The position numbers and the translations under genes were made by a program. A stretch of DNA of 64,000 nt, taken from positions 17,533 through 81,532 of the forward strand of contig CAWGJO010000037.1 in assembly GCA_963822945.1 (NCBI GenBank). Reading direction: 5' to 3'. Below are positions 1 through 64,000 of this stretch, piece after piece. This DNA comes from an uncultured Gemmatimonadaceae bacterium (GTDB taxonomy: Bacteria > Gemmatimonadota > Gemmatimonadetes > Gemmatimonadales > Gemmatimonadaceae). Numbering within the stretch: the first letter of the stretch is position 1; each line of letters opens with the position of its first letter. The notes under the pieces were generated by a model, which was given only the letters and a program-made list of their open reading frames with translations, made no database searches and was not told where the DNA came from.

Positions 1-1199
1 CCCTCGGTGTGTCCCGGCGCGCGGAACGACGCCATCGCCCCGGCGTTCGTGTACACGAAGGTCTCGCTGGTGCGGACGTGCTCGCACGCGTGCAGCTCGT
101 GGTAGATGCGGCCGGGCCCGGCTTCCCAGCCGCCCACGCCCATCGGAATGGTGGCGTCCATGCGGATGGCGGTGAGCGTACCGTCGCGCCGGGCGCCCAG
201 CGTGACGCGCTGCACCGTGGCACTGCGGTTGCCGGCGTCGACCTGCTCGCCGTAGCGGTCGAACACGCAGCGGACCGGGCGGCCGATCTTCCGCGACAGC
301 GCGGCGGCGATGTAGGCCGCGGCCGACGCGCCGTTCTTGGCCCCGAAGCCGCCGCCCATGTAGTCCTTCATCACGCGCACGTTCGTGAGCTTGAGCTCGA
401 ACGCCGCCGCCAGGTCGCGGCGCGTCATGAAGATGCCCTGCGTGGACTCCCACACGGTCAGCCGGTCGCCCTCCCACTCGGCCACCGCGCCGTGCGGTTC
501 CAGGGCGGTGTGCAGCGCCACCGGGGTCCGGTACTCGCGGGTGATCGTCACGTCGGCGGCGCGCAGCCCGGCGTCCACGTCGCCGCGCTGGATGATGCGC
601 GGCGAGCGCGGCGACACGTTGCCCCGCGACCGGACCTTGGGCGCGTCTTCGGCGAGTGCCTGGTCGGCGGTGACCACGTGCGGGGCGGGCTCGATGGAGA
701 GCTTCACCGCGGCGGCGGCGGCGCGGGCGGCGCCGAACGTGTCCGCACACACCACGCACAGCGGCTGGCCGGCGTAGCGAATGGTATCGTCGAGCAGTTG
801 GCCGGCATCGGCGCGGATGCCGCGCACGTCGTCCAGGGTGAGCAGTGCGCGCACGCCCGGCATGGCGAGGGCCGCCGAGGCGTCGATGGCGGCCAGGTGC
901 CCCGCCGGCGCGGGCGAGCGGACGATCACCGCGAAGGTCATGCCCGGGCGGTGCAGGTCGGCGGTGAATCGCGCCGCGCCGGTAACCTTCTCCAGGGCGT
1001 CCATGCGTGGAACGCGCGTGCCGACGACGTGCAGATCGGCGCCGGCTTTCCAGGGTTCCGGATTGCGGTCCGGGAGTTCGACGATCTTGGTCTCCTCCCG
1101 GCCCTCGATCTCGACCTTGGTGGCCACGAAGCGCCGGGCACGCGGCGCTTCCACCGGTGCCGCGTCACGCGGGGCCGGCGCACGCTTGTCAGGCGCCAT
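1..1199 (-). CDS. Xanthine dehydrogenase/aldehyde oxidoreductase family molybdopterin-binding subunit (runs off window edge)
   Basis: Own translation from ATG at 1199: ...DALEKVTGAARFTADL...LEPHGAVAEW...YMGGGFGAK...FRAPGH. Overlaps the 2Fe-2S subunit gene upstream. Confidence 0.9.
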   Translation of the reverse strand, partial: MAPDKRAPAPRDAAPVEAPRARRFVATKVEIEGREETKIVELPDRNPEPWKAGADLHVVGTRVPRMDALEKVTGAARFTADLHRPGMTFAVIVRSPAPAGHLAAIDASAALAMPGVRALLTLDDVRGIRADAGQLLDDTIRYAGQPLCVVCADTFGAARAAAAAVKLSIEPAPHVVTADQALAEDAPKVRSRGNVSPRSPRIIQRGDVDAGLRAADVTITREYRTPVALHTALEPHGAVAEWEGDRLTVWESTQGIFMTRRDLAAAFELKLTNVRVMKDYMGGGFGAKNGASAAAYIAAALSRKIGRPVRCVFDRYGEQVDAGNRSATVQRVTLGARRDGTLTAIRMDATIPMGVGGWEAGPGRIYHELHACEHVRTSETFVYTNAGAMASFRAPGHTE

Positions 1200-1659
1200 G
1201 GGCCGCCTCCAGTACACGGGCCGCGTCGAGCACGGCCTTCACGATCTTGGGGTAGGCGCCGCAGCGGCAGAGGTTGCCGCTCATCCCGTGCCGCACCTCG
1301 GCTTCGGTGGGATGCGGATTCTCGGCCAGGAGCGCCGCCGCCGCCATGATCTGGCCCGGCGTGCAGAAGCCGCATTGCAGCGCGTCGTGCCGGATGAACG
1401 CCTCCTGGAGCGCGTGGAGCTGCTCGGGGCGTCCCATGCCCTCGATGGTGGTGACGGCCACTCCGTCGCACGCGGCGGCCAGCGTGAGGCACGCGTACGC
1501 GGGCTTGCCGTCGAGCAGGACCGTGCAGGCCCCACATTCTCCCCGCCCGCACACCAGCTTGGTGCCGGTCATGGCCAGCCGGCCGCGGAGGACGCCGAGC
1601 AGGGTTTCGGGGCCGGAGACGGCCACCTCGTACGCGTTTCCGTTGATCGTGAGCCGCAT
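1189..1659 (-). CDS. (2Fe-2S)-binding small subunit of XDH-family enzyme (CoxS/YagT-like)
   Basis: GTKLVCGRGECGACTVL and QCGFCTPG...GNLCRC motifs. Confidence 0.95.
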   Translation of the reverse strand: MRLTINGNAYEVAVSGPETLLGVLRGRLAMTGTKLVCGRGECGACTVLLDGKPAYACLTLAAACDGVAVTTIEGMGRPEQLHALQEAFIRHDALQCGFCTPGQIMAAAALLAENPHPTEAEVRHGMSGNLCRCGAYPKIVKAVLDAARVLEAAHGA

Positions 1660-1765
1660 GTGCGATGGGTGGCGGAGGGCGGTGGACGGCGGGCCCTGTT
1701 GGCTCCGGCCTCAACGATTATCTTAGTCGAACCGCGGTAGCTTCGCAGCCATTTTCGAGGCCCCC

Positions 1766-2030
1766 ATGCCCTACGTGATCACTGAAGCTTGTATCGGCGT
1801 CAAGGACCGCGCCTGCGTAGATGTCTGTCCCGTGGACTGCATCTATGAGGGCGAGGATCAGTTGTACATTCACCCCGACGAATGCATCGACTGCGGGGCC
1901 TGCGAGCCCGAGTGTCCGGTGACCGCGATCTTCCCCGAGGAAGACGTGCCCGGGAACCTCAAGTCGTACATCGAGAAGAACAAGACCGTCTTCGAGGGCA
2001 GCGATCCGCCGGGGCGGCCGCAGCGGCGAT
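1766..2030 (+). CDS. fdxA: 7Fe/4Fe-4S ferredoxin (FdxA type); stop codon apparently lost after ...PPGRPQR
   Basis: MPYVITEAC...[11 protein letters not shown]...[13 protein letters not shown]. The translation becomes non-ferredoxin-like after about 87 aa; the end coordinate is approximate. Confidence 0.85.
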
Positions 2031-2081
2031 GCAGCCCCCACTGCCGATCCCATGCGGCCAGGCGTTCGCGATGGGCAGTCG

Positions 2082-5000
2082 GTGGTGAGCAGGAACAAAC
2101 GAGGGGCGGTGCTGGCTGTCGTCGCCGCCGGCATCGCCCTCTCCGTTTCCAGCGGACGGGCCGGTCCCGCCCGCTACGGACAGTCCGACCGCGTCGAGCG
2201 CCACATGCTGCCCGCGGTCACCACGGGGCCCCTCGATCCCGCCTTCAGTCCCGACGGCCGGTGGATCGCGTTCTCCATGCGCGGGGACATCTGGAAGATC
2301 CCCGCCGGCGGCGGCGAGGCCGTCGCCCTCACGCAGGGGCCGCACTACTACTTCGAGCCCGCGTGGAGCCCGGACGGCAAGCGGCTGGCGCTGACGATGG
2401 ACCGCGTGGACGGCAACCTCGACATCGGCGTCGTGAGCGCGGATGGCGGCGCGGGTGGAGCGGCTCACCCGCGACCCGCACAAGCGACGTGGAACCCGCG
2501 TGGAGCCACGACGGCGGCGGGATCTACTTTGCCAGCGACCGCGGCGGCCCGGCTTCCACGTGTTCCGCCACGATCTGGGCACCCGGCTCGATGACACCGA
2601 CGGTGCCGCGACCAGTTCCAACCGGCGGTGTCCCCTGATGGAACGCAGCTCGCCTACGTGGCACCGTACGCGGCTACCTCGGCACCGGCGGCATCTGGAC
2701 GAGGTGCCCCCGGACGGCGGCACGCCGAGGCTCGTGCACTACGAGGAGAGCGAGTACCACACCAAGCCGGCGTGGACGCCAGACGGGCGGGGTCGTTCCT
2801 GTACGTGCCGAGGGAGATCGGGGGTTCCAACGACGTGGACATCACCCGGTCGTCGGGTGGAAATCACGGTGCTTCTGGCTCTACGGCCGACGCACTGGAT
2901 TACGCGAGTTCGCACCCTCGCCGAGTCCCGACGGCACGCGGTTCGCGTTCGTGTCCGACCGCACGGGACCGACGGTGCTCTAACGGCTGGACGCCGGCGG
3001 CGGTCCGTTCCCGTCGTGGCACGCCGTGGGCCCATCCGATCGCGACGGTCGCGCGTGGCCACGGGCCGCGTGCACGTGACGGTGGTGGGCGCCGACGGCC
3101 CGCGTGCTGCCGGCGCGCATCTACCTGCAGGCATCCGACGGCTGTTCGTACGCGCCCGACGGCGGCTTCCATCGGGTGCTCTCGGCTCTACCGAGACGCA
3201 CTACTTCGACACGATGGGCCTCGTTCTACGGTCGAGGTGCCGGCGGGGAGACCGCCGTCGAGGCGATGCACGGCTTCGAGTACGAACCCGCCGCGCGCGG
3301 TGGGTGGACGTGCCGGCCGGCGGCACGCGCGCCACGACCATTCGTCTGCGGCGGATGGCGAATCTGCCGGCGGCCGGCTGGTATTCGGGCGACACGCACA
3401 TCCACGATCTGCACCAGGGACGCTGGGGCCTCAGCCACCGGCAGTTCTTCGACGAACTCGTGGCCGAGGACATCCACGTGACCAACGCGCTGATCCACAT
3501 GGACGGCTACGCGGATCATGGGGCGGTGGAGCGACCTCACCGGGAAACCGAGCCCGCTGTCCACGCGCGACTACATCCTGCAGTACGGCGAGGAGTTCCG
3601 GGGATCGCTGGGGCACATCGCGATGCTCGGCATCAACCACTTCGTGCTGCCCTTCGAGTCGGGACTGCCGCATTCGGCGTACGCCCAGCCCGTGCTGGAT
3701 TACACGTACATCGACTCAACGGTGGCGCAGGGCGGAATGGCCGGGTACGCGCACCCGTACCACGACGCGGTCACGACGCCGGCGTCCGGGGCCAACTCGC
3801 TGATCCCCGTGGACGTGGCGCTCGGACGCGGGCAGTTCTACGACGTGTCGTCGGACTACTCCGACGAACTGGCGTCGGACGCGATGTACTTCCGCCTCCT
3901 CAACGCCGGCTTCCGCCTGCCCGCCACCGGCGGCACCGACAACTTCAGCGACGTGTGGCGCGATCCGCCGCCGGGCACCGACCGCAGCTACGTGCACGTG
4001 CGCGGCCCGCTGACGCTGGCCAACTGGTTCGCGGGCATCCGCGCCGGCCATTCGTATTCGTCCACGGCGCCGCTGATGACGTTCACGGCGAACGGCCGCG
4101 AAATGGGCGACGAGATCCGCCTGCCGGCCAACGGGCCTGCCGGCGTGCGCGTGCACGCCGATGCGCGCTCCATCGCGCCGATGGCGGTGCTGGACATCAT
4201 CGTCAACGGCCGAGTGGTGCAGTCGGTGGCGGCGGGCGACTCGGCGCACCTCGTCTTCGACGGCTCGGTGCCGATGCCCGAGGGCGGGTGGGTGGCCGCG
4301 CGCGTCACCGGCCCCGTGTCGCGGTACGTGGGCGACAGCTACGTATTTGCGCAGACGACGCCGGTGTACGTGGTGCGCGGCGGCCATCGATTCACCTCCC
4401 CCGACGACGCGCGCTTCCTGGCCGAACTGGTGCGCGACATCTGGACGCGTACCGACCGGACGGCCCAATGGCGCTCTCCCGACGAGCGCGCGCGCTTCCG
4501 CGCCGGCATCGCGCGCGCCCGCGGCATCTACGAGCGGATCGCGGATCCGGTGGACACGGTGCCGCTGCTCGACCCGTCGAGCCCGGCGATGCACGAACGC
4601 GCACCCGACCACTTCCGCGTCCGCTTCGAGACGACGAGCGGCGATTTCGTGGTGGACGTCCCGCGCGCTTGGTCGCCGCACGGCGCCGACCGGCTGTACG
4701 ACCTCGTGCGCCACGGCTTCTACGACGACACCCGTATCTCGCGCGTGGTGCCGCACTTCATCGCCCAGTTCGGGCTCAACGGCAGCCCGCGGGTGATCGC
4801 CGCCTGGAAGCACGCCACGATTCCCGACGATTCTGTCCGCGCGAGCAACGTGCGCGGCACCTTCGCCTTCGCGATGACAGGACCGAATACGCGGACCACG
4901 CAGATCTACATCAATCTCGTGGACAACCGGCGGCTGGACGCGCAGGGATTCTCACCGGTCGGCCGGGTGGTGGAGGGAATGGACGTGGTGGACTCGCTGT

Positions 5001-5152
5001 ATTCGGGCTACGGCGAGCGGGCCGGGGGCGGGGTCAGGGCCGGGAAGCAGGGACCGATCGAGGCCGAGGGGAATAGATGGCTGGATCGGAATTATCCGAG
5101 GTTGGATGGGATAATTCGGGCAAGCATCGAAAGGGCGAAAACCGATAAGTAG
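2082..5152 (+). CDS. Secreted TolB/PD40 beta-propeller + CehA/McbA-type PHP metallohydrolase + C-terminal cyclophilin-type PPIase; several frameshifts in 2450-3510
   Basis: Signal peptide; repeated PAWSPDG motifs; [26 protein letters not shown]; then RFETTSGDF...GFYD...RVV..FIAQFG...[13 protein letters not shown]. Confidence 0.75.
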
Positions 5153-5446
5153 CGCAGGGCCGATACGACGCAGGGCCGGTACAGCGTAACCACGCTACGA
5201 CGCAGGGCCGAGACTACGCAGGGCCGGTACGGCGCAGGACCGAAACGGCGCAGGACCGAAACGGCGCAGGACCGGTCAGGCGGGGAATCGGATCCGGGCC
5301 TTCGGCCCCCAAACGGCGAATGGATGATGAAGCGTCGCCCGCCCCATCATCCATTCGCTTTTTGCGTGCTTCCCTTTCCCCGCAGTATCGGCCCTGCGTA
5401 GTATCGGCCCTGCGTGGTATCGGCCCTGCGCTGTATCGCCGTGTCG
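5153..5446. repeat. Structured intergenic element, copy 1: 8 x 16-bp tandem units, core hairpins, then 3-4 inverted units
   Basis: Unit CGCAGGRCCGRWACNR at 5153-5280; inverted units at 5383-5446; hairpin GCGAATGGATGATG...CATCATCCATTCGC at 5316-5358. Confidence 0.9.
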
Positions 5447-5450
5447 TCGC

Positions 5451-6077
5451 TCAGTAGTACCGCTGCTTCACCACGAACAACACTGCCAACACCGCATACT
5501 GCGCGAACGTGCTGATCTCGCTTTTCCATGCCTCGCCCCAGTGGTGCGGCCCCGTCTCGGGCTTGGCGGGCGGACGCGGAATCCAGCGCGGCGTGGCTCG
5601 CTTGTAGGCCAGGTACTCGGCGCCGAAGATCGATTCCAGCACGCCTTCCTCGTAGCGCACGATGAGCGTGTACTCCACGGCGAAGAGCACCACGGCCACG
5701 GGCAGGAACCAGTACACGCCCGAGATCACCACGAAGCCCATCCAGATCAGGAAGTTCCCGTTGTAGAGCGGATTGCGGGACCAGCCGAAGATGCCGTAGG
5801 TCACCAGCCGCTGCACGTCGCGCGACCGGCGGCGGGTGACGGTGCCGGCGGCGGCGACGCCGGCCAGGCGGATCGCCTCACCCACGGCCAGCAGCAGCGC
5901 ACCCACGAGCCACTGCCTGGCACTCTCTCTGCCGGGCACCAGCAAGGGCACGAGCACGAAGGGCACCGGCAACCAGCCGCGGTTGCGAAATAGGACTGCC
6001 CCGATCCGGGCCATGGATCTCCGCTCGGCCGCGGAGAGGGAACTCGGGGCCGGGGGTTGATTCGTGTCAGGGGTCAT
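5451..6077 (-). CDS. Isoprenylcysteine carboxylmethyltransferase (ICMT/PEMT) family membrane protein
   Basis: LVTYGIFGWSRNPLYNGN, EE..L...FG.EY..Y....PRWIP. Confidence 0.85.
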   Translation of the reverse strand: MTPDTNQPPAPSSLSAAERRSMARIGAVLFRNRGWLPVPFVLVPLLVPGRESARQWLVGALLLAVGEAIRLAGVAAAGTVTRRRSRDVQRLVTYGIFGWSRNPLYNGNFLIWMGFVVISGVYWFLPVAVVLFAVEYTLIVRYEEGVLESIFGAEYLAYKRATPRWIPRPPAKPETGPHHWGEAWKSEISTFAQYAVLAVLFVVKQRYY

Positions 6078-6251
6078 GAGCGAGGATAATCTAACTCCCG
6101 GCGGCGCCCCTACGGCAAATGCGGCGGCGTCGGGGCGGGCGCCGGGTGTCGCGCGCTGGGGTGGGCGTTGCCTGCGCCGGCGCCGAGTGTCGCAAGCTGG
6201 GCGGGCGTCGCCTACACTGGCCGTGAGTATCGCGCGCTGGGCCGGTGTGAC

Positions 6252-6668
6252 CTACGCCGGCTGCGGCCACATCGGCATGTCGGTCTTCCAACTGTCGGGC
6301 ACCGGCACGGGCTTTCCAGACCGGTCGATGGCGACGATCACGAGATTCGCCTCCGCCACGACTTGCCCGGAAGCGAGATTTCGCGCCTCCTGCCGGATCG
6401 TGTAGCTGGTGTTCCCCACCTTGAGGATTCCCGACCGGATGGACAGGTCCTCGCCGGGGAGCGTCTGGGCGCGGTACCCGATGTCCACATGGCGGACGAC
6501 CGGAAACACCGGCTGGCGCACCAGTTCGTGCGCGGTCATCCGGTGGTCGAACAGCGCCCAGCGGGCCCGTTCGAGAAAGCCGAGCATGCTGGCGTGATTC
6601 AGGTGTCCCAGCATGTCGCAGTCGGTGGGATAGATGTGGAAGACGACGTCGGGCAGCGGTTCGGTCAT
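6252..6668 (-). CDS. Acyl-CoA thioesterase (YbgC/FadM hotdog fold)
   Basis: DCDMLGHLNHA...ERARW motif. Confidence 0.85.
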   Translation of the reverse strand: MTEPLPDVVFHIYPTDCDMLGHLNHASMLGFLERARWALFDHRMTAHELVRQPVFPVVRHVDIGYRAQTLPGEDLSIRSGILKVGNTSYTIRQEARNLASGQVVAEANLVIVAIDRSGKPVPVPDSWKTDMPMWPQPA

Positions 6669-6750
6669 CGGGGTCTCGGAGAACGGGGGACGCGTGAGCG
6701 GCGGCACCGTGCGCTAGATTGTCGGCAGTTCACCCGAAACCAGGACTGGC

Positions 6751-7929
6751 GTGGCCCAACCCGAGCCCCACACCCCGCACTTTCTGGACACTCCGGAATC
6801 GACGGCGCGGTTCCTGCGCGAGATCTCCACCGCGCGCGAACTGGCCGTCGACACCGAGGGTGCGAGCTTCCACCGCTTCGTGGATCGAATCTACCTCCTG
6901 CAGATCTCGACGCGCGACCGGTCGGCGATCATCGACCCGCTGGCGGTGCCGCAGCTGGACGGCCTCGGCGCGCTGATGGAGCGCGAGGACGTGGAGGTCG
7001 TCTTCCACGACGCCGACTACGATCTGCGGCTGCTGCGCCAGGACTATGGCTGGGAAGTGGTGCGCGTGTTCGACACGCGCGTGGCCGCGCAGCTCCTGGG
7101 CATCCGGGCGTTCGGACTGGCGGCGCTGCTCGATCGCTACTTCGGCGTGAAGCTGGAGAAGAAGTACCAGCGGGCCGACTGGTCGCTGCGCCCGCTCACC
7201 CAGGGCATGCTCGACTACGCGGCGCAGGACACGATGCACCTGCTCGACCTGCGCGACCGGATGCGCGACGATCTCGAACGCGCCGGCCGGCTGGCGTGGG
7301 CCGAGGAGGAATTCGCGATCGTGCAGAACGTGCGATGGGCGCCGGACGAGGCCGGGCTGGCCTTCCTCCGTATCAAGGGCACGCGCGACCTCAACCGCCG
7401 GGAGCTGGCGGTGTTCCGGGAACTCGTGCACTGGCGCGACGGCGTGGCGGCGGAACTCGATCGCGCCACGTTCCGCGTGGTCGGCAACGAGCCCCTGCTC
7501 GAACTCGCCCGCCGCCGGCCCACCGCGCGCCAGGAGTTGAGCCACGTGAAGGGCATGCCCCGCGGCATCATCGAGCAGCGCGGCGGCGAGATCCTCGAAG
7601 CGATCGCGCGCGGCCAGGCGGTGCCCGAGGCCGAGTTGCCGCGCTTCCCCAAGGCCCGCCGCTGGGAGCGCGACCCCGACTTCGACGTCCGCGTGTCGGC
7701 GCTCAAGACGGCACGCGACGCCGTGGCCCAGCGGCTGGACATGGACCCCGGGGTGGTGTGCGCCAAGGATCGCATCGAGGCGGTGGCGCGGCGCAATCCG
7801 CTCACGCAGGCGGAGCTGGAAGAGGTGACGGAACTTCGACGGTGGCAGTGCGAAGTGCTGGGCGAGGCGTATCTGGCGGCGCTGAAGCCGCACCGGAAGG
7901 CGGGAGAGGAGTCGCCATACAAAGACTAG
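6751..7929 (+). CDS. rnd: Ribonuclease D (3'-5' exonuclease + HRDC domain)
   Basis: LAVDTE, FHDADYDL, FDTRVAAQLLG, QRADWSLRPL...YAAQD. Confidence 0.92.
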   Translation: MAQPEPHTPHFLDTPESTARFLREISTARELAVDTEGASFHRFVDRIYLLQISTRDRSAIIDPLAVPQLDGLGALMEREDVEVVFHDADYDLRLLRQDYGWEVVRVFDTRVAAQLLGIRAFGLAALLDRYFGVKLEKKYQRADWSLRPLTQGMLDYAAQDTMHLLDLRDRMRDDLERAGRLAWAEEEFAIVQNVRWAPDEAGLAFLRIKGTRDLNRRELAVFRELVHWRDGVAAELDRATFRVVGNEPLLELARRRPTARQELSHVKGMPRGIIEQRGGEILEAIARGQAVPEAELPRFPKARRWERDPDFDVRVSALKTARDAVAQRLDMDPGVVCAKDRIEAVARRNPLTQAELEEVTELRRWQCEVLGEAYLAALKPHRKAGEESPYKD

Positions 7930-7934
7930 AAACG

Positions 7935-8210
7935 GCGATAACTGAGCAACGGCGCAGGACCGATACTACGCAGGACCGGTACGGCGCAGGGCCGATACCA
8001 CGCAATGCCGATACGGCGGAAAAAAGGAAGCACGCAAACAGCGAATGGGTGATGAAGCGTCCGTACGCCTCATCACCCATTCGCGGTTTCTGGCCGAAGG
8101 CCACACCGAATCCCCGCTGCACCGTTGTTGCGTCGTTGCGGTCCTGCGTAGTATCGGCCCTGCGCCGTCTCGGTCCTGCGTAGTTTCGGCCCTGCGCCGT
8201 TACTCGGTTC
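7935..8210. repeat. Structured intergenic element, copy 2 (core inverted relative to copy 1)
   Basis: Same 16-bp units at 7953-8016, inverted units at 8133-8196; hairpin GCGAATGGGTGATG...CATCACCCATTCGC at 8041-8084. Confidence 0.9.
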
Positions 8211-8217
8211 CCGCTTC

Positions 8218-8613
8218 TTATAGGCCCATGTACGCCCTGACTCTCGGCTCGATCCGCTCCGGGGTCCAGTACGGTTCCCACACCAGATTCATCAGCACGT
8301 CCTCCACGCCCGGCATGTTGCGCACCGTGCGCTCCACGTCGTTCATGATCTGCGGGCCGGCCGGACATCCCGGCGAGGTGAGGGTCATGTTGATCACCAC
8401 CGTGCGGTCTTCCACCAACACGTCGTAGACCAGCCCCAGATCCATGATGTTCAGATTCAACTCGGGGTCCTTCACCTTGCGAAGGGCGAGCTTGATCTGC
8501 TCGGTGTTCAGGGCGCCGGTCGGGTCGGCGGGTACTGGTGGCGCGGCGGGAGTGGCGGGTGCGGCGGGATCGTTGGAAGGTGCTGGCGCTTCGGTTCGCG
8601 GCTCGTCGGTCAT
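8218..8613 (-). CDS. Fe-S cluster assembly protein, DUF59/SufT/PaaD-like
   Basis: DPELNLNIMDLGLVYDV...MTLTSPGCP...LVWEPYW. Confidence 0.92.
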   Translation of the reverse strand: MTDEPRTEAPAPSNDPAAPATPAAPPVPADPTGALNTEQIKLALRKVKDPELNLNIMDLGLVYDVLVEDRTVVINMTLTSPGCPAGPQIMNDVERTVRNMPGVEDVLMNLVWEPYWTPERIEPRVRAYMGL

Positions 8614-8671
8614 GGTCGCAACATTATCGAATCGAGTGCGAGGGGGAAGCGGGGGGTGGAAACCCGAGCCG

Positions 8672-10114
8672 TCAGCCGCCCTTCTTGCGGGTGGACAGCG
8701 GCTTGGCCGTCGTCTTGCGGTGGGTTGCCTTGTGCCGCGTGCGGCGCGGCACGTGGTTCCAGCCGAGTTGCCGGTCGGTGCGCCACCCCGCCGGCATCGC
8801 GATCGGCGCGTCGGGATCGTCCTCGACCGCGAGCACCGCCGCGTCGGCCAGATCGGCGCGCACGTCGGCGATGGCCGTCATGCTGTAGCGGACCTTCGGA
8901 TCGTACACCCGGTTGGTGAGCAGGATGACGAACATCTGCCGGTCGGGATCGATCCAGATGGACGTGCCGGTGAAGCCGGTGTGGCCGTAGGCGCTGCTGC
9001 CCATGAACTGTCCGCACCCGCCGTCGCCGTTGCAGGTGTCCCACCCCAGCGCGCGGGTGCCCGCGTGCGGCGCGCGGGTCGTGAACAGCTTCACCGTGCT
9101 GTCGGCCACGATGCGCACGCCGTTGAAGGTGCCGCCGTTCAGCATCATCTGCGCGAAGATGGCCAGGTCGGACGCCGAGCTGAACAGCCCGGCGTGTCCG
9201 GCCACGCCGCCCAGCGCGTAGGCGTTGTCGTCGTCCACCTCGCCCTGCAGCGGATGGCCGCGCCGCGACCAGGACTCGGTGGGCGCGATGCGCCCGTCGA
9301 GCGATGGGTCGGGGCGGAACTCCGTGTCGTGCATGCCGAGCGGCTCGAAGACGTGCTCGGCCACGAACTGGTCGAGCGGTTCGCCGCTGATGCGCTCGAC
9401 GATGAAGCCGAGCATGTCGGCGCCGAGGTCCGAATACTCGAACAGCGCGTCCGGGCGGTAGTACAGGTGCGTGGCGATCACCTGCTCGCGTGCCTCGGCC
9501 GTGGAATGCGCCGTCTTCCAGAGGTTGCGGCCCGGCGGGAGCCCCGACCGGTGTTCGAGCAGCATGCGGATGGTGACGCGCGCCTTGAGGCCGCCCTTGA
9601 ACTCCGGGATGTACTTCTGGACCGGGTCGTCGAGGCCGATCTTCCCCTGATCGTACAGCACCATGATCGCCGTGGTGGTGGCGATCACCTTGGTGAGCGA
9701 GGCCAGGTCGTAGATCGTGCGGTCGGGCTCCACCGGGGCGCTGTTCCGGCCCCAGGAGAGGTGGCCGAACCCCTCCTCGAGCACCGCGTACCCCTGGCGC
9801 CCGACGAAGACGGACGCTCCCGGGTAGGCGCCGGCGCGGATGCCGCTGTTCACCACCTCGTCGATCGCGCTGAGCCGCCGGGCCGACATTCCGACGTCGC
9901 TGGGCAGCGCCGGCGGGAGCCCCTCGCCGGGCGTGCGCAACGCCCCGGGATTCCCGGCGGCAAGGCTGAGGGCAGCGAACACCGAGGTCAGGAGCACCAG
10001 ACGGTGGGGAGTGTGGTGAAGAGTGTGGGGCGAGGCGGGCGAGACGCACCCGAACCCCGGAAATGCGGAGTTCGGGCGGCCGCACAAAGTGCCTCGGCGT
10101 AGCGAAACGAGCAA
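8672..10114 (-). CDS. Serine hydrolase, beta-lactamase (class C-like) family; start uncertain
   Basis: ASLTK (SxxK), LLEHRSGL, YSD, GHAGLFS, GHTGFTGT. Confidence 0.88.
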   Translation of the reverse strand: MLVSLRRGTLCGRPNSAFPGFGCVSPASPHTLHHTPHRLVLLTSVFAALSLAAGNPGALRTPGEGLPPALPSDVGMSARRLSAIDEVVNSGIRAGAYPGASVFVGRQGYAVLEEGFGHLSWGRNSAPVEPDRTIYDLASLTKVIATTTAIMVLYDQGKIGLDDPVQKYIPEFKGGLKARVTIRMLLEHRSGLPPGRNLWKTAHSTAEAREQVIATHLYYRPDALFEYSDLGADMLGFIVERISGEPLDQFVAEHVFEPLGMHDTEFRPDPSLDGRIAPTESWSRRGHPLQGEVDDDNAYALGGVAGHAGLFSSASDLAIFAQMMLNGGTFNGVRIVADSTVKLFTTRAPHAGTRALGWDTCNGDGGCGQFMGSSAYGHTGFTGTSIWIDPDRQMFVILLTNRVYDPKVRYSMTAIADVRADLADAAVLAVEDDPDAPIAMPAGWRTDRQLGWNHVPRRTRHKATHRKTTAKPLSTRKKGG

Positions 10115-10227
10115 GAGGCAGTGAGCGTCACGCGAACCCCCCGGTCAAAACATATGGTCACCCCGCCCGATGGCGTCCGGGCCAGTAAACCCTTTTCATA
10201 CGGGGGGCTGACCAATTCCACGAACTC

Positions 10228-10803
10228 ATGAGCGAAGAGCAACTCACCATCCGACGGGCCGTCCAGGGCGATGAAACGGCGATGCGGGCGTTGTGGAGCC
10301 GGCACGCGCCGCACATCGACATGGTCGTCCGCCGCCTGGTGGGGCCGGATACCGACACGGCGCAGGACATCGCGCAGGAGGTCTGGATCCAGATCTTCCG
10401 CGCCCTGCCCACGTACCGCGGCGATTCCAAGTTCGCCACCTGGGCGCACCGCATCGCCGTGAATCGCACACTCAACGCGCTGCGTCGCACCCGCCGGCTC
10501 GCCAAGCTCGAAGTTGACGTGGATACGGAGACCATCGCAGTGACGCCCGACACGGACGGGTCGTTCGTCCTGGCGTCCATCGAGCAGGCGGCGGCGCAGT
10601 TGTCGCCGGGCGCACGCACGGTGTTCCTGCTGCACGATGTCGAGGGATATACGCACGAAGAGATCGCCGCCGAGCTCGGCATCACGGCCGGCGGATCGAA
10701 ATCGCAGTTGTTCAAGGCGCGGGCCAAACTCCGCAGGCTGCTCGCGCATCTGGTCGAGGTACCCGAACACATGGAAGTGGAACATGTCGCACCTGTCTCC
10801 TGA
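10228..10803 (+). CDS. ECF RNA polymerase sigma factor
   Basis: DIAQEVWI...F.TWAHRIAVN; VFLLHDVEGYTHEEIA...SKSQLFKAR. Confidence 0.93.
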   Translation: MSEEQLTIRRAVQGDETAMRALWSRHAPHIDMVVRRLVGPDTDTAQDIAQEVWIQIFRALPTYRGDSKFATWAHRIAVNRTLNALRRTRRLAKLEVDVDTETIAVTPDTDGSFVLASIEQAAAQLSPGARTVFLLHDVEGYTHEEIAAELGITAGGSKSQLFKARAKLRRLLAHLVEVPEHMEVEHVAPVS

Positions 10804-11500
10804 ACGACTTGCCGCGCTGGCCGATGCAGAGCCCACGGCCCCCGAACTCGCGCACCTGAGCGCGTGTCCGGCGTGCGCCGCCGAACGCGAGGCCCAGCGC
10901 GCGCTGCTCGGGCTGGCGGCGGCAGAGCGCGCCAGCATCGGGCTGCCGCTCACCCGCTGGGAATCGCTGTCGCCGGCGCTGTACGACGCGGGGCTCACCA
11001 CGCAGGGTTCCGGGGCACGCCGGCCGGCGCGCAGCCGCGGCGGACGCGTCTGGCTGCAGGCGGCGGCGGCGGTGTTGTTCGTCGCCGGCGGCACGATGTT
11101 CGGACGGTACACGGCCGGCGCCGCCCCGCTCCCGGGGTTCACCGCCGGCGTTGCGCAGGTCTCGCCGGCCACCGATACCATGGCCAGCATCCCCGTCACC
11201 TTCCACGACGTGAACCAGGCCCGCGCCGCGCGTACGCGCGCCCAGTCCATCTACCAGAACGCCTCGGCGTTCCTGGCGCAGTATGACACGGCCGCCGCCG
11301 GCACCGAGAGCCCGTCGGCAATGCGCACGCGGCTCGCGGCGCTCGACCAGGTGTCGACCGCGATGCGGCAGGCGCTCAACGATGCTCCCTACGATCCGGT
11401 CATCAACGACTACTACCTCACCACGCTCGGCCAGCGCGAAGCCACGCTGCGCCAGTTGAACACCGCGCTGCCCGTCGGGCTGCGGGTCAACAGCTTCTGA
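10784..11500 (+). CDS. Putative zinc-finger transmembrane anti-sigma factor
   Basis: HLSACPAC (HxxxCxxC), one TM segment; overlaps the sigma gene. Confidence 0.75.
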   Translation: MSHLSPERLAALADAEPTAPELAHLSACPACAAEREAQRALLGLAAAERASIGLPLTRWESLSPALYDAGLTTQGSGARRPARSRGGRVWLQAAAAVLFVAGGTMFGRYTAGAAPLPGFTAGVAQVSPATDTMASIPVTFHDVNQARAARTRAQSIYQNASAFLAQYDTAAAGTESPSAMRTRLAALDQVSTAMRQALNDAPYDPVINDYYLTTLGQREATLRQLNTALPVGLRVNSF

Positions 11501-12688
11501 TGCCTGCCATGCTGAACACGATGTACTACTCGATGAAGAAACCCGGCCGCGCGATGGCGCTTGCCCTCGCCCTGGCGCCGCTGGGGGCCGCCTCGGCGCG
11601 CGCCCAGCAGAACCAGCACACGGTTCAGGGTGCGTACGCAGGTGTGCGCCAACAGCCAGTGCCTCGACGACACGACGCGCGTGATCGTCTCGCGGTTGAT
11701 GGACCGAATCGATTCCCTGCAGCACATCTTTCTCGGGCAGCCCATCGCACCCGAGCAGCGCGACAGCATGAAGCAGGAACTCGCGGACATGCTCCGGCAC
11801 CTGAGCGATCTGCAAAGCAAAGCGGTGGTGTTCGGGCTGCAGCAGGCCGAGGAGGGCATGCGCCAGGCGATGGCCGACCAGGATCCCCGCATCGCCACCT
11901 TCCAGGTGGCCCCCCGGATTCCGGACGATGCCGCGCCCAAGGGATGGATCGGCATCACGTTCGTCGGCGCGCCGGTGGAAGAGGTGCGCGACGGCGAGTA
12001 CTACGTGCGCTTTCTCGACTACCCCGAGGTGGAATCGGTGGAGCCGGCGTCGCCCGCCGAGCGGGCGGGAATCCTGCACGGCGACCTGCTGCTGGCCTTC
12101 AACGGACAGGACGTGACCACGCGCGCGATCTCGATGACGCGCCTGCTGCGTCCCGATCACAAGATCGTGGTGCGGCTCGAGCGAAACGGGCGGCCCCACG
12201 ACTACTCGCTGGTCGTCGTGCGCGCGCCGCAGAGCTACGCGTCGCGCATGGGCGACTTCACGGCGCCCAGGGCGCCGGCCGCCGTGCCCGCGGCGCCGGC
12301 CACCCCTGAACCCGCTCGCGCACCACGTGTCGTGTTCTACGGCACGCCGGCGCCACCCGCGGCCGTGGCACCCGCGGGGTCGGGCTTCAGCTTCAACTTC
12401 GACGGTGGAGTGGCGGGTGCGGAGTTGAGCACCATCAATTCGGATCTCGCCCGGAATCTCAATCTCGGCGTGGACCACGGGGTGATCGTCCTCAAGGCGC
12501 CGGAGGGTACGCCGGCGGCCCGTTCGGGGCTGAGGGCCGGCGACATCATCGTGCAGGCGGCGGGGCAGGACGTGGGGTCGGTGCGTGACTTCCGGCGCGT
12601 CCTCGAGCGACACAGCGCCGATGCGAGCGTGGACCTGCAGGTGGTCCGCGACAAGCACACCCGCACCATCAAGTTCAAGAACGACTGA
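11500..12688 (+). CDS. Secreted two-PDZ-domain protein (frameshift near 11620)
   Basis: Signal peptide in the 11500 frame; GWIGI...SPAERAGILHGDLL and TPAARSGLRAGDII in the 11561 frame. Confidence 0.8.
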
Positions 12689-12705
12689 CCGCCGCCTGAG
12701 CGGCG

Positions 12706-13290
12706 TTACTCGCGGCCCTCCACGTCGAACAGCGCGCGGAGGGCCGCGCTGTCTTGGGCCGCCAGCGCGCGCACGTGCACCACGGGCGACATGATGCTGC
12801 GGGCGTCGTCGGTGTGGGCGAGCCCCAGCAGGTGCCCCACCTCGTGCATCGCCAGCGCGCGCATCGCGTCGCCCGTCACCGGGCGACCGTCGGGGTGTCG
12901 CACGGCAAGGGTCACCGACGCGTCGAGCACCCGGCCGGCGGCGTCGCGCACCACGCGCGCGCGCCCGGTCATCGGCTCCTCGAAGCGCTCGCGCCAACCC
13001 ACGTGCACGGGCGCGTCGGCCGAGTCGTCGGTGAAGTAGAAGTGGACCGACGGCACGATGCCGTTCCACGCGGCGAAGGCGCGCTGCACCTGTGTGGTGT
13101 CGTCCGGGCGCCAGCCATCGAGATCGGCGTGCGGCTGAATCCAGACGTAGATCGCGCCGAGGTCCGGCGCTGGCGAGGGGAGTGGGGGTGGGGGGGCCGG
13201 TGCGGGTCCCGGTCTCACCGCGCGCGCCAGGCCCGCGCCACCGAGGGCGAGGAGGGCGAGCGCGAGCGAGGTACGGACGGTCCGGGTCAC
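12706..13290 (-). CDS. Matrixin-family (M10) zinc metalloprotease
   Basis: HEVGHLLGLAH + SIMSP Met-turn; signal peptide. Confidence 0.88.
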   Translation of the reverse strand: MTRTVRTSLALALLALGGAGLARAVRPGPAPAPPPPLPSPAPDLGAIYVWIQPHADLDGWRPDDTTQVQRAFAAWNGIVPSVHFYFTDDSADAPVHVGWRERFEEPMTGRARVVRDAAGRVLDASVTLAVRHPDGRPVTGDAMRALAMHEVGHLLGLAHTDDARSIMSPVVHVRALAAQDSAALRALFDVEGRE

Positions 13291-13297
13291 GCTGCAG

Positions 13298-14197
13298 TTA
13301 CGCGAGAAACTCCGAAATGGCTGCGAAGAACTCCGCCGGCGCCTCCCAGAACGGAAAGTGGCCGCTGTGCGGCAGCAGCACCCGGCGGGCGCGCGGAATC
13401 GTGACCGCCAATTCTTCGGCTACCGCGGGCGACAGCGCGTCGCCGTCGCCGTGCAGCACGAGGGTCGGCGCCTGGATGGCACGCACCCGCTCGCGCCAGT
13501 CGTACCCGTCGCGGCGCAACCGCGCGAGCGCGGCGGTGCCGGTGGGGCTCGCCACCTTCGGCATGGGGAAGGTGGCCGCGAACGCCCGGTCCACGAACCA
13601 CGCCTCGTACGAGGCGCGCAGGTGCGCCAGGTGTACGTCGGGGTCGGGCTCGCCGAGCATCGCATCGGTGATTCCCGACAGCACCGCCCGGTCGGCGTCG
13701 TTGGCACGGGCCAGCGCTTGGGCGCGCAGCGGCGCCATCCATGAACTCGTCGGGCCCACCGAGTCCGCCAGCACCAGACGGCGTACCCCGGCCGGATCCT
13801 GCGACGCCGCGAGCATTGCGACGCCGCCTCCCCACGAATGCCCCAGCACGTCCCACTGCCTGAGCCCGAGGGCGCGCCGCAGCGCCGGAACGTCGGCCGC
13901 ATCGTCTTCGATGCGCGACGCCGACGGATCGGCCGGAGCCTCCGATTCACCGCGGCCCCGCTGGTCGTAGAGAATCAACTGGCGGTGCTGAGCCAGCGGC
14001 GAGAGCGCGGGCCAGAGCATGGCGTGATCCACGATCAGCCCGCCGTTCACGCACAGCAGCGGAGGCGCGCCGTCCACCGGCGGCGAGGTGAACACCGCGA
14101 ACGCCAGTCCGCGCGCACGCACCGTCTGGCGTTCCAGATGGGGCGCGCGGGGAATGGTGCGGCGAAAGGCGAAGAAGCGTTGGCGGGCAGACGTCAC
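13298..14197 (-). CDS. Alpha/beta hydrolase (proline iminopeptidase-like)
   Basis: YDQRGRG, GHSWGG, HGDGD, GHFP. Confidence 0.88.
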   Translation of the reverse strand: MTSARQRFFAFRRTIPRAPHLERQTVRARGLAFAVFTSPPVDGAPPLLCVNGGLIVDHAMLWPALSPLAQHRQLILYDQRGRGESEAPADPSASRIEDDAADVPALRRALGLRQWDVLGHSWGGGVAMLAASQDPAGVRRLVLADSVGPTSSWMAPLRAQALARANDADRAVLSGITDAMLGEPDPDVHLAHLRASYEAWFVDRAFAATFPMPKVASPTGTAALARLRRDGYDWRERVRAIQAPTLVLHGDGDALSPAVAEELAVTIPRARRVLLPHSGHFPFWEAPAEFFAAISEFLA

Positions 14198-14285
14198 GCC
14201 GCGAAAGCTATCGCGGCGGCTCCCGCACGGCGGCCAGACGAACTTCCCTAGGCTGGACCGCCGGCGGTGCCCATGTCAAGGCAGG

Positions 14286-15026
14286 TCAGATTCCGAAGTT
14301 GACGAACTGCCCGAATCCCGCGAAGAAGTGCGACAGGATGGTGAAGCGGCCGGTGAACAGCAGCACGCCGAGTACCACCATCAACGTGCCGGCGGTGAGT
14401 TCGATGGGCCGCAGCCAGCGCCGGAGCCGCTGCGCGCCGGCCAGGTACCAGTTGAATGCCACGGCGGCCACGAAGAACGGCACGCCGAGCCCCAGCGCGT
14501 ACGCCCCGAGCAGCAGCATGCCGCGCACCATGGTGGTCGTGGTGCCGGCGTACAACAGGATCGAGGCGAGCACCGGCCCCACGCACGGCGTCCACCCCGC
14601 GCCGAACGCCACGCCCACGAGCACCGAGCCCACCAGCCCGGCAGGCTTGGACGAGAGCTGCACCCGACGCTCCCGCATGAGCGCCGGCAGCTTGAGAACG
14701 CCCACCATGTACAGGCCGAACAGCGCGATCACCACGCCGCCGAGTTGCTGCAGCAGCGGCAGCGAACGGCGCAGCGTGGCCCCGATGGCAGTGGCGCCGG
14801 CGCCGAGCGCCACGAACAGCAGCGTGAATCCGAAGATGAACAGCGCCGCGTGCAGTGCCGCGCGCCGGCGGGCGGCGTCGCGTCCCTTGGCCCCAAGTTC
14901 ATCCAGCGTCATGCCGGTGATGAAGGTGACGTAACTGGGCACCAGCGGCAGCACGCACGGCGAGGCGAACGAGACCAGCCCCGCCGCGAAGGCCAGCCCC
15001 AGTGACACGGTGGCGGCGTCGCTCAT
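14286..15026 (-). CDS. ccdA: Cytochrome c biogenesis protein CcdA
   Basis: SFASPCVLPLVPSY and GWTPCVGPVL. Confidence 0.92.
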   Translation of the reverse strand: MSDAATVSLGLAFAAGLVSFASPCVLPLVPSYVTFITGMTLDELGAKGRDAARRRAALHAALFIFGFTLLFVALGAGATAIGATLRRSLPLLQQLGGVVIALFGLYMVGVLKLPALMRERRVQLSSKPAGLVGSVLVGVAFGAGWTPCVGPVLASILLYAGTTTTMVRGMLLLGAYALGLGVPFFVAAVAFNWYLAGAQRLRRWLRPIELTAGTLMVVLGVLLFTGRFTILSHFFAGFGQFVNFGI

Positions 15027-15604
15027 CGAACGCCCAGCGGCGGGGTCACCGGCGCCGGCTCATCGAGTAGATGCTTTACCGCCTGGTCGAGCGCGATGGC
15101 CGTGAAAACGCCCTGCACCTGATTCCGCACGCGTCCCTGCCGGTCGATGAGGAACGACGTGGGCAGCAGGTTCACGTTGCCGAAGGTCTGCACCACCGGC
15201 GCCGACGCCATGGCGACCGGATAGGTGATGTGGTGCTCGGCCAGGAACTGCTGCACGGGGGCGGTGCCGTCGGCGTCCATGGCCACGCCGAGCACCACGA
15301 AGCCGCGGTTCTTGTTGAGTTCGTAGACGGACTCGAACCCCGGCATCTCGAGCCGGCAGGGCGGGCACCAGGTGGCCCAGAAGTTCAGGAGCACCACCTT
15401 GCCCTTGAGCTGGTCGCTGGTGACGACGTTGCCGTCGAGGGTGGTGAGCTGGAAGGCGGGGCCGGCGGCGCTGGCGTTGGGTGAGGAGGCCACCCCCACC
15501 GCGGCTGCGGCCTGAGGCCAGATGCGGTATCCGACGAAGGCGGCCAGGGCGACCCAGAAGAGGGCCTGCCAGCGGAAGCGCTTGAGCATTCGAGGAATCG
15601 ACAT
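15023..15604 (-). CDS. TlpA/ResA-family thiol-disulfide oxidoreductase
   Basis: LLNFWATWCPPCRLEMP; overlaps ccdA. Confidence 0.92.
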   Translation of the reverse strand: MSIPRMLKRFRWQALFWVALAAFVGYRIWPQAAAAVGVASSPNASAAGPAFQLTTLDGNVVTSDQLKGKVVLLNFWATWCPPCRLEMPGFESVYELNKNRGFVVLGVAMDADGTAPVQQFLAEHHITYPVAMASAPVVQTFGNVNLLPTSFLIDRQGRVRNQVQGVFTAIALDQAVKHLLDEPAPVTPPLGVR

Positions 15605-15879
15605 GACTATAGTCGTGAGTGGTTATATGGTAATGTTATCGCCTTCATCGATCGGGGCAAGCCTCGGGTGCGGGCCGGGCGGAGGCCCCTCCCGCCCCGG
15701 TTTCCGGGCCAAACGGCCGGGCTCGGGGGCCTCAGGTGACCAACGACGGGTCAACCGCCTATCTTCATTAATCGTTCCCGGGCCCGCCCGGGCCGACTAT
15801 CGTATCCGTTGCAACAACACCGGCTTCCAAGCCTGGCTGGCCGTCGCCGCCGGCGCGGAGCGTTGCGGTCGAGGAGCAT

Positions 15880-18279
15880 ATGGCAAGCACCAACGCAGAG
15901 ATCACCGGGTTGGCAGGATCGCTCACCCCCGAAGACATCCTGAACGACTACCGGATCGCCTGGCGGAGCCGTCAGGTGAGCCTGCTGGCCCGCGGCGAAG
16001 TGATGTTGGGCCGCGCGATGTTCGGCATCTTCGGGGACGGTAAAGAGGTCGCGCAGGTTGCCCTGGCCCGGGCATTCCGGAATGGGGACTTCCGCTCCGG
16101 CTACTATCGCGACCAGACGCTGATGATGGCGCTGGGCCTGCTCACGGTGCAGGAGTTCTTCGCCCAGCTCTACGCCCATACCGATGTCGAGGCCGATCCC
16201 GCCTCGGCCGGCCGGGGGATGAACGCGCACTTCGGGACCCGCACGCTCGACGCCGAGGGGCGGTGGGTGAACCTGCTGGAATCGGCGCAGTCAGCGGCCG
16301 ACAGCTCGCCCACCGGCTCGCAGATGCCGCGGCTCTTGGGGCTGGCCTACGCCTCCAAGCTCTATCGCGAGCTGCCGGGGCTGCACGATTTCACGGATTT
16401 CTCGCGCAACGGCGATGAGGTGGCCTTCGGCACCATCGGCAACGCGTCGTGCGCCGAAGGGGTGTTCTGGGAGACGGTGAACGCGGCGGGAGTGCTGCAG
16501 GTGCCGATGCTGCTCTCCATCTGGGACGACGGCTACGGCATCTCGGTGCCCAACGACCTACAGGTCACCAAGTCCGACATCGGCGCGCTGCTCGAAGGCT
16601 TCCGCCGGTCCCCCGGCAAGAAGCAGCTCGGCTTCGAGATCGCCAAGGTGCGCGGGTGGGATTACGCGGCGCTCGTCGAGACCTACCAGCGCGTGGCCGA
16701 TCTCGTTCGCCACGAGCACGTGCCGGCGGTGGTGCACGTTACCGAACTCACGCAGCCGCAGGGCCACTCCACCTCGGGCAGCCACGAGCGCTACAAGTCC
16801 AAGAAGCGGCTCCAGTGGGAAAAGGAGCACGACGGGCTGGTGAAGCTGCGCCAGTGGATGATCGACAACGAGATCGCCACGGCCGAAGAACTCGACGCGC
16901 TGCAGGACGAGGAGAAGGCGGCGGTGCTCGCCGGGCGCGACGAAGCGTGGGCCGCGTACGAAGAGCCGATCCGCGCCGAGGCGCAGGGTGTCATCGAACT
17001 GCTGAACGCCGCGGCGGCCGCCGCGAGTGAGGGAACGCGGCCGCGCGTCGAAGCGTTGCGCGACGAATTGGCGCGCCGGAAGGATCCGCTCCGCCGCGAC
17101 GTCGCCGTGGCGGCCCGCCGGGCACTGGCCGCGGTGCGCGCCGAGGGCGACGCGGTGGCCGGTTCGCTGGCGCAGTGGATGGAGGAGCAGAAGCCGCTCA
17201 ACGACGATCGCTATCACACGCACCTCTACGCCGAAGGCGACGACTCGGCGCTCCGCGTGGCGGTGGAAGCGCCCGAGTACGCCGACGACGCGTCAGAGGT
17301 GGACGGGTTCAGGGTGGTGAACGCCTGCTTCGACGCGGCGCTCGCGCGCGACCCGCGCGTCATCGCCTTCGGCGAGGACGTGGGCAAGTTGGGCGACGTG
17401 AACCAGGGCTTCGCCGACCTGCAGGCCAAGTACGGCGAGCTGCGGGTGGGCGACACCGGCATCCGCGAGGCCACCATCGTCGGCCAGGCCATCGGCATGG
17501 CGACGCGGGGGCTGCGGCCGATTGCCGAGATCCAGTACATCGACTACCTGCTGTATGCGCTGCAGGTCCTGTCGGACGACCTGGCGACGCTTCGCTACCG
17601 CACCGCAGGCGGGCAGAAGGCGCCCGTGATCGTGCGGACGCGCGGGCACCGGCTGGTGGGCATCTGGCACTCGGGCTCGCCCATGGGGATGATCATCAAC
17701 TCGCTGCGCGGCGTGCACGTGCTGGTGCCGCGCGACATGACGCGGGCGGCGGGGTTCTACAACACGCTGCTGCAGTCGGGCGATCCCGGGCTCGTGGTCG
17801 AGGTGCTGAACGCGTACCGCGTGAAGGAACGGATGCCGAGCAACATCGGCACGATGACCGTGCCGCTCGGCGTACCCGAGGTGCTGCGCGAGGGCACCGA
17901 CGCGACGATCGTGACCTACGGGGCCTGCTGCCCGGTGGCGCTCGAGGCGGCGCGGTTGCTGCATGAGAACGCGGGCATCGAGGCGGAAGTGATCGACGTG
18001 CAGTCGCTGCTCCCGTTCGACGTGAACGGCATGATCCTGGAGTCGCTGAAGAAGACGAACCGCGTGCTCTTCCTGGACGAGGATGTGCCCGGCGGGGCCA
18101 GTGCCTACATGATGCGCGAAGTGCTGGAGCGTCAGGGCGGCTTCTACTGGCTCGACGCCACGCCGCGCACGCTCACTGCAGCGGCACACCGGCCGGCCTA
18201 CGGTCGCGACGGGGACTACTGGTCCAAGCCCGGTGTGGAGGACGTGTACGAGGCGGTGTTCGGCCTGGTCGGGGAGTAG
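15880..18279 (+). CDS. Fused 2-oxoacid dehydrogenase E1 alpha/beta (branched-chain type)
   Basis: FGIFGDGKEVAQ, GHSTSGSHERYK, FGEDVGKLGDVNQG, DTGIREATI, IAEIQY. Confidence 0.93.
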   Translation: MASTNAEITGLAGSLTPEDILNDYRIAWRSRQVSLLARGEVMLGRAMFGIFGDGKEVAQVALARAFRNGDFRSGYYRDQTLMMALGLLTVQEFFAQLYAHTDVEADPASAGRGMNAHFGTRTLDAEGRWVNLLESAQSAADSSPTGSQMPRLLGLAYASKLYRELPGLHDFTDFSRNGDEVAFGTIGNASCAEGVFWETVNAAGVLQVPMLLSIWDDGYGISVPNDLQVTKSDIGALLEGFRRSPGKKQLGFEIAKVRGWDYAALVETYQRVADLVRHEHVPAVVHVTELTQPQGHSTSGSHERYKSKKRLQWEKEHDGLVKLRQWMIDNEIATAEELDALQDEEKAAVLAGRDEAWAAYEEPIRAEAQGVIELLNAAAAAASEGTRPRVEALRDELARRKDPLRRDVAVAARRALAAVRAEGDAVAGSLAQWMEEQKPLNDDRYHTHLYAEGDDSALRVAVEAPEYADDASEVDGFRVVNACFDAALARDPRVIAFGEDVGKLGDVNQGFADLQAKYGELRVGDTGIREATIVGQAIGMATRGLRPIAEIQYIDYLLYALQVLSDDLATLRYRTAGGQKAPVIVRTRGHRLVGIWHSGSPMGMIINSLRGVHVLVPRDMTRAAGFYNTLLQSGDPGLVVEVLNAYRVKERMPSNIGTMTVPLGVPEVLREGTDATIVTYGACCPVALEAARLLHENAGIEAEVIDVQSLLPFDVNGMILESLKKTNRVLFLDEDVPGGASAYMMREVLERQGGFYWLDATPRTLTAAAHRPAYGRDGDYWSKPGVEDVYEAVFGLVGE

Positions 18280-18501
18280 ACTGAAACCTCGGCCCACGAC
18301 GGCCCGTTGGGAGAACGTCGGCGCGGATCAGTTCCGTGCCGGCGTTTTTCATATCTTCGTGCGCCGTGGAGCCCATCGTCGGCCGCGGTTCAAACCGGGA
18401 GGCCGCGTCCGCTGTCTCAGGACTTCCGCGGTCCCGGCACATCCACCAGGCCGTCGAGGCACTCGACCCGAACACCAACACCCCTCACCAGGACCCCAGT
18501 C

Positions 18502-19077
18502 ATGCTCGGTTACAACGTCGCGCTGTTCGTCCACTTGATGGCGCTGCTCTCGGCCACCGCTGCCTCCGCCATCGTCCATTTTGCGGCGCACCGGCGCGCC
18601 GCCGCACCGACGCTGCGTGAGGCGATGGACTGGGGGCGGCTGATCGCCACCACGTCGCGCGTGTTCCCGATCGCGGTGGTCGCGCTCATCCTGACCGGCG
18701 GGTACATGGTGGGAGCCCACTGGAGCTGGCAGGCCGGCTGGGCGCAGGCGGGAATCGGCGGCGCGGTCGTGCTGCTGGTCGTCGGGGCAGTGATCGGCAA
18801 GCGCGGTGCCGCCGAGGCGAAGCGGAACGTCGCCCGGCTGCAGCAGGCCGGGCACAACCTGCCCAACGACGGCGCGCCCGATCGCGTAGCCGCGGTGCTG
18901 GGCGACATGAATACCTGGCTGGCGCTTTCGATCGTGCTCGTGATGACGGTCAAGCCGGCGCTGCCGGGGTCGCTGACGCTCCTGGCAATCGGGGGGGCCA
19001 TCGGCGCCATGCGCGGCGCGCGCCGGCGTCGCGTGCCGGAGGCAGTGTCTGCGGACGTGAAGGCCGAAGCGGCCTGA
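18502..19077 (+). CDS. Membrane protein, DUF2269-like
   Basis: Several TM helices; N-terminal LFVH and C-terminal VMTVKP typical of this group. Confidence 0.6.
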
Positions 19078-19131
19078 CGCCCGAGCGCGTTGGCGCGAAG
19101 GACTGGAAGCCTTCGCGCCAACGACCCACGC

Positions 19132-21788
19132 CTAGTCGGCGCGCAGCGCGATCACAGGATCCACCTTCACCGCACGCATGGCCGGAATGCCCGTCGCGGC
19201 CACGGCCACGACCACCATGGTGCACGCCGCGGCGGCAAACACCGTCAGGTTGCCGGCCCCGACCGAGAACAGCATCGCCGACACCACGCGCCCCAGCGCC
19301 GCGGCGCCGACGAGTCCCACGGCCAGCCCGCCCAGGAGCAGTACGCCGGCCTGCGAGGCGATCACGCGCAGCACGTCGGACCGCCGCGCGCCCAGGGCAA
19401 TGCGCACGCCGATCTCCTTGGTGCGTTGCGCCACGGAGTAGGCGATGACGCCGTAGAGGCCGATCGCGGCAAGGAACAGCGCCACGCCGGCCAGCATGCC
19501 GAGCATCTGCGCCGCGGCCTGCTGTCCGCGGAGCGGACCGGAGATGTAGTCGGCGAGCGGCATGGTGTTGTATACCGGCACCGTGGGGTCGGCGGACTTC
19601 ACCGCCGACGCGATGATGCTCGTGGCCTGCGCGGCGGGTTCGGCCGACCGCACCACGAAGGTGTAGCCGTACTCGGGCCGATACACCTGGCGCACGGGCA
19701 CGTAGAAGTACGGGGTGGGAGGATCGGTGAGACGGAAGTTCTTCACGTCCCCGGCCACGCCCACGATGGTGAACCACCGCCCCCACCCGTGCACCTTCAC
19801 GCCCAGCGGCGCCCGGCCGTGCAGGAAGCGGTCGACGAACGCCCGGTTCACGATCATCACCGGTGTGTGCGTGGAGTCGTCGTCCTGCCGGAAGTCGCGG
19901 CCGGCGACGAGCGGAATCTTCATCGCGCCGAAGTAGCCGGGCCCGATGGCCGCGCGATGGATCTTCATGTTCTCGCCGGTCTGTGGCGCATAGCCTTCCA
20001 CCCGCAGGTCCTCCCACGATCCCTCGTCCACGCTCAGCGGTACGTGGTCGGTGTAGCTCACGGCCGAGATGCCCGGCTGACGGCGGATGTCGTCGGATAC
20101 GTTGCGCAGGAACGCGTCGGCGGCGGCCGAATCGTACCCGGCGAGCGTGAGGCTCACCGAGCCGATGGCCACGTGGTCTGCCGAGAACCCGGGCGAGACG
20201 GCGCGGGTCTGGCGGAAGCTGCTGTAGAACAGTCCGGCGCCCACCAGCGACACCACCGCCAACGCCATCTCGGCGGCCACGAGCACGCCGCGAAGGCGCG
20301 TGGCGTGCACCCCGCCGCCCACGGCGGCGCGGCCGCCGGCGTTGAGCGCGTCGCCCACCCGTTCGCGCGAGCCGTGCAGCGCCGGCGCGATGCCCGGCCA
20401 CGAGCGTCACGGCCGCGGCCAGCGCAGCCGTGAAGCCGAGCACGCCCAGATCCACGTGCGGATCGAGCAGCGACGGGACGGAGAACGCGGGCACGAGCCA
20501 GCGCAGCGACCGCGCGAGCCAGACCGTGCACAGCAATCCCAGCGCCGAGCCGGCCACGGCGAGGATGGAGGCCTCGGTGAGCAGCTGCCGTACGAGTCGC
20601 CGTCGCGGCGCGCCAAGGGCCAACCGGAGTCCGAATTCGCGCCGGCGGCCCGTGGCGCGGGCCAGCAGCAGGTTGGCCATGTTGGCGCAGGCGATGAGCA
20701 GCACCAGCCCGCACGCACCGAGCAGCACGACGAGTGGCGCGCGCAGCGTGTCCTGCATGCCGAAGTGCGATTCCCACAGCGGCAGCAGTTGGCCGCCCAT
20801 GCCCTCGCTCACGGCGCCGTTGGCCCGCGCCATGAACGCGCCGAACTGACGCACCTCGTTGCGGGCGATGGCGGGCGCGACGCGGGGCGAGATGCGCGCC
20901 AGCACGCGGAACATGCGCGTGCCGCGATCGCGGAGCATCCATCCGCCGGTGGGCACGATCTGGCCGAGCGTGGTGGCCGGAATCCAGAGCTGGAACTCCT
21001 GGCCCGCCATGCGACCCGTGGAACGCGGGCGGCGCCACGCCGATGATGGTGAACGGATAGCGGTTGATCTGCACCACGCTGCCGATGGCCGAGCGGTCGC
21101 CGTGCCAGCGCGTCTTCCAGTAGTCGTAGCTGATGACGGCCTCGGGCGCCGCGCCCTGTGCGTCGTCCAGCTTGGCCGGGAAGAACCGGCCCACGGCCGG
21201 CCGCACCTGGAGCACGTCGAAGAAGTTGGCCGAGACGAGCTCGCCCCAGCGGCGCTCGGTATGATCGGCGTCGCCCAGGGCGAGCGAGGTGGGATACGCG
21301 GCGGCCAGGCCGTCGAACGACTTGAGGTACCGGCGGTAGTCGCGGTAGTCGAGCCATGAGGTGCCCACCGCACTTCCGGAGGCCGTCGTCGATTCCAGCG
21401 CCCACACGCGCCCCGGATTGCCGGCTCCCGGCAGCGGGTCGAGCAGGATGGCGCGCGTCCAGCTGAACACGGTGGTCGTGGCGGCGATGCCGATGGCGAG
21501 CGTGACGACGATGACCGCGGTGAGCGCCGGCGCGCGACGCAGTTGGCGCAGCGCGTACCGGGCGTCCATGAGGAACGACTCGAAGGTGGGCCACTGCCAG
21601 GGGTCGCGGGCCTCCTCCTTGAGCCGCGTGACGTTGCCGAACGCGCGATGCGCGGCGGCGGTGGCGTCGGCGCGCGACATGCCCTGCGCGACGAGTTCGT
21701 CGATGCGCTCTTCGAGATGCGCCTGCATCTCGCGCGCCAGATCGTCGTAGATGCGCCGGCGGCGGAACAGTCGATCGATCCAGGTCAT
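19132..21788 (-). CDS. ADOP/MacB-FtsX duplicated ABC permease (2 frameshifts, near 21010 and 20395)
   Basis: [67 protein letters not shown]. Confidence 0.9.
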
Positions 21789-22126
21789 GCGTCCCCCAGC
21801 GCGAGCACGAGGTTGATGCCCTCGAACATCCGCGTGAAGCTCGACACCTGTGCGCCGAGGTGTTTGGCGCCGGCAGGCGTGAGGCGGTAAATGCGCACGC
21901 GCCGGTTGTTGGCCGATACGCCCCACGCCGCGTCCACCAGGCCTTCCTTGAGCAGACGCTGGAGCGCGGGATAGAGGGATCCCTCTTCCACCTGGAGCAG
22001 GTTGTTGGACGCCTGCTGGATGCGTTGCACGAGCGCGTAGCCGTGCATCGGCTCTTGCTTGAGCAGGCGCAGGACCATCATCTCCAGCGCGCCGGGAAAC
22101 AGATCGCGTGATTTGGAAGCGGGCAT
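21785..22126 (-). CDS. PadR-family transcriptional regulator
   Basis: MHGYAL...VEEGSLYPALQRL...SANNRRVRIYRLT; overlaps the permease. Confidence 0.93.
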   Translation of the reverse strand: MPASKSRDLFPGALEMMVLRLLKQEPMHGYALVQRIQQASNNLLQVEEGSLYPALQRLLKEGLVDAAWGVSANNRRVRIYRLTPAGAKHLGAQVSSFTRMFEGINLVLALGDA

Positions 22127-22396
22127 GTCGTGGTCCGGGAATTGGTCGCGGCAAGATCAGATGACACTTGGTTCCTCAATGCCTAGACCAAAATAGTATC
22201 GATCCGCCGACGGCGTCAAGCGCCACCGGTCGAGGTGTTGCCGGAGTGGCACTCCGCGAACGTCGCGAATCGCTGGGCGGCTCCCGTGTGGCTGCGGGGC
22301 AGGCACCGGTGCGGAAAATGCCTACGGACCGTAGGGCGGCTGCCTCTGTCCCTTCCCCGAGCCGACCCGCTATTTGATGCCCGGAGGTCCCTCCCC

Positions 22397-22786
22397 ATGC
22401 GCCAAATCGCCGAGACGTTCAAGGCACTGTCCGACGAAGTTCCCATCGAGATCATGACCCTCCTCTTCCGCCACGGCGAGTTGTGTCTGTGCGACGTGGA
22501 GGCGATTCTGGCGCCGCCGGAATCCGAAGCAACCCGTCACCTGCATGCGCTCTGCGCCGCCGGATTGCTGGAGGAACGCGGCGAGGGCTTCTGGGCGCAC
22601 TATCGCATACCCCCCCGACCCTCACCGGACTCGCGAGTCGTGCTCGACGCATTGCGCGCCCTGGTCACGGACGCGCGCGCGGCCGACCTCAATGCCCGGT
22701 ACGAGCGTTGGATGGCGGAGAAGGAGTTCGCGGGCCTGGTGATGCCCGGCGAGTGCTGCCACCGGGCTCGCGAGACGAACGCGTAA
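22397..22786 (+). CDS. ArsR/SmtB-family regulator
   Basis: FKALSD...GELCLCD...RHL..L..AGLL; C-terminal CC. Confidence 0.8.
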   Translation: MRQIAETFKALSDEVPIEIMTLLFRHGELCLCDVEAILAPPESEATRHLHALCAAGLLEERGEGFWAHYRIPPRPSPDSRVVLDALRALVTDARAADLNARYERWMAEKEFAGLVMPGECCHRARETNA

Positions 22787-22976
22787 CGCGCGAAGTCGGT
22801 CTCCCAGATCACCCGAAGGCAACACGCGGTTCTCCGCCGCCGATCCGCGCGGCCGGGTCCCATTCAGCCGCGCCTGTTGAGCCGACGCAAGCCGCGGGAC
22901 GGTTGCGGACGGCGCCGTTCCGATGCAGCATCCACGCGATCGGCCCCCGCACGCCATTTCATTGGAGAGTCCCGTC

Positions 22977-23777
22977 ATGAAGGCGCCCGCCGCCATTGCC
23001 GTCCTGTTGCTCGTCTGCGCCGCCGCCCCGGCCACTGCGCAGGGTACCAAGCCCCGTCCCGAAGACACCGAGGTCTGGAAGCCCGTCCCCCGCGTCGTCA
23101 CGCCGGGCCGCACGGATCTCGATGCGCCATCCGACGCAGTCGTCCTCTTCAACGGCCACGACGAGAGCCAGTGGGTGGATGTGCGCGATCACTCGCCCGC
23201 CAAGTGGGACGTGCACGACGGCATCCTCACGGTGAACAAGCACGCCGGGAACATCGAGACCAAGCGCTCGTTCACCAACTACCAGTTGCACCTCGAGTGG
23301 CGTGTGCCCGAGGGGATCACCGGTTCCGGGCAGGCGCGCGGCAACAGCGGTGTCTTTCTCGCGTCCACCGGGCCGGGCGACGACGGCTACGAGATCCAGG
23401 TGCTCGACTCGTACGACAACGCCACGTACGTGAACGGACAGGCGGCGGCGATCTACAAACAGTACCCGCCGCTGGTGAACGCCATGCGCAAGCCGGGCCA
23501 GTGGAACGTGTACGACATCATCTGGACGGCGCCCACGTTCAAGGCCGACGGCTCGCTGGACACGCCGGCGTACGTGACCGCGTTCCAGAACGGCGTGCTG
23601 GTGCAGGACCACGTGCCCCTGTTGGGACCCACGCTCTACATCGGCAAGCCGTCGTACAAGGCGCACGGGCCGGAACCAATCAAGCTGCAGGCGCACGGCG
23701 ATCCGAGCGCGCCGATCAGCTTCCGCAACATCTGGGTGCGGCCGCTGCCCGACAAACCGCAGGTGCACGTGCCGTAG
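22977..23777 (+). CDS. DUF1080 (3-keto-disaccharide hydrolase) secreted protein
   Basis: PSDAVVLFNG, QLHLEW, GNSGVFL, YEIQVLDS, LQAHG...FRNIWVR. Confidence 0.9.
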   Translation: MKAPAAIAVLLLVCAAAPATAQGTKPRPEDTEVWKPVPRVVTPGRTDLDAPSDAVVLFNGHDESQWVDVRDHSPAKWDVHDGILTVNKHAGNIETKRSFTNYQLHLEWRVPEGITGSGQARGNSGVFLASTGPGDDGYEIQVLDSYDNATYVNGQAAAIYKQYPPLVNAMRKPGQWNVYDIIWTAPTFKADGSLDTPAYVTAFQNGVLVQDHVPLLGPTLYIGKPSYKAHGPEPIKLQAHGDPSAPISFRNIWVRPLPDKPQVHVP

Positions 23778-23884
23778 CTCACTGACGAAACGCCGGGCCG
23801 GTACTAGTTCCGGGGGCGGTCTTTTCGGGCACCGGGGCGGACGCGCGTCACCTCGCCCGACGCTCGCTCGTCATCCTCGCGTCT

Positions 23885-25108
23885 ATGCTGAAGCAGAAGC
23901 TGAGGGCCCTCGTCTTCCCCGAGGGCGTCCTGCTCGCCGCCGTGGTGGCGCTGGTCCATTGGGGTGCGGCGGATCCCTCGGCGGCGCCCATCGTCCGGGC
24001 CTACCCCATCGTCGTCCTCGTCGCGGGCACGCTGCTCGCCTGGCGCTTCCGGCGCGGGCGTCTGGTGGTGGCGCTCGCCGCGCTCGTGCTCGCCGATGGC
24101 GCCATGCTCCGCCTCACCCCGCTCGCTCCGGAGGCGGTGCACGCCGCGCCGGCCGTGGTGCGGGCGGTGGCAATCCTGCTCCCCTTCACGTTCGCGATCC
24201 TGGCATTTCTCGGGGAACGCGGGCTGTTCACGAAGCCGGGGCTGCGCCGGCTCGCCATGCTCGCCCTCCCGGCGGCGATGGTGGTGGGCGTGTGGGTGGC
24301 CTCCGACGCCTACCCGCAGCGTACCGCGCGCGTGGTCGACTTCGCGATCCTCCCGCCGCAGTCGGTGGCCTGGCTGCCCCTCGGGCAGATCGCGACCCTG
24401 GGCGCGCTGCTGGCCGTTGCCGCGCTCGTGGTGCGCACGCTGTGGCGCCCCGACTTCGAGAGCCGGGGATTCCTCTGGGCAGCGGTGGGGAGCGTCATCG
24501 CCGCGAGCGTGGTCGCGGCGGGCGGGCAGACCACGTTGTACCTGGCCAACGCGGGGCTCGTGCTCGTGGTCGCCACCGTCGAGGCCGCCTACACCATGGC
24601 GTACCACGACGAACTCACCGGCCTGCCGGCCCGCCGCGCGCTGCGCGACGAGCTGATGCAGATGAACGGCACGTACACGATTGCCATGGTCGACGTGGAT
24701 CACTTCAAGCGCTTCAACGACGACCACGGCCACGCCGCCGGCGACCAGGTGCTGCGTCTCGTAGCAGCCTGTCTCGGCCGCGTGGGCGGTGGGCGCGCCT
24801 ACCGGTACGGAGGTGAGGAGTTCGCCGTGCTGTTTCGCGGCAAGAACGTCATCGAGAGCGCACCGTATCTGGAGAAGCTGCGCGAGTCGGTGGCCGAGTC
24901 GGCATTCATGGTTCGTGGGCCCGGACGCCCCCGCCGCAAGCCGAAGTCGGGGCGCGCCCGTGCGTCGAAGACCCGTCGCGTCGTGGTCACGGTGAGCATC
25001 GGTGCGGCCCACTCGCGCGGCACCGCCGCGCCCTCCGACGTGCTCAAGGCGGCGGACAAGGCCCTCTACCGGGCGAAGGAGGGCGGGCGCAATCGCGTGG
25101 AGTGGTGA
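23885..25108 (+). CDS. Membrane-bound diguanylate cyclase
   Basis: Multi-TM N-terminus; DELTGL, DVDHFKRFND, YRYGGEEF, ADKALYRAK. Confidence 0.92.
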   Translation: MLKQKLRALVFPEGVLLAAVVALVHWGAADPSAAPIVRAYPIVVLVAGTLLAWRFRRGRLVVALAALVLADGAMLRLTPLAPEAVHAAPAVVRAVAILLPFTFAILAFLGERGLFTKPGLRRLAMLALPAAMVVGVWVASDAYPQRTARVVDFAILPPQSVAWLPLGQIATLGALLAVAALVVRTLWRPDFESRGFLWAAVGSVIAASVVAAGGQTTLYLANAGLVLVVATVEAAYTMAYHDELTGLPARRALRDELMQMNGTYTIAMVDVDHFKRFNDDHGHAAGDQVLRLVAACLGRVGGGRAYRYGGEEFAVLFRGKNVIESAPYLEKLRESVAESAFMVRGPGRPRRKPKSGRARASKTRRVVVTVSIGAAHSRGTAAPSDVLKAADKALYRAKEGGRNRVEW

Positions 25109-25218
25109 GCGCGCCCCCCGATTCGCCTGCAGGGCATGGTCCGAACGCCGCGGTGTGGTCGAAAATCAAGGTATGATACGCGACCCCGTGGCTACGGCCG
25201 GGCTCTTGCCGGCCGCCG

Positions 25219-27678
25219 CTATTCCGCCCGCAGCACGGCGTTCGGGTTCACCCGCGTCGCCCGGCGCGCCGGCAGCAGACAGGCCAGCGTGGCGGCGAGC
25301 AGCACCGCGCCCGCCGCCGTACCGAGGGGCAGCGCATTGTGGGCGCCGATGCCGTAGAGCAGGCTCTGCAACAGGCGACCGCCGGCCAGCGCAGCGACCA
25401 GTCCCACCAGCGTCCCCAGCCCCACGGGCGCCAGGGCCTGGCGGGCGATCAACCCGCGAATGGCACCGGCCGGCGCGCCGAGCGCGAGCCGGATCGCCAA
25501 TTCCTTGCGGCGCTGCGCCACGTTGTGGGCCACCAGCGCGTACACCCCGATTGCAGCGAGCAGCAGCGCCAGACCGGCAAAGGTCAGGAGCAGCGTGAAC
25601 TGATAGCGCTGCGGCGCCGTCGCCGTGTTCCGCAGCGCGTCCAGGGGCCCGATCTCGGGAATCGGCGCGTTCGGCGCCAGCTTCCAAACCGCCGCGCGCA
25701 GCGGGCCCGCGATCGCGCTCACCGGGAGGGAGGTCCGCAGCACCAGGGAGAACGAGCCGGGATCCCAGTTCCAGTATGGCTCATACAGCACCGGAGGCGC
25801 GGCCGAGGTGAGGGTGCCGTCCAGGACGTCGGCCGCCACGCCCACGATCTCCGCCGTCGCATCGTTGACCACGATGGGCTGCCCCACCAGGGTGCGCGGG
25901 TCGCGGCCCGGCCAGAGCATCCGTGCCGTCGCCGCGGATATGACCACCGTCTGGTGCATTCGCTGCCTGGCGGAGTCGGACTTGGGGGGCCAGCCCGCCG
26001 GTCGGTCGCTCTCGCGGAAATCCCGCCCCGCGATCATCGGAATCTTCATCGTCGCGAAGTACCGGCCGCCGATGAATCGCACATTCACACCGGGCTGCTG
26101 CCCCGTGGGATATCGCTTGCCCGGCACTCCCGCGAAGTCGATCCAGGTCTCGCCCTGCAGCGGCAGGTGCGAGGTCAGCCCCGCGGCCTGCACGCCCGGG
26201 ATCGCCTCCACCGCACCGGTGATCTGCTGCAGGATCCGGTCGCGCCCCGCGGCGTCGTAGCTCCAGGTCACCACGCGCGCCTCGACCGCCTGCGCGCTCG
26301 AGAATCCGACCGGCCTGGTCATCAGCTGGTAGAGGCTGAGACCGAGCAGCCCGGCCGCGGCCATGAGCAGCGTCGTGAGCGCCGCCTGCAGAGCGATCAG
26401 TCCCTGACGCGAGCGCACGCTCGCCGGGCCCGAGGTGGTGGCCGTGGCCGTCGCCTTGAGCGAATCCTGCGGATCGCCGCGTCCCACACGCAGTGCCGGC
26501 AGCAATCCGGTGAGCAGTCCGGAAATGGCCGAGAGGAGCAGTCCGACCGCCAGCACGCGCCAGTCGACGTGCACCTGGGCCAGCCGCGGAATGTCCGCGG
26601 GTGCGAGCGCCAGCAGCCCCCGGAGGCCGATCGCCGCGAACGCCATGCCGGCTATGCCGCCCACCAGCCCGAGCGCGAGCCCCTCGCCCAGCACCTGCCG
26701 CGCCAGCCGTGTCGGGTCCGCGCCGAGTGCGATCCTGATGGCCCAGTCCCGCCGGCGGTCGACGACACGGCTCACCCAGAGGCCGCCAAGGTTGACGCTG
26801 ATGATCAGAAGGACGGCGCCCACCGCACCGAGCAGGAGCCAGAGCGCCTGCCGGGAGCTCTGCGTGGCGTAGACGAGCACTGGCATGACCTCGCCCTCCA
26901 GGGTCATGCCGGGCGCGGGGTCGGGTGCATTGGCCGCCAGGTTCCGCTGAATCACGTTGATCTGGGCCAGCGCCTGTTCGACGGTGACGCCCTGCTTCAG
27001 CCGTCCGATGACGGTGTAGTTGAAGTTCGACCACACCGACTTCAGGTCGGTGCCGAGGTTCGGCGAGAATGCGAAGGGGAGGAAGAATTCGGTCGGCTTG
27101 CCGGCCGTCATCGGTCCCAGCACGCTGCCCGCGAAGCGAAAGTTCGCCGGCAGAACGCCGATCACGCGCGCTTCGTGTCCCGGCGCTCCCACCATGCGCC
27201 CGACGATCGTGGGATCGGCGTCGAAGGCCGACCGCCAGAGCGCGTCGGTGATCACCATCGGGCGGCTGCTGTCGCCGGCATCCGCGGCAGCGAACAGGCG
27301 TCCGATCTCCGGTTTCGCCTTGAGGACGTCGAAGAAGCCGGCGGTGACCCGCACGCCATCGAGTACGCGTGGCGCGCCGTGTCCGGCGAGCGTGAACGAC
27401 GTGCTCTGCAGCGCGGCCATTGCCTGAAAGTCCGTGGCCTGCGACTGCCACGCCGTGAATGCCGAGGGGGTATCGAAGAAGTGGAACTGCGCGGACTGCT
27501 GCGGTCTGTTCGGAACGCTCTCGCCCACGAGCACGAGCTGCTGCGGGTCGGGGAACGGCAGCGGGCGAAGCAGCACGCCGTTCACCACCGAGAAGATGGC
27601 CGTGGTGGCACCGACTCCGACGGCCAGCATCGCCACCGCCAGGACGTGAAACGCAGAAATCCGACGCAACATTCGCAT
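25219..27678 (-). CDS. ADOP/MacB-FtsX duplicated ABC permease
   Basis: LAVGVGATTAIFSVVNGVLLRPLP...GVYALVAHNVAQRRKELAIRLALGA. Confidence 0.92.
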   Translation of the reverse strand: MRMLRRISAFHVLAVAMLAVGVGATTAIFSVVNGVLLRPLPFPDPQQLVLVGESVPNRPQQSAQFHFFDTPSAFTAWQSQATDFQAMAALQSTSFTLAGHGAPRVLDGVRVTAGFFDVLKAKPEIGRLFAAADAGDSSRPMVITDALWRSAFDADPTIVGRMVGAPGHEARVIGVLPANFRFAGSVLGPMTAGKPTEFFLPFAFSPNLGTDLKSVWSNFNYTVIGRLKQGVTVEQALAQINVIQRNLAANAPDPAPGMTLEGEVMPVLVYATQSSRQALWLLLGAVGAVLLIISVNLGGLWVSRVVDRRRDWAIRIALGADPTRLARQVLGEGLALGLVGGIAGMAFAAIGLRGLLALAPADIPRLAQVHVDWRVLAVGLLLSAISGLLTGLLPALRVGRGDPQDSLKATATATTSGPASVRSRQGLIALQAALTTLLMAAAGLLGLSLYQLMTRPVGFSSAQAVEARVVTWSYDAAGRDRILQQITGAVEAIPGVQAAGLTSHLPLQGETWIDFAGVPGKRYPTGQQPGVNVRFIGGRYFATMKIPMIAGRDFRESDRPAGWPPKSDSARQRMHQTVVISAATARMLWPGRDPRTLVGQPIVVNDATAEIVGVAADVLDGTLTSAAPPVLYEPYWNWDPGSFSLVLRTSLPVSAIAGPLRAAVWKLAPNAPIPEIGPLDALRNTATAPQRYQFTLLLTFAGLALLLAAIGVYALVAHNVAQRRKELAIRLALGAPAGAIRGLIARQALAPVGLGTLVGLVAALAGGRLLQSLLYGIGAHNALPLGTAAGAVLLAATLACLLPARRATRVNPNAVLRAE

Positions 27679-27781
27679 GCTCCCTCTTCCGAGAATTGGC
27701 CCCAGTACGGGCGCGATCGCGCGGCAGTTTCAGGCCGGGCTGGTGCCGGATCGCGGGGTCCGGGATTGCCGGGCTGGCGGG

Positions 27782-27813
27782 CGCTCCCGAGTGTCCGACA
27801 GCACTCGGGAGCG
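27782..27813. promoter_or_regulatory. Perfect 12-bp inverted repeat between two permease genes (operator or terminator)
   Basis: CGCTCCCGAGTG-N8-CACTCGGGAGCG. Confidence 0.5.
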
Positions 27814-27876
27814 AAAGGTTTGATTCCGGGGCGGTGCGGTGGTCGTCGGCTGGTCCGGGGCCTGGCCGCCCCAATT

Positions 27877-30381
27877 TCACTCAGCGCCGAGCGTACTCGC
27901 CGGATCGACATGAGCGGCTCGGGCCGCAGGCGCATATGCGGCGACGCCGGCGGTAACGACCAGCGCCACGACCACGCCGGCGAACGTCAGCGGATCCGTC
28001 GTGCGCACCTCGTACAGCACCGACCCGAGTAACCGCGTTCCTGCGTAAGAGAGCGCCGTCCCGACAACGATGCCGAGTGCCAGGATATACGCCGCCTGCC
28101 GCACGATCAGCGCCCGCACCTCGGCCGGCGTCGCGCCGAGCGCGATTCGGATGGCGATCTCTCGCCGACGCTCGCGGACCGCCGCGGCGAGCAGTCCGTA
28201 CAGGCCGACGGCCGAGAGGAACAGGGCCGCACCGGCCAGGGCAACGAGGGTGTCCGCCAGAAAGCGTGGCCTGGAGAGCTGTTGGCCGACCAGCGCACCG
28301 CCGGTGGTGACGTCGCGGATACCGAACGACGGGTTGCTATGGCGGAGAATACGCTTGAGCGGTGCGAGCGCGACGCTCGGGTCGTCGCCGCTGGTCCGTA
28401 CGGCGAGGAACATCGGGGCCGCTGCCGTTTGCCGCACGGGCACATAGACCGTGGGCTCGGGCGGGGACGTGACGCCTCGGAAGCGCGTGTTCGCCGCCAT
28501 GCCGATCACGGTGCGCCAGGGTTGGGTGCTGTCCGACGGATTGAGCCGCACCCGGAGCCCGATCGGGTCGCGTCCCGGCCACTCTCTCCGGGCGAATGCC
28601 TCGTTGACCACGGCCACGGCCGGCGCGCCGGCGCGATCACCCGCCGCAAAATCCCGCCCTCGGAGCAGGGCAATGCCCATGGTGCGGAAGTGCGAAGGGA
28701 GCCCTGCCTGCCACGCGACGCGCGGCAATTGCGACGTGTCGCGAGCCGTCGCGCCACTGGCGACAACCGGCAGCTCGTATGCCGTGCCGGACAGCGGCCG
28801 CACGAGGAGTGTGGTCACGCCGACGATCCCGTGCACCTTCGGAAGTTGGGACGACATGGCGTCGAGCACGGCGTCGTACCGGGCTGCGCCCAGCGCCCAG
28901 CTCTGCGTATGCGCGTCGAAGGGCGTCATGTCCTCGAGCCCGACAACGAGCAGCGACTGCGGCGTGAACCCAAGGTCAACCCGCTGGAGGCGGTCGAGGC
29001 TTCGCGCCAGGAGGCCGGCGCCCGTGAGCACGACGACGGCCAGCGCGACCTGCGCGGCGACGATCAGCCGCCGACCGCGCTCCTCGTGGCGGCGGCCGCT
29101 GATCCTGCTGCCCCCGGTGCGGAGGCCGACCTCGGGATCCGACCGCGTGGCAAGGAGCGCGGGGGCGAAACCGAACGCGAGCACGGCGGCGAGCGTGAGC
29201 GCCACGGCGAAGGCGAGCACCGGAAAGTCGAGGCGGATGCCTGCGGGAGGGAGGAGCCCCGATGGTGCTACGCGTGGCGCGATTCGCAGTAGTGCGACCG
29301 CCATCCACACGCCCAGCGCTCCCGCGCTGGCGCCGAGCAGCGCGTGTTCGGTGAGCAATTGGCGGATGAGCCGGCCGCGGCCGGCCCCCAGCGCCGACCG
29401 GAGGGCCAACTCGGAACGCCGCGCGAGGCCGCGCGTCACGAGCAAACCGGCGGCGTTGGTGAGCGCGATCAACAGCACGAGCGCCACCGCAAGCGAGAGA
29501 ATCACGAGCGCGGGTCGCACATTCCCGACCACGCGTTCCGCGAACAACTGGGCGTGCGCGACGCGAGCAGTGGAGTCACCGAGCGATCGGGCCGGATAGC
29601 GCTCGAGGTAGCTCGCGAATGCGGCACGTGCCTGCGCGAGTGTGACGCCCGGGCGCAGTCGAGCCACGACTTGCGTGGGGAACCCGGCGTCGGGGCCGGG
29701 CGCGCCGGGGAACATGCGCTCAACCGGAGCCATGGCCACCCAGACGTCGGTTCCAGCGGGATAGTCGAAGCCCGCCGGCGCGACGCCGACGATGGTCTCC
29801 GGTCCGTTGATCATGGCAATGGACGTTCCGATCACCGAGCTGTCGCCGCCGAAGTCGCGTTGCCACGCACGGTAGCTGAGGACCACGGATGGGCCTGCCC
29901 CCGGCGCATCGTCGGCCGAACTCAGCAGACGGCCGGCGGCGGGGAGCGCGCCGAGGACGGGGAAGAACTCGCCGCCGACGAACATCGCCGTCACCGGGAA
30001 CAGCCGATCGCCGAAGCGCGCCGCGAACGGCACCGTTCCCTGCAGGGCGATGGGAGCGACTCGCGCGAACGCATGGCTCGATTCGGCGAGGCTGGCCACT
30101 CCGGAACTCGGCAGGCCGATGGGCGTGTTGCCCCGGGCGGCGTTGGTGGCCGAGAGGACGACGACTCGGTTCTGATCGCGAATGGGGAGCGGGCGTAGGA
30201 GGACCGCATCGATGACACCGAACGCAGCGGTCGTGGCGCCGATCCCGATGGCCAGCGTCAGCAGCAGGACGAGGGTGAGGCCGCGGCTCTTGAGCAGTAT
30301 CCGGACGCCGAAGAGAAGATCGTGGCGCAGTGCATCGAAGTGTCGCGGGCGGTTCTGCGGCGTAGCGGAATTCTTGGGCAT
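27877..30381 (-). CDS. ADOP/MacB-FtsX duplicated ABC permease
   Basis: HDLLFGVRILLK...LAIGIGATT...RRREIAIRIALGA...VDP. Confidence 0.92.
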   Translation of the reverse strand: MPKNSATPQNRPRHFDALRHDLLFGVRILLKSRGLTLVLLLTLAIGIGATTAAFGVIDAVLLRPLPIRDQNRVVVLSATNAARGNTPIGLPSSGVASLAESSHAFARVAPIALQGTVPFAARFGDRLFPVTAMFVGGEFFPVLGALPAAGRLLSSADDAPGAGPSVVLSYRAWQRDFGGDSSVIGTSIAMINGPETIVGVAPAGFDYPAGTDVWVAMAPVERMFPGAPGPDAGFPTQVVARLRPGVTLAQARAAFASYLERYPARSLGDSTARVAHAQLFAERVVGNVRPALVILSLAVALVLLIALTNAAGLLVTRGLARRSELALRSALGAGRGRLIRQLLTEHALLGASAGALGVWMAVALLRIAPRVAPSGLLPPAGIRLDFPVLAFAVALTLAAVLAFGFAPALLATRSDPEVGLRTGGSRISGRRHEERGRRLIVAAQVALAVVVLTGAGLLARSLDRLQRVDLGFTPQSLLVVGLEDMTPFDAHTQSWALGAARYDAVLDAMSSQLPKVHGIVGVTTLLVRPLSGTAYELPVVASGATARDTSQLPRVAWQAGLPSHFRTMGIALLRGRDFAAGDRAGAPAVAVVNEAFARREWPGRDPIGLRVRLNPSDSTQPWRTVIGMAANTRFRGVTSPPEPTVYVPVRQTAAAPMFLAVRTSGDDPSVALAPLKRILRHSNPSFGIRDVTTGGALVGQQLSRPRFLADTLVALAGAALFLSAVGLYGLLAAAVRERRREIAIRIALGATPAEVRALIVRQAAYILALGIVVGTALSYAGTRLLGSVLYEVRTTDPLTFAGVVVALVVTAGVAAYAPAARAAHVDPASTLGAE

Positions 30382-30537
30382 GGGCCATCCCCACGTGAAG
30401 GACGACTGTGCACAAAATCGTATGCGCTGCACAGCATACGAGTTCGCCGCGTCGATCGCCAGGTGCGGCTGGAGTCGCGGGCCGGCCCTCGATTGTCGCG
30501 GAAGTGGCAGCGTGGGTTACAACGAGCCCAGTTGTTC

Positions 30538-30588
30538 GTTATAGAAGACGACTGTATGTTATAAAAGACGTTCGTCTCTTATACAACA
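30538..30588. promoter_or_regulatory. AT-rich direct + inverted repeat operator upstream of the HTH gene
   Basis: GTTATAGAAGACG (30538), GTTATAAAAGACG (30558) and inverted CGTCTCTTATAC (30573). Confidence 0.6.
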
Positions 30589-30609
30589 CACTCCGTCCAA
30601 CCATCACCC

Positions 30610-31599
30610 ATGCGACCACCCGCCAAGCACCAGAGCGCCCGGCGCTATCCGCTGAACGCCATGCTCGGCACTGAAGCGAACGTCCGTCTGCTCCGGGTGC
30701 TGTTCGCGGCCGGGGATGAGCCGCTCGGGGCCGGTGAGTTGGCCCGCCGAGCGGCGCTCGGCCGCACGTCCATCTACAAGGCATTGCGCCATCTGGAGGA
30801 GGCCGGGATCGTGAGCCACGTCGGCACCGGGGCCCAGCGTCAGATCCGCATACGGGACGAGCACCCGTTGGTGCCGGTGCTGCATGCGCTGTTCGAGGGG
30901 GAGGCGTCGGTGTTCGACGGATTACTCGCCGCGCTACGTGAGGCCGCGGCGAAGGTCCCCGACGCTACGTCGGTCTGGCTCGAAGGGCCGGTCACCACCG
31001 GCACGGATGCTCCGGATGAACTGGTGACGTGCACCGTGCTCGGAACGTCCGATGCCCTGCCACGCCTCACGGCCGGACTCCGGGACGCCTTCGCTCCGAT
31101 CGAGCGTGCCTTCGACGTGACGATCTCCATCCATGGCACGACGCGCGCGGAGTTGGCAATGCGATCGGGGGGCGGTGTGCGCGCGCTAAGCGACGCCATT
31201 CTGCTCGCGGGCACGCCGCCCGCGGCGTTTCACGCCGCGACCCGATCGCAGCCTGCAAAGCGCCGGCACGTCGGGGCACACAGTGACCTCGACACGCAGG
31301 CCGTGGCACTCGGTGCCGCGCTCGCGAAGCTGATCAGGCGCGATCCCGGCCTCGTCGATCGTGCGCGGCGCGACGTCGAGCGCCGCATGCGGCGTGCGTC
31401 ACCGCGCGAGCGGCACGAACTCGAGGAGTGGTCCCAGTTGCTCCGTAACACGTCTCCACACCGCCTTCGCGCGCTGCTCATCGATCCGGGGGAACGCATG
31501 ACGCGACTGCGGCAGACGCTGCCGTTCATGCGCGTGCTTGCAGCAGACGAGCGCGCGAGTCTGGCGAAGCTGACGCGAGAGGTGAGGGGCAAGGAATGA
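30610..31599 (+). CDS. Winged-HTH + degenerate nucleotidyltransferase-like + helical C-terminal domain protein (putative antitoxin)
   Basis: GELARRAALGRTSIYKALRHLEEAGIV; SVWLEGPVTTGTDAPD; C-terminal EEW..LL...RLRQTLPF. Confidence 0.6.
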   Translation: MRPPAKHQSARRYPLNAMLGTEANVRLLRVLFAAGDEPLGAGELARRAALGRTSIYKALRHLEEAGIVSHVGTGAQRQIRIRDEHPLVPVLHALFEGEASVFDGLLAALREAAAKVPDATSVWLEGPVTTGTDAPDELVTCTVLGTSDALPRLTAGLRDAFAPIERAFDVTISIHGTTRAELAMRSGGGVRALSDAILLAGTPPAAFHAATRSQPAKRRHVGAHSDLDTQAVALGAALAKLIRRDPGLVDRARRDVERRMRRASPRERHELEEWSQLLRNTSPHRLRALLIDPGERMTRLRQTLPFMRVLAADERASLAKLTREVRGKE

Positions 31600-32150
31600 C
31601 GCGAGATCAGTTGGAGCACGCGATCCGCGCGGCCTGCGACGTCGCCGAAGACACCGAAGTGTTCGTCTTCGGTTCACAGGCGATCCTGGGGCAGTATCCC
31701 GATGCGCCGGAGGCGCTGCGGCAGTCCGCGGAGGCGGACATCGCGCCGGCGCATGCCGCCGGCAACGTCGATCTGATCGATGCGATGCTCGGCATGGAGT
31801 CCGCATTTCACGCGCAGTTCGGCTTCTACGTGCACGGCGTGCCGATCCAGGCAGCGGTACTTCCCGCTGGTTGGGAGCGGCGAGCCGTGGTAGTGCAGAA
31901 CGCGAACACGCGTCACCTGATCGGGCGCTGTGTCGAAGCCCATGATCTTGCGGCTAGCAAGCTGGTCGCATTTCGGGAAAAGGACCGGGATTTCGTCCGG
32001 GTGCTGCTCGGCGAGGGGTTGGTTCAGGCGCGAAAGCTCAGGTTGCGGATCACGCAGCTTCCGGTAGTGCCGGGACGGTTTGGTGAGGAACAACGGGCGC
32101 ACCTGATGGAATGGCTGCGGGGCACGAGCGGCGAACCGGGGCGGGGCTGA
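31596..32150 (+). CDS. DUF6036-like nucleotidyltransferase family protein (putative toxin)
   Basis: MTRDQLEHAIRAA...VFGSQAILG...SAEADI...HDLAASKL.AFREKD; ATGA overlap with the upstream gene. Confidence 0.75.
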   Translation: MTRDQLEHAIRAACDVAEDTEVFVFGSQAILGQYPDAPEALRQSAEADIAPAHAAGNVDLIDAMLGMESAFHAQFGFYVHGVPIQAAVLPAGWERRAVVVQNANTRHLIGRCVEAHDLAASKLVAFREKDRDFVRVLLGEGLVQARKLRLRITQLPVVPGRFGEEQRAHLMEWLRGTSGEPGRG

Positions 32151-32356
32151 CGGGCACCGGGGCGTTCTCCTCGACCACGGCACCGTGCATCATGAACTTG
32201 GGCGGTAGCCTGCCAACTGCGCTCGGCGCGGCGAAGGCACGTCTGCCGCACGCGGCATTAGCGGTCCGCCACGGCTCCGTTTGTCATCAGCGCAAGTCGA
32301 GGCCGACCGGTGGTTCCGCTTCGCCGACCCGTCACTCCCACCGCGCCAACCATATC

Positions 32357-34039
32357 TCAGCGGCGCACGAGCACCCCCGCATCGTGCACGATGCGGCCGC
32401 CGAGCACGGTGAGGACGCTGGTGATGCGGGGGAGCTGGGCGGCCGGGACAGTGAGCGGGTCCGCCGAAAGCACCGCGAGGTCGGCCAGCATGCCGGGGGC
32501 GAGCATGCCGCGCTCGGCCTCGCGTCCCTCCACATAGGCGCCGCCACGCGTATAGGCGAGGAGCGCCTGTTCGCGTGTGAGCGCCTGATCCGGACGGAAC
32601 GGGTCGCGGATGGCGATCATCATGTTGAGCCACGGGCTCGCCTCGGGGCCGCCATTCGTGTCGGAGCCAAGCGCGTGGAGGACTCCGGCGTTCAGCAGGT
32701 TGCGCAGCGGCTGATAGACGGCACGCCGTTCGGGTCCCAACCGCACTTCCAATGTGCTGTCGGCGGTGTGCAATGGGTTCTGGGTCACGACCACCCCCAG
32801 CCGTTTCGCGATCGGGATGAGGTCGGGCATGAGCCCGTCGCCATGCTCCATGCGCACCCGCTTGGCGCGCCACCGTTCGGCGGGGGCCAGCGCCTGCATC
32901 GTATGCAGCACCAGCGCGGCGGTGGAGTCGCCGGCCACGTGCAGCGCCACCGACACGTTGGAATCGAGCACATGGCGCAGGATGCGCCGGATGGCGTCGG
33001 GCGAAAAGTTGACGGTGCCATACCAGCCCGGGGTCTGCGCGTACGGAGCGCGCAGGGCCGCGTTTCGATCGGGCTGCGTGCCGTCGAGGATCCACTTCAT
33101 GCCGGCCACCCGCACGAGCGGCGACGTGGGCCGCGGCCAGGGATGCGCCCACGCTTCCGCGACGTCCTTCTTCGGAAGGTACAGGCGGTAGAGGGTCCAC
33201 CGCAGGGGCGCGTTGGCGGCGTCGAGCGCCGCGACCAGCCGGTCGAACGCGAGGGGCTCGCCCATGGTGTGCACGCTCGTGACGCCCCACGCCGACTCCT
33301 GCTCGGCGTACCGGCGGAGCGCCGCCACCGCCGAATCCTGCGGCAGGTTCTGCCGCAAGTGCGCCGCGGCATTCCAGATTGAGTATTCGTACAGGCGGCC
33401 GTTGAGGCGGCCGGTGGCGGGATCCCGTCCCAACCTTCCCCCGTCGGGCGCGACCGAGCGGTCGCTGAACCCTGCTGCGCGCAGCGCCGCCGAGTTCATG
33501 ATCACGCCGTGTCCGGTGAAGTACGCGAGCTCGACCGGGTTGTTCGGTGCAACGCGATCGAGCCAACTGCGATCGATGGCCGAATCGTCCAGCACGAGGG
33601 GGCCGATCTCTGCCGCAATGAACTGCCCGGGGGCGGCGCGGCCGACGGCAGCGCGAAGGGCGGCCTCCAGTTGTTGCGGGTTCGGTCCGGGGTCCGGCGG
33701 GCCTTGGGGCGGGAGCGTGAGTACGCCCGGAATGGGGATTGCCGGATGCATGTGTGCGTCGGTGAGCCCGGGAACGACGAACCGCCCGCCGAGCGCGATC
33801 CGGCGGGTGTGCGGGCCGGCCAGCCGTTCGATCGTCGAGTCCGCGCCGACCGCTTCGATGCGGTCGCCGCGAATCGCCACGGCCTGGGCCCAGGGATGTG
33901 TGGAGTCCGCGGTGAACACGCGGCCGCCGGTGAGCAGAAGGTCCGCCGGCTGCTGCGCACCGGCAATGGCGGGAGTGGATGCCGCGAGGGCAATCAGGGT
34001 GAGAACCACCGGGAGTGCAGAACGCGGGAACCGGGCCAT
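32357..34039 (-). CDS. Secreted amidohydrolase (amidohydro_3/YtcJ-like)
   Basis: PGLTDAHMH, KWILDG, LHVAGD, RMEHG, LGSD, G.LAPGMLADLAVL. Confidence 0.9.
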   Translation of the reverse strand: MARFPRSALPVVLTLIALAASTPAIAGAQQPADLLLTGGRVFTADSTHPWAQAVAIRGDRIEAVGADSTIERLAGPHTRRIALGGRFVVPGLTDAHMHPAIPIPGVLTLPPQGPPDPGPNPQQLEAALRAAVGRAAPGQFIAAEIGPLVLDDSAIDRSWLDRVAPNNPVELAYFTGHGVIMNSAALRAAGFSDRSVAPDGGRLGRDPATGRLNGRLYEYSIWNAAAHLRQNLPQDSAVAALRRYAEQESAWGVTSVHTMGEPLAFDRLVAALDAANAPLRWTLYRLYLPKKDVAEAWAHPWPRPTSPLVRVAGMKWILDGTQPDRNAALRAPYAQTPGWYGTVNFSPDAIRRILRHVLDSNVSVALHVAGDSTAALVLHTMQALAPAERWRAKRVRMEHGDGLMPDLIPIAKRLGVVVTQNPLHTADSTLEVRLGPERRAVYQPLRNLLNAGVLHALGSDTNGGPEASPWLNMMIAIRDPFRPDQALTREQALLAYTRGGAYVEGREAERGMLAPGMLADLAVLSADPLTVPAAQLPRITSVLTVLGGRIVHDAGVLVRR

Positions 34040-34313
34040 CGGCCGCTCCGTGTCGAGGGTGAGGAGGGGGGCGGGTTGAACAAATTGTCGGATTACCGCG
34101 GGCCCGAACAAGCGCACGAGGTGCGGAGAAACGGCGCGAGCCGCGCACCCTTGCCGGCAATCGTGCCGCGCGCCTGAAACCGTGGCTCGGTCACTTCCCA
34201 CGCGGCCTTCAGACATGCACACGTCCCCGGCCCGAGGGGTGTGATCTTCCGTGCGCTCGCGCGAATCACATGTTGAGACCAGCAACGACCCGTCGTGAGC
34301 GGAACGGAGGCAC

Positions 34314-34823
34314 GTGCAGACACCGGGAGCCGAGAGCGAGTTCACCACCTTGCTGGACGCCCACAAGGGGATCCTCTACAAGGTGGGGAACGCGTATGCC
34401 ACCAACGCGGAGGACCGCGCCGATCTGATGCAGGAGATCGCCGCGCAGTGGTGGCGCTCGTTTCCGCGCTACGACCGCCGGTTTCGCTTCTCTACATGGG
34501 CCTACCGCATCGCACTCAACGTGGGGATCTCGTTCTGCCGGCGCGAACGCCGAAGGGAGCGGACCTACGTCGAGGCCGGCGACTCGGTGCTCGAAATCGT
34601 GGGGGATGATCCCCGAGTCTCTGCAGACGACGGTCGGGTGCGGGCATTGCACGGGTTCATAGCCACGCTGCCACCACTCGACCGGGCGCTCATTCTCCTG
34701 TATCTCGACGGCCATCGGTATGACGAGATCGCCGAGGTGCTCGGGATTTCCGTGAGCAACGTTGGCACACGCTTCGGGCGCATCAAACAGAGACTTCGCG
34801 GCGAGTTCTCCGCGGCAACTTGA
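34314..34823 (+). CDS. ECF RNA polymerase sigma factor
   Basis: DLMQEI...FSTWAYRIALN...LILLYLDG..YDEIAEVLGISVSNVGT. Confidence 0.92.
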   Translation: MQTPGAESEFTTLLDAHKGILYKVGNAYATNAEDRADLMQEIAAQWWRSFPRYDRRFRFSTWAYRIALNVGISFCRRERRRERTYVEAGDSVLEIVGDDPRVSADDGRVRALHGFIATLPPLDRALILLYLDGHRYDEIAEVLGISVSNVGTRFGRIKQRLRGEFSAAT

Positions 34824-34835
34824 ATGGGAGACGAC

Positions 34836-35609
34836 ATGGAACTGGACGACTTGAAGCGAAGGTGGGAGGAACAGGACCGGAAGCTGCAGGCGTCGCTGAG
34901 AATTCAGCGACTGAGTCTGCGCGAACTCGGCCGGGCCGAGGCGGCGATGGGGCGTCTGACACTCGGGCTCGAATTCGAAGTCGCGCTCGCGACGCTGTTC
35001 GCCGTCGCGCTCGGGTCCTTTGCGGCGAGCCACGTCGCCCCGCTCCGCGTATTCGCCTCCTCGATGGTGGTGGACCTCTACGTGCTCGCACTCGGCGCAC
35101 TCGCGGCGCGGCAGATCTTCGCCATCCGCAGGCTCGACTGGTCGCGGCCCGTGACCGCCATACAGACCAGGCTGGAGTCGTTGCGGCTGGAACGGGCCAG
35201 AACCGCGTTGGCGGCCGTGCTGGTGGGAACCCTCCTCTGGATTCCGGCCGTCGCGGTCGTGGTGGCGGCGGTTGCCGGGGTGGACCTCTATGCCCGCGTC
35301 TCGCCGGCTTGGCTGGCGGCGAACTTTGCCTTCGCAGCCGGAGCGATCGTGGCGGTTCTATGGTGGGCCCGGCGCCGAGCGGCAAGGGGAGCGACGATGA
35401 ACGGGTGGCTGGTGGCCGCGCTGAGCGGCACCGAGCCTGCGGTCGGCCCTCACCGTGCTGGCCGAGCTCCGGGAATTCGAAGGAACGAGCGGTGCACCGG
35501 GCACGGACGCCAGCGCCGACGCCGAGGGATGGGGGGAACCGTGATCGCCAAGCGGTGGGCGCGGGACCATCGGTGGCAAGCGATGCCGCGCTCAGCGGGC
35601 CCGCGGTGA
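34836..35609 (+). CDS. Multi-TM putative anti-sigma partner; C-terminus probably frameshifted near 35435
   Basis: MELDDLKRRW start typical of ECF partners; 4 TM segments. Confidence 0.65.
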   Translation: MELDDLKRRWEEQDRKLQASLRIQRLSLRELGRAEAAMGRLTLGLEFEVALATLFAVALGSFAASHVAPLRVFASSMVVDLYVLALGALAARQIFAIRRLDWSRPVTAIQTRLESLRLERARTALAAVLVGTLLWIPAVAVVVAAVAGVDLYARVSPAWLAANFAFAAGAIVAVLWWARRRAARGATMNGWLVAALSGTEPAVGPHRAGRAPGIRRNERCTGHGRQRRRRGMGGTVIAKRWARDHRWQAMPRSAGPR

Positions 35610-35704
35610 TGATCGAGCTTCAACTGGGGCGGTTCTGAAGCATTGGCCGCTGGGGGGACTCGCGAGCGAATGGTCCCGCGTGCGCGGCGCCATGCGTACC
35701 CGAT

Positions 35705-35912
35705 CGAGGCGTTTCGCATGAGGCCCGCCAGCATCGCCCGCTTCATCGCCGAGGCTTTGAACGCGGCGCGGAACTCGTTTTCGTTCATTGCGAGGATCTC
35801 AGTCGCGAGCGCCTTCGCGTACTTCTCCGTGATCACCGGCCGCGCCTGAATCGTAGCGTCCCGCAGGTCCCGCGTCCCGCGCGACTCCAGGTTCTACCGG
35901 CACACCTCCTGG
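35705..35912 (-). pseudogene. queG: queG 3' fragment A (epoxyqueuosine reductase C-terminal part)
   Basis: Translates QEVCR*N...AKALATEILAMNENEFRAAFKASAMKRAMLAGLMRNA, matching QueG CQEVCPWN...F...FKGS.MKRAK..GL.RNA. Confidence 0.8.
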
Positions 35913-35956
35913 GACGTGTGTCGACAGACCTGCATTGCGATCGCGTTGGAGACGGG
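35898..35956 (+). repeat. Palindromic att-like site A + conserved tail
   Basis: CGGCACACCTCC-TG-GGACGTGTGTCG ACAGACCTGCATTGCGATCGCGTTGGAGACGGG. Confidence 0.85.
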
Positions 35957-36168
35957 TGGGCGAACCATCGCCAGGAGAGGGAGCTAGTGCGGCATCGCTG
36001 CAGAAGCCTTGCGTCCGCAGGGCGGCAGTGTGTGAGATTGCTGATGCGACGTGGGTATTGCCTCGCGCCGCCAGACAACTTGACGTCGGGAGCCAGCCGC
36101 TGATAGACTCGCTCCGTGGCTTCACGCAGCCGCATGAATCCGGCGACGACACCCATTCGCGATCACCG

Positions 36169-38434
36169 ATGACCCTCTTTGGAGAGGCGGTCTGGACGCT
36201 TCGGTCGCTCCGGCGCAATCTGACCTTCGCCGTAACGTTCGTCGCGGTGTTCGCCATCGGGCTCGGCGCCGGTACCGCCGTGGTCGCTGCCACCCGGGCG
36301 ATCTATGGCGAGCGGCTGCCGGCACCGGCGCGTTGACGCTGGTCCGGATCTACACCGGGAATGCCGGCGCACCTGCCGCCAGCCCGGAGCGATTCGGCCG
36401 TAGCTCGATGCCGGAGATTCGCGCGTACGCCGAGGACAGCGCCGTGTTCCGTGCGGTCATCGCCACGAACAACTTCTCGGCGACGGTGGGCGTCGGCGAA
36501 CGGCGGCTGGCCGCTACGGGCTCCCTGGTGAGCGGCAACCACTTCTCCGTGCTCGGCCAGCGCGCGCAGCTCGGCCGCCTGATCGACCCCGACGACGATG
36601 CGGCGCGCGGGCGCGCCACCGTCGTGGTGCTGAGCGATGCGTTCTGGCACGCCTATTTCGGAGGACGCCGCAGCGCGGTCGGCGCCGTACTGCGGGTGAA
36701 CGGATACCCGTTCACCGTGGTCGGCGTGGCGGCGCCGGACTTCCGCGGGACGGCGTTCGACTACACGCCCGGGTTCTGGGTCCCCATTGCCGCGCAGTCG
36801 GAGGCGTACGGCTCGCCCTGGGTGGTCGATTATCCCGATGCCTGGATGTTCGATACCTTCGCGCTGCTCCAACCGGGGGTCACACCCGTGCGCGCGGACG
36901 GGCACTGCAATCGCTGAAGCGGGGGCTCCACGCGCGGGCGACGACTGGTATGACCAGCGCGTCGCCACGGTGCGATCAGGCCTCGACCTCGCTTGGCGCC
37001 TTCGACCGGCTGCGCCCACTCGTCGACCGGGTCAGCTGGCTTGTCGGCGCCGTCGCCATGCTTCTCATTCTCATCGTGACAGCGAACCTGGCCATGCTTC
37101 TCGCCCGGCGCTTCGCACAGCACCAGCAGATCGCATCCAACTCGGCACTTGCGGCGACACACGAGCAACTAGTGCGACAGCGGCGATCGAGACACTAGTC
37201 CTCACGTTCCCCGCCGTGGGCGCCGGGATCGTCGTCGCCCTGAGGCTCTCCGCGGTGTGGCCGCGCTCTTCCTCATGGCTTCCCCGGCCAGTCGGTTGTC
37301 GGCACCGCTGGCCGCCGGGCGGCCGCGACCGGGCTGGTGAGCGCGGCGTAGATGGCATCGCCTTAGCGTGGCGTGCGCCGCCCCGCTCACGGCCTGGCGC
37401 GCGGCCGGATGGGAGCACGGGTCGCGCGGCCGGCAGGTGCGTCACAGCTTCATGATCGCGCAGGTGGCCCTGGCGTTCGTGGTCGTACTCGTCGCGGCGT
37501 TCCTGCAACGGAGCGCCCACGCGCTCGCATCGGTGATCCGGGATCGACGTCGCAGACGTCCTACGGGCCGCGTCTACCTCTGGAACCGGGCGGGGTTCGA
37601 CGCGGGCTCGATCGCTCGGTACGACGGAGTAGTGCGGCGACTGCGTCTGGATTCCCAGGTGGTGGACGCCTCCTCGGCTGCGCGCAAGTCCTTCGGGCTA
37701 TGAAAACCGAACGGCGATGAGCGTACCGGGGCGTGCGCGGATTCGGGACAGGACAGCGTCGTCGCCTCGGCCACTGTCGGCATCCCAATACTCGCCACGC
37801 TGGGCGTTCCGATTCTCGAGGGGCGGGATTCGACCTGCGGGACACGGTCGGAGCGCCAGGGCAATCGTCGTCGATCGGGCGGCCGCACGGAACTCTGGTC
37901 AGGCGCAAGCGCGCTCGGTCAGGTGGTCCTCCATGCCGGCCAGCGCTTTGCAGTCGTCGGTGTCGTCGGCGACGCCGCCGCGCAAGACTGGACGCGCCTC
38001 ACGTGCCGCGAGTCTACTTCGCGACTCCAGGCCCAGGGCTTCGCACCGCCGCACCAGAAGCTGTTCATTCGGGTTCGCGGTCGGCGGACGCGGCCGGATC
38101 GCGCGCACGATCCAGCGCATCGCCCCGGGCCCCGCACGCGTCGAGCTGCGGACGTGGGGTCGATCCGCGACGATCAGTTCGGCGCGCTCGATGCGCTCGC
38201 GATCTCGTGGCGTCGATCGCGATCGTGGAGACGCTGTTGGCAGCGCTTGGCCTGGCCGGGCTCATGGCCTGTCTCGTCGGCCAGCGACTGCGCGAGACTG
38301 CCATCCGCCTGACGCTCGGCACCAAGCGGCGCTCGATTTTCTGGCTGCTGCTGCGCGATGCCGCGCGCTCAGTGCTCGCCGGAGCTGTGCTCGGCGCATT
38401 ACTCTGGGGTCGTACGGCACGACTGGTCGCTTAG
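36169..38434 (+). pseudogene. ADOP/MacB-type ABC permease, heavily frameshifted
   Basis: Fragments in different frames: FAIGLGAGTAV, VSGNHFSVLG, NGYPFTVVGVA, IVTANLAMLL, AQVALAFV, GQRLRETAIRLTLG. Confidence 0.75.
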
Positions 38435-38681
38435 TTCCTCGCCCGAGCAAAGGGGTCGATCGATCCCGTGAGCGTCACCGCGTCGCTGGTGACGGTCATG
38501 ACGGCCACGCTGGGGCTCGCAGCGCTGCCCTGCCTGAGCGGATCGCGACGGGCGCCCGTGTACCGGGGGAGTGAGGAGGGGCGATCAATGCTGGACAGTG
38601 GGTCCACGTGCTTCGCTCCCACGGTTCGAAGGGAGCGAATGAGGCTTGCCATATGGCGAACCCCATGGGTACGCTTGGGGC

Positions 38682-39421
38682 ATGCGCAACTTCGCGTACA
38701 ATCTGGTTCGGCGCGCGGCGGTCGTGGTCGCCGCGGTGCTGTGCCTGGGCGCTCCCAGCGTCGCCGCGCAGCAAGCTCCCGTGCGAGGTCGCGTCGTCGA
38801 CTCCGCGGGCACTGCGGTGTCGCAGGCCGATGTCATTCTGCTGCCCGACAGCCTCCACACCACAACCGATGGCACCGGCCGTTTCTCGTTCGGGCCGCTG
38901 GCCGCCGGCAAGCACATTCTGCGCGTGCGGCGTTTGGGGTTCGCCCCGGCATTCGTCCCGTTCATTGCGCCGCTGAACAGTGCCCTGGTCGTCGAACTGC
39001 CGCCGCTCCCGTAACGCTGCAGACGATCGTGACCAACGCGCTTTCAGGACGCCTGCCTCGCGTGATACAGCGCGAAGAGGAACACCTGGGTGTGCAGCTC
39101 TATGGGCCGCGCCTGGACAGCCTGTTGCACCGCCACGAGGGCATGACCGTCGGGGAACTGCTGCCCTGGGATCGCGCTGTGGCGCTCAAGCTGATGTCAT
39201 CCAGAGGGTGCCAAAAGGCGATCTATGTGGACGGCGACTCGGCCCGAGCGCCGATCCAATTCTACATCAGCAAGGATGAGATCGGGGCCATCGAGGTGTT
39301 CAATTCGCCCGACTTCATCCACGAGCCGTTCCTACCCCCGGATACCAAGGCCGGAAAGTGCGTGCAACTCATCCTGATCTGGTCCAAGTACTACCAACAG
39401 CAGCCGTGGGGCGGTAAATGA
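38682..39421 (+). CDS. Secreted carboxypeptidase-regulatory-like (transthyretin-fold) domain protein; frameshift near 39005
   Basis: Signal peptide, VRGRVVDSAG...TTDGTGRF...LRVRRLGF; C-terminal IYVDG...IGAIEVF...C...LIWSK. Confidence 0.7.
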
Positions 39422-39461
39422 ACAGCGCCGGACGGCCGTCGCGGTTCCGCTGAAGTCGTGC

Positions 39462-39520
39462 CGGCACACCTCCCGGGAGGTGTGCCGACACACTGTATTG
39501 AGATCTCGTTGGCGAGCGGG
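39462..39520 (+). repeat. Palindromic att-like site B (perfect 26-bp palindrome) + tail
   Basis: CGGCACACCTCC-CG-GGAGGTGTGCCG ACACACTGTATTGAGATCTCGTTGGCGAGCGGG. Confidence 0.9.
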
Positions 39521-39713
39521 CGGGAACTCCTGCGAGGACAAGCTGTTGGCGCGGAATCAAGGCGATGCCGACCCGAAGGAACGGCTTGACGGTCCCCGAT
39601 GGCTTTAGCAAAATGGAATCCGGTGCCGCGGAGCAGGGCACGATGAACTCCGCCGGAGTTCGTGCGCCGTCGGATCGCGATTGGCGCGAAGGCCGCAGCC
39701 TGGGGGAATCGCC

Positions 39714-42103
39714 GTGAAGGCCCTGGTGGACCGTTCCACGTTGCGCGCGCTCGCCCGCACACCGGGCTTCACGATCATGGTCATCGTGTCGCTGGCGCTG
39801 GCCGTGGGCCTCACGACCACCACCTACGGAATCGTTGACGCCGTGATGCATCCGTACGTGCCGTACCGTGCTCCCGAGCAGTTGTATGCGGTGCAGACCG
39901 ATGCCTTCGACGTTTCGGATGACCTCCTGGCCGACATGGCGCGGTCACTGCGTGCCCAGCGTCAGCTCTACTCGGACTTCGCGATGGCCCTGGCGGCGCG
40001 GGCGCATCCGACGATCGGCGTTGCCGGACAGACGCTCGACGTCTTTCCCCAGGAAGCCAGCGTCAACTTCTTCGACGTGTTGGGTGTTCGCATGTTCGCT
40101 GGCCGCGGGTTCCGGCCGGAAGATCGCGACGCGCCCGACCGCGCGGGGGTGGTGGTGAGCTACCGGTTCTGGCGACGGTACCTGCACGGCGCCATGCCGC
40201 TGAGTTCGGTGCCCGTGATGGTGGACGGCCAGGCCTACACCGTGATCGGGGTGCTCGGGCCCGATGTGCGGCGCGGCGACGTGTTCCTCGCCATGCCGCG
40301 CGCCACCGAAGAGGGATGGTTCTTCGGCGCCGGGCCCGTCCTCAGGGTGCGGTCCGGCGTGACCGAAGCGCAGCTGACCGCGGCCCTCCGCCTGGCTGCG
40401 CGCCAACCTGAGCCGGAAGTACGGTCCCCAGCACGTGATTCGCTATGAGGTGCGCTCACTGGCCGGCGCCCCGCGGCAATTGCAACCCTTCCAATTCGCA
40501 CTCTCCGGCGCCGCGCTGATCATTCTCCTGATCGCGTGCGCCAACGTCGCCAACCTGCTCATCGTCCGCGTCGTCACGCGGAGCGTGAAATTGCCGTGCG
40601 AATGGCGCTCGGCGCGTCGCGGCGTGACGTGGGGCGGTTCGTGTTCGGCGAAGCCATCGTGCTCGCCGTCGCGGGTGGTGCACTCGGGCTGCTGCTCGCG
40701 GCGTGGAGCATCCATCTGATCGAGTACCGGTTCACGATGGATGTGAGCCAGATCGGCCTCCTGCAGCCGCATTTCGACTGGCGGGTGGCAGCGGCATCTG
40801 CGCTGGCCAGCGCGCTCGTGGTGGTGCTCATCGCCTGGGGCGCGACGGTCCGCGCACGCGCCACGAACGTGAACGAGGCGATGAAGGACGGCGCCGGCAC
40901 GACGACGCAGCCGGCTCATCGCTCGCACGGATTGCTCGCGGTCACCGAGGTCGCCCTGTCCCTGGTGGTACTGATGGGGGCCGGCCTCTTGTTGCGCGCG
41001 AGTCAGGCCATCCGGCATTTCGACTTCGGCTACGACCCGCGGCACATAGTCTCGACGACGGTGGCGCGGCCGCGACGGGATTCGACCACGAGTCTCGGCG
41101 AGGAATTCTATGCCGACGTGCGCAACGGGATCCGCGCACTCCCCGGCGTGCGGGGCGTGGCCACGACCTACGAGGAAACGGTGCCGGCCAGCGCCGTGAC
41201 CTCGGACGTGGGCGGTGCATCGCCGCGCGTGGCGCGCATCCCCACCTACTCGGTGGTCTCTCCGAGTTTTTCCATCTCGTCGGGATTGCGATCAAACAGG
41301 GGCGTGACTTCGAGCCCGGCGACGTGGACAGCGCCGGCGCGGCGATCGTGGACGAGACACTCGCCCGGATGCTCTGGCCACACGAATCGCCGCTGCAACA
41401 TCTGGTCAAGCTCGGTGGGCCGCGTTCCAACGGGCCCTGGGTCCGCGTGGTCGGCGTCGTCCCGCCCATACGCTTCTCGTTCACGCCCGGCCGCGACCCC
41501 GACCAGGCAATGGCAGTGCATCCGAACGTCTGGGTAGCCAGGGCCGGGAGCGCGCACGGCGAGTACGACGGACGGAAGCTGTTCATCCGTACCCGAGCAG
41601 ACGAGGCCAGCGCCCTCGCCGGCGTGTCGCGGTATCTGCAGACCATCGAGCCGTGGAACCGACCCGTGTACCGGCCCATCCTCGAGCAATTCGACCAGGA
41701 GATGCAGCTCAGCCAATTTCTCGCGTCGCTGTTCGGGGCGCTCGCCGGCTTTGCCCTCCTTCTCTCGACGGTCGGGTTGTACAGTCTGCTGAGCTACATC
41801 GTGGCGCGGCGCGGGCGCGAATTCGCCATGCGAGCCGCGCTCGGCGCCCGCTCGCGCGACCTGGTGCGGGTGGTCGTTCGCGATGCGATGCTGCTGATCC
41901 TGGGGGGTACTGCCGTCGGTGCGTTCGGCGCCATGTGGACCGGCCGAGTGATGGAGCACCTGCTGTTCACGGTGAACCCGCTCGACGCACTCACCCTCGT
42001 GGCGGCCGAAGCCGTGCTCATCGTGATCTCGCTCGCCGCCGTCATCGGGCCGGCGTACCGGGCCACGCGGGCGGATCCCGTGGAACTCCTGCGAGCGACG
42101 TAA
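39714..42103 (+). CDS. ADOP/MacB-type ABC permease (about 3 frameshifts)
   Basis: LRALARTPGF...LALAVG; LIACANVANLL; VTEVALSLV; GLYSLLSYIV...EFAMRAALGA; ADPVELLR. Confidence 0.85.
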
Positions 42104-42134
42104 AGGCGTGATGGCGCCGGTACCAGGGCTATCG

Positions 42135-42312
42135 GCTTCGCCCGCTTCATCGCCGAGCCTTTGAACGCGGCGCGAAAGTCGGCTTCTCTCATGGCGAGGG
42201 TCTCCGTCGCCGGTGTCTCACCGCGTCCTTCTCGCCGAGTGCCGCCCGCGCCTCGACCCTCGGCTCCCTCACATCCCTTGCGACTCCAGGATTCTACCGG
42301 CACGCGTCCGGG
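42135..42312 (-). pseudogene. queG: queG 3' fragment C
   Basis: ETLAMREADFRAAFKGSAMKRAKP; DNA similar to fragments A and F. Confidence 0.75.
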
Positions 42313-42330
42313 GAGGTGTGCCGACAAACC
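42298..42330 (+). repeat. Palindromic att-like site C (degenerate)
   Basis: CGGCACGCGTCC-GG-GGAGGTGTGCCG ACAAACC. Confidence 0.8.
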
Positions 42331-42428
42331 ACATCGAAATCGAACCGAGCACCGGACGCCGAGCCACCTCCGCCACATGAACTGAATCGACCAATCGCCC
42401 GTAACACGGCAACATTCCCGGCCGCGCG

Positions 42429-45068
42429 TTACCCCGCGTCGCCCTGAATGCTCCGTACCACGTCCTGGCGCAGCATGCGGCGGATCGGGAGCGCCATTCC
42501 GAACCCCATCACGACCAGCAGAGTGACCGCGACCACTCCCACCGGCACGAGCTGCATGGCGAACATCGGCTTTCCCGCGAACGGGTTCCGCAGGTAAGTG
42601 TCAGCGATGTAAACGGCGCGCGAGCCGAGGAGCAGCCCTCCAAGCGTCGCCAACAAGGCGACAGTGCCAAGGTCGGCGACGAGCGCACGGACCAGGCGGC
42701 GCGGAGTGGCGCCGAGAGCAACGCGGATGCCGAACTCCCGCGCCCGGAGCGCCACCGAGTAGGACGTAAGCCCATACACGCCTGCCACGGCGAGCACGAA
42801 CGAGAGCGCCGCCATGAACGCGAAGAAGTAGGTCCGAGACCGTGCCTGCGCGCTCCAGCGGTCGACGACGGCGGCGACGGGCTCCAGATCGCTCACGACG
42901 ATGCGCGGGTCGATGCGCCCTACGGCTTCTTTCACGGCGCGGAGCCCGGTTGCCGGGTCTCCGACCGTTCGAATGCGGACTTCAGTCGTCGTGTGGCCGA
43001 GCGGTAGACTCTGTACGGTGTAGATCGGCGGCGTCAGGGGGTCGAAGTTCGGCATGTCGCGCACATCGGGTACGACACCGACCACGGTGAACCAGGTGAC
43101 GCGGGCGGAGCCGTCGAGCGCGAGTCCGACTCGCCGGCCGATGGGAGCCCGATCGCCAAAGGTCCAGTGGGCCGTCGTCTTGGAGAGCACGATCACAGGG
43201 GCGTGCGCTTCGGCCTCCGCCGCCGTTGGAAGCCGGCCCAGGATCGGTTTGAGGCCCAGCGTCTTGAAGTAGCTCAGCGAAACGTCCTTCCAGGCCTCGG
43301 CGGCGTACAGGTGTGGCCGCCAATCCGGGTAGAAGCGAGCAGCGCCCGGTATGGGCGTCCGCACCACAGCCGCGGACTGAATGCCGGGGATGCCTTCAAC
43401 CGCCTGGACGAGCGACATGGCGGTCTCCTGCGATGCGACGGTGTCGGGGACGCTCAGCCGGGCCGTGAGGACTTGTGAATAGTCGAATCCCGGTCCGGCG
43501 CCCTGTGCATCCCGATTGGCGACCACCAGGGCCGCCAGCATGGCCATACACGCCAGCGACAGTCCGAGCTGAAGCGCGACGAGACCGCGTCGGTTGCGGA
43601 TCTCTCGCGAACCGCCCGTTGATGAAGATGCGCCGGACAGCACGGCTCGAAGGTCGGCGCGCGCGAGATCGATGGCGGGCGCAAGGCCAAACAGCAGGCC
43701 GACGAGGACGGTTCCGGCAACGCCGAACGCCACCGTTGGCCAGTTCATCCGCGGCACCACCAGCATGAAATCCCGTCCGAACCAGAGACGGCGCGCGTCG
43801 AGGAGCCACTTTGCGATGACGATGGCAGCGGCGCCGCCGGCGGCCGCCATGAGCGCCGCCTCGATGGTGAGCATGCCTACGATGCGTCGCCGGGACGCGC
43901 CCAGGGCTACGCGTACCGCGATCTCCTCTCGGCGCCGCATGCCACGCGCGAGCAGCATCGTCGTGAAGTTCACGGCACCGAGCAGGATGATTACGATTGC
44001 CGCCGCAATCCAGAGGCGAATCAGGTTGCGGTAAGGGGACGTGACATCCCGGGCCAGCGGCAAGAGATCCGCCACCGGGGTTTTGGCCAACCCGGCGACG
44101 ATGCCCGCCTGATGGAATGCGACCGACACGTCGGCCTGGGCGCGGGCCATCGGGACGCCCGGCCGGAGCCGGGCGATCACAACGTTATTCTGCCATTTCC
44201 TGTCGGCGGGTGGCGTGGCCAGCCGCCGAAGGCTGTCGTGACCCAACGGGAGCCAAATGTCGGTGCCGAGTGGCAGGCTGAACCCCTGCGGCATTACCCC
44301 AACGATCGTCGCGTGCTGTCCATCGACAGGCACCGTGGTGCCAATCACGTCCGATCGTCCACCGAACTCGGAATGCCAGATGTCGTAGGAAAGAATGACG
44401 GGCGGCACGGTTTCATGCGCATCGTCTTCCGTAAACGCGCGCCCGAGAAGCGGGCGCACACCGAGAACGTCGAAATAGTTCGACGTCACCGGAACGGACG
44501 ATACGCGGATCGCGTAGCCGCTGGGGCCGAGGTCCGAGCCGGGTCCGTACTCCTGCGCGACCGCGACGCCGGAGAAGGAGCGCACTCGCTGCGCGGCCAG
44601 CGCATCACGCGCGGGAAGCACGGAGAAGAGCGAATTCATCTGCGGGTCGCGCTCGCGGACGATGACCAGCTCTGCCTGGCTGGGAAAGGGTAGCGGACGC
44701 AGAAACAGCGCGACCACCATGCTGAACACGGCGGTGGCGAGCGCCATGCCAAGCGCGAGCGAAAGCGATGCGCCACCCACCGCTCCCGGGTGCCGCCGCA
44801 AGCGCCGCGCCGCGCTCGCCGCCTCGGTGAGTGACCGCTCGATCCACGGGAGTCCGCGCTGGTCGCGGTAGGCGTCGCGTGCTGCCTCGAGGCCGCCCGC
44901 GTGTACCATCGCGAGACGGCGGGCTTCGGATGGCGCCATTCCGCGGCGCACAAGCTCGTCGGTCTCCAGGGCGAGGTGCGCGGCGAACTCTTCGTTCATG
45001 TCGCCGTCGCGATGCGCCCGGCGGAAGAATCCGCCGACCCGGACAATGATTTCCCGAACTTTGCTCAC
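42429..45068 (-). CDS. ADOP/MacB-FtsX duplicated ABC permease
   Basis: EEF.AHL.LET..L..RGM...EARRLA...GG; RREEIAVRVALGA; GVYGLTSYSV..RAREFGIRVALGA. Confidence 0.9.
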   Translation of the reverse strand: MSKVREIIVRVGGFFRRAHRDGDMNEEFAAHLALETDELVRRGMAPSEARRLAMVHAGGLEAARDAYRDQRGLPWIERSLTEAASAARRLRRHPGAVGGASLSLALGMALATAVFSMVVALFLRPLPFPSQAELVIVRERDPQMNSLFSVLPARDALAAQRVRSFSGVAVAQEYGPGSDLGPSGYAIRVSSVPVTSNYFDVLGVRPLLGRAFTEDDAHETVPPVILSYDIWHSEFGGRSDVIGTTVPVDGQHATIVGVMPQGFSLPLGTDIWLPLGHDSLRRLATPPADRKWQNNVVIARLRPGVPMARAQADVSVAFHQAGIVAGLAKTPVADLLPLARDVTSPYRNLIRLWIAAAIVIILLGAVNFTTMLLARGMRRREEIAVRVALGASRRRIVGMLTIEAALMAAAGGAAAIVIAKWLLDARRLWFGRDFMLVVPRMNWPTVAFGVAGTVLVGLLFGLAPAIDLARADLRAVLSGASSSTGGSREIRNRRGLVALQLGLSLACMAMLAALVVANRDAQGAGPGFDYSQVLTARLSVPDTVASQETAMSLVQAVEGIPGIQSAAVVRTPIPGAARFYPDWRPHLYAAEAWKDVSLSYFKTLGLKPILGRLPTAAEAEAHAPVIVLSKTTAHWTFGDRAPIGRRVGLALDGSARVTWFTVVGVVPDVRDMPNFDPLTPPIYTVQSLPLGHTTTEVRIRTVGDPATGLRAVKEAVGRIDPRIVVSDLEPVAAVVDRWSAQARSRTYFFAFMAALSFVLAVAGVYGLTSYSVALRAREFGIRVALGATPRRLVRALVADLGTVALLATLGGLLLGSRAVYIADTYLRNPFAGKPMFAMQLVPVGVVAVTLLVVMGFGMALPIRRMLRQDVVRSIQGDAG

Positions 45069-45409
45069 GGGGCGGCGGTCCGGGGGCCGAGGAACCAGGC
45101 CAGAATCTCCGTCGTGGCGTGCCACTGGCGGGCCTCGTGTGCGAGGTGTCGCCGCCCGGCGGCGGTGAGCGTGTAGAATTTGGCGCGCCGGTTGTTTTCC
45201 GACTGTCCCCAGGAGGACGTGACGAATCCCTGCTGTTCCAGCTTGAGCAGGGCGGGATAGAGCGTGCCGTAGTTGAGCGAGAGCCGGTCGCGGCTCGTCT
45301 CCTCGATGCGGCGCGCGATGCCGTAGCCGTGAAGCGGTCCGAGTACGTCGAGCGTGCGCAGCACCATGAGGGCGAGCGTACCCTGCCAGACGTCGAGTTG
45401 GGCGGGCAT
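45065..45409 (-). CDS. PadR-family transcriptional regulator
   Basis: QGTLALMVL...LHGYGIARRIE...GTLYPAL..LEQ...SENNRRAKFY. Confidence 0.93.
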   Translation of the reverse strand: MPAQLDVWQGTLALMVLRTLDVLGPLHGYGIARRIEETSRDRLSLNYGTLYPALLKLEQQGFVTSSWGQSENNRRAKFYTLTAAGRRHLAHEARQWHATTEILAWFLGPRTAAP

Positions 45410-45415
45410 GAGATG

Positions 45416-45436
45416 TCCTATTGGAAAGCAATAGGA
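45416..45436. promoter_or_regulatory. Probable PadR operator
   Basis: TCCTATTG-GAAAG-CAATAGGA, 6 bp upstream of the padR start. Confidence 0.6.
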
Positions 45437-45505
45437 ACGTACGAATCGCCCCCGTGGGCGGCAAGAGGCCGGCGGCGGGTGCGTTCAGCGGCCGACGGTT
45501 TGTGT

Positions 45506-45581
45506 CACAAGGGCACCGTTGCGCCGGAGGCCCTTTACCTTCGCCCGCTTCATCGCCGAGCCTTTGAACGCGGACCGGAAT
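45506..45581 (-). pseudogene. queG: queG 3' fragment D
   Basis: FRSAFKGSAMKRAKVKGLRRNGALV. Confidence 0.75.
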
Positions 45582-45714
45582 CGGCGGCGCCGCCGACCTC
45601 CGGCACGTGGTGTGGACCTTTCCGGCGAAGCATGCTAGCGTGAGGACACCACGCGCGCCGGCCGCCGGGCGCGCGTCGGGTGGTGCCGAACAACTCCCAC
45701 CGAATCGTTCGGGC

Positions 45715-48505
45715 ATGAACGCTGACGAACTGCGACGGGTCCAGGCCGTGTTCGACGCCGCAATCGAACTTCCGCCGGATCAACGCGCCGAATTCCTCGA
45801 TCGCACCTGCGCGTCCGACGCGGCCACCCGCGCCGCCGTCGAGCGGCTGCTACGCGCCGATGACGCCGTCCACGGCGGCACCTTCATCAGCGCTGCGGTG
45901 GACGAGGCCGCGAAGGAATTCGCGTCCGCGCCGGTCGCCCCGGCGCAGACCGTGGGCGCCTACCGGTTGCTGCACGAATTGGGACGCGGGGGCATGGGCA
46001 CGGTGTGGCTGGCCGAACGCGCGGACGAGGCATACCGGGCGCGCGTTGCCATCAAGTTCGTGCGCGGCGGATTCGCGCACCCCGAACTCGAGCGGCGATT
46101 CCTCGCCGAGCGGCAGATTCTGGCCGATGTGCTGGACCATCCGAACATCGCGCGCCTGCTGGACGGCGGCGACGCACCGGACGGTTCGCCGTATCTGGTC
46201 ATGGAGTACGTGGACGGTGAGCCGATCACCGAGCTACGCGACGCGCCACGCGCTGTCGATCGGAGACCGGCTGCGGATCTTCCGCCTGGCGTGCGAGGCG
46301 GTCCAGCACGCGCACAACTCCCTGGTGGTGCACCGGGACATCAAGCCGTCCAACATCCTGGTACAGGCCGACGGCGTGCCGAAGCTGCTGGACTTCGGCA
46401 TCGCCAGGCCGCTGGCCCCCGGCGTTGGGCAGGAGACGACGGCGGCGGTGCGCCTCATGACCCCGTCGTACGCCAGCCCGGAGCAGGTGCGCGGCGATCG
46501 ACTCACCGTCGCCACGGACGTCTACTCGCTGGGCGTGCTGCTGTACGAACTCCTCACCGGCACGCATCCCTTCGCGGCCGACGGCACGTCGTCGGCGGAA
46601 GTGCAGCGTCGCGTGCTGGAGGTCGAGCCGCGGGCACCGAGCGACGTGGCGCGGCGACGCGGCGCGAACCTGCCGCCGGGAGTCGGGGCACGGGAGCTGG
46701 CGGGCGACCTGGACAACATCGTCGCGAAGGCGCTGCGCAAGGAGCCCGAACGGCGCTACGGCTCCGTGCTCGAGTTGTCGGAGGACGTGGAGCGTCACCT
46801 CGCCGGGCGGCCGGTCGTCGCGCGCCGCACGACCACCGCCTACCGCCTGCGCAAATTCGTGGGGCGCCACCGGGCGGGCGTCGCGGCCACCGCGGTGGCC
46901 GCGGCGCTGTTCGCGGGCGGAGGGGCGCTGCACATCGTGCAGCTCTCGCGGGAGCGCGACGTGGCCAATCGCGAACGGGCCTCGGCGGAGCAGGTGACCG
47001 CATTCCTCACCGACATCTTCCGATCGGCCGACCCCTCGCATGCGCTGGGTGACACCATCACCGCGCGGCAGCTCCTGGCCGGGGCGCGGCAACGCCTGGA
47101 CTCCGCGCTCACTGGCCAGCCGCGCGTGCGTGCCCGGCTGCTCGGTACGCTGGGCGAGGTGTACCTCGGCCTCGGCCGGTATGCACAGGCCGACTCGCTG
47201 CTGACGGAGGGCGCGCGGCTCACGGAGCGGACCGAAGGCCCGGCCACGCCGCGCGTGGCGGCGCTCCTGGAGTCGCGCGAACTCAGCCAGGTGGGGCTGG
47301 AACGCTGGGACGACGCCATCCGGAGCGGCCGGCGTGCGGTCGCCATCCGCGAGTCGGCCGGTGACACGGCGGCGCTCGCGAAGAGCCTGCGGCTTCTGGC
47401 CGGCGCCTACGTCAGTAAGCACGACTTTCCGTCGGCAGGCCCGCTCTTCACGCGGGCCCTCGCCCTGTTGCAGGCGGACGTCAGCGCCGACACCATCCCG
47501 TGGGCCGCCACGCTGAACGCCTACGGCAACCTGCTGATGTTCGAGGCCCACTACGACAGCGCGCTTGCCGTCCACCGGCGGGCGCTGGCCATCCGCCGGG
47601 CCGCGCTCGATCCGCGCGACCCCCTGATCGCCGAGAGCCTGCGAAACCTCGCGACGGTGTACGAAAAGCTGGGGCAGGGGGACTCGGCGCGCGTCCTGGA
47701 CGAGCAGGCGCTGGCGATCTACCTGCATGCGTACGGCCCCGACCATCCGGACGTGGTCTCCCTGGAGGGGAACCTCGGCGACGTCCTGTCGGAGGCGGGT
47801 CTGAAGGACAGCGCCATCGCGCTGCACATGCGCGTGCTCGCGAGCGACCAGCGCACCTTCGGTCCGGTGAACCAACGGGTTGCCCGGGCGCTCATGAGCA
47901 TTGGCAACGACTACGGGCGCGCGGGCGACGGAGCCAGCGCCGTCGTGTGGCTCCGGCGGTCGCTCGCGCTCTCCGAGAAGGTGCTGCCGCCGGACAACCA
48001 GAACCTCGCCTACCCGCTCGCCAATCTCGCCGCCGCCCTGGAGATGATCGGACACTACGCCGACGCGCTGCCGCTCAACCGGCGCGCGCTGGCAATCGAG
48101 GAGAAGGCCACCGGCCCCAACCATCCGCAGGTGGGCATGGCGCTGAGCGAGATCGGCGAGGACCTGATGCACATGGGGCGCGACGGGGACGCGGAGCCGT
48201 ACTTCCGGCGCGCCATCCGGACGATGGATGCGACCGTCGGTCCCAGCGACCCGCTCACCTGTTATCCGGTGGAAGACCTGGCCGACCTCGACGTGCGCCA
48301 CGGCCGCTACGCGGAGGCGGTCCAACTGTACGGACGCGAACTGCCGCTCGCCGACGGGCCGCGCTACAGCCACGACGATCCGGCACTGGCCGTCTTCTAC
48401 GAGAAGTACGCGCGCGCGCTGCGGCATGTGGGCGATACGAGCACGGCGCGTGGGTTGGAGGCCAAGGCTCGCGCGCTGCGTCTCGCCGCTGCGCCGGCGC
48501 GCTGA
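45715..48505 (+). CDS. Hanks-type Ser/Thr protein kinase with TM segment and TPR repeats (frameshift near 46232)
   Basis: LGRGGMGTVW, VAIK, HRDIKPSNIL, DFGIA, YASPEQ, GDLDNIV.KAL; kinesin-light-chain-like TPRs. Confidence 0.9.
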
Positions 48506-48529
48506 CCGCGCGCGCGCCTTGCAGTCGGC

Positions 48530-48609
48530 GCTCGGCCGCCAAGGTCCGCGCCTCGCGGTGCAAGAGCGCCGCCCGGGAGAACTTACGGTTGAACGGGCAC
48601 ACTTCCTGG
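48530..48609 (-). pseudogene. queG: queG 3' fragment E
   Basis: QEVCPFNRKFSR...EARTLAAE. Confidence 0.7.
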
Positions 48610-48653
48610 GAGGTGCGCCGACAAAACTGTATTGCGATGCGATTGGAGAACGG
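48595..48653 (+). repeat. Palindromic att-like site E + tail
   Basis: GGGCACACTTCC-TG-GGAGGTGCGCCG ACAAAACTGTATTGCGATGCGATTGGAGAACGG. Confidence 0.88.
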
Positions 48654-49000
48654 ATAGGAACTTGAATCCCGGTCTGGCCTGACGAAAGCAGGCTGTCGGC
48701 GGCGGGTCGGGCCTCACCGGGCCGGGCCGCGGGCTGGTGGTCCGGCGGGGGCCCCCGCCGCCGCGCGGAACGGCGCAGGTGCGCCAGGATCCGATCGATC
48801 TCCGCAGCCTCGGTGATGAAGGCGAGGATGCGCATCGCGCCGCCGCACGCCGGGCAGGGAGCGGGTCCACTTCTATAGATGTGGCGCAAGAGCTCGGCCC
48901 AGCGCCGCCGCGCCTCGCGGAGCGGGGGCGGCTCCGAGGCGGCCACCGGGACCGGCACGATGGGCGCAGATGCGCGGTCGACCCGTCCCGCCTTCCCCCC
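48652..49000 (-). mobile_element. IS91/ISCR-like remnant: transposase C-terminus + oriIS-like end
   Basis: EARRRWAELLRHIY/EVDPL.CPACGGAMRILAFITE...IDRILAHL...RGPP; end sequence GGGATTCAAGTTCCTATCC on the minus strand. Confidence 0.7.
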
Positions 49001-49099
49001 CGTTCCCCGCAGAAATCCGCCCGGCGGAATCTTCCCGGCGCCAACCGCCGTAAGGGTCCCGACCCCACCGCGACGCCACCCAAGCACAAGGAGGATACC

Positions 49100-50062
49100 C
49101 TGCCGGGAGGCCTCACGACTTCGATCGCACTCGTCGCGCTCACCCTGTTCGCCTCCGCCTGCAATCCCGGAGCCGCGGCCGCCAGACGCCTGCAAGCGTC
49201 GTGCGCCGCCGGCTCGGCGGCCGCCTGCGACACTCTGGCGCAGCAGGTGGCTCGTGGAGACCACGTACTGCGCGACTGGCGGCGCGCCGACTCGCTGTAC
49301 CAGCAGGCCTGCGACGGAAACGATGGCAGCGCCTGCGTCCGGCTCGCCGTGCTGCACCTCCGCGACGACGCCGGGGATCACGGCATCGCGCTGGACTCCA
49401 CGCTGGCAGTGGGCCTCCTCAACCGGGGATGCGACCTCGGCAGCATGCCGGGATGCGTCACGCTGGGCGATATGTACCTGCAGAAGGACACGGTGGTGAA
49501 GAACGCGAAGGTCACCGGCCCACTGCAGGATATCCCGCGCGCCATTGCCCTCTATCGCCGAGCCTGCGACGGCGATGGCAGGGACGGCTGCGACCGCCTG
49601 GGAGACGCCAGCCGGAACGGCACCGGCATGCCGGCAGACCCGATTCGCGCGGCGCGATTCTACGAACGCGCCTGCGACTCGGGTTCTCAGCTCGGGTGCG
49701 CCCACCTCGGCGAGGCCTACGTCGCCGGCGCCGGCGTCCGCGCCGACCCGACCCGGGCCTCCGCACTCTTCGAGAAAGCCTGCGAAACCGAGATGACCGG
49801 CTGTTTCGACCTCGCGGGACTGCTCGAGCACGGCACCGGGGTGATCCAGGACTACGACCGCGCCGTGAAGCTGTACCGGAAGGCGTGCTCCGGTACGCGC
49901 ACCCGGAACGGAGGTTCGGACCCCGTCGCCGAGAGCTGCTACCGCCTTGGCAACATGTACGCCAACGCCACGGGCGTGGAGCGAAATCTCGGCCGGGCGT
50001 CGGCGTTCTTCTACCGGGCCTGCGCGCTCGGATATACGGAAGCGTGCAGGAAGCGGTCCTGA
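49100..50062 (+). CDS. Sel1-like repeat (Hcp-like) lipoprotein; possible CTG start
   Basis: Repeated A..LY..AC..G...GC..LG; lipobox-like FASAC; AGGAGG upstream of the CTG at 49100. Confidence 0.8.
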   Translation: MPGGLTTSIALVALTLFASACNPGAAAARRLQASCAAGSAAACDTLAQQVARGDHVLRDWRRADSLYQQACDGNDGSACVRLAVLHLRDDAGDHGIALDSTLAVGLLNRGCDLGSMPGCVTLGDMYLQKDTVVKNAKVTGPLQDIPRAIALYRRACDGDGRDGCDRLGDASRNGTGMPADPIRAARFYERACDSGSQLGCAHLGEAYVAGAGVRADPTRASALFEKACETEMTGCFDLAGLLEHGTGVIQDYDRAVKLYRKACSGTRTRNGGSDPVAESCYRLGNMYANATGVERNLGRASAFFYRACALGYTEACRKRS

Positions 50063-50104
50063 TGCCCATGTTTCCCAGTCGCTCCTGCCGCGGAGGCTGA
50101 CCCA

Positions 50105-51019
50105 GTGGATCCCCTCGTCACCGCCGACAATCTGACGAAACACTACGGCGACGTCATCGCCCTCGACGGCGTTTCGTTCGGAATCTCGGACGGGATCACC
50201 GGCATCCTCGGCGAGAACGGTGCCGGCAAGAGCACCACCATCAAGATCTTCCTCGGGCTGCTCCGCCCCACGTCCGGCCGGGCCGTGGTGCTCGGAGAAG
50301 ATGCCAGCCACAGCGTGATGGTGCGCGCGCGGCTGGGATACATGCCCGAACACGATTGTCTGCCGCGCAACGTATCGGCGGCGGAGCTGCTGACGCACCT
50401 GGCGGAGGTCAGCGGGCTCCCACCCTCGCGGGCCCGCACGCGTGCCGCCGACACACTGCGCCACGCCGGGCTTTTCGAGGAGCGCTACCGCCCCATCGGC
50501 GGCTACTCCACCGGCATGAAGCAGCGGGTGAAGCTCGCCCAGGCACTGGTGCACGACCCACGCATGGTCTTCCTGGACGAGCCCACCGCCGGCCTCGACC
50601 CGGCGGGCCGCGAGGAGATGCTCGACCTCGTGCGCAAGACGCACCGCGAGTTCGGCATCAGCATTCTGCTCTCGTCGCACCTGATGGCCGACGTCGAGCG
50701 CACCTGCGACCGGATCCTCGTGCTTCAGGGCGGGCGCCTCGCCCAGTCCGGCGAGGTCAGCGGGTTCATCGCCGAGACCGAGCGCGTGTTCATCGAGGTC
50801 GACGAGGGACGCGAGGCGGTGGTGGCCGAACTCGAAGCCCGCGGGGTGACGGTGCGCGCGGACCGGAGCGGGCTGCACATCGATGGCGCCGACGCGTCGA
50901 TCTACGATCTGGTGCGCGACGCGGTGGTGGCCGCCAACGCGCCGCTGCGGCGGATGGCGCCGCAGCGACGCGCGCTGGCGGAGCTGTTCATGCACGAGGG
51001 CGAGGAGGTGGCGCCGTGA
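50105..51019 (+). CDS. ABC transporter ATP-binding protein
   Basis: GENGAGKST, YSTGMKQR, FLDEPT. Confidence 0.93.
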   Translation: MDPLVTADNLTKHYGDVIALDGVSFGISDGITGILGENGAGKSTTIKIFLGLLRPTSGRAVVLGEDASHSVMVRARLGYMPEHDCLPRNVSAAELLTHLAEVSGLPPSRARTRAADTLRHAGLFEERYRPIGGYSTGMKQRVKLAQALVHDPRMVFLDEPTAGLDPAGREEMLDLVRKTHREFGISILLSSHLMADVERTCDRILVLQGGRLAQSGEVSGFIAETERVFIEVDEGREAVVAELEARGVTVRADRSGLHIDGADASIYDLVRDAVVAANAPLRRMAPQRRALAELFMHEGEEVAP

Positions 51020-51966
51020 TCCCCCCGGCCGCCGGCGACTCGGCAGCCGGGCCCGATGCCTCCGGCGCGGCCGGACGCGCCGGCACCGTCTTCGACATCG
51101 GCTACCGGAGCTACGACGGCCCCCGCGAGGGGAGGCGCCGCGCGCGGCTCGGCGTCTTCAAGGACGGGGTGCGCACCGCCCTCGGGCTCGGCCGCGGCGG
51201 CCGGGCGAAGGTGCTCCCGTGGACGTTCATCATCCTGCTCGTGACGGTCGCGTTCATCATCGCCCTCGTCACCGGAGCGGCGCTTCGAATCGGTGGGCCC
51301 GAGGCCGCGGCGCGCATCCCGTCCCACTCCGACTTCTACGGCATCACCTCCATCTTCCTGTTCGTCTTCTCGGCCGTGGTCGCTCCCGAGCTGCTCTGCC
51401 CCGACCGGCGCGACGGGGTCATCAACCTGTACCTCGTGCGGCCGCTCACCGGGTCGGATTACATCGCGGCGCGCTGGCTGGCCTTCCTGGCGGTCTCGCT
51501 CGGGGTGGCCTGGCTTCCGCAATTCGTGCTCCTGGTGGGGCGGGTGATGGGCAATCCCGACCCCGGCGGCTACCTGAAGTCCAACTGGCTCGACATCCCC
51601 CGTATCCTGGCGTCGGGCGCGGCGTTCGCCGTGTACACCACCACGTTGGGAATGGTCGTCGCGTCGTTCACCACGCGGCGCGCCTATGCGTCGGTCTTCC
51701 TGGTGGGCTTGTTCGTCATCACCACCCCCTTCACCACGGGGCTGGCGCGGGAGATCGGCGGCACGGCGGGACAGTGGATCTCGATGTTCAACCTCACCAA
51801 CATCCCCGTCCACGTGAACGACCTCATCTTCAACGACGTGAGCGGCATTACCCGCGGCGCGCCGGCCCGGGATCTGCCCGCGTGGCTGCGGGTGGCCTGG
51901 TACTTCCTGTGGGTGATCGTTCCCGGTGGCGTGTTGTGGGGACGGTACCGGCGGTTGTCGCCGTGA
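51016..51966 (+). CDS. ABC-2 type permease
   Basis: IGYRSYDG...LLCPDRRDG...LYLVRPLT..DY; multiple TM segments; overlapping operon arrangement. Confidence 0.85.
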   Translation: MIPPAAGDSAAGPDASGAAGRAGTVFDIGYRSYDGPREGRRRARLGVFKDGVRTALGLGRGGRAKVLPWTFIILLVTVAFIIALVTGAALRIGGPEAAARIPSHSDFYGITSIFLFVFSAVVAPELLCPDRRDGVINLYLVRPLTGSDYIAARWLAFLAVSLGVAWLPQFVLLVGRVMGNPDPGGYLKSNWLDIPRILASGAAFAVYTTTLGMVVASFTTRRAYASVFLVGLFVITTPFTTGLAREIGGTAGQWISMFNLTNIPVHVNDLIFNDVSGITRGAPARDLPAWLRVAWYFLWVIVPGGVLWGRYRRLSP

Positions 51967-52901
51967 GCGCCGACGGTGCGGGAAACGGCGCGGTGATTCG
52001 GGTGGACCAGGTATCGCGCTGGTTCGGCAGCGTGGTGGCCGTGAGCGACGTGACCTTCGACATCGGTCCCGGCATCACGGGCCTGCTCGGCCCCAACGGA
52101 GCGGGGAAGACCACGCTGCTGCGCATGATCACCGGGCTCGCCGAAGTGTCCGACGGCACGGTGACCATGTTCGGCGAACCCGTGCGCGACAACCCGCCGC
52201 TCTACCGGCGCATCGGCGTCATGTCCGAGCACGAGACCGTGTACCCGTTCATGAAGGGGCGGGAGTTCGTGCGCATGATGGCGAAGCTGCGGGGGGTGGC
52301 CGACGCCGACGCGGCCACCGACCGTGCCATCGCGCTCGTGGAACTGGAGCACGCCGCGCACCTGCCCATGGGCACCTACTCCCGCGGCATGCGCCAGCGC
52401 ATGCGGCTGGCGGGCACGCTCGTGCACGATCCCGACGTGCTCATTCTCGACGAACCGCTCAACGGCGCCGACCCTCGCCAGCGCGTGCACTTCCAGGCGT
52501 TGTTGCGGAAGCTGGCGGCCGCGGGCCGCACCATCGTGCTCTCGTCGCACATCCTCGAGGAAGTGGAGCTGCTCGCCGAGACCGTGCTCCTGATCATCAA
52601 TGGAAAGCTGGCGGCGTCGGGCGGCTTCCGGGCCATTCGGGCGGCGCTGGACGAGCGGCCCTATCACGTGCGCGTGGTGGCCGACCGTCCGCGGGATCTG
52701 GCCGCGGCCGTAGTGCGGCTCGACGCCGTGGATGCCGTGAACGTCGATCCGGACGGCGCGCTCATCGTGCTCAGCCGGAAGGTGCGGGCGCTGCAGATGG
52801 AACTGCCGAGGCTGGCGCAGCAGGCGGGCATCAGCCTGCGGCGCGTCGAGCCGTTGGACGATTCGCTCGAGAGCGTGTTCGGCTACCTGGTGGAGGGCTG
52901 A
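51963..52901 (+). CDS. ABC transporter ATP-binding protein
   Basis: GPNGAGKTT, YSRGMRQR, ILDEPLNG. Confidence 0.93.
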   Translation: MSADGAGNGAVIRVDQVSRWFGSVVAVSDVTFDIGPGITGLLGPNGAGKTTLLRMITGLAEVSDGTVTMFGEPVRDNPPLYRRIGVMSEHETVYPFMKGREFVRMMAKLRGVADADAATDRAIALVELEHAAHLPMGTYSRGMRQRMRLAGTLVHDPDVLILDEPLNGADPRQRVHFQALLRKLAAAGRTIVLSSHILEEVELLAETVLLIINGKLAASGGFRAIRAALDERPYHVRVVADRPRDLAAAVVRLDAVDAVNVDPDGALIVLSRKVRALQMELPRLAQQAGISLRRVEPLDDSLESVFGYLVEG

Positions 52902-52903
52902 CG

Positions 52904-53617
52904 ATGGGCTCCGTCTACGCGCTCACGCTCCGGCAGCTCTCGGGACGGTGGCGCCTGGCCATCATGACCGTGCTGGCGCTGCTGCCGGTGGTGTTCACGG
53001 CGCTGGTGGTACGCTCTGGCTCGGCGCCCTTCGTCGACGAGTTCGAGACTATCGTGCTCAGCACGATGCTCGCGGGCTCCATCTCGCCGCTCATCATCGT
53101 CGCCATCGCCAGCGTCGCGTTCGGCAACGAGGTGGAGGACAACACCCTCGCGAACCTGACGCTGGCCCCCATCCCGCGGTGGCAGATCGTGCTTCCCAAG
53201 CTCGCGGCCTCGGTCACCGTCGCGGCCCCGTTCATTCTCGGCAGTGCGTTCGTCACCAGCTGGATCGCCTACAACCACGACCTGCGAGCGGTGACGGCGG
53301 TGACCTTGGGTGCGTTGGCCGGCCTCGTGATGTACGCCTCGGCGTTCGTCTGGCTGGGGCTGGTCACGCGGCAGTCCATCGGCGTGGGGCTGCTGTACAT
53401 CGTGCTCTGGGAAGGGTTCTTCTCCGGATACGTATCGGGAATCCGCTTCTTCAGCATCCGCCACTACTCGGTGGCGCTGATGCATGGGCTCGACCCGCGG
53501 CGGTTCGTGGGCGAGCCCCACGTCGGGCTGACGGCGGCCGCGGTGGTGACCGTCGTCGTGTGTGCCGGATTCCTGGTGCTGTCCACGCGGCGGCTGCGCA
53601 CGATGGACGTGCCGTAG
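52904..53617 (+). CDS. ABC-2 type permease
   Basis: FGNEVEDNTL..L...PIPRW.IVL.K; 6 TM segments. Confidence 0.85.
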   Translation: MGSVYALTLRQLSGRWRLAIMTVLALLPVVFTALVVRSGSAPFVDEFETIVLSTMLAGSISPLIIVAIASVAFGNEVEDNTLANLTLAPIPRWQIVLPKLAASVTVAAPFILGSAFVTSWIAYNHDLRAVTAVTLGALAGLVMYASAFVWLGLVTRQSIGVGLLYIVLWEGFFSGYVSGIRFFSIRHYSVALMHGLDPRRFVGEPHVGLTAAAVVTVVVCAGFLVLSTRRLRTMDVP

Positions 53618-53902
53618 GGGGCGGGGACCGGAGCTTCGGGGGCCGCATTGCGCCCGGCCCTCGCGCGGCGCATATCGAATTGCAGATGGATTGGTTGAAC
53701 GCCGTACGTGCGGGCCCCACCCCCGACCGAGGCAGTCACAATGCATGCGTCCGTCCGAACGGTGCTCGTCGCGCTCGCCCTCGTCGCCACTGCATGCTTC
53801 GCGTACCGGCCCGCCGCCGGGGGTTGGGCAGGATGAGACGCGGGGGGCGCGCCAAGCGGCCGGCCGCCGCGGCCTGGCGCCGCATGCCCCGCGCGCGGTT
53901 GG

Positions 53903-54140
53903 CATAGTTGCGAGCTTCACCATTTCGCTTGACGGATACGGAGCCGGCCCGAATCAGGACCTCGACCATCCCATGGGCGTTGGCGGACAGGATCTGCACC
54001 CGTGGCTCCTCTCGACACGCACCTTCCAGGTTCCGGTCTTCGTCCTGACCCATCACGCGCGGCCACCGCTCCCGATGGAAGGCGACACGGCGTTCCACTT
54101 CTTCACGGGCGGCATGCGCGAGGCGCTCGACCGGCAGACG
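53903..54140 (+). pseudogene. Dihydrofolate reductase/RibD-C family fragment with internal deletion
   Basis: SFTISLDGYGAGPNQ...GG..LH.W joined directly to PVFVLTHHAR...FHF. Confidence 0.7.
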
Positions 54141-54192
54141 GGAACACGGCTCAAACGCCGCGCGGCTGTGCCGCGCGAGGAGAGGAACCGGT

Positions 54193-54723
54193 ATGGCGAA
54201 GCTCGTGTTCGGCATGAACCAGTCCCTGGACGGCTACGTTGACCATACGGCGTTCGGGCCGGGCCCCACACTCTTTCGCCACTTCATCGAGCAGGTGGAA
54301 GGGCAGACGGGCGCTGTCTACGGCCGCCAGATGTATGAGGTCATGCGGTACTGGGACGACGAGCATCCTGAATGGGATGCCGAGGAACGCGCCTTCGCGG
54401 CGGCCTGGCGGAACGTTCCGAAATGGGTGGTCTCGCGCTCGCTCAACTCGGCGGGTCCCAACGCCAGACTCATCGAACATGATCTCGAGGACGCGATCCG
54501 AAAGGTGAAGGCCGAGCACGACGGCGAGGTCGAAGTCGCCGGCCCGAACCTGGCTCGGAGTCTCACCGAACTCGGCCTGATCGATGAGTACCGCATCTAC
54601 CTGCACCCCGTGGTGCTCGGCAGCGGCAAACCGTATTTCGCCGGTCCTCGGCCGCCACTCCGCTTGCTGACCAGCGACCGGATTGGCGAGGATGTGATCA
54701 GGCTGACCTACGGGCCCGCGTGA
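54193..54723 (+). CDS. Dihydrofolate reductase/RibD C-terminal domain protein
   Basis: MNQSLDGY, YGRQMYE, GLIDEYRIYLHPVVLGSG. Confidence 0.9.
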   Translation: MAKLVFGMNQSLDGYVDHTAFGPGPTLFRHFIEQVEGQTGAVYGRQMYEVMRYWDDEHPEWDAEERAFAAAWRNVPKWVVSRSLNSAGPNARLIEHDLEDAIRKVKAEHDGEVEVAGPNLARSLTELGLIDEYRIYLHPVVLGSGKPYFAGPRPPLRLLTSDRIGEDVIRLTYGPA

Positions 54724-55088
54724 TCGCGCGACGATTCGCACCATTGATCGTGTTCGCGCTGGTTGCGGCGTGCACGCATGAGCTGAGTCCGACGGCGCGC
54801 GGCCGCTACGTGTTCGGTGGGGAAGTGCGGTCGTTCCAGCCGTGTGGCGACGCGAACGAGTACTGGGTCGTCACGTCAGACTCGAATCGGATTCGTCTGC
54901 GCACGCTGCATGGGCAACTCACCTCACGCCCGTATCAGGCCATCTACATCGAGGTGCGCGGCGCCCGGACGGATGGCGTTGCAGGCGAGTTCTCCCGGGC
55001 GTATGATGGGCTGTTTCGCATCGATACCATACTGAAGGTGTCCGCCGAGATTCCAAGCAGTTGTTCGGCGCCGGCGAAGCCAGAGTAG
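54720..55088 (+). CDS. Lipoprotein, NlpE C-terminal OB-fold-like
   Basis: Lipobox VAAC; G.YV.G.EV.SF.PC....YWV...IYIEVRG. Confidence 0.6.
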   Translation: MIARRFAPLIVFALVAACTHELSPTARGRYVFGGEVRSFQPCGDANEYWVVTSDSNRIRLRTLHGQLTSRPYQAIYIEVRGARTDGVAGEFSRAYDGLFRIDTILKVSAEIPSSCSAPAKPE

Positions 55089-55160
55089 GGATGCGCGCTG
55101 AGCGAACAACACCACCCATCGTGAGACGGCGCCGGATTGCCTCGGGAGGTCGGATCAGTC

Positions 55161-55646
55161 GTGAATCGTGATAATGAGCTGCTCCTGCACTTCCTGGCGG
55201 CCATCGCCTACCGGACGCAGAAGGCACTGCGCGGCGCCCCAGCGCGCTATCCGGACCTCGCGGTCGGTCACGGCTCGCGAACGCCCGTCGAGATTCTCCG
55301 GCACATGACCAGTCTCATGGGCTACACTCAGACGCTGTTCCTGGGTGGTGAATACCCGATGGTCCCCGACGCACTGCCCACGTTTGACGACGAGGTGGCG
55401 CGGTTCCACGACGAGTTGAACGGTGTGGGAGCGCTGCTGAGGTCGGGGGCGTCGTTGCGAGACATCTCCACGGAGCAGTTGCTGCAGGGCCCGTTGGCCG
55501 ACACGATGACCCACGTGGGACAGCTGGCCCTGATGCGGCGCCTCGCCGACAGCGCCGTTCGCGGGGAGAATTTCATTTTTGCCGAGGTGCGCGCAGACCG
55601 GTTGGGGGTCGATCAGGCCGCGCCGGCTCGCCCGGACCCGGAATGA
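55161..55646 (+). CDS. DinB-like hypothetical protein
   Basis: RTP.EIL.H...QGPLAD.MTHVGQLALMRRL. Confidence 0.7.
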   Translation: MNRDNELLLHFLAAIAYRTQKALRGAPARYPDLAVGHGSRTPVEILRHMTSLMGYTQTLFLGGEYPMVPDALPTFDDEVARFHDELNGVGALLRSGASLRDISTEQLLQGPLADTMTHVGQLALMRRLADSAVRGENFIFAEVRADRLGVDQAAPARPDPE

Positions 55647-55786
55647 TCTGACGCGGGCTCGCTACGGGGCGCTGCCGGCGCCAACGTCGCGCCTGGCGCC
55701 CTGCGGCGCCGGCCGCGACTATTAGAAAACGTCGCAGGAGAGCGCCGCGGCGCTATGCGACCGACTCGAGGACCGCCTGGCTTCTC

Positions 55787-57028
55787 ATGCACACGAACGC
55801 CCCGTACTCAGGCAACGCACTGCTCCAGCCGCTGATCGCGTTCCTACGCCTTGAAGCGGCCGGCGGCCTGGTGCTGATGGCGTCCGCCGCGTTGGCGCTG
55901 ATCGTCGCCAACTCGCCGCTCGCGGTTCACTATGCGGCGCTGCTGGATACACCGCTTGCGGTCAGCGTCGGGGCGTTCGGCCTCGCCAAGCCCTTGCTGT
56001 TGTGGATCAATGACGGCCTCATGGCGGTGTTCTTCTTCCTCGTCGGCATGGAGCTGAAGCGCGAGGTGCTGGAAGGGCACCTGTCGAGCCTGCGCCAGGC
56101 GGCGCTGCCGGCGTTTGCCGCGGCCGGGGGCATGCTCGTTCCCGCCGCCGTGTACGTGTCATTGAATCGGGCTGACGCCGTCGCGATGCAGGGGTGGGCG
56201 ATCCCGACCGCGACCGACATCGCCTTTGCGTTGGGCGTGCTCGCCCTGCTCGGCAAGCGGGTGCCGGTCGCGTTGAAGGTTCTGCTGCTGAGCATCGCCA
56301 TCTTCGACGACTTTGGCGCGATCGTCGTGATCGCCCTGTTCTACACGGCCAAGCTTTCCTTGCTGGCACTGGCGATCGCGGCAGGTCTGACGGTGGCGCT
56401 TGCGGTCCTCAATCGCATGCGCGTGATGCGGCCGGTCGCCTACATCCTGATCGGCATCGCCCTGTGGGTGGCGGTCTTGAAATCGGGGGTGCACGCCACG
56501 CTCGCGGGCGTCGTGGTGGCGATGTTCATTCCGCTGCGCGGGCCGGAGGGCGACGCGTCGTCGGTACCCGCGTCACCGCTGCGACAACTCGAGCACACGC
56601 TGCATCCGTGGGTGGCGTTCGGGATTCTGCCCGTGTTTGCGTTTGCCAACGCCGGCATCGCGATCGGTGGGTTCTCGATCGGCGACATCTTTCATCCCGT
56701 GCCATTGGGCATCGCGGCCGGCCTGTTCTTCGGGAAGCAGATCGGGGTACTGGCGCTGTGCTGGATTGCCATACGCGTGCGACTCGCGGCGCTACCAGAA
56801 GGCGTCAGCTGGTGGCAACTCTACGGGACTGCCCTGCTGTGCGGCATCGGGTTCACCATGAGCCTGTTCATCGCATCCCTGGCCTTCGAGTCCGGCAACT
56901 CGGCCTATCTGGGACTGGAGCGACTCGGAATCCTGATCGGGTCGTTGGCGGCCGGGCTGTTGGGGTACCTCGTGCTGCGGTTCACGCCCGGCGCGCGGCG
57001 CCTCGTTGGCTCCCCATCGCCCTCGTGA
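55787..57028 (+). CDS. nhaA: Na+/H+ antiporter NhaA
   Basis: WINDGLMAVFF, GWAIPTATDIAFA, AIFDD, KSGVHATLAG, GIGFTMSLFI. Confidence 0.95.
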   Translation: MHTNAPYSGNALLQPLIAFLRLEAAGGLVLMASAALALIVANSPLAVHYAALLDTPLAVSVGAFGLAKPLLLWINDGLMAVFFFLVGMELKREVLEGHLSSLRQAALPAFAAAGGMLVPAAVYVSLNRADAVAMQGWAIPTATDIAFALGVLALLGKRVPVALKVLLLSIAIFDDFGAIVVIALFYTAKLSLLALAIAAGLTVALAVLNRMRVMRPVAYILIGIALWVAVLKSGVHATLAGVVVAMFIPLRGPEGDASSVPASPLRQLEHTLHPWVAFGILPVFAFANAGIAIGGFSIGDIFHPVPLGIAAGLFFGKQIGVLALCWIAIRVRLAALPEGVSWWQLYGTALLCGIGFTMSLFIASLAFESGNSAYLGLERLGILIGSLAAGLLGYLVLRFTPGARRLVGSPSPS

Positions 57029-57109
57029 TCTGGTAATCGGCGTCGTCCGCGTACGCGGCGAAAGCGGCCGGACCACGGGCCGCTCGTACAGCACGTGATA
57101 GGCGAGGCC

Positions 57110-57243
57110 GGCGACCACCGCGGTGACCACGTGGCGAAGAAGAGCAGGAAGAACCCGTAGAACGTCATCTCGAAGACGAGGGTCCACGCCGGGTCCAGAG
57201 CGGGCCGAGCATGAGACGGGAGGAGCGTCAGCGAGGTGAACAA
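57110..57243 (-). pseudogene. Acyltransferase-3 (OafA-like) internal fragment
   Basis: SLTLLP...DPAWTLVFEMTFY..F. Confidence 0.5.
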
Positions 57244-57249
57244 GCTCCA

Positions 57250-57468
57250 ATGCGGCGTGAGTGCCTATCGCAACACCACTTTTTGTCGCTCGAGGACGCG
57301 CAGCAGATTCTGGACACGTGGCGGGACGAGTACAACAACGAGCGCCCGCACAGCAGCTTGCACGACCTCCCACCCGCTCACTTCCGAGCCGCGGGAGCGA
57401 ACCACGCAGACCGAGTCGTCCAGCATTCCTGACTTCAATACTGGTCCGTGGATGTGGCCAAGAGCCCA
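57250..57468 (+). mobile_element. Remnant 3' end of a second IS3-family element
   Basis: RRECLSQHHFLSLEDAQQILDTWRDEYNNERPHSSL; IRR-like end ...TGGTCCG...CCCA. Confidence 0.7.
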
Positions 57469-57561
57469 ACGGCCTGGGTCCCTGAAAAGTGGTCCAGCCG
57501 GGGTCCCGTTTTGACAGGGAGCTGAAGCGAGGCCAGACTCTCGGGAGAGAGGAGGCCAGGG

Positions 57562-57828
57562 ATGCGGAAGAGCAAGTTCACGCCGGAGCAGATCCTCCAG
57601 GCGCTGCGGCAAGCCGAGGGCGGGACGGCGGTGGTTGACATCTGCCGGAAGCTCGGGGTCACGGAGACGACGTTCTATCGCTGGAAGAAGCAGTACACGG
57701 GGCTCGACGTGAGCGAGTTGCGGGAGCTGAAGCAGCTGCGGGATGAGAATCGGCGGCTGAAACAGGTCGTCGCCGATCTGACGCTCGACAAGACGATGCT
57801 GCGCGAGGCGCTCGGAAAAAAATGGTGA
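57562..57828 (+). CDS. IS3 transposase OrfA
   Basis: MRKSKFT.EQI...CRKLGV...TFYRWKK; A7 slippery site at 57816-57822. Confidence 0.92.
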   Translation: MRKSKFTPEQILQALRQAEGGTAVVDICRKLGVTETTFYRWKKQYTGLDVSELRELKQLRDENRRLKQVVADLTLDKTMLREALGKKW

Positions 57829-58676
57829 GCCCAAGCCAGCGACGCCGGATGTTGGCTTGGGCGCGGGGCGCCTATGGCGTGAGCGAGCGGCGCGCGTGCC
57901 GCGGCTTGGTGATCCAGCGCTCGTCGATGCGCTACCGGGCCCGGCGGCCGGACGATGCGCCGGTGCGCCGCCGCCTCCACGAGCTGGCCCGGGATCGCCC
58001 CAGCTTCGGCGCGAAGCGCCTGCACGTGCTGCTGCGCCGGGACGGGCTCCGGATCAATCACAAGAAGGTGCATCGGCTGTACATCGAGGAAGGGCTGCAA
58101 CTCAAGCCACGTCGCCGGCGTCGCCGCTCCGCGACCGTTCGACAGCCGCGGGCCGTGGTGAGCCACGCGAATGAGCGGTGGGCGATGGACTTCATGCACG
58201 ACGTGTTGGCCACCGGGCAGACAGTGCGCGTGTTCACGCTCGTGGACGTCTACACGCGCGAGTGCGTGGCGCTCGAGGTCGCGCGCTCGTTCCGGGGGAG
58301 CGACGTGGCGCGGCTCCTCAGCGATGCCGGCGAGCGCCGCGGCGGCTTACCCGCCATCATCCAGTGCGACAATGGGACGGAGTTCACCTCCACTGCGCTG
58401 GATCACTGGGCGTACTGGAATCGCGTCAAGCTCGACTTCAGCCGCCCGGGGAAGCCCGTCGACAACAGCGTGTGCGAGGCCTTCAACGGCAGCGTACGAC
58501 GTGAGTGTCTCACGTGTCATTGGTTTGCCTCTCTCGCGGAGGCGCGCGTCACGCTAGCTTCGTGGCGCGAGGACTACAACAACCACCGGCCCCATACGAG
58601 CTTGGGGCTGCAACCACCGGCGGCGTACGCGGGCGCCGGCCACTACCTACCTCGCATCAGAACTCTCAGAAACTGA
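57822..58676 (+). CDS. IS3 transposase OrfB (DDE)
   Basis: WAMDF, DVYTREC, CDNGTEF, EAFNG..R.ECL, YN..RPH.SLG. Confidence 0.93.
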   Translation: MVSPSQRRRMLAWARGAYGVSERRACRGLVIQRSSMRYRARRPDDAPVRRRLHELARDRPSFGAKRLHVLLRRDGLRINHKKVHRLYIEEGLQLKPRRRRRRSATVRQPRAVVSHANERWAMDFMHDVLATGQTVRVFTLVDVYTRECVALEVARSFRGSDVARLLSDAGERRGGLPAIIQCDNGTEFTSTALDHWAYWNRVKLDFSRPGKPVDNSVCEAFNGSVRRECLTCHWFASLAEARVTLASWREDYNNHRPHTSLGLQPPAAYAGAGHYLPRIRTLRN

Positions 58677-58763
58677 CGCTCTGGCGCGGATCAGTTTTGG
58701 GGACCCAGGCCCACACTCAGAAACTGACGCTCTGGAGCGGATCAGTTTTGGGGACCCAGGCCC
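58665..58763 (+). repeat. 51-bp tandem duplication of the IS3 right end
   Basis: CTCAGAAACTGACGCTCTGG.GCGGATCAGTTTTGGGGACCCAGGCCC at 58665 and 58716. Confidence 0.9.
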
Positions 58764-59038
58764 AACCCGAACGCTGGGACATAAGAACTGGGATAGCGTT
58801 GGGGTTCACGTGACAGAGTCTGTCGGTCTCCGGAGCCACCAGCATCGGCCGGTCGGTCGCTGAGTTAACCTCGGTTAACCAGCCAATGACCCATGGTTAA
58901 CCCCTCTGACCCTACTGTATTTCGGAGATTGGGAGGGGGATGCCAACCGCCTTCCTCGACTCCCCAATACCGAGATCGCCGTCGCTGCCGCTGGCGACAA
59001 GGCGATGAACTTCCGCTCCCCCAATCTGGAGGCGTCCA

Positions 59039-59713
59039 ATGCGACCTCTCTCTCTGGCCGTCACACTCCTCATAGTCACCGCGTGTGACGGCGTACAACC
59101 CACGGCCCCTGCCGCACCCGACCAGACGAATCTCGGACCATCACGGATATTGGCAGCCAAGGACAACTCGGGAGCGCCGCACCAGAGGCTCACACGGGGA
59201 GACGCTGAAGCGGTGCTCAACGCGTTCGGAACCGCCGGCTACCTGATCACGGCCAAGAAGGGATTTGTCCCGGTATCGGCCGCGCCCGGCGACTTCTACG
59301 GCGACAAGGGAGCCATCCGGCCCCTGCCCTACCTTGACGGGCATCACTATTGCACGCTCGACTGGCTCGTGCCGATGTTCGCGGTATTTGATTGGGACGA
59401 TGCCAGTACGGGGCCGCGCTCTCCCCATGAGATCCGAGCGGAGCTTGCAAGCAGTTCGGTACTCCTGTCGATTGACGGCCAGGCGTTCCCAACCCGGCGC
59501 ACCCCCGTAAAGCCAGCCAACGCGCAGCGAGCCTTTGGCGATGCGAACGCCTTTGGCTACCAGGTCGGCAATCCGGTACCTCCTGGTACGTTCTCGATCG
59601 GCGCACACACGATCCATGCGGACGTCTTCTTGGATGGTGTGCTTGATGACTTCGGTCTGGAAACCACCACGTTCTATATCGATGATGCATCGTCGGCCAC
59701 CTGCACAGGATAG
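59039..59713 (+). CDS. Hypothetical lipoprotein
   Basis: GGAGG RBS, lipobox VTAC; no recognisable domain. Confidence 0.65.
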   Translation: MRPLSLAVTLLIVTACDGVQPTAPAAPDQTNLGPSRILAAKDNSGAPHQRLTRGDAEAVLNAFGTAGYLITAKKGFVPVSAAPGDFYGDKGAIRPLPYLDGHHYCTLDWLVPMFAVFDWDDASTGPRSPHEIRAELASSSVLLSIDGQAFPTRRTPVKPANAQRAFGDANAFGYQVGNPVPPGTFSIGAHTIHADVFLDGVLDDFGLETTTFYIDDASSATCTG

Positions 59714-59745
59714 CGAAGTCACACGAGAATCCTCGCGGCCCCAAG

Positions 59746-60172
59746 GGATAGGAATTTCAATCCCCGTATGGTCAGACGGGGGCGCGCTGGGAACCGGTGT
59801 GCAACTGGGAGCCGGCGGGGGCGCGGCCCGCAGCGGGGCGTTGGGCCGCGCGCTTGGGGAGGGCGGCTGCTGTACCGGGGCGTGGCGGGTCCCCGGCGGG
59901 CGTTGCGCGCCCCGACGGGCACGCCGAAGGTCCCCCGGGGCGAGCCCAGGGGCCGATCGGCGGGCGATCAGGATGAGACGCGGGAGGCGGCGCGCCGCGG
60001 GGGCGGGGCCGCGAGTCGGCGCTCGGGTGGGGGCCCCCGCCCCCGCGTGGCCCGGCGGAGGTGGGCGAGGATCCGATCGATCACCGCTCCCTCGGTGATG
60101 ATGGCGAGGATGCGCATCGCGCCGCCGCACGCCGGGCAGGCGAGCGGGTCCACTTCATAGATGTGGCGCACG
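59746..60172 (-). mobile_element. Second IS91/ISCR-like remnant: transposase C-terminus + oriIS-like end
   Basis: RHIYEVDPLACPACGGAMRILAIITEGAVIDRILAHL...RGPP; end sequence GGGGATTGAAATTCCTATCCC on the minus strand. Confidence 0.75.
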
Positions 60173-60296
60173 ATGGCTACTCTTTCTTGTGACACTTGTT
60201 GGGGCGTCCGTACCGTTTGTAGTTAGCTGGCGGTGGTTTAGCGCACGAGAAGCGACCTGACACCGCCTAGAATCACGACCATAATTGTTTGCTGCC

Positions 60297-60395
60297 GTAT
60301 AACACGCGCTTGGAGCGGTCAACCGCGCCGGCGTACCAGTTGGATGGCTGACATATTGTGAGCGCGGATTGCCGCTCGAACGCAAACCGTCAGAC
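60297..60395 (+). other. Integron attC site
   Basis: R'' GTATAAC, GAGCGG/CCGCTC and CAACCGCGC/GCGCGGATTG stems, R' GTCAGAC. Confidence 0.7.
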
Positions 60396-60411
60396 CGCCA
60401 TCGAGGATCCT

Positions 60412-60825
60412 ATGCGATGTGCAGCACTTGCTTTGGCCATGCTCCTCGCTGGAACGCAAGCCAACGCTCAGTCGAGAACCGTTTTCAAGGGCAGTCCCTT
60501 TGTTAAGATCAGCGAAGCCGGGTCCAGCCGTGTGGTAGACTCGCTCTCGCGTCCACGCGCCGAAAATCTAAGCGCCGTGGTTAGCGAGATTTCCGGGACA
60601 TATTACTGGGCAAGTCGAGAGAACAAGGAGCTAATCAGACACGAATCGGGCGCCTTCATTACTTATGCTGCTACCGATGGGTCGGGTTACATCCGTCTGA
60701 TCGATCCACTGTTTAAAGATGCGGCAGCATTGATTGGTGATTCTGAAGCAAAGTACGACTACGTAGAGCACCTGTTGATTGGGCTCGGTTCAGTGACCTA
60801 CTATGGCGTTGCCGACGCCTTTTGA
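60412..60825 (+). CDS. Secreted hypothetical protein (integron cassette gene)
   Basis: Signal peptide; lower GC than flanks; lies between an attC and a partial attC. Confidence 0.7.
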   Translation: MRCAALALAMLLAGTQANAQSRTVFKGSPFVKISEAGSSRVVDSLSRPRAENLSAVVSEISGTYYWASRENKELIRHESGAFITYAATDGSGYIRLIDPLFKDAAALIGDSEAKYDYVEHLLIGLGSVTYYGVADAF

Positions 60826-60838
60826 TTGGAGACGGCCG

Positions 60839-60865
60839 GTCTAACAGGCGCTTGAAGCAGTCCAG
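60839..60865 (+). other. Partial attC (R''/L'' half)
   Basis: GTCTAACAGGCGCTTGAAGCAG directly after the cassette gene; the matching second half is not evident. Confidence 0.5.
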
Positions 60866-61016
60866 CCCCCCAGGCCTCGGCCTCCTTGCGGCGGCCCCCT
60901 GGCGGTGCACACTCGATGGAAGTCAGACAATTCGCTGCGGGCGAGGCACCGGAACCACGTTTAGCGATGTGTGTGCCCGAACGATTCCGGCCGTTCCGAA
61001 GAGGAGGTATTAGCTC

Positions 61017-61307
61017 ATGACTGGATCGATCGCGTTCAACGGCGGCGCCACGAAGGTCGCCAAGATCAACTACCAGCTACCCATGCCGGGCAGCCATCAC
61101 GGCCGACGCCTTGTGCGGCTCGACCTGGGAATCAAGGGCTCCGAGTGGAGCGACGACGCCAAGGCCTTCGGCGAACAGCCGGGCGAGGCGGCTGGCATCG
61201 GGCCGTCCGGCCAAGGCTATACGATCGACGTGGCGCGCGCCCGTGAATACCTGCGGGGCAAGCTCACCGCCGTGGGCTTCCGCGCGACGACGTCGATCTC
61301 GCGCTGA
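61017..61307 (+). CDS. Hypothetical protein, 96 aa
   Basis: GAGGAGG RBS; first gene of a co-oriented cluster. Confidence 0.55.
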   Translation: MTGSIAFNGGATKVAKINYQLPMPGSHHGRRLVRLDLGIKGSEWSDDAKAFGEQPGEAAGIGPSGQGYTIDVARAREYLRGKLTAVGFRATTSISR

Positions 61308-61331
61308 CGCGACTGCCAGGAGTGATCACCG

Positions 61332-62770
61332 GTGACGCCGAGACGCCACGCCGACGCCAGCGTCGGGACTGCACTGCGAGCCGCGGCCGTGTCTCGCGCC
61401 ACGCTCATGGCCACCACGGCCGCGGTCGGCGCGGTGGACTCGATCTCCACCGCCGAGCCAGCCCCGGCGCCGGCACCCGCGCCTGCCCCGCCACCCACGG
61501 CGTCGGATCGCCTCGACGAGATCGTCGACGTGTTCGTCGCGAACGCGAACCGGGGGCTCGTCACGTCGATCCTTCTCGACTCCACGGGCGAGACGGTGCT
61601 GCAGACCTCGCCGGTGACTGTGGTGGAGGAGCCGACACTGTTCCTGGTGGAGAAGGTGGCGATCTCGTCGTTCCTTGGCGATTACGGCATGGGCCGCACC
61701 GTGCGGACATTCACGCTACTGCCAGGGGAAACGACGTCCATCCGGATCAAGACGTGGCAGTCCACCGAGGAGTCGCGCAAGCAGGCGTCATCGATCATCG
61801 ACTCCCACGAGCAAGAGGCGCAGACGCGGTTCCAGAGCGAGGTGCAGTCCGAGACCACCGACAAGCAGACGCGCAGCTCGGAGGAGAAGTGGTCGGTGGA
61901 AGCCGAGGCATCGGCCAGTGGGGGTGGGGTAGCGCCAAGGTAAGCGGATCGGCGTCGGGCGACTACCAGTCGGGCCGCGAGCAGTTCGCGAAGCAGGCGT
62001 CGTCGGCCGTGGGCGAGCATGCGGCCAAGGCGTCTTCCAAGCGCCAGCTGTCCGTCACGAGCGAGTCCGAGTCAAAGTCCACCACCGGCGAGGAGTCTGT
62101 GATCGAGCGGACGATCGAGAACGTCAACGTGAGGCGCGTGCTCAACTTCGTGTTCCGCGGGCTCAACCAGGAGTACTCGACCGTTCTGCACCTCACGGAC
62201 ATCCAGGTGGCGTTTACGAACCGGCGCACCAACTCCTGGCGCATCGTCCCGATCTCGGGACTGCGCGGCCTGCTCGAGACACTGCTCAAGGCCGCGCCCA
62301 AGCGCCGCGGCGAGATCGCGTCGCTAATCCTCAAACTCGCCGGAACCGTGATCGACGACCAGAGCGCGTCGGTCCGCACGCTCGACGCGCTCCACTACGA
62401 CGTGGTCAACGACGTCATGACCGTGGGTCCGGTGACGATGGACGTGCAGGGCATGCCCGCCCCGCCCACCGAATCCGACTACTACCGATTCAAGCCGGGC
62501 CCGCTCGGGTCGCAGACGGAGGTGGACGGCGTGCGCATGAGCCAGCAGACCATCGTCATGCGGACGGATTCCGTGCTCGTCGAGGCGCTGCTGGGCGAGT
62601 CCGACGCGCTCGACGAGTTCGCAATGGAGGTGCAGCAGGCAGCCGCGACCGCGCAGACACTCGCCAACCAGCGCGAGACGCTGCTGCAGTCCACGCTGAA
62701 CGCCATCGCGGATCCGGCCGAGCGCGCCAAAGCCGCCGCGGCGTTATACGGGCCGGTGAAGGAGACGGCC
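61332..62770 (+). CDS. Ser/Thr-rich hypothetical protein, candidate beta-pore-forming toxin (frameshift near 61920; end approximate)
   Basis: SSFLGDYGMGRTV.TFTLLPGE...WSVEAEASAS/WGWGSAKVSGSASG...ERTIENVN..RVLNFVFR.LNQEY. Confidence 0.55.
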
Positions 62771-62771
62771 T

Positions 62772-63576
62772 ATGGGCGACACGATCACCGACACCTCCAA
62801 GGTGGCCGGGACATCGAAGGTCACCGGCACGGGCGTCGCGAACACAGCGCCGGTGCTCGGCAAGGCGGGCGCGCCGGCGGCGGGGAAGCAGCCGCCTCCG
62901 CCGCCGGCGATCCCGGCCTTCAAGGACAAGGCGGCCGCGCTCGCATGGGCCAACGAGGTGGTACACAAGGATCTCGGCCTCAACTCGACATCCGTGTACT
63001 GGTTCTCGGTGTCGGCCTCCAAGCGCCCTCATCCGCGGACCGGCCTGCCGCCGGACCCCGGCCTCGTGGACTGCGGCTTCGCCGCCTGGACCAACACGGC
63101 CACCGACATCTACCTTTTCGATGCGCTATGGGATAACAACCTGTCGGTCGGTGTCGGCTCGGCGCAGCAGGCCGAGCTGGGCAACGGTGGCGCACGAGTC
63201 GCTGCACGCCGTGCACTTCAAGTCCGCGTGGGGCGGTGGGCACCCACCGTCGCTCGCGACCGGCTTCCACCACGAGTGGAGGACGTATGCGGCGAGCGCC
63301 AAGGCGCTGGGAGCGCCCACGCACAGCAGGGTGAAGCGCTTCATCGCCGAGGCGGCAGGCAAGGATGAGCTGGCGCCAGAAGGCCGCGCAGGAGGGAGTC
63401 GCCAGGAGTTCGCGGGCTGGTACAACGGCCACAAGGCCGGGATTGGGAAGCTCAACGCCGACCAGGCGGAACTTGAATACCTGAAGTTCTTCGAGAAAAT
63501 CAATGGACTGCCGCCGAAGATCCTCGCTTCGGGCAAGACACCAAAGGAGATGCTACAGTTGACGTATGGATACTAA
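62772..63576 (+). CDS. Putative zinc metallopeptidase (HExxH); frameshift near 63175
   Basis: GGAG RBS; Pro-rich linker; VAHESLHAVH followed by HHEWRTY. Confidence 0.55.
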
Positions 63577-63599
63577 GCCCAGTGCTCCTGCGTGAAGCC

Positions 63600-63665
63600 G
63601 CGCGGTACCGGTTGACGTGCCCGCGCGCGGTGGCATACCACCCGTAGTAGCGCGTCACCACCGCA
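63600..63665 (-). mobile_element. IS91-like transposase internal fragment
   Basis: VVTRYYGWYA(T/A)RG resembles the catalytic RYYG.Y motif of Y2 rolling-circle transposases. Confidence 0.55.
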
Positions 63666-63684
63666 TTCTTCCGTGCGACCGTCT

Positions 63685-63794
63685 CCCGCGCTCGAACCTC
63701 GGCTCCCTCACCTCCCGCGCGACGCCAGATTCTACCGGCACACCTCCTGGGAGGTGTGCCGACAAAACTGTATTGAAATTGTATTGGCAACGGG
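63685..63794 (+). repeat. Decayed queG-derived flank + palindromic att-like site F + tail
   Basis: CGGCACACCTCC-TG-GGAGGTGTGCCG (63736-63761) ACAAAACTGTATTGAAATTGTATTGGCAACGGG; the left flank aligns with site C. Confidence 0.9.
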
Positions 63795-64000
63795 ACGGCG
63801 AAGTCTCAGAGAGACAGATCCTTGGCTGTGTGTCTGTGACTCAGTGCGGCGGTGGTGATGCCGCCCAGTGGGGGCGGCCTCCGGGCTCGGCACACCTTCG
63901 GCCCCTTCCCGGGCTAGGAGTGATGTGGTCCACCATGGTTCATCAGTTGGGCGACCGCCGGCCCCCTTCTCTGAGTAGCGGTTCAGCTTTCGCGGGTCAC

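What the first reader, a model, noticed from the sequence alone, without database searches (positions are those of the whole stretch)
35705..63794. Array of queG-derived palindromic att-like sites: candidate island/cassette accretion system
Seen: five co-oriented copies of CGGCACACYTCC-NG-GGAGGTGTGCCG at 35898, 39462, 42298, 48595 and 63736. Four of them (all but the degenerate site C) carry a conserved tail, roughly ACAAAACTGTATTG..AT...RTTGG..ACGG. On the minus strand the left arm encodes QEVC(P/R), and four copies continue leftward into QueG-like 3' sequence (QEVCPFNRKFS; LAM...FRAAFKGSAMKRAK). QueG similarity stops at the palindrome centre (CCTGG). Known: elements that integrate inside a gene often carry a replacement 3' end, tandem integrations leave such fragments at each junction, and a 2-bp centre between inverted arms is typical of serine-recombinase crossover sites. 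Inference: these are recombination junctions of elements targeting the second Fe-S motif (CxxCQxxCP) of queG, accumulated in tandem. I do not know of a described queG-targeted array, but could not search the literature.
Basis: partly seen in the sequence, partly recalled or inferred. Interest (0 to 1): 0.88.

Follow-up and report, generated by a model that had tools for sequence, protein, structure and literature searches.

The report
Mobile-element graveyard stacked behind queG
The repeated palindromes are the scars of many mobile DNA elements that inserted one after another into the same spot of the tRNA-modification gene queG, each bringing a spare gene end; in related bacteria the enzyme that does this is a large serine recombinase.

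Summary
All five 26-bp palindromes are at the stated coordinates, with 0 expected by chance. Four of the five abut QueG 3' fragments.

- **One island.** The array is one end of an island of at least 97 kb. The intact queG lies on contig C31, and the island runs through C19 into this window, where it really begins near 32,150.
- **Distribution.** Sites occur only in this island: in 13 of 17 genomes of the genus, and in 21 of 22 metagenome loci. Genomes without sites have one uninterrupted queG.
- **Crossover.** Reassorted junctions place the exchange within CC-TG-GG at the palindrome centre.
- **No recombinase in this genus.** None was found among 292 module ORFs.
- **Recombinase in other genera.** Other genera of the family (labelled Gemmatimonadaceae) have the same site and a homologous tail. 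In 11 of 13 genomes with homologues, a large serine recombinase lies convergent on intact queG. Its ORF runs antisense through the queG 3' end to the crossover.
- **The tail is coding.** Its frame continues that ORF, so attP probably lies inside the recombinase gene.

The parts
32150..32330 (.). Far end of the island. Backbone synteny with the island-free relative G128 stops at about 32150. About 32297-32330 keeps only the distal part of a tail; the palindrome and the last queG fragment are lost here.
   Evidence: G128 L033:1-4175 equals C37:45509-49682, and G211 has the full site and tail at this place.
32357..35609 (.). Terminal module: amidohydrolase (32357-34366, minus strand), ECF sigma factor (34314-34823, plus strand) and an unknown ORF (34824-35609, plus strand).
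   Evidence: Pfam. In G211 the amidohydrolase follows a full site.
35645..35911 (-). queG 3' fragment A (residues 231-307), with an in-frame TAG.
35898..35923 (+). Junction site A (palindrome).
35924..36010 (+). Tail A. Its + frame reads WDVCRQTCIAIALETGGRTIARRGS*.
36011..39461 (+). Module A-B: pieces of an ADOP-type permease (MacB_PCD, 36333-36917) and a CarboxypepD_reg protein (38646-39014).
39462..39575 (+). Junction site B (perfect palindrome, centre CG) and its tail, which has a 1-nt deletion. The left flank is not queG.
39681..42103 (+). Module B-C: an ADOP permease (MacB_PCD plus FtsX) split over frames.
   Evidence: Indels in public contigs at 40400.
42124..42308 (-). queG 3' fragment C (residues 232-292), frameshifted and with a TAG.
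42298..42400 (+). Junction site C (centre GG) with a degenerate tail.
42429..45409 (-). Module cargo: ADOP permease and its PadR regulator (45065-45409).
45458..45580 (-). queG 3' fragment (residues 275-310) with no palindrome. It marks a decayed junction.
   Evidence: Homology with G211 starts inside it.
45607..48505 (+). Module cargo: a Ser/Thr kinase with TPR repeats (split frame). It is 98% identical to G211 but has different neighbours there.
48474..48608 (-). queG 3' fragment D (QEVCPFNRKFS...).
48595..48705 (+). Junction site D and its tail. The tail frame has a premature stop: WEVRRQNCIAMRLENG*.
48737..63690 (+). Module D-E (15 kb): Sel1-repeat protein, two ABC ATPase/permease pairs, RibD_C, NhaA antiporter, IS3 (57562-58676) and unknown ORFs.
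63691..63720 (-). Short, frameshifted queG remnant E (AREVREPRFE).
63736..63850 (+). Junction site E and its tail. The array continues beyond the window in contig C19.

Best explanation
The window holds the distal third of one genomic island of at least 97 kb. The island was built by repeated site-specific integration into the second Fe-S motif (CxEVCP) of queG.

How one integration works. Each incoming element carried an attachment site with three parts: a spare queG 3' end, a central crossover (TG on the window's + strand), and an element arm (GGAGGTGTGCC) followed by a ~90-nt tail. Integration splices the spare end onto the resident queG 5' part, so queG stays whole. It pushes the old 3' end downstream, now headed by the palindrome and the tail. 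The newest module therefore lies next to queG and the oldest lies in this window.

The enzyme. It is a large serine recombinase (LSR). In other genera of the family the LSR gene converges on intact queG. Its reading frame runs antisense over the spare queG 3' end and stops just past the crossover.

The tail. The tail continues that same frame and ends at a conserved stop. In the excised circle it would therefore encode the last ~25 residues of the recombinase. That would place attP inside the recombinase gene, so that integration swaps the enzyme's C-terminus.

The modules in this genome lack the recombinase. They are either decayed remnants or passive cassettes moved in trans.

What is shown and what is inferred.
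- Shown: the anatomy, the distribution, the empty sites, the crossover interval, the LSR-queG linkage and the coding signature of the tail.
- Inferred: that this LSR family made the junctions in this genus, the excised form, and any present-day activity.
For: **One island**
- Intact queG is at C31:17015-17944 (311 bits; family cut-off 200).
- C37:75002-81532 equals C19:1-6548 at 99.3%.
- In G128, queG is flanked directly by the homologues of C37:45509-49682 and of C31 upstream of 17770.

**Specificity**
- Sites occur in 13 of 17 genomes of the genus.
- None was found in 195 genomes of other genera with the strict genus-specific pattern.
- 21 of 22 metagenome loci carry a queG fragment at the left of the site; the 22nd is an AT-rich chance match.
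- G078 and G128 have no site and only one queG match.

**Same crossover across the family**
- Extra QueG C-terminal copies occur in many genera, with up to 22 matches in G010. They start at query residue 5-7, which is residue ~229-231.
- The same palindrome and a homologous tail occur in genera g10, g39 and g53.

**Crossover position**
- The junction at G198 C8:36572 shares its left flank, left arm and TG with G000 C31:48319.
- It shares the unusual right arm GGCGATGTACC and its tail with G211 C18:134033.
- The exchange therefore lies within CC-TG-GG.

**Recombinase**
- G039 L083:9693-11966 has Resolvase (38 bits) and Recombinase (45 bits) domains.
- G132 L085:2619-4787 is 50% identical to it over 719 aa.
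- Both read ...ENLRLYGHTS(W) antisense through queG and stop at or within 5 codons past the crossover.
- Two further MAG loci do the same: L089 stops at the crossover, and L091 reads about 30 codons further into antisense queG.
- Homologues occur in 13 of 301 family genomes. The LSR, or a fragment of it, is convergent and adjacent to intact queG in 11 of those 13.
- The 8 full-length matches at 51% identity or more lie in open frames of 716-915 aa.

**The tail is coding**
- Variation in 68 distinct tails is 3-periodic.
- 39% of codon differences are synonymous in the + frame, against 7-17% in the four control frames.
- 1 of 68 tails has a stop in that frame.
- Between genera, Leu TTG becomes CTC with the peptide E(I/V)PLxTG kept.
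Against: - No LSR was found in G000 (88% complete): the Resolvase search found nothing, and tblastn with the LSRs hit only antisense queG.
- None was found in 9 other genomes of the genus. The enzyme for this genus is therefore extrapolated from other genera.
- No LSR remnant lies beside any of the module queG fragments examined.
- No excised circle or unintegrated element was found. There were 0 viral contigs, and the contig joints had no ends at sites.
- The minus frame, which is in frame with queG, also shows excess synonymous change (31%, 5 of 68 with stops). The coding strand of the tail is therefore favoured, not proven.
- The queG 5' half of attB is not an inverted repeat of the 3' half, which is unusual for LSR sites.
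- Some module boundaries between G000 and G211 break inside queG fragments or ~30 nt from the centre. Homologous recombination and deletion have reshaped the array.
- ORFs outside the window were chosen with my own GC3 filter, which can miss genes.
Confidence: 0.8

Rival explanations
1. Integron-like system: the modules are cassettes captured by an integron integrase (IntI) acting on the palindrome as an attC- or attI-like site.
For: IntI (TIGR02249, above 400 bits) is present in 9 of 17 genomes of the genus. It is in 8 of the 13 site-bearing genomes and 1 of the 4 without sites. The modules lack their own recombinase, as cassettes do.
Against: - The IntI loci lie elsewhere in the genome and carry classical attC cores (GCCTAAC...GTTAGGC) unlike this site.
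- G211, which has the largest array in the genus and is 95% complete, has no IntI, and neither does G000.
- ssDNA folds show only the 11-bp hairpin, with no attC-like bipartite stem.
- An LSR is physically linked to the site in other genera.
Confidence: 0.03
2. The palindrome and tail are a dispersed REP/MITE or a regulatory element (an operator plus leader) upstream of cargo operons, unrelated to recombination.
For: Cargo genes often read away from the tail, for example PadR-ADOP operons starting right after it. There is a small covarying hairpin in the distal tail, seen by eye.
Against: - All copies lie in the queG island and none lies elsewhere in 3.97 Mb.
- 21 of 22 metagenome copies abut a queG fragment at the same codon.
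- RNAalifold found no consensus structure, and Rfam found nothing at its gathering thresholds.
- Cargo orientation is not constant: the module between site C and 45.6 kb is on the minus strand.
Confidence: 0.02
3. Site-specific integration at queG is real, but in this genus it is done by another, unidentified recombinase, or by an IS110-type RNA-guided enzyme. The LSR link seen in other genera would not apply here.
For: 0 of 10 genomes of the genus have the LSR. An IS110 transposase lies 0.8 kb from site C31:33297, and a pseudogene copy lies next to queG in G167.
Against: - The site and tail of this genus are homologous to those of the LSR-bearing genera, and the tail keeps the LSR reading frame.
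- The C31 IS110 has 78%-identical copies at unrelated loci in G002 and none at its queG island.
- The only tyrosine recombinases shared by the five genus genomes searched are two Xer-like ones each; G000 itself shows one strong and one weak match.
Confidence: 0.08
4. The array grew mainly by duplication and homologous recombination between queG-derived repeats, after one or a few ancient integrations.
For: Homology breakpoints lie inside queG fragments. A 3.2-kb G211-specific insertion is bounded by a 28-bp repeat near the queG stop. C31:49.9-51.7 kb is duplicated in inverted orientation at 52.7-54.4 kb.
Against: - The fragments are only 45-70% identical to the resident QueG and use different codons for QEVCP (GACAGACTTCC, GACAGCAAGCT). 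They therefore come from different donors.
- The modules are unrelated in content.
- The tails diverged under coding constraint.
Confidence: 0.05

Closest known systems
Staphylococcal cassette chromosome (SCC/SCCmec) composite islands at rlmH
   Same: - Serine recombinases (Ccr) integrate elements at the 3' end of a conserved housekeeping gene.
- Elements pile up in tandem.
- Arrays include elements that lack the recombinase (psi-SCC).
- Sources: the abstracts of PMC13739063 and bioRxiv 10.1101/336396, seen in the listing. The rest is recalled.
   Different: - The target is queG, inside an Fe-S motif, with ~75 codons replaced each time.
- The phylum is different (records labelled Gemmatimonadaceae).
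- The recombinase ORF overlaps the spare gene end in antisense, and attP appears to lie inside it.
- Arrays reach about 20 junctions and about 100 kb.
Large serine integrases of phages and integrative elements that insert in genes (A118 in comK, SPbeta in spsM, phiC31 type)
   Same: - An enzyme with Resolvase and Recombinase domains.
- A short site with a central dinucleotide and inner dyad symmetry.
- Integration into a coding sequence.
- These points are recalled. The listing only shows that such systems are well studied.
   Different: - Those elements usually interrupt the gene or restore it only on excision. Here the gene is repaired by a carried 3' end.
- The product sites look like the substrate sites in sequence, because both left halves are queG 3' sequence.
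- No directionality factor was identified.
Integration-dependent immunity of mycobacteriophages (BPs, Brujita)
   Same: attP lies inside a coding sequence, so the integrated and free forms encode proteins with different C-termini. In those phages integration removes a degradation tag (PMC3694055, passages of section 4 read).
   Different: - There the split gene is the repressor and the integrase is a tyrosine recombinase.
- Here the split gene would be the serine recombinase itself.
- No function of the tail peptide is known.
SSV-type integrases of archaeal viruses (recalled, not looked up)
   Same: attP lies within the integrase gene, so integration partitions it. Integrated copies can be stranded.
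   Different: - Those are tyrosine recombinases with tRNA targets, and the gene is split in its body.
- Here only the last ~25 codons would be exchanged.
Integrons and CALINs (attC clusters lacking an integrase)
   Same: - Co-oriented arrays of recombinase-less modules next to a fixed entry point.
- The newest module lies nearest the entry point.
- Orphan arrays occur in genomes without the enzyme.
   Different: - No attC structure is present and IntI is not linked to the array.
- Modules are 2.4-35 kb multi-gene units.
- The enzyme belongs to a different superfamily.

Membership tests
Large-serine-recombinase integrative element | Encodes a recombinase with an N-terminal Resolvase catalytic domain plus a Recombinase domain. 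| tested here: not met
   - Window and whole G000: no Resolvase match, and none among 100 window ORFs.
- The feature is met only in relatives of other genera: G039 has Resolvase (38 bits) and Recombinase (45 bits); G132 has the Recombinase domain and is 50% identical to G039.
- The window therefore holds remnants or cassettes of such elements, not a complete member.
Large-serine-recombinase integrative element | A short attachment site with a central crossover dinucleotide flanked by partly symmetric half-sites. | tested here: met
   11-12-bp inverted arms lie around TG. Reassorted junctions confine the crossover to CC-TG-GG. The 2-bp staggered cut itself cannot be tested in silico.
Large-serine-recombinase integrative element | The recombinase gene is physically linked to the attachment site. 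| tested here: met
   This holds in other genera. The LSR is convergent on queG and ends at the crossover in 11 of 13 genomes with homologues. It is not met in this genome.
Large-serine-recombinase integrative element | A recombination directionality factor for excision. | not tested
   No candidate was sought. RDFs have no common sequence family (abstract of PMC11795197 in the listing).
Tandem accretion island at a gene 3' end | An intact target gene is followed by co-oriented displaced 3' fragments from different sources, and the site is empty in some relatives. | tested here: met
Integron | intI adjacent to the array, and attC sites with R''/L''-L'/R' folded structure. | tested here: not met
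REP/MITE | Many copies dispersed over the genome in both orientations. | tested here: not met
   all tail-bearing copies lie on C31, C19 and C37.
IS110/IS1111 (bridge-RNA) element | A DEDD transposase within each element, with a non-coding guide RNA at its end. | tested here: not met
   One IS110 lies near one site only, and its copies in G002 are at unrelated loci. The tail looks protein-coding rather than like an RNA.

The most novel reading that the evidence does not exclude
A serine-recombinase 'integron' whose entry point is queG.

The recombinase gene is written antisense over a spare queG 3' end and spans its own attP. Integration would then do two things at once: repair the target gene, and replace the last ~25 residues of the recombinase (the conserved peptide WEVCRQNCIAIPLxTGGRTL). 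The enzyme could so sense whether it is free or integrated, and might set direction without a separate directionality factor.

Both partners share the queG-3' half-site. Integration would therefore regenerate an attB-like site at queG and attP-like sites at every junction. Any block of modules could then be cut out and re-inserted by an enzyme supplied in trans. This would explain the long arrays of recombinase-less PadR-permease, toxin-antitoxin and defence cassettes across the family.

Variation of the codon at the crossover (CAG, GAG or GGG in intact queG genes; CA, CG, CC or CT at junctions) could act as a lock between hosts and element lineages.
Probability: 0.3. Interest if true: 0.85.

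Novelty: new variant of a known kind. Interest (0 to 1): 0.66.

Why it matters
- **Genome plasticity.** A ~100-kb, family-wide hotspot for gene gain in a poorly studied soil and sediment phylum is explained by one site in one gene. It offers a concrete mechanism for the spread of PadR-ADOP permease pairs, toxin-antitoxin modules and defence genes there.
- **Recombinase biology.** A large serine recombinase whose gene overlaps, in antisense, the replacement end of its own target gene would be an unusual and testable design for coupling recombinase form to integration state. So would a C-terminus that depends on whether the element is integrated.
- **Possible tool.** Such enzymes are used for genome engineering. 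This family has a defined ~26-bp core and a natural target conserved in many bacteria, so it is a candidate tool.
- **Literature.** I found no paper linking queG to integration or to serine recombinases (the one co-occurrence is unrelated). Subscription journals and supplementary tables of large recombinase surveys were not searched.

Tried and rejected
- **Reads.** The public runs that hold this DNA are kept only as short, low-depth contigs. The joints listed had 20-30-nt sides, and none had both ends at sites. There is therefore no verdict on excised circles or module polymorphism.
- **Rfam and tRNA.** There were no Rfam matches at the gathering thresholds and no tRNA or tmRNA gene in the window.
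- **RNA structure of the tail.** RNAalifold on 23 tails gave essentially no consensus. A small hairpin with apparently compensating changes was seen only by eye and was not tested with a structure-aware alignment.
- **attC-like folding.** ssDNA folds show only the palindrome hairpin, with z-scores from -2.9 to +0.7.
- **Tyrosine recombinases.** Two matches in G000 (C24, Xer-like; C6, weak) are both far from the island. Extra ones in relatives are integron integrases with their own attC arrays.
- **IS110.** This was considered as the enzyme and rejected.
- **PRiA4_ORF3.** This 204-aa protein recurs right next to queG fragments (G002, G209 twice, G203, G210, G132, metagenome L067). I considered it as a core component, but it is absent from most modules and has no known catalytic role. 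I treat it as cargo.
- **5' versus 3' identity of intact queG.** Between island-bearing genomes the 3' part is more diverged (for example 96.8% versus 87.1% for G000-G211). There is, however, no sharp step at the motif in the closest pair, so this did not map the crossover.
- **Free forms.** Viral-contig scans for the site and for the LSR found nothing.
- **PDB.** A sequence search with the LSR gave no match at E<=0.001.
- **Earlier findings of this scan.** None fitted.

Full report
**1. Observation**

The pattern CGGCACACYTCC-NG-GGAGGTGTGCCG occurs at 35898, 39462, 42298, 48595 and 63736, always in the same orientation. No match appeared in 100 dinucleotide-preserving shuffles. Alignment shows a conserved stretch to the right of each palindrome, degenerate at 42298.

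On the minus strand the left flank is QueG-like at four of the five sites:
- A: 35645-35911, E 3e-12.
- C: 42124-42308.
- D: 48474-48608, weak, but beginning QEVCPFNRKFS.
- E: 63691-63720, a short remnant.
- B: the flank is unrelated.

A sixth fragment at 45458-45580 has lost its palindrome.

**2. Where the window sits**

The window is C37:17533-81532 of a 45-contig assembly of 3.97 Mb, 88% complete, and it ends at a contig end.
- The last 6.5 kb of C37 are 99.3% identical to the first 6.5 kb of C19, so the array continues there.
- The only intact queG is on C31:17015-17944. It scores 311 bits against TIGR00276, whose cut-off is 200. Fragments and sites follow it on the same strand.
- G078 and G128, two genomes of the same genus, have a single queG and no site.
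- In G128, queG is flanked on one side by the homologue of C37:45509-49682 and on the other by the homologue of C31 upstream of queG.

C31 and the left part of the window are therefore the two shores of one island. Its assembled parts add up to at least 97 kb: 38.3 kb on C31, 27.6 kb on C19 and 31.9 kb on C37. The C31-C19 join itself is not assembled.

In the window the island starts near 32150. G211 has a complete site and tail in front of the amidohydrolase gene. G000 keeps only the distal tail there.

**3. The sites are not dispersed repeats**

- In G000 every tail-bearing copy lies on C31, C19 or C37. There are 16 distinct junctions, plus fragments without a tail.
- In the genus, 13 of 17 genomes have sites.
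- With a strict 33-nt pattern, 0 of 195 genomes of other genera matched. This later proved to be because their tails have diverged.
- A metagenome scan gave 22 loci. 21 have a queG fragment at the left of the site; the 22nd (L060) is an AT-rich chance match.

**4. Anatomy of a junction**

Anchoring on the right arm and tail gave 71 distinct junctions. The right arm GGAGGTGTGCC and the tail are always conserved. The left arm varies:
- It follows the queG codons of QEVCP (GGCACACCTCC, GACAGACTTCC).
- Or it follows variants such as QACCP (GACAGCAAGCT).
- Or it precedes unrelated sequence.

The perfect palindrome is thus a consequence of the element arm mirroring the most common queG codons.

Three junctions map the exchange:
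- G198 C8:36572 shares its left flank, left arm and TG with G000 C31:48319.
- It shares the unusual right arm GGCGATGTACC and its tail with G211 C18:134033.
- G198 C7:9220 and G211 C13:538511 likewise share the variant right arm GGACGTGTGCC with the tail but differ on the left.

The crossover lies within CC-TG-GG.

**5. Modules**

I scanned 100 ORFs from the island part of the window. I also scanned:
- 58 ORFs of C31 and C19.
- 40 ORFs of G002 and G167.
- 29 ORFs of G209, G203 and G210.
- 65 ORFs of the metagenome loci.

That makes 292 ORFs in all. Outside the window they were picked with my own GC3 filter. None is a serine or tyrosine recombinase. The only mobility genes are insertion sequences:
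- IS3: window 57562-58676, G167 and G210.
- IS110: C31:34104-35231, and a pseudogene in G167.
- IS91: G210.

Cargo is dominated by PadR plus duplicated MacB/FtsX ('ADOP') permease pairs. Other cargo includes Fic, HipAB, AAA_14-DUF4143 with a 204-aa PRiA4_ORF3 protein, kinases and ABC transporters. Modules range from 2.4 kb (G002: Fic plus PRiA4_ORF3) to 15 kb (window D-E).

**6. False leads**

- **Integron integrases.** They occur in 9 of 17 genomes of the genus, but elsewhere in the genome, with classical attC cores. They are missing from G211, which has the largest array in the genus.
- **IS110.** The copy near C31:33297 has 78%-identical copies at unrelated loci in G002.
- **Folding.** Folding gives no attC-like structure.

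**7. The tail looks protein-coding**

- Variability along 68 tails is 3-periodic between positions ~37 and 55.
- In the + frame that runs W-E-V-C-R-Q-N-C-I-(A/E)-I-P-L-x-T-G-G-R-T-L, 39% of codon differences are synonymous and 1 of 68 tails has a stop.
- The minus frame in phase with queG shares the wobble positions and gives 31%, with 5 of 68 having stops.
- The other four frames give 7-17%.
- The + frame ends at a conserved TAG or TAA about 25 codons after the W.
- The peptide occurs nowhere else in G000.

**8. The system is family-wide and has a recombinase**

A search with the last 86 residues of QueG in 301 genomes of the family showed extra copies in many genera. The counts by genome were:
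- G010: 22 copies.
- G083: 7 copies.
- G132: 7 copies.
- G240: 8 copies.
- G039: 4 copies.
- G112: 4 copies.

Fragment alignments start at query residue 5-7, which is residue ~229-231. These tallies include seven genomes flagged as unpublished; no specific claim rests on them.

The junctions in G083, G132, G039 and G112 read ...ACGTTCCACGG GCACACGTCC TG GGAGATGTGTC GGTATAACCGTTTTGAGATCCCGCTC... This is the same site with a homologous tail. It encodes E-M-C-R-Y-N-R-F-E-I-P-L, with Leu changed from TTG to CTC.

Among 117 ORFs of these arrays, two are large serine recombinases, and both lie directly against the intact queG, convergent with it:
- G039 L083:9693-11966, 757 aa, with Resolvase and Recombinase domains.
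- G132 L085:2619-4787, 722 aa, 50% identical to the G039 protein.

Their ORFs carry no stop between the recombinase body and queG. They read antisense through the whole queG 3' end (...RFMGEPLNEAENSACDM...ENLRLYGHTSW) and stop at or within 5 codons past the crossover. Two further public MAG loci do the same: L089 stops at the crossover, and L091 reads about 30 codons further into antisense queG. Their record titles say Gemmatimonadaceae or Gemmatimonadales.

The frame ...Y-G-H-T-S-W is exactly the + frame of the tail peptide at the junctions (...F-H-G-H-T-S-W-E-V-C-R-Q-N-C...).

Homologues of this recombinase occur in 13 of 301 family genomes.
- In 11 of these the gene, or a fragment of it, lies 210-330 nt from the QueG C-terminal match, on the opposite strand: G039, G132, G107, G098, G061, G164, G240, G231, G073, and fragments in G218 and G190.
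- G018 and G144 could not be placed.
- None was found in the 10 genomes of G000's genus that were searched.

**9. Mechanism**

*Shown.* There is a fixed crossover in the CxEVCP codons of queG. Each module carries a queG 3' end from a different source on one side and the arm-tail on the other. The newest position is next to queG. A large serine recombinase is locked to that position in several genera.

*Inferred.*
- A circular element recombines its site (spare queG end, TG, arm, tail) with queG. queG is rebuilt from the resident 5' part and the spare end.
- The old end is displaced behind the tail.
- In the circle, the recombinase ORF would run on through the palindrome into the tail to the conserved stop. 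attP would then lie inside the gene, and integration would exchange its last ~25 residues for a few codons of antisense queG.
- Both partners share the queG-3' half. The products therefore resemble the substrates in sequence: the site at queG stays attB-like and each junction stays attP-like. This would explain repeated integration. It would also allow blocks of modules to be excised by an enzyme supplied in trans. This last point is untested.

Whether the recombinase-less modules of this genome are decayed elements or passive cassettes is open.
- Signs of decay in the window: stops and frameshifts in fragments A, C and E, and a broken tail frame at B, C and D.
- Against simple decay: no recombinase remnant lies next to any fragment.

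**10. Complications**

Homologous recombination and deletion have reshaped the arrays.
- The kinase module (window 45544-48653) is 98% identical in G211. However, its homology ends inside a queG fragment on one side and ~30 nt before the palindrome on the other. At that point G211 has joined the arm to the second GGAGGTG of queG (REVREP).
- G000, G198 and G211 have GAG, GAG and GGG instead of CAG at the crossover codon of intact queG. For a serine recombinase this would change the central dinucleotide.

**11. Comparison and novelty**

The closest known system in logic is the SCC composite island at rlmH. It has a serine recombinase, a gene 3' end as target, tandem elements, and some elements without ccr (abstracts in the listing). 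The split-gene aspect resembles integration-dependent immunity, where attP lies in the repressor gene and integration removes a C-terminal tag (PMC3694055, section 4 passages). It also resembles SSV-type integrases (recalled).

I found no paper on queG as an integration target. I rate this a new variant of a known kind.

Noticed in passing
window 5141-5455 and 7925-8227 (C37:22672-22987 and 25457-25759): Two inverted copies (80% identical) of a ~300-bp repeat flank a 2.5-kb segment. The repeat matches many loci on C20, C44, C36, C25, C35, C6, C12, C17 and C27. The hits are staggered by about 16 nt, which suggests an internal short-period tandem structure.
   Followed up: no
window 36320, 38024, 40400, 46133-46233, 48858: Public-run contigs differ from the window by 1-2-nt indels at these places. 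The ADOP permease and kinase genes are split across frames here. The apparent frameshifts may therefore be assembly errors rather than pseudogenes.
   Followed up: partly
window 57562-58676: An IS3-family element (HTH_Tnp_1 ORF plus rve ORF) lies inside module D-E. A 116-bp piece of its end recurs at C31:35571-35686 (96.6%).
   Followed up: no
G000 C31:49946-51683 versus 52683-54414: Two junctions and the sequence between them are repeated in inverted orientation near the end of contig C31. This is either a real inverted duplication or a fold-back assembly artefact.
   Followed up: no
G000 C8:1-9390 versus C31:24145-33306: The whole of contig C8 is an 89%-identical copy of one stretch of the island and ends exactly at a junction site. 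It could be a second strain in the bin or a diverged duplicate.
   Followed up: no
G000 C19:28888-28911 and G198 C7:14418-14444: A variant junction (GGCACCCCTCC TG GGAGAAGGGCC) has a queG-like left flank but a different, shared right flank in place of the tail. The sequence to its left resembles DNA next to an IS110 gene on C20.
   Followed up: no
L042, L043, L044 (G198 C6, G167 C8, G002 C4): Relatives carry chromosomal integron integrases (TIGR02249, above 400 bits). Classical attC cores (GCCTAAC...GTTAGGC) were seen at the G198 and G167 loci. In G002, two IS110 transposase genes lie next to intI.
   Followed up: partly
L082:8211-17675 and L083:488-9478 (G039): The ~27-kb recombinase-bearing element next to queG in G039 carries a type I restriction system (R and S subunits), an Mrr nuclease, a PIN-TPR-GreAB-C-type protein, a PD-(D/E)XK nuclease and AAA ATPases. 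It is a defence-gene load.
   Followed up: no
intact queG of G000 (C31 about 17700), G198, G211: The codon at the crossover is GAG, GAG and GGG in these three related genomes. It is CAG in six others, and junctions mostly carry CA. This may make their queG refractory to further integration.
   Followed up: no
G002 L025:11509-12738 and synteny upstream of queG: An RmuC-family gene lies ~4 kb upstream of queG in G002, in a conserved backbone (deoxyhypusine synthase, LOG-like, phosphodiesterase). This is probably coincidental.
   Followed up: no

Follow-up and report, generated by a model that had tools for sequence, protein, structure and literature searches.

Organisation of the locus

The window, that is, the whole stretch of 64,000 nucleotides that was analysed, lies at the distal end of an array of some 20 modules (~110 kb) which begins, on another contig, with an intact copy of queG, a single-copy tRNA-modification gene assigned by TIGR00276. 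The host is a soil and sediment bacterium from an abundant, poorly cultured phylum; its genome is 88% complete, with the array divided among contigs. The array locus (~100 kb, or ~2.8% of this genome) is hypervariable, and synteny with the empty allele of a relative (G016) is found on both sides of it.

Six sites, A to F, all co-oriented on the minus strand, punctuate the window. Their general plan is a conserved arm P of ~80 bp, then CA, then a displaced queG 3' tail, and intact queG reads arm B, CA, tail; an earlier note on this DNA had supposed that the sites derive from a housekeeping gene, and queG is that gene. Site A (35696-35996) comprises a P arm at ~35912-35996, a CA core at 35910-35911 and a degenerate tail extending to ~35696, in which TAG stands where a Trp codon is expected. 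At site B (39454-39560) there is a P arm with a perfect palindrome, a core (39474-39475) mutated to CG and a queG tail that ends by ~13 bp; 357 bp at this site are identical in public run X1. Site C (42135-42371) has a P arm, a core (42310-42311) mutated to CC and a 175-bp tail that is 71.6% identical to the 3' end of intact queG, and site D (approximately 45517-45600) is a queG tail alone, the P arm and core being missing. Site E (48566-48651) retains a CA core (48607-48608) and a short tail (antisense ENLRLNGHTSW) of the kind seen in recombinase islands, and an IS91-like end interrupts its P arm at about -45. Site F (63542-63830) has a P arm at 63750-63830, a CA core at 63748-63749 and a queG tail reaching to 63686, which is fused to an IS91-like transposase fragment. 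A 67-bp site matrix, seeded on CA and with a training set that included some of these same window sites, gives 81.7, 77 and 92.3 bits for A, E and F, and the best score elsewhere is -12 (3.79 Mb outside the five array contigs); with scores so far above the genome best, these sites are not chance occurrences. The core-to-core intervals are 3563, 2837, 6297 (~3243 + 3054 when D is counted) and 15141 bp, so that the att-like sites and interval sizes reported earlier stand, but the outer bounds given for them were off the cores by ~45 and 13 nt.

The A-B module (cargo at 36166-39421, plus strand) carries a fragmented ADOP-type permease (36166-38434) and a secreted carboxypeptidase-regulatory-domain protein (38682-39421); several of its indels differ in contigs of other strains, and no close match was present among the fetched relative loci. 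Module B-C holds an ADOP-type permease (39714-42103, plus strand) that is frameshifted in this assembly. Module C-D (42429-45409, minus strand) encodes an ADOP-type permease and a PadR protein (TIGR03433). It shows 88% identity over 3.27 kb to a module fused directly to intact queG in one relative (G004), and also follows a P arm in L184, L188 and L178, being armless in the window. Interval D-E contains a Ser/Thr kinase-TPR gene (45716-48505, plus strand), 98.7% identical to an intact 929-aa gene that has other neighbours in G012; its frameshift is likely an assembly error, and the extra bases are missing in three public runs.

The 15-kb interval starts with an IS91-like transposase 3' remnant bearing an oriIS-like end (48652-49009, minus strand; 81% identical to a complete copy in G006). 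There follow cargo genes for a Sel1 protein, a four-gene ABC transporter, a RibD-C protein and nhaA (49031-57028, plus strand), an IS3-family element (orfA and orfB; 57470-58763, plus strand) with one end duplicated, a second IS91-like 3' remnant with an oriIS-like end (59746-60174, minus strand), and two genes of no known family, of 586 and 269 aa (61017-63576, plus strand), both intact in the overlapping contig C19. We take the remnants to be of the IS91 family and their end motif to be oriIS; they had been overlooked in the earlier note, as had the fact that one cuts the site E arm. Judged by this content, the interval is an IS composite and the IS91-like elements are, from their placement, passengers, one of them sitting inside a P arm. 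The cargo list offered previously (ADOP permeases, PadR, kinase-TPR, Sel1, ABC, nhaA and IS) is confirmed except for the label 'toxin-like', which is unsupported: the 586-aa and 269-aa genes have no Pfam or NCBIfam match, and reach unnamed Atlas clusters at 0.96 and aerolysin at just 0.76. Past the last site lies older cargo (23800-35695; ADOPs, an amidohydrolase and others), of which the part at 27.9-32.1 kb matches a block directly behind queG in G014 and ahead of a P arm in L196. At ~23.8 kb the window becomes syntenic with the empty allele again.

As had been proposed, the sites leave genes uncut: no called gene crosses a window core, B and C included, and among 68 scored sites in this genus the one crossing is a queG tail call. 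Neither a tyrosine, a serine nor a queG-type recombinase was found in any window interval, in accord with the earlier statement that no site-specific recombinase is encoded there. The description of the modules as non-autonomous cassettes of one or two genes is right in that they are recombinase-free, but it does not extend to the 15-kb composite, and sites B, C and D look dead. With the cores of B and C mutated, the arm of D lost and the 15-kb interval built by IS elements, the window copy looks partly frozen.

Distribution and exchange of modules

Of 137 genomes of the family, 28 have queG tails in multiple copies. The median module size is 3.3 kb (68 of 91 are 5 kb or less), and cargo lies on the strand opposite to queG in 98 cases and on the same strand in 64. 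The CA core is kept in 141 of 150 sites and the noncoding P arm is conserved across genera, which together suggest selection for protein recognition. Neither the queG-tail site nor the queG-linked recombinase described below was found in viral contigs. The array holds 13 of the 49 ADOP-like loci of this genome and 10 of its 21 partner PadR genes, which leaves some ground for the suggestion that it is a route to ADOP expansion; however, the ADOPs in the array are not a clade, being 31-41% identical to the nearest paralogue, and no ADOP outside it is flanked by the site, a point that the earlier note had proposed to check. Local ADOP duplication within the array was rejected.

Comparison of individual sites indicates where modules are exchanged. 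In seven pairs with the left flank in common (at least 0.96), the first difference falls at +2 to +5 in five, and two left-sharing pairs differ at -5 as well; in three pairs with the right flank in common (at least 0.98), the last difference is at -3 or -4. The core is preceded by TGT or TGC in all 23 intact queG genes and by TCC in 127 of 150 internal sites, B and P arms differing at -2 and mostly at -1 too. These comparisons place the point of exchange at the CA dinucleotide, with breakpoints between -3 and +2.

The same modules are found in relatives with other neighbours and in inverted order. The predicted shuffling between strains is borne out in contiguous DNA by order inversions between this genome (G000) and G012 (two of six pairs) and G004 (one of one), inversion being unseen in most genome pairs, and no relative was found to have the window cargo in its order here. 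The contigs of four public runs (assembled contigs, low depth) contained no convincing core-to-core joint or circle. A joint from 34123 to 39467 near site B was not counted, its short side being just 24 letters.

A serine recombinase linked to queG

The candidate enzyme is a large serine recombinase of ~710 aa with PF00239 and PF07508 domains, an invariant Y-x-R-K-S motif in its family and a predicted fold that matches serine integrases (E 6e-16). In all nine close homologues with DNA at that place the gene lies antisense on the queG 3' end, its stop falling at the core or just past it, and two further homologues from another order-level family show the same overlap and stop. The last ~140 residues are antisense to queG; the model has pLDDT <50 for residues 573-703, and for this reason a functional dual-coding overlap is not claimed. 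The recombinase is rare in the family and is carried on defence islands sitting in queG, six of 11 islands examined being closed by the same P arm as the modules; reading on past the recombinase for 37 kb in G714 and for 17 kb in G187 gave no P arm, and three contigs in this search stop short. One genome (G262) has a single recombinase gene plus a duplicated N-terminal fragment. A close homologue was found neither in this genome nor in any of 15 genomes of the genus; in a profile search of this genome PF07508 and PF00239 gave no match, and PF00589 gave one Xer-type gene and one weak match. From its position and its shared arm, the queG-linked recombinase is likely the enzyme that moves the modules.

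Mechanism and alternatives

We consider it probable that the window is the distal end of a stack of recombinase-free modules with island-type ends, into which a large serine recombinase likely inserts at the CA of queG and from which it likely excises and re-inserts modules. A circular island carrying P-CA-tail would enter at the CA inside queG, rebuilding the gene with its incoming tail and leaving the displaced 3' end at the far boundary, with older modules pushed back. Since the incoming tail is itself a working queG end, attP would resemble attR and attB would resemble attL, and a visiting recombinase could therefore excise a block bounded by a B-type site and any P downstream of it. Any of the P sites on the excised circle could then serve for re-entry, so that modules would be permuted or dropped. 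They would remain once the helper leaves, their cargo being later reshaped by IS elements and deletions, and would decay when the core mutates (as in B and C) or the arm is lost (as in D). The queG core is GA or GG in this genome and four relatives, and there the B-like site closing module 1 would likely be the entry point. Mobilisation in trans, as first proposed, is consistent with a rare recombinase elsewhere in the family, but that enzyme probably comes in on a visiting island, and the data are explained equally well by excision of blocks in cis and by mobilisation of single cassettes in trans.

The modules might instead be relics of autonomous islands that lost their enzyme and have been immobile since, the differences in order reflecting independent insertions and deletions. 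Such a route is described, in the part of the source used here, for CIMEs (PMC5704250), and the window has its mutated cores and lost arm. Recombinase remnants do persist in about five modules of other genera, lying past the tail at three places in G180 and also in G025:C77 and G176, and G560 has a 3.7-kb mini-island whose recombinase is broken; island decay thus contributes. As the sole account it is improbable. No recombinase remnant was found in this genus, and none beyond the queG tail in the window, where the earlier note would have taken remnants in each interval as a sign of decayed islands. Moreover, just 14 of 147 distinct tails carry the recombinase-type N-R/H-K motif and 81 are of host type, one and the same recombinase-free module is joined directly to queG in G004, follows a P arm in L184 and has no arm in the window, and modules 98.7% identical stand in inverted order.

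The dominance of host-type tails, the lack of the recombinase in most array-bearing genomes and the likeness of sites over 150-300 bp (70-85% identity) would also suit RecA-type homologous recombination between arm-plus-tail repeats, perhaps after DNA uptake, which would swap or delete modules with the recombinase having merely seeded the first sites; exchange between similar sites could also shift breakpoints into a conserved core. We think this quite unlikely, because in near-identical pairs the switch falls at the core and not across the tail, and because arm P and CA are so widely retained. It is very doubtful that a resident enzyme acts on the sites, whether XerC/D, an integron integrase, an IS110 protein or a 480-aa tyrosine integrase. 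Array-bearing genomes do have XerC/D-like genes and often IntI, and in G012 and G002 the 480-aa integrase ends ~55 bp short of a tail, but a shared core of 2 bp fits serine chemistry better. The dif-like site of this genome (G000:C24:13819) is unlike the array core, IS110 was not found in G078, G070 or G020, and the 480-aa integrase belongs to tRNA islands, the G012 island ending at tRNA-Leu and the G070 homologue abutting tRNA-Phe. The IntI genes lie at other loci, with none adjoining any queG array. The R boxes of attC have the form RYYYAAC...GTTRRRY, and no such pair was found around any of five window sites.

The serine-recombinase reading would explain a hypervariable locus of ~100 kb in this phylum, and supplies a new family of large serine recombinases with a mapped 2-bp core and >150 natural site variants. 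The sites would be unusual in that attP resembles attR, which makes direction control and a reusable serine-integrase cassette array directly testable in E. coli. More tentatively, the system may be a family-wide serine-recombinase counterpart of the integron, with entry at queG, a pool of interchangeable-end cassettes of 1-3 genes and a rare visiting recombinase that would cut them out, reshuffle them and put them back, in which tRNA-targeted islands and prophages with a queG-like entry site (G012:C18, G002:C205, G070:C2) would ferry cassettes. No paper tying queG to island integration was found in the literature searched.

Relation to known systems

In its architecture the array is a new-target variant of the Dehalococcoides ssrA islands and of SCC and CIME stacks, and not an integron. 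As in serine-recombinase island stacks, catalytic and recombinase domains lie at the target-proximal edge (in relatives but not in this genome), a single-copy target appears to be restored on insertion with its displaced 3' end at the far boundary, and a 2-bp core lies within inverted-repeat arms. An ssrA or rlmH target, a dsiAB module and a ccr pair were not found here, the target being queG with one recombinase gene. In the portion of the published account drawn on here (PMC3146451), the Dehalococcoides ssrA islands (DsiB) stand in tandem within ~100 kb behind one target gene, with a CcrB-like serine recombinase on the opposite strand whose 3' end overlaps the target, a conserved motif before each displaced target end and cargo in which one expanded family is abundant (rdhA, as against ADOP/PadR or kinases in the queG array); 15 of 31 have no integration module. 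In contrast, queG is protein-coding and is cut ~70 codons or more from its end, giving tails of ~200-400 bp rather than 20 bp; a single ~710-aa recombinase was seen here and no six-gene module; and almost all queG modules, up to 20 or more per genome, are without the enzyme and are re-ordered between strains.

Staphylococcal SCC composites and pseudo-SCC at orfX/rlmH likewise stack serine-recombinase islands and recombinase-free units, including small ars modules, between att sites at one housekeeping gene, in the sections consulted (PMC7029136). The queG array differs in target gene and phylum and in the long coding tail of its repeats, and no ccrA/ccrB pair was seen. CIMEs, described in the part of the review considered (PMC5704250) as decayed ICEs or IMEs, are without integration or transfer genes, keep their att sites and travel with a neighbouring element by site-specific accretion. 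The window too has no integration or transfer genes; A, E and F keep an intact core, B and C have a mutated one, and D has lost its core. Unlike CIMEs, most queG modules are without a helper remnant and have host-type tails.

The pdif modules of Acinetobacter are also small, recombinase-free and shuffled by an enzyme encoded elsewhere, but, as far as the material at hand describes them, they lie on plasmids and rely on XerC/D, the tyrosine recombinases of the host. Their sites pair XerC and XerD binding sequences across a 6-bp spacer, and the queG sites do not fit this type, the dif-like site of this genome being unlike their core. Integrons and CALINs, in the excerpts used (PMC8618304), share one entry site, many units of 1-3 genes each ending in a site, re-ordering, and arrays without a linked integrase. 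The queG array is without IntI, attI and attC, likely relies on serine chemistry on double-stranded sites, and has cargo on both strands. The integron likeness proposed earlier thus fails as an identity and is retained as a description of how the array likely works, through tandem, recombinase-free, re-ordered cassettes.

The queG-derived site array

The queG cassette array is a real feature. The repeats previously reported between 35.9 and 63.8 kb of the window are genuine and co-oriented, all lying on the minus strand. Only A (core 35910-11) and F (core 63748-49) look intact in sequence: the core is mutated in B (39474-75; confirmed in the public sequencing run X1) and in C (42310-11), D is a tail that lacks a core and has lost its arm, and in E (48607-08) an IS end truncates the arm. 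On the site matrix, A, E and F reach 77-92 bits; across the 3.79 Mb that excludes the five array contigs, the best score is -12. In the direction of queG, the site comprises a non-coding P arm of about 80 bp, then CA, then a displaced 3' piece of queG (the tail) beginning at the Gln codon of queG's second iron-sulphur motif; its proposed origin in a housekeeping gene is thus borne out.

The interval lengths agree with the figures of the earlier note and no interval in the window encodes a recombinase, as had been stated. The cargo is also as described, except that the genes labelled 'toxin-like' match no family. The 15-kb interval between E and F includes one IS3 and three IS91-like remnants. 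Some frameshifts in the window are likely to be assembly errors, since a copy of its last 6.3 kb on contig C19 (99.2% identity) has open reading frames and the extra bases in the kinase gene are absent from three public runs. At 61017-63576 of the window, and in a fetched locus (L009:3551-6120), lie two genes, of 586 and 269 aa, that match no known family; the 586-aa gene matches large unnamed Atlas clusters at 0.96, and an aerolysin lead at 0.76 is at chance level. Two intergenic clusters of 16-bp tandem repeats with inverted pairs (5139-5450 and 7923-8223) are REP-/BIME-like and unrelated to the queG sites.

Intact queG (TIGR00276) lies on contig C31, with further sites beyond it on C31, C7 and C19. 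The contig of the window shares a 6.5-kb overlap with C19, and there is no sequence join between C31 and C19. The genes that follow queG in a site-free relative (G016) map to 23 kb of the window and leftwards, which indicates that the window is the far end of a single insert of about 110 kb carrying about 20 modules. Older cargo, in which there are no sites, occupies 23.8-35.7 kb; the counterpart of 27.9-32.1 kb lies directly behind queG in G014 and before a P arm in locus L196. The end of C31 (49873-55999) repeats the sequence just before it in reverse orientation, two sites included, and is either an assembly artefact or a real inversion. Contig C8 matches part of the array (C31:24145-33306) at 89% identity, with numerous gaps, and is likely a redundant or strain contig.

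Module movement and the point of exchange

The PadR-ADOP module of the window matches, at 88% identity over 3.27 kb, the module that in G004 is joined directly to intact queG; it also occurs behind a P arm in three metagenome loci (L184, L188 and L178), and the window kinase is 98.7% identical to a copy in G012 that has different neighbours. Modules A-B and B-C have no close match among the fetched relative loci. Shuffling of module order, raised earlier as a point to check, was found in contiguous DNA, where order is inverted relative to G012 (two of six pairs) and G004 (the single pair); most genome pairs have too few common modules, or no inversion.

Breakpoints were compared in 31 site pairs with one flank in common. 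Where the left flank is shared at 0.96 or above (seven pairs), five first differ at +2, +2, +4, +4 and +5, and the other two, which represent one site present twice in the assembly, also differ at -5. Where the right flank is shared at 0.98 or above (three pairs), the last difference falls at -3, -4 and -4. The triplet before the core is TGT or TGC in 23 of 23 intact queG genes vs TCC in 127 of 150 distinct internal sites, and CA is kept in 141 of these 150, although the matrix was itself seeded on CA. From these breakpoints and triplets, the shared core is two bases inside inverted arms. A two-base core within inverted arms is a known signature of serine recombinases.

A candidate recombinase at queG

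A profile built from unrelated serine recombinases matched an open reading frame adjoining queG in G078 and G262; both proteins contain PF07508, and that of G078 also PF00239. Members share an invariant Y-x-R-K-S motif and a Cys cluster, and the predicted structure (mean pLDDT 73.5) best matches serine integrases. Among 401 family genomes there are matches in 13, of which 11 are close, and the 15 genomes of this genus gave none; a protein collection yielded 53 homologues. Nine of the 11 close members overlap the 3' end of queG on the opposite strand and two run off the contig. Two more distant members from another family likewise overlap it in antisense, and four distant matches are not at queG. 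The reading frame crosses the tail in antisense and stops at the core or within a few codons of it, the tail-antisense part being of low confidence in the structure model.

The recombinase islands span 18-35 kb and carry restriction-modification and other defence genes. The same P arm ends those of G078, G137, G706, G367 and G262 and, in G560, a mini-island of 3.7 kb. Reading 37 kb in G714 and 17 kb in G187 behind the recombinase revealed no closing site, and the recombinase contigs of G346, G329 and G546 end early.

Other recombinases were also encountered. Divergent 480-aa tyrosine integrases of tRNA islands, all on the minus strand (L058:16270-17712, L137:15002-16444 and L213:9323-10777), appear to have Asp at the position of the first catalytic Arg (G-P-D-V-G-E-L, G-A-D-L-G-E-V), and in G012 and G002 such an integrase stops about 55 bp short of a queG-like entry site that carries cassettes. 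In G108 a tyrosine recombinase (L232:10826-12304, minus strand) lies 1.3 kb before a degenerate queG tail, away from queG. The position G000:C24:13819, with XerC-/XerD-type arms and a 6-bp spacer, is a dif-like site, the only match in this genome to the general dif pattern.

A likely mechanism and its alternatives

The likely mechanism is that an excised island would bear P-CA-tail, and its insertion at queG would restore the gene and shift older modules back. Because the incoming tail would be the working end of queG, attP would resemble attR and attB would resemble attL, so that any downstream P site could serve as a partner. If a block were excised and re-entered via another of its P sites, modules could be permuted or dropped by B x P reactions only. 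The core of intact queG is GA or GG rather than CA in G000, G001, G006, G008 and G012, which changes the Gln codon and with it an amino acid of the iron-sulphur motif; such a core would block insertion at queG. Module 1, common to G000, G001, G006 and G012, is closed by a B-like arm (resembling the intact-queG side of the core) and has a differing downstream neighbour, which would fit a switch of the entry point to that site. Some B-like sites followed by cassettes lie elsewhere than at queG: within a tRNA-Leu island of G012, next to the 480-aa integrase in G002, and in G070 at 50 kb from a homologue of that integrase; these may be vehicles.

Against this mechanism, no recombination event was observed in the public-run contigs, and the genomes of this genus yielded no copy of the enzyme; homologous recombination between the repeats may also move modules. 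Decay of recombinase islands appears to make some modules, as indicated by recombinase remnants beyond the tail in about five modules of G180, G025 and G176; however, no such remnants were found in this genus, and among 147 distinct tails the recombinase type accounts for only 14 and the host type for 81.

Spread and cargo

Of the 16 other genomes in the genus, 15 matched the site query, the sole match in G014, G015 and G016 being queG itself. At least two matches to the queG tail were found in 28 of 137 family genomes (13 genera), and in one of 136 and none of 27 genomes of two sister families. In 11 fetched multi-copy genomes outside the genus, the extra copies are tails, mostly behind the same P arm. 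Modules have a median size of 3.3 kb (at most 5 kb in 68 of 91), and their cargo varies by lineage, with ADOP and PadR genes here; G025 and G180 carry kinases, among other genes. In G006, the first queG modules are duplicated in inverted orientation at C8:1-10470, and a further region with sites and numerous IS91-like and IS110 copies lies at C8:29000-71000, about 290 kb from queG. Separate integron integrases are present in G180, G229, G006 and G011 (L233-L236), those of the last three each preceding runs of small genes.

The array, 2.9% of the assembly when the probably redundant C8 is counted, holds 13 of 49 ADOP-like loci and 10 of 21 related PadR genes. Its proposed role as a route to ADOP expansion holds in part. 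The same site was found nowhere in this genome beyond the array, and, of 33 long ADOPs, the eight in the array are dispersed over the ADOP tree, with 31-41% identity to their nearest paralogue. The array stockpiles imported paralogues, and most of the expansion is not explained by it.

Relationship to known systems

A literature search, with subscription journals and bioRxiv supplements outside its scope, found no paper on queG as an integration target, and broader searches gave nothing on this queG system. The text passages and eight supplementary files consulted from a survey of large serine recombinases do not mention queG (PMC10083194). The ssrA islands of Dehalococcoides, 15 of 31 of which are without an integration module, have a layout in common with the queG array, down to a recombinase gene that overlaps its target in antisense (PMC3146451). 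SCC composite islands and pseudo-SCC (PMC7029136) and CIMEs (PMC5704250) are likewise related systems, whereas integrons (PMC8618304) and pdif modules are functional analogues only.
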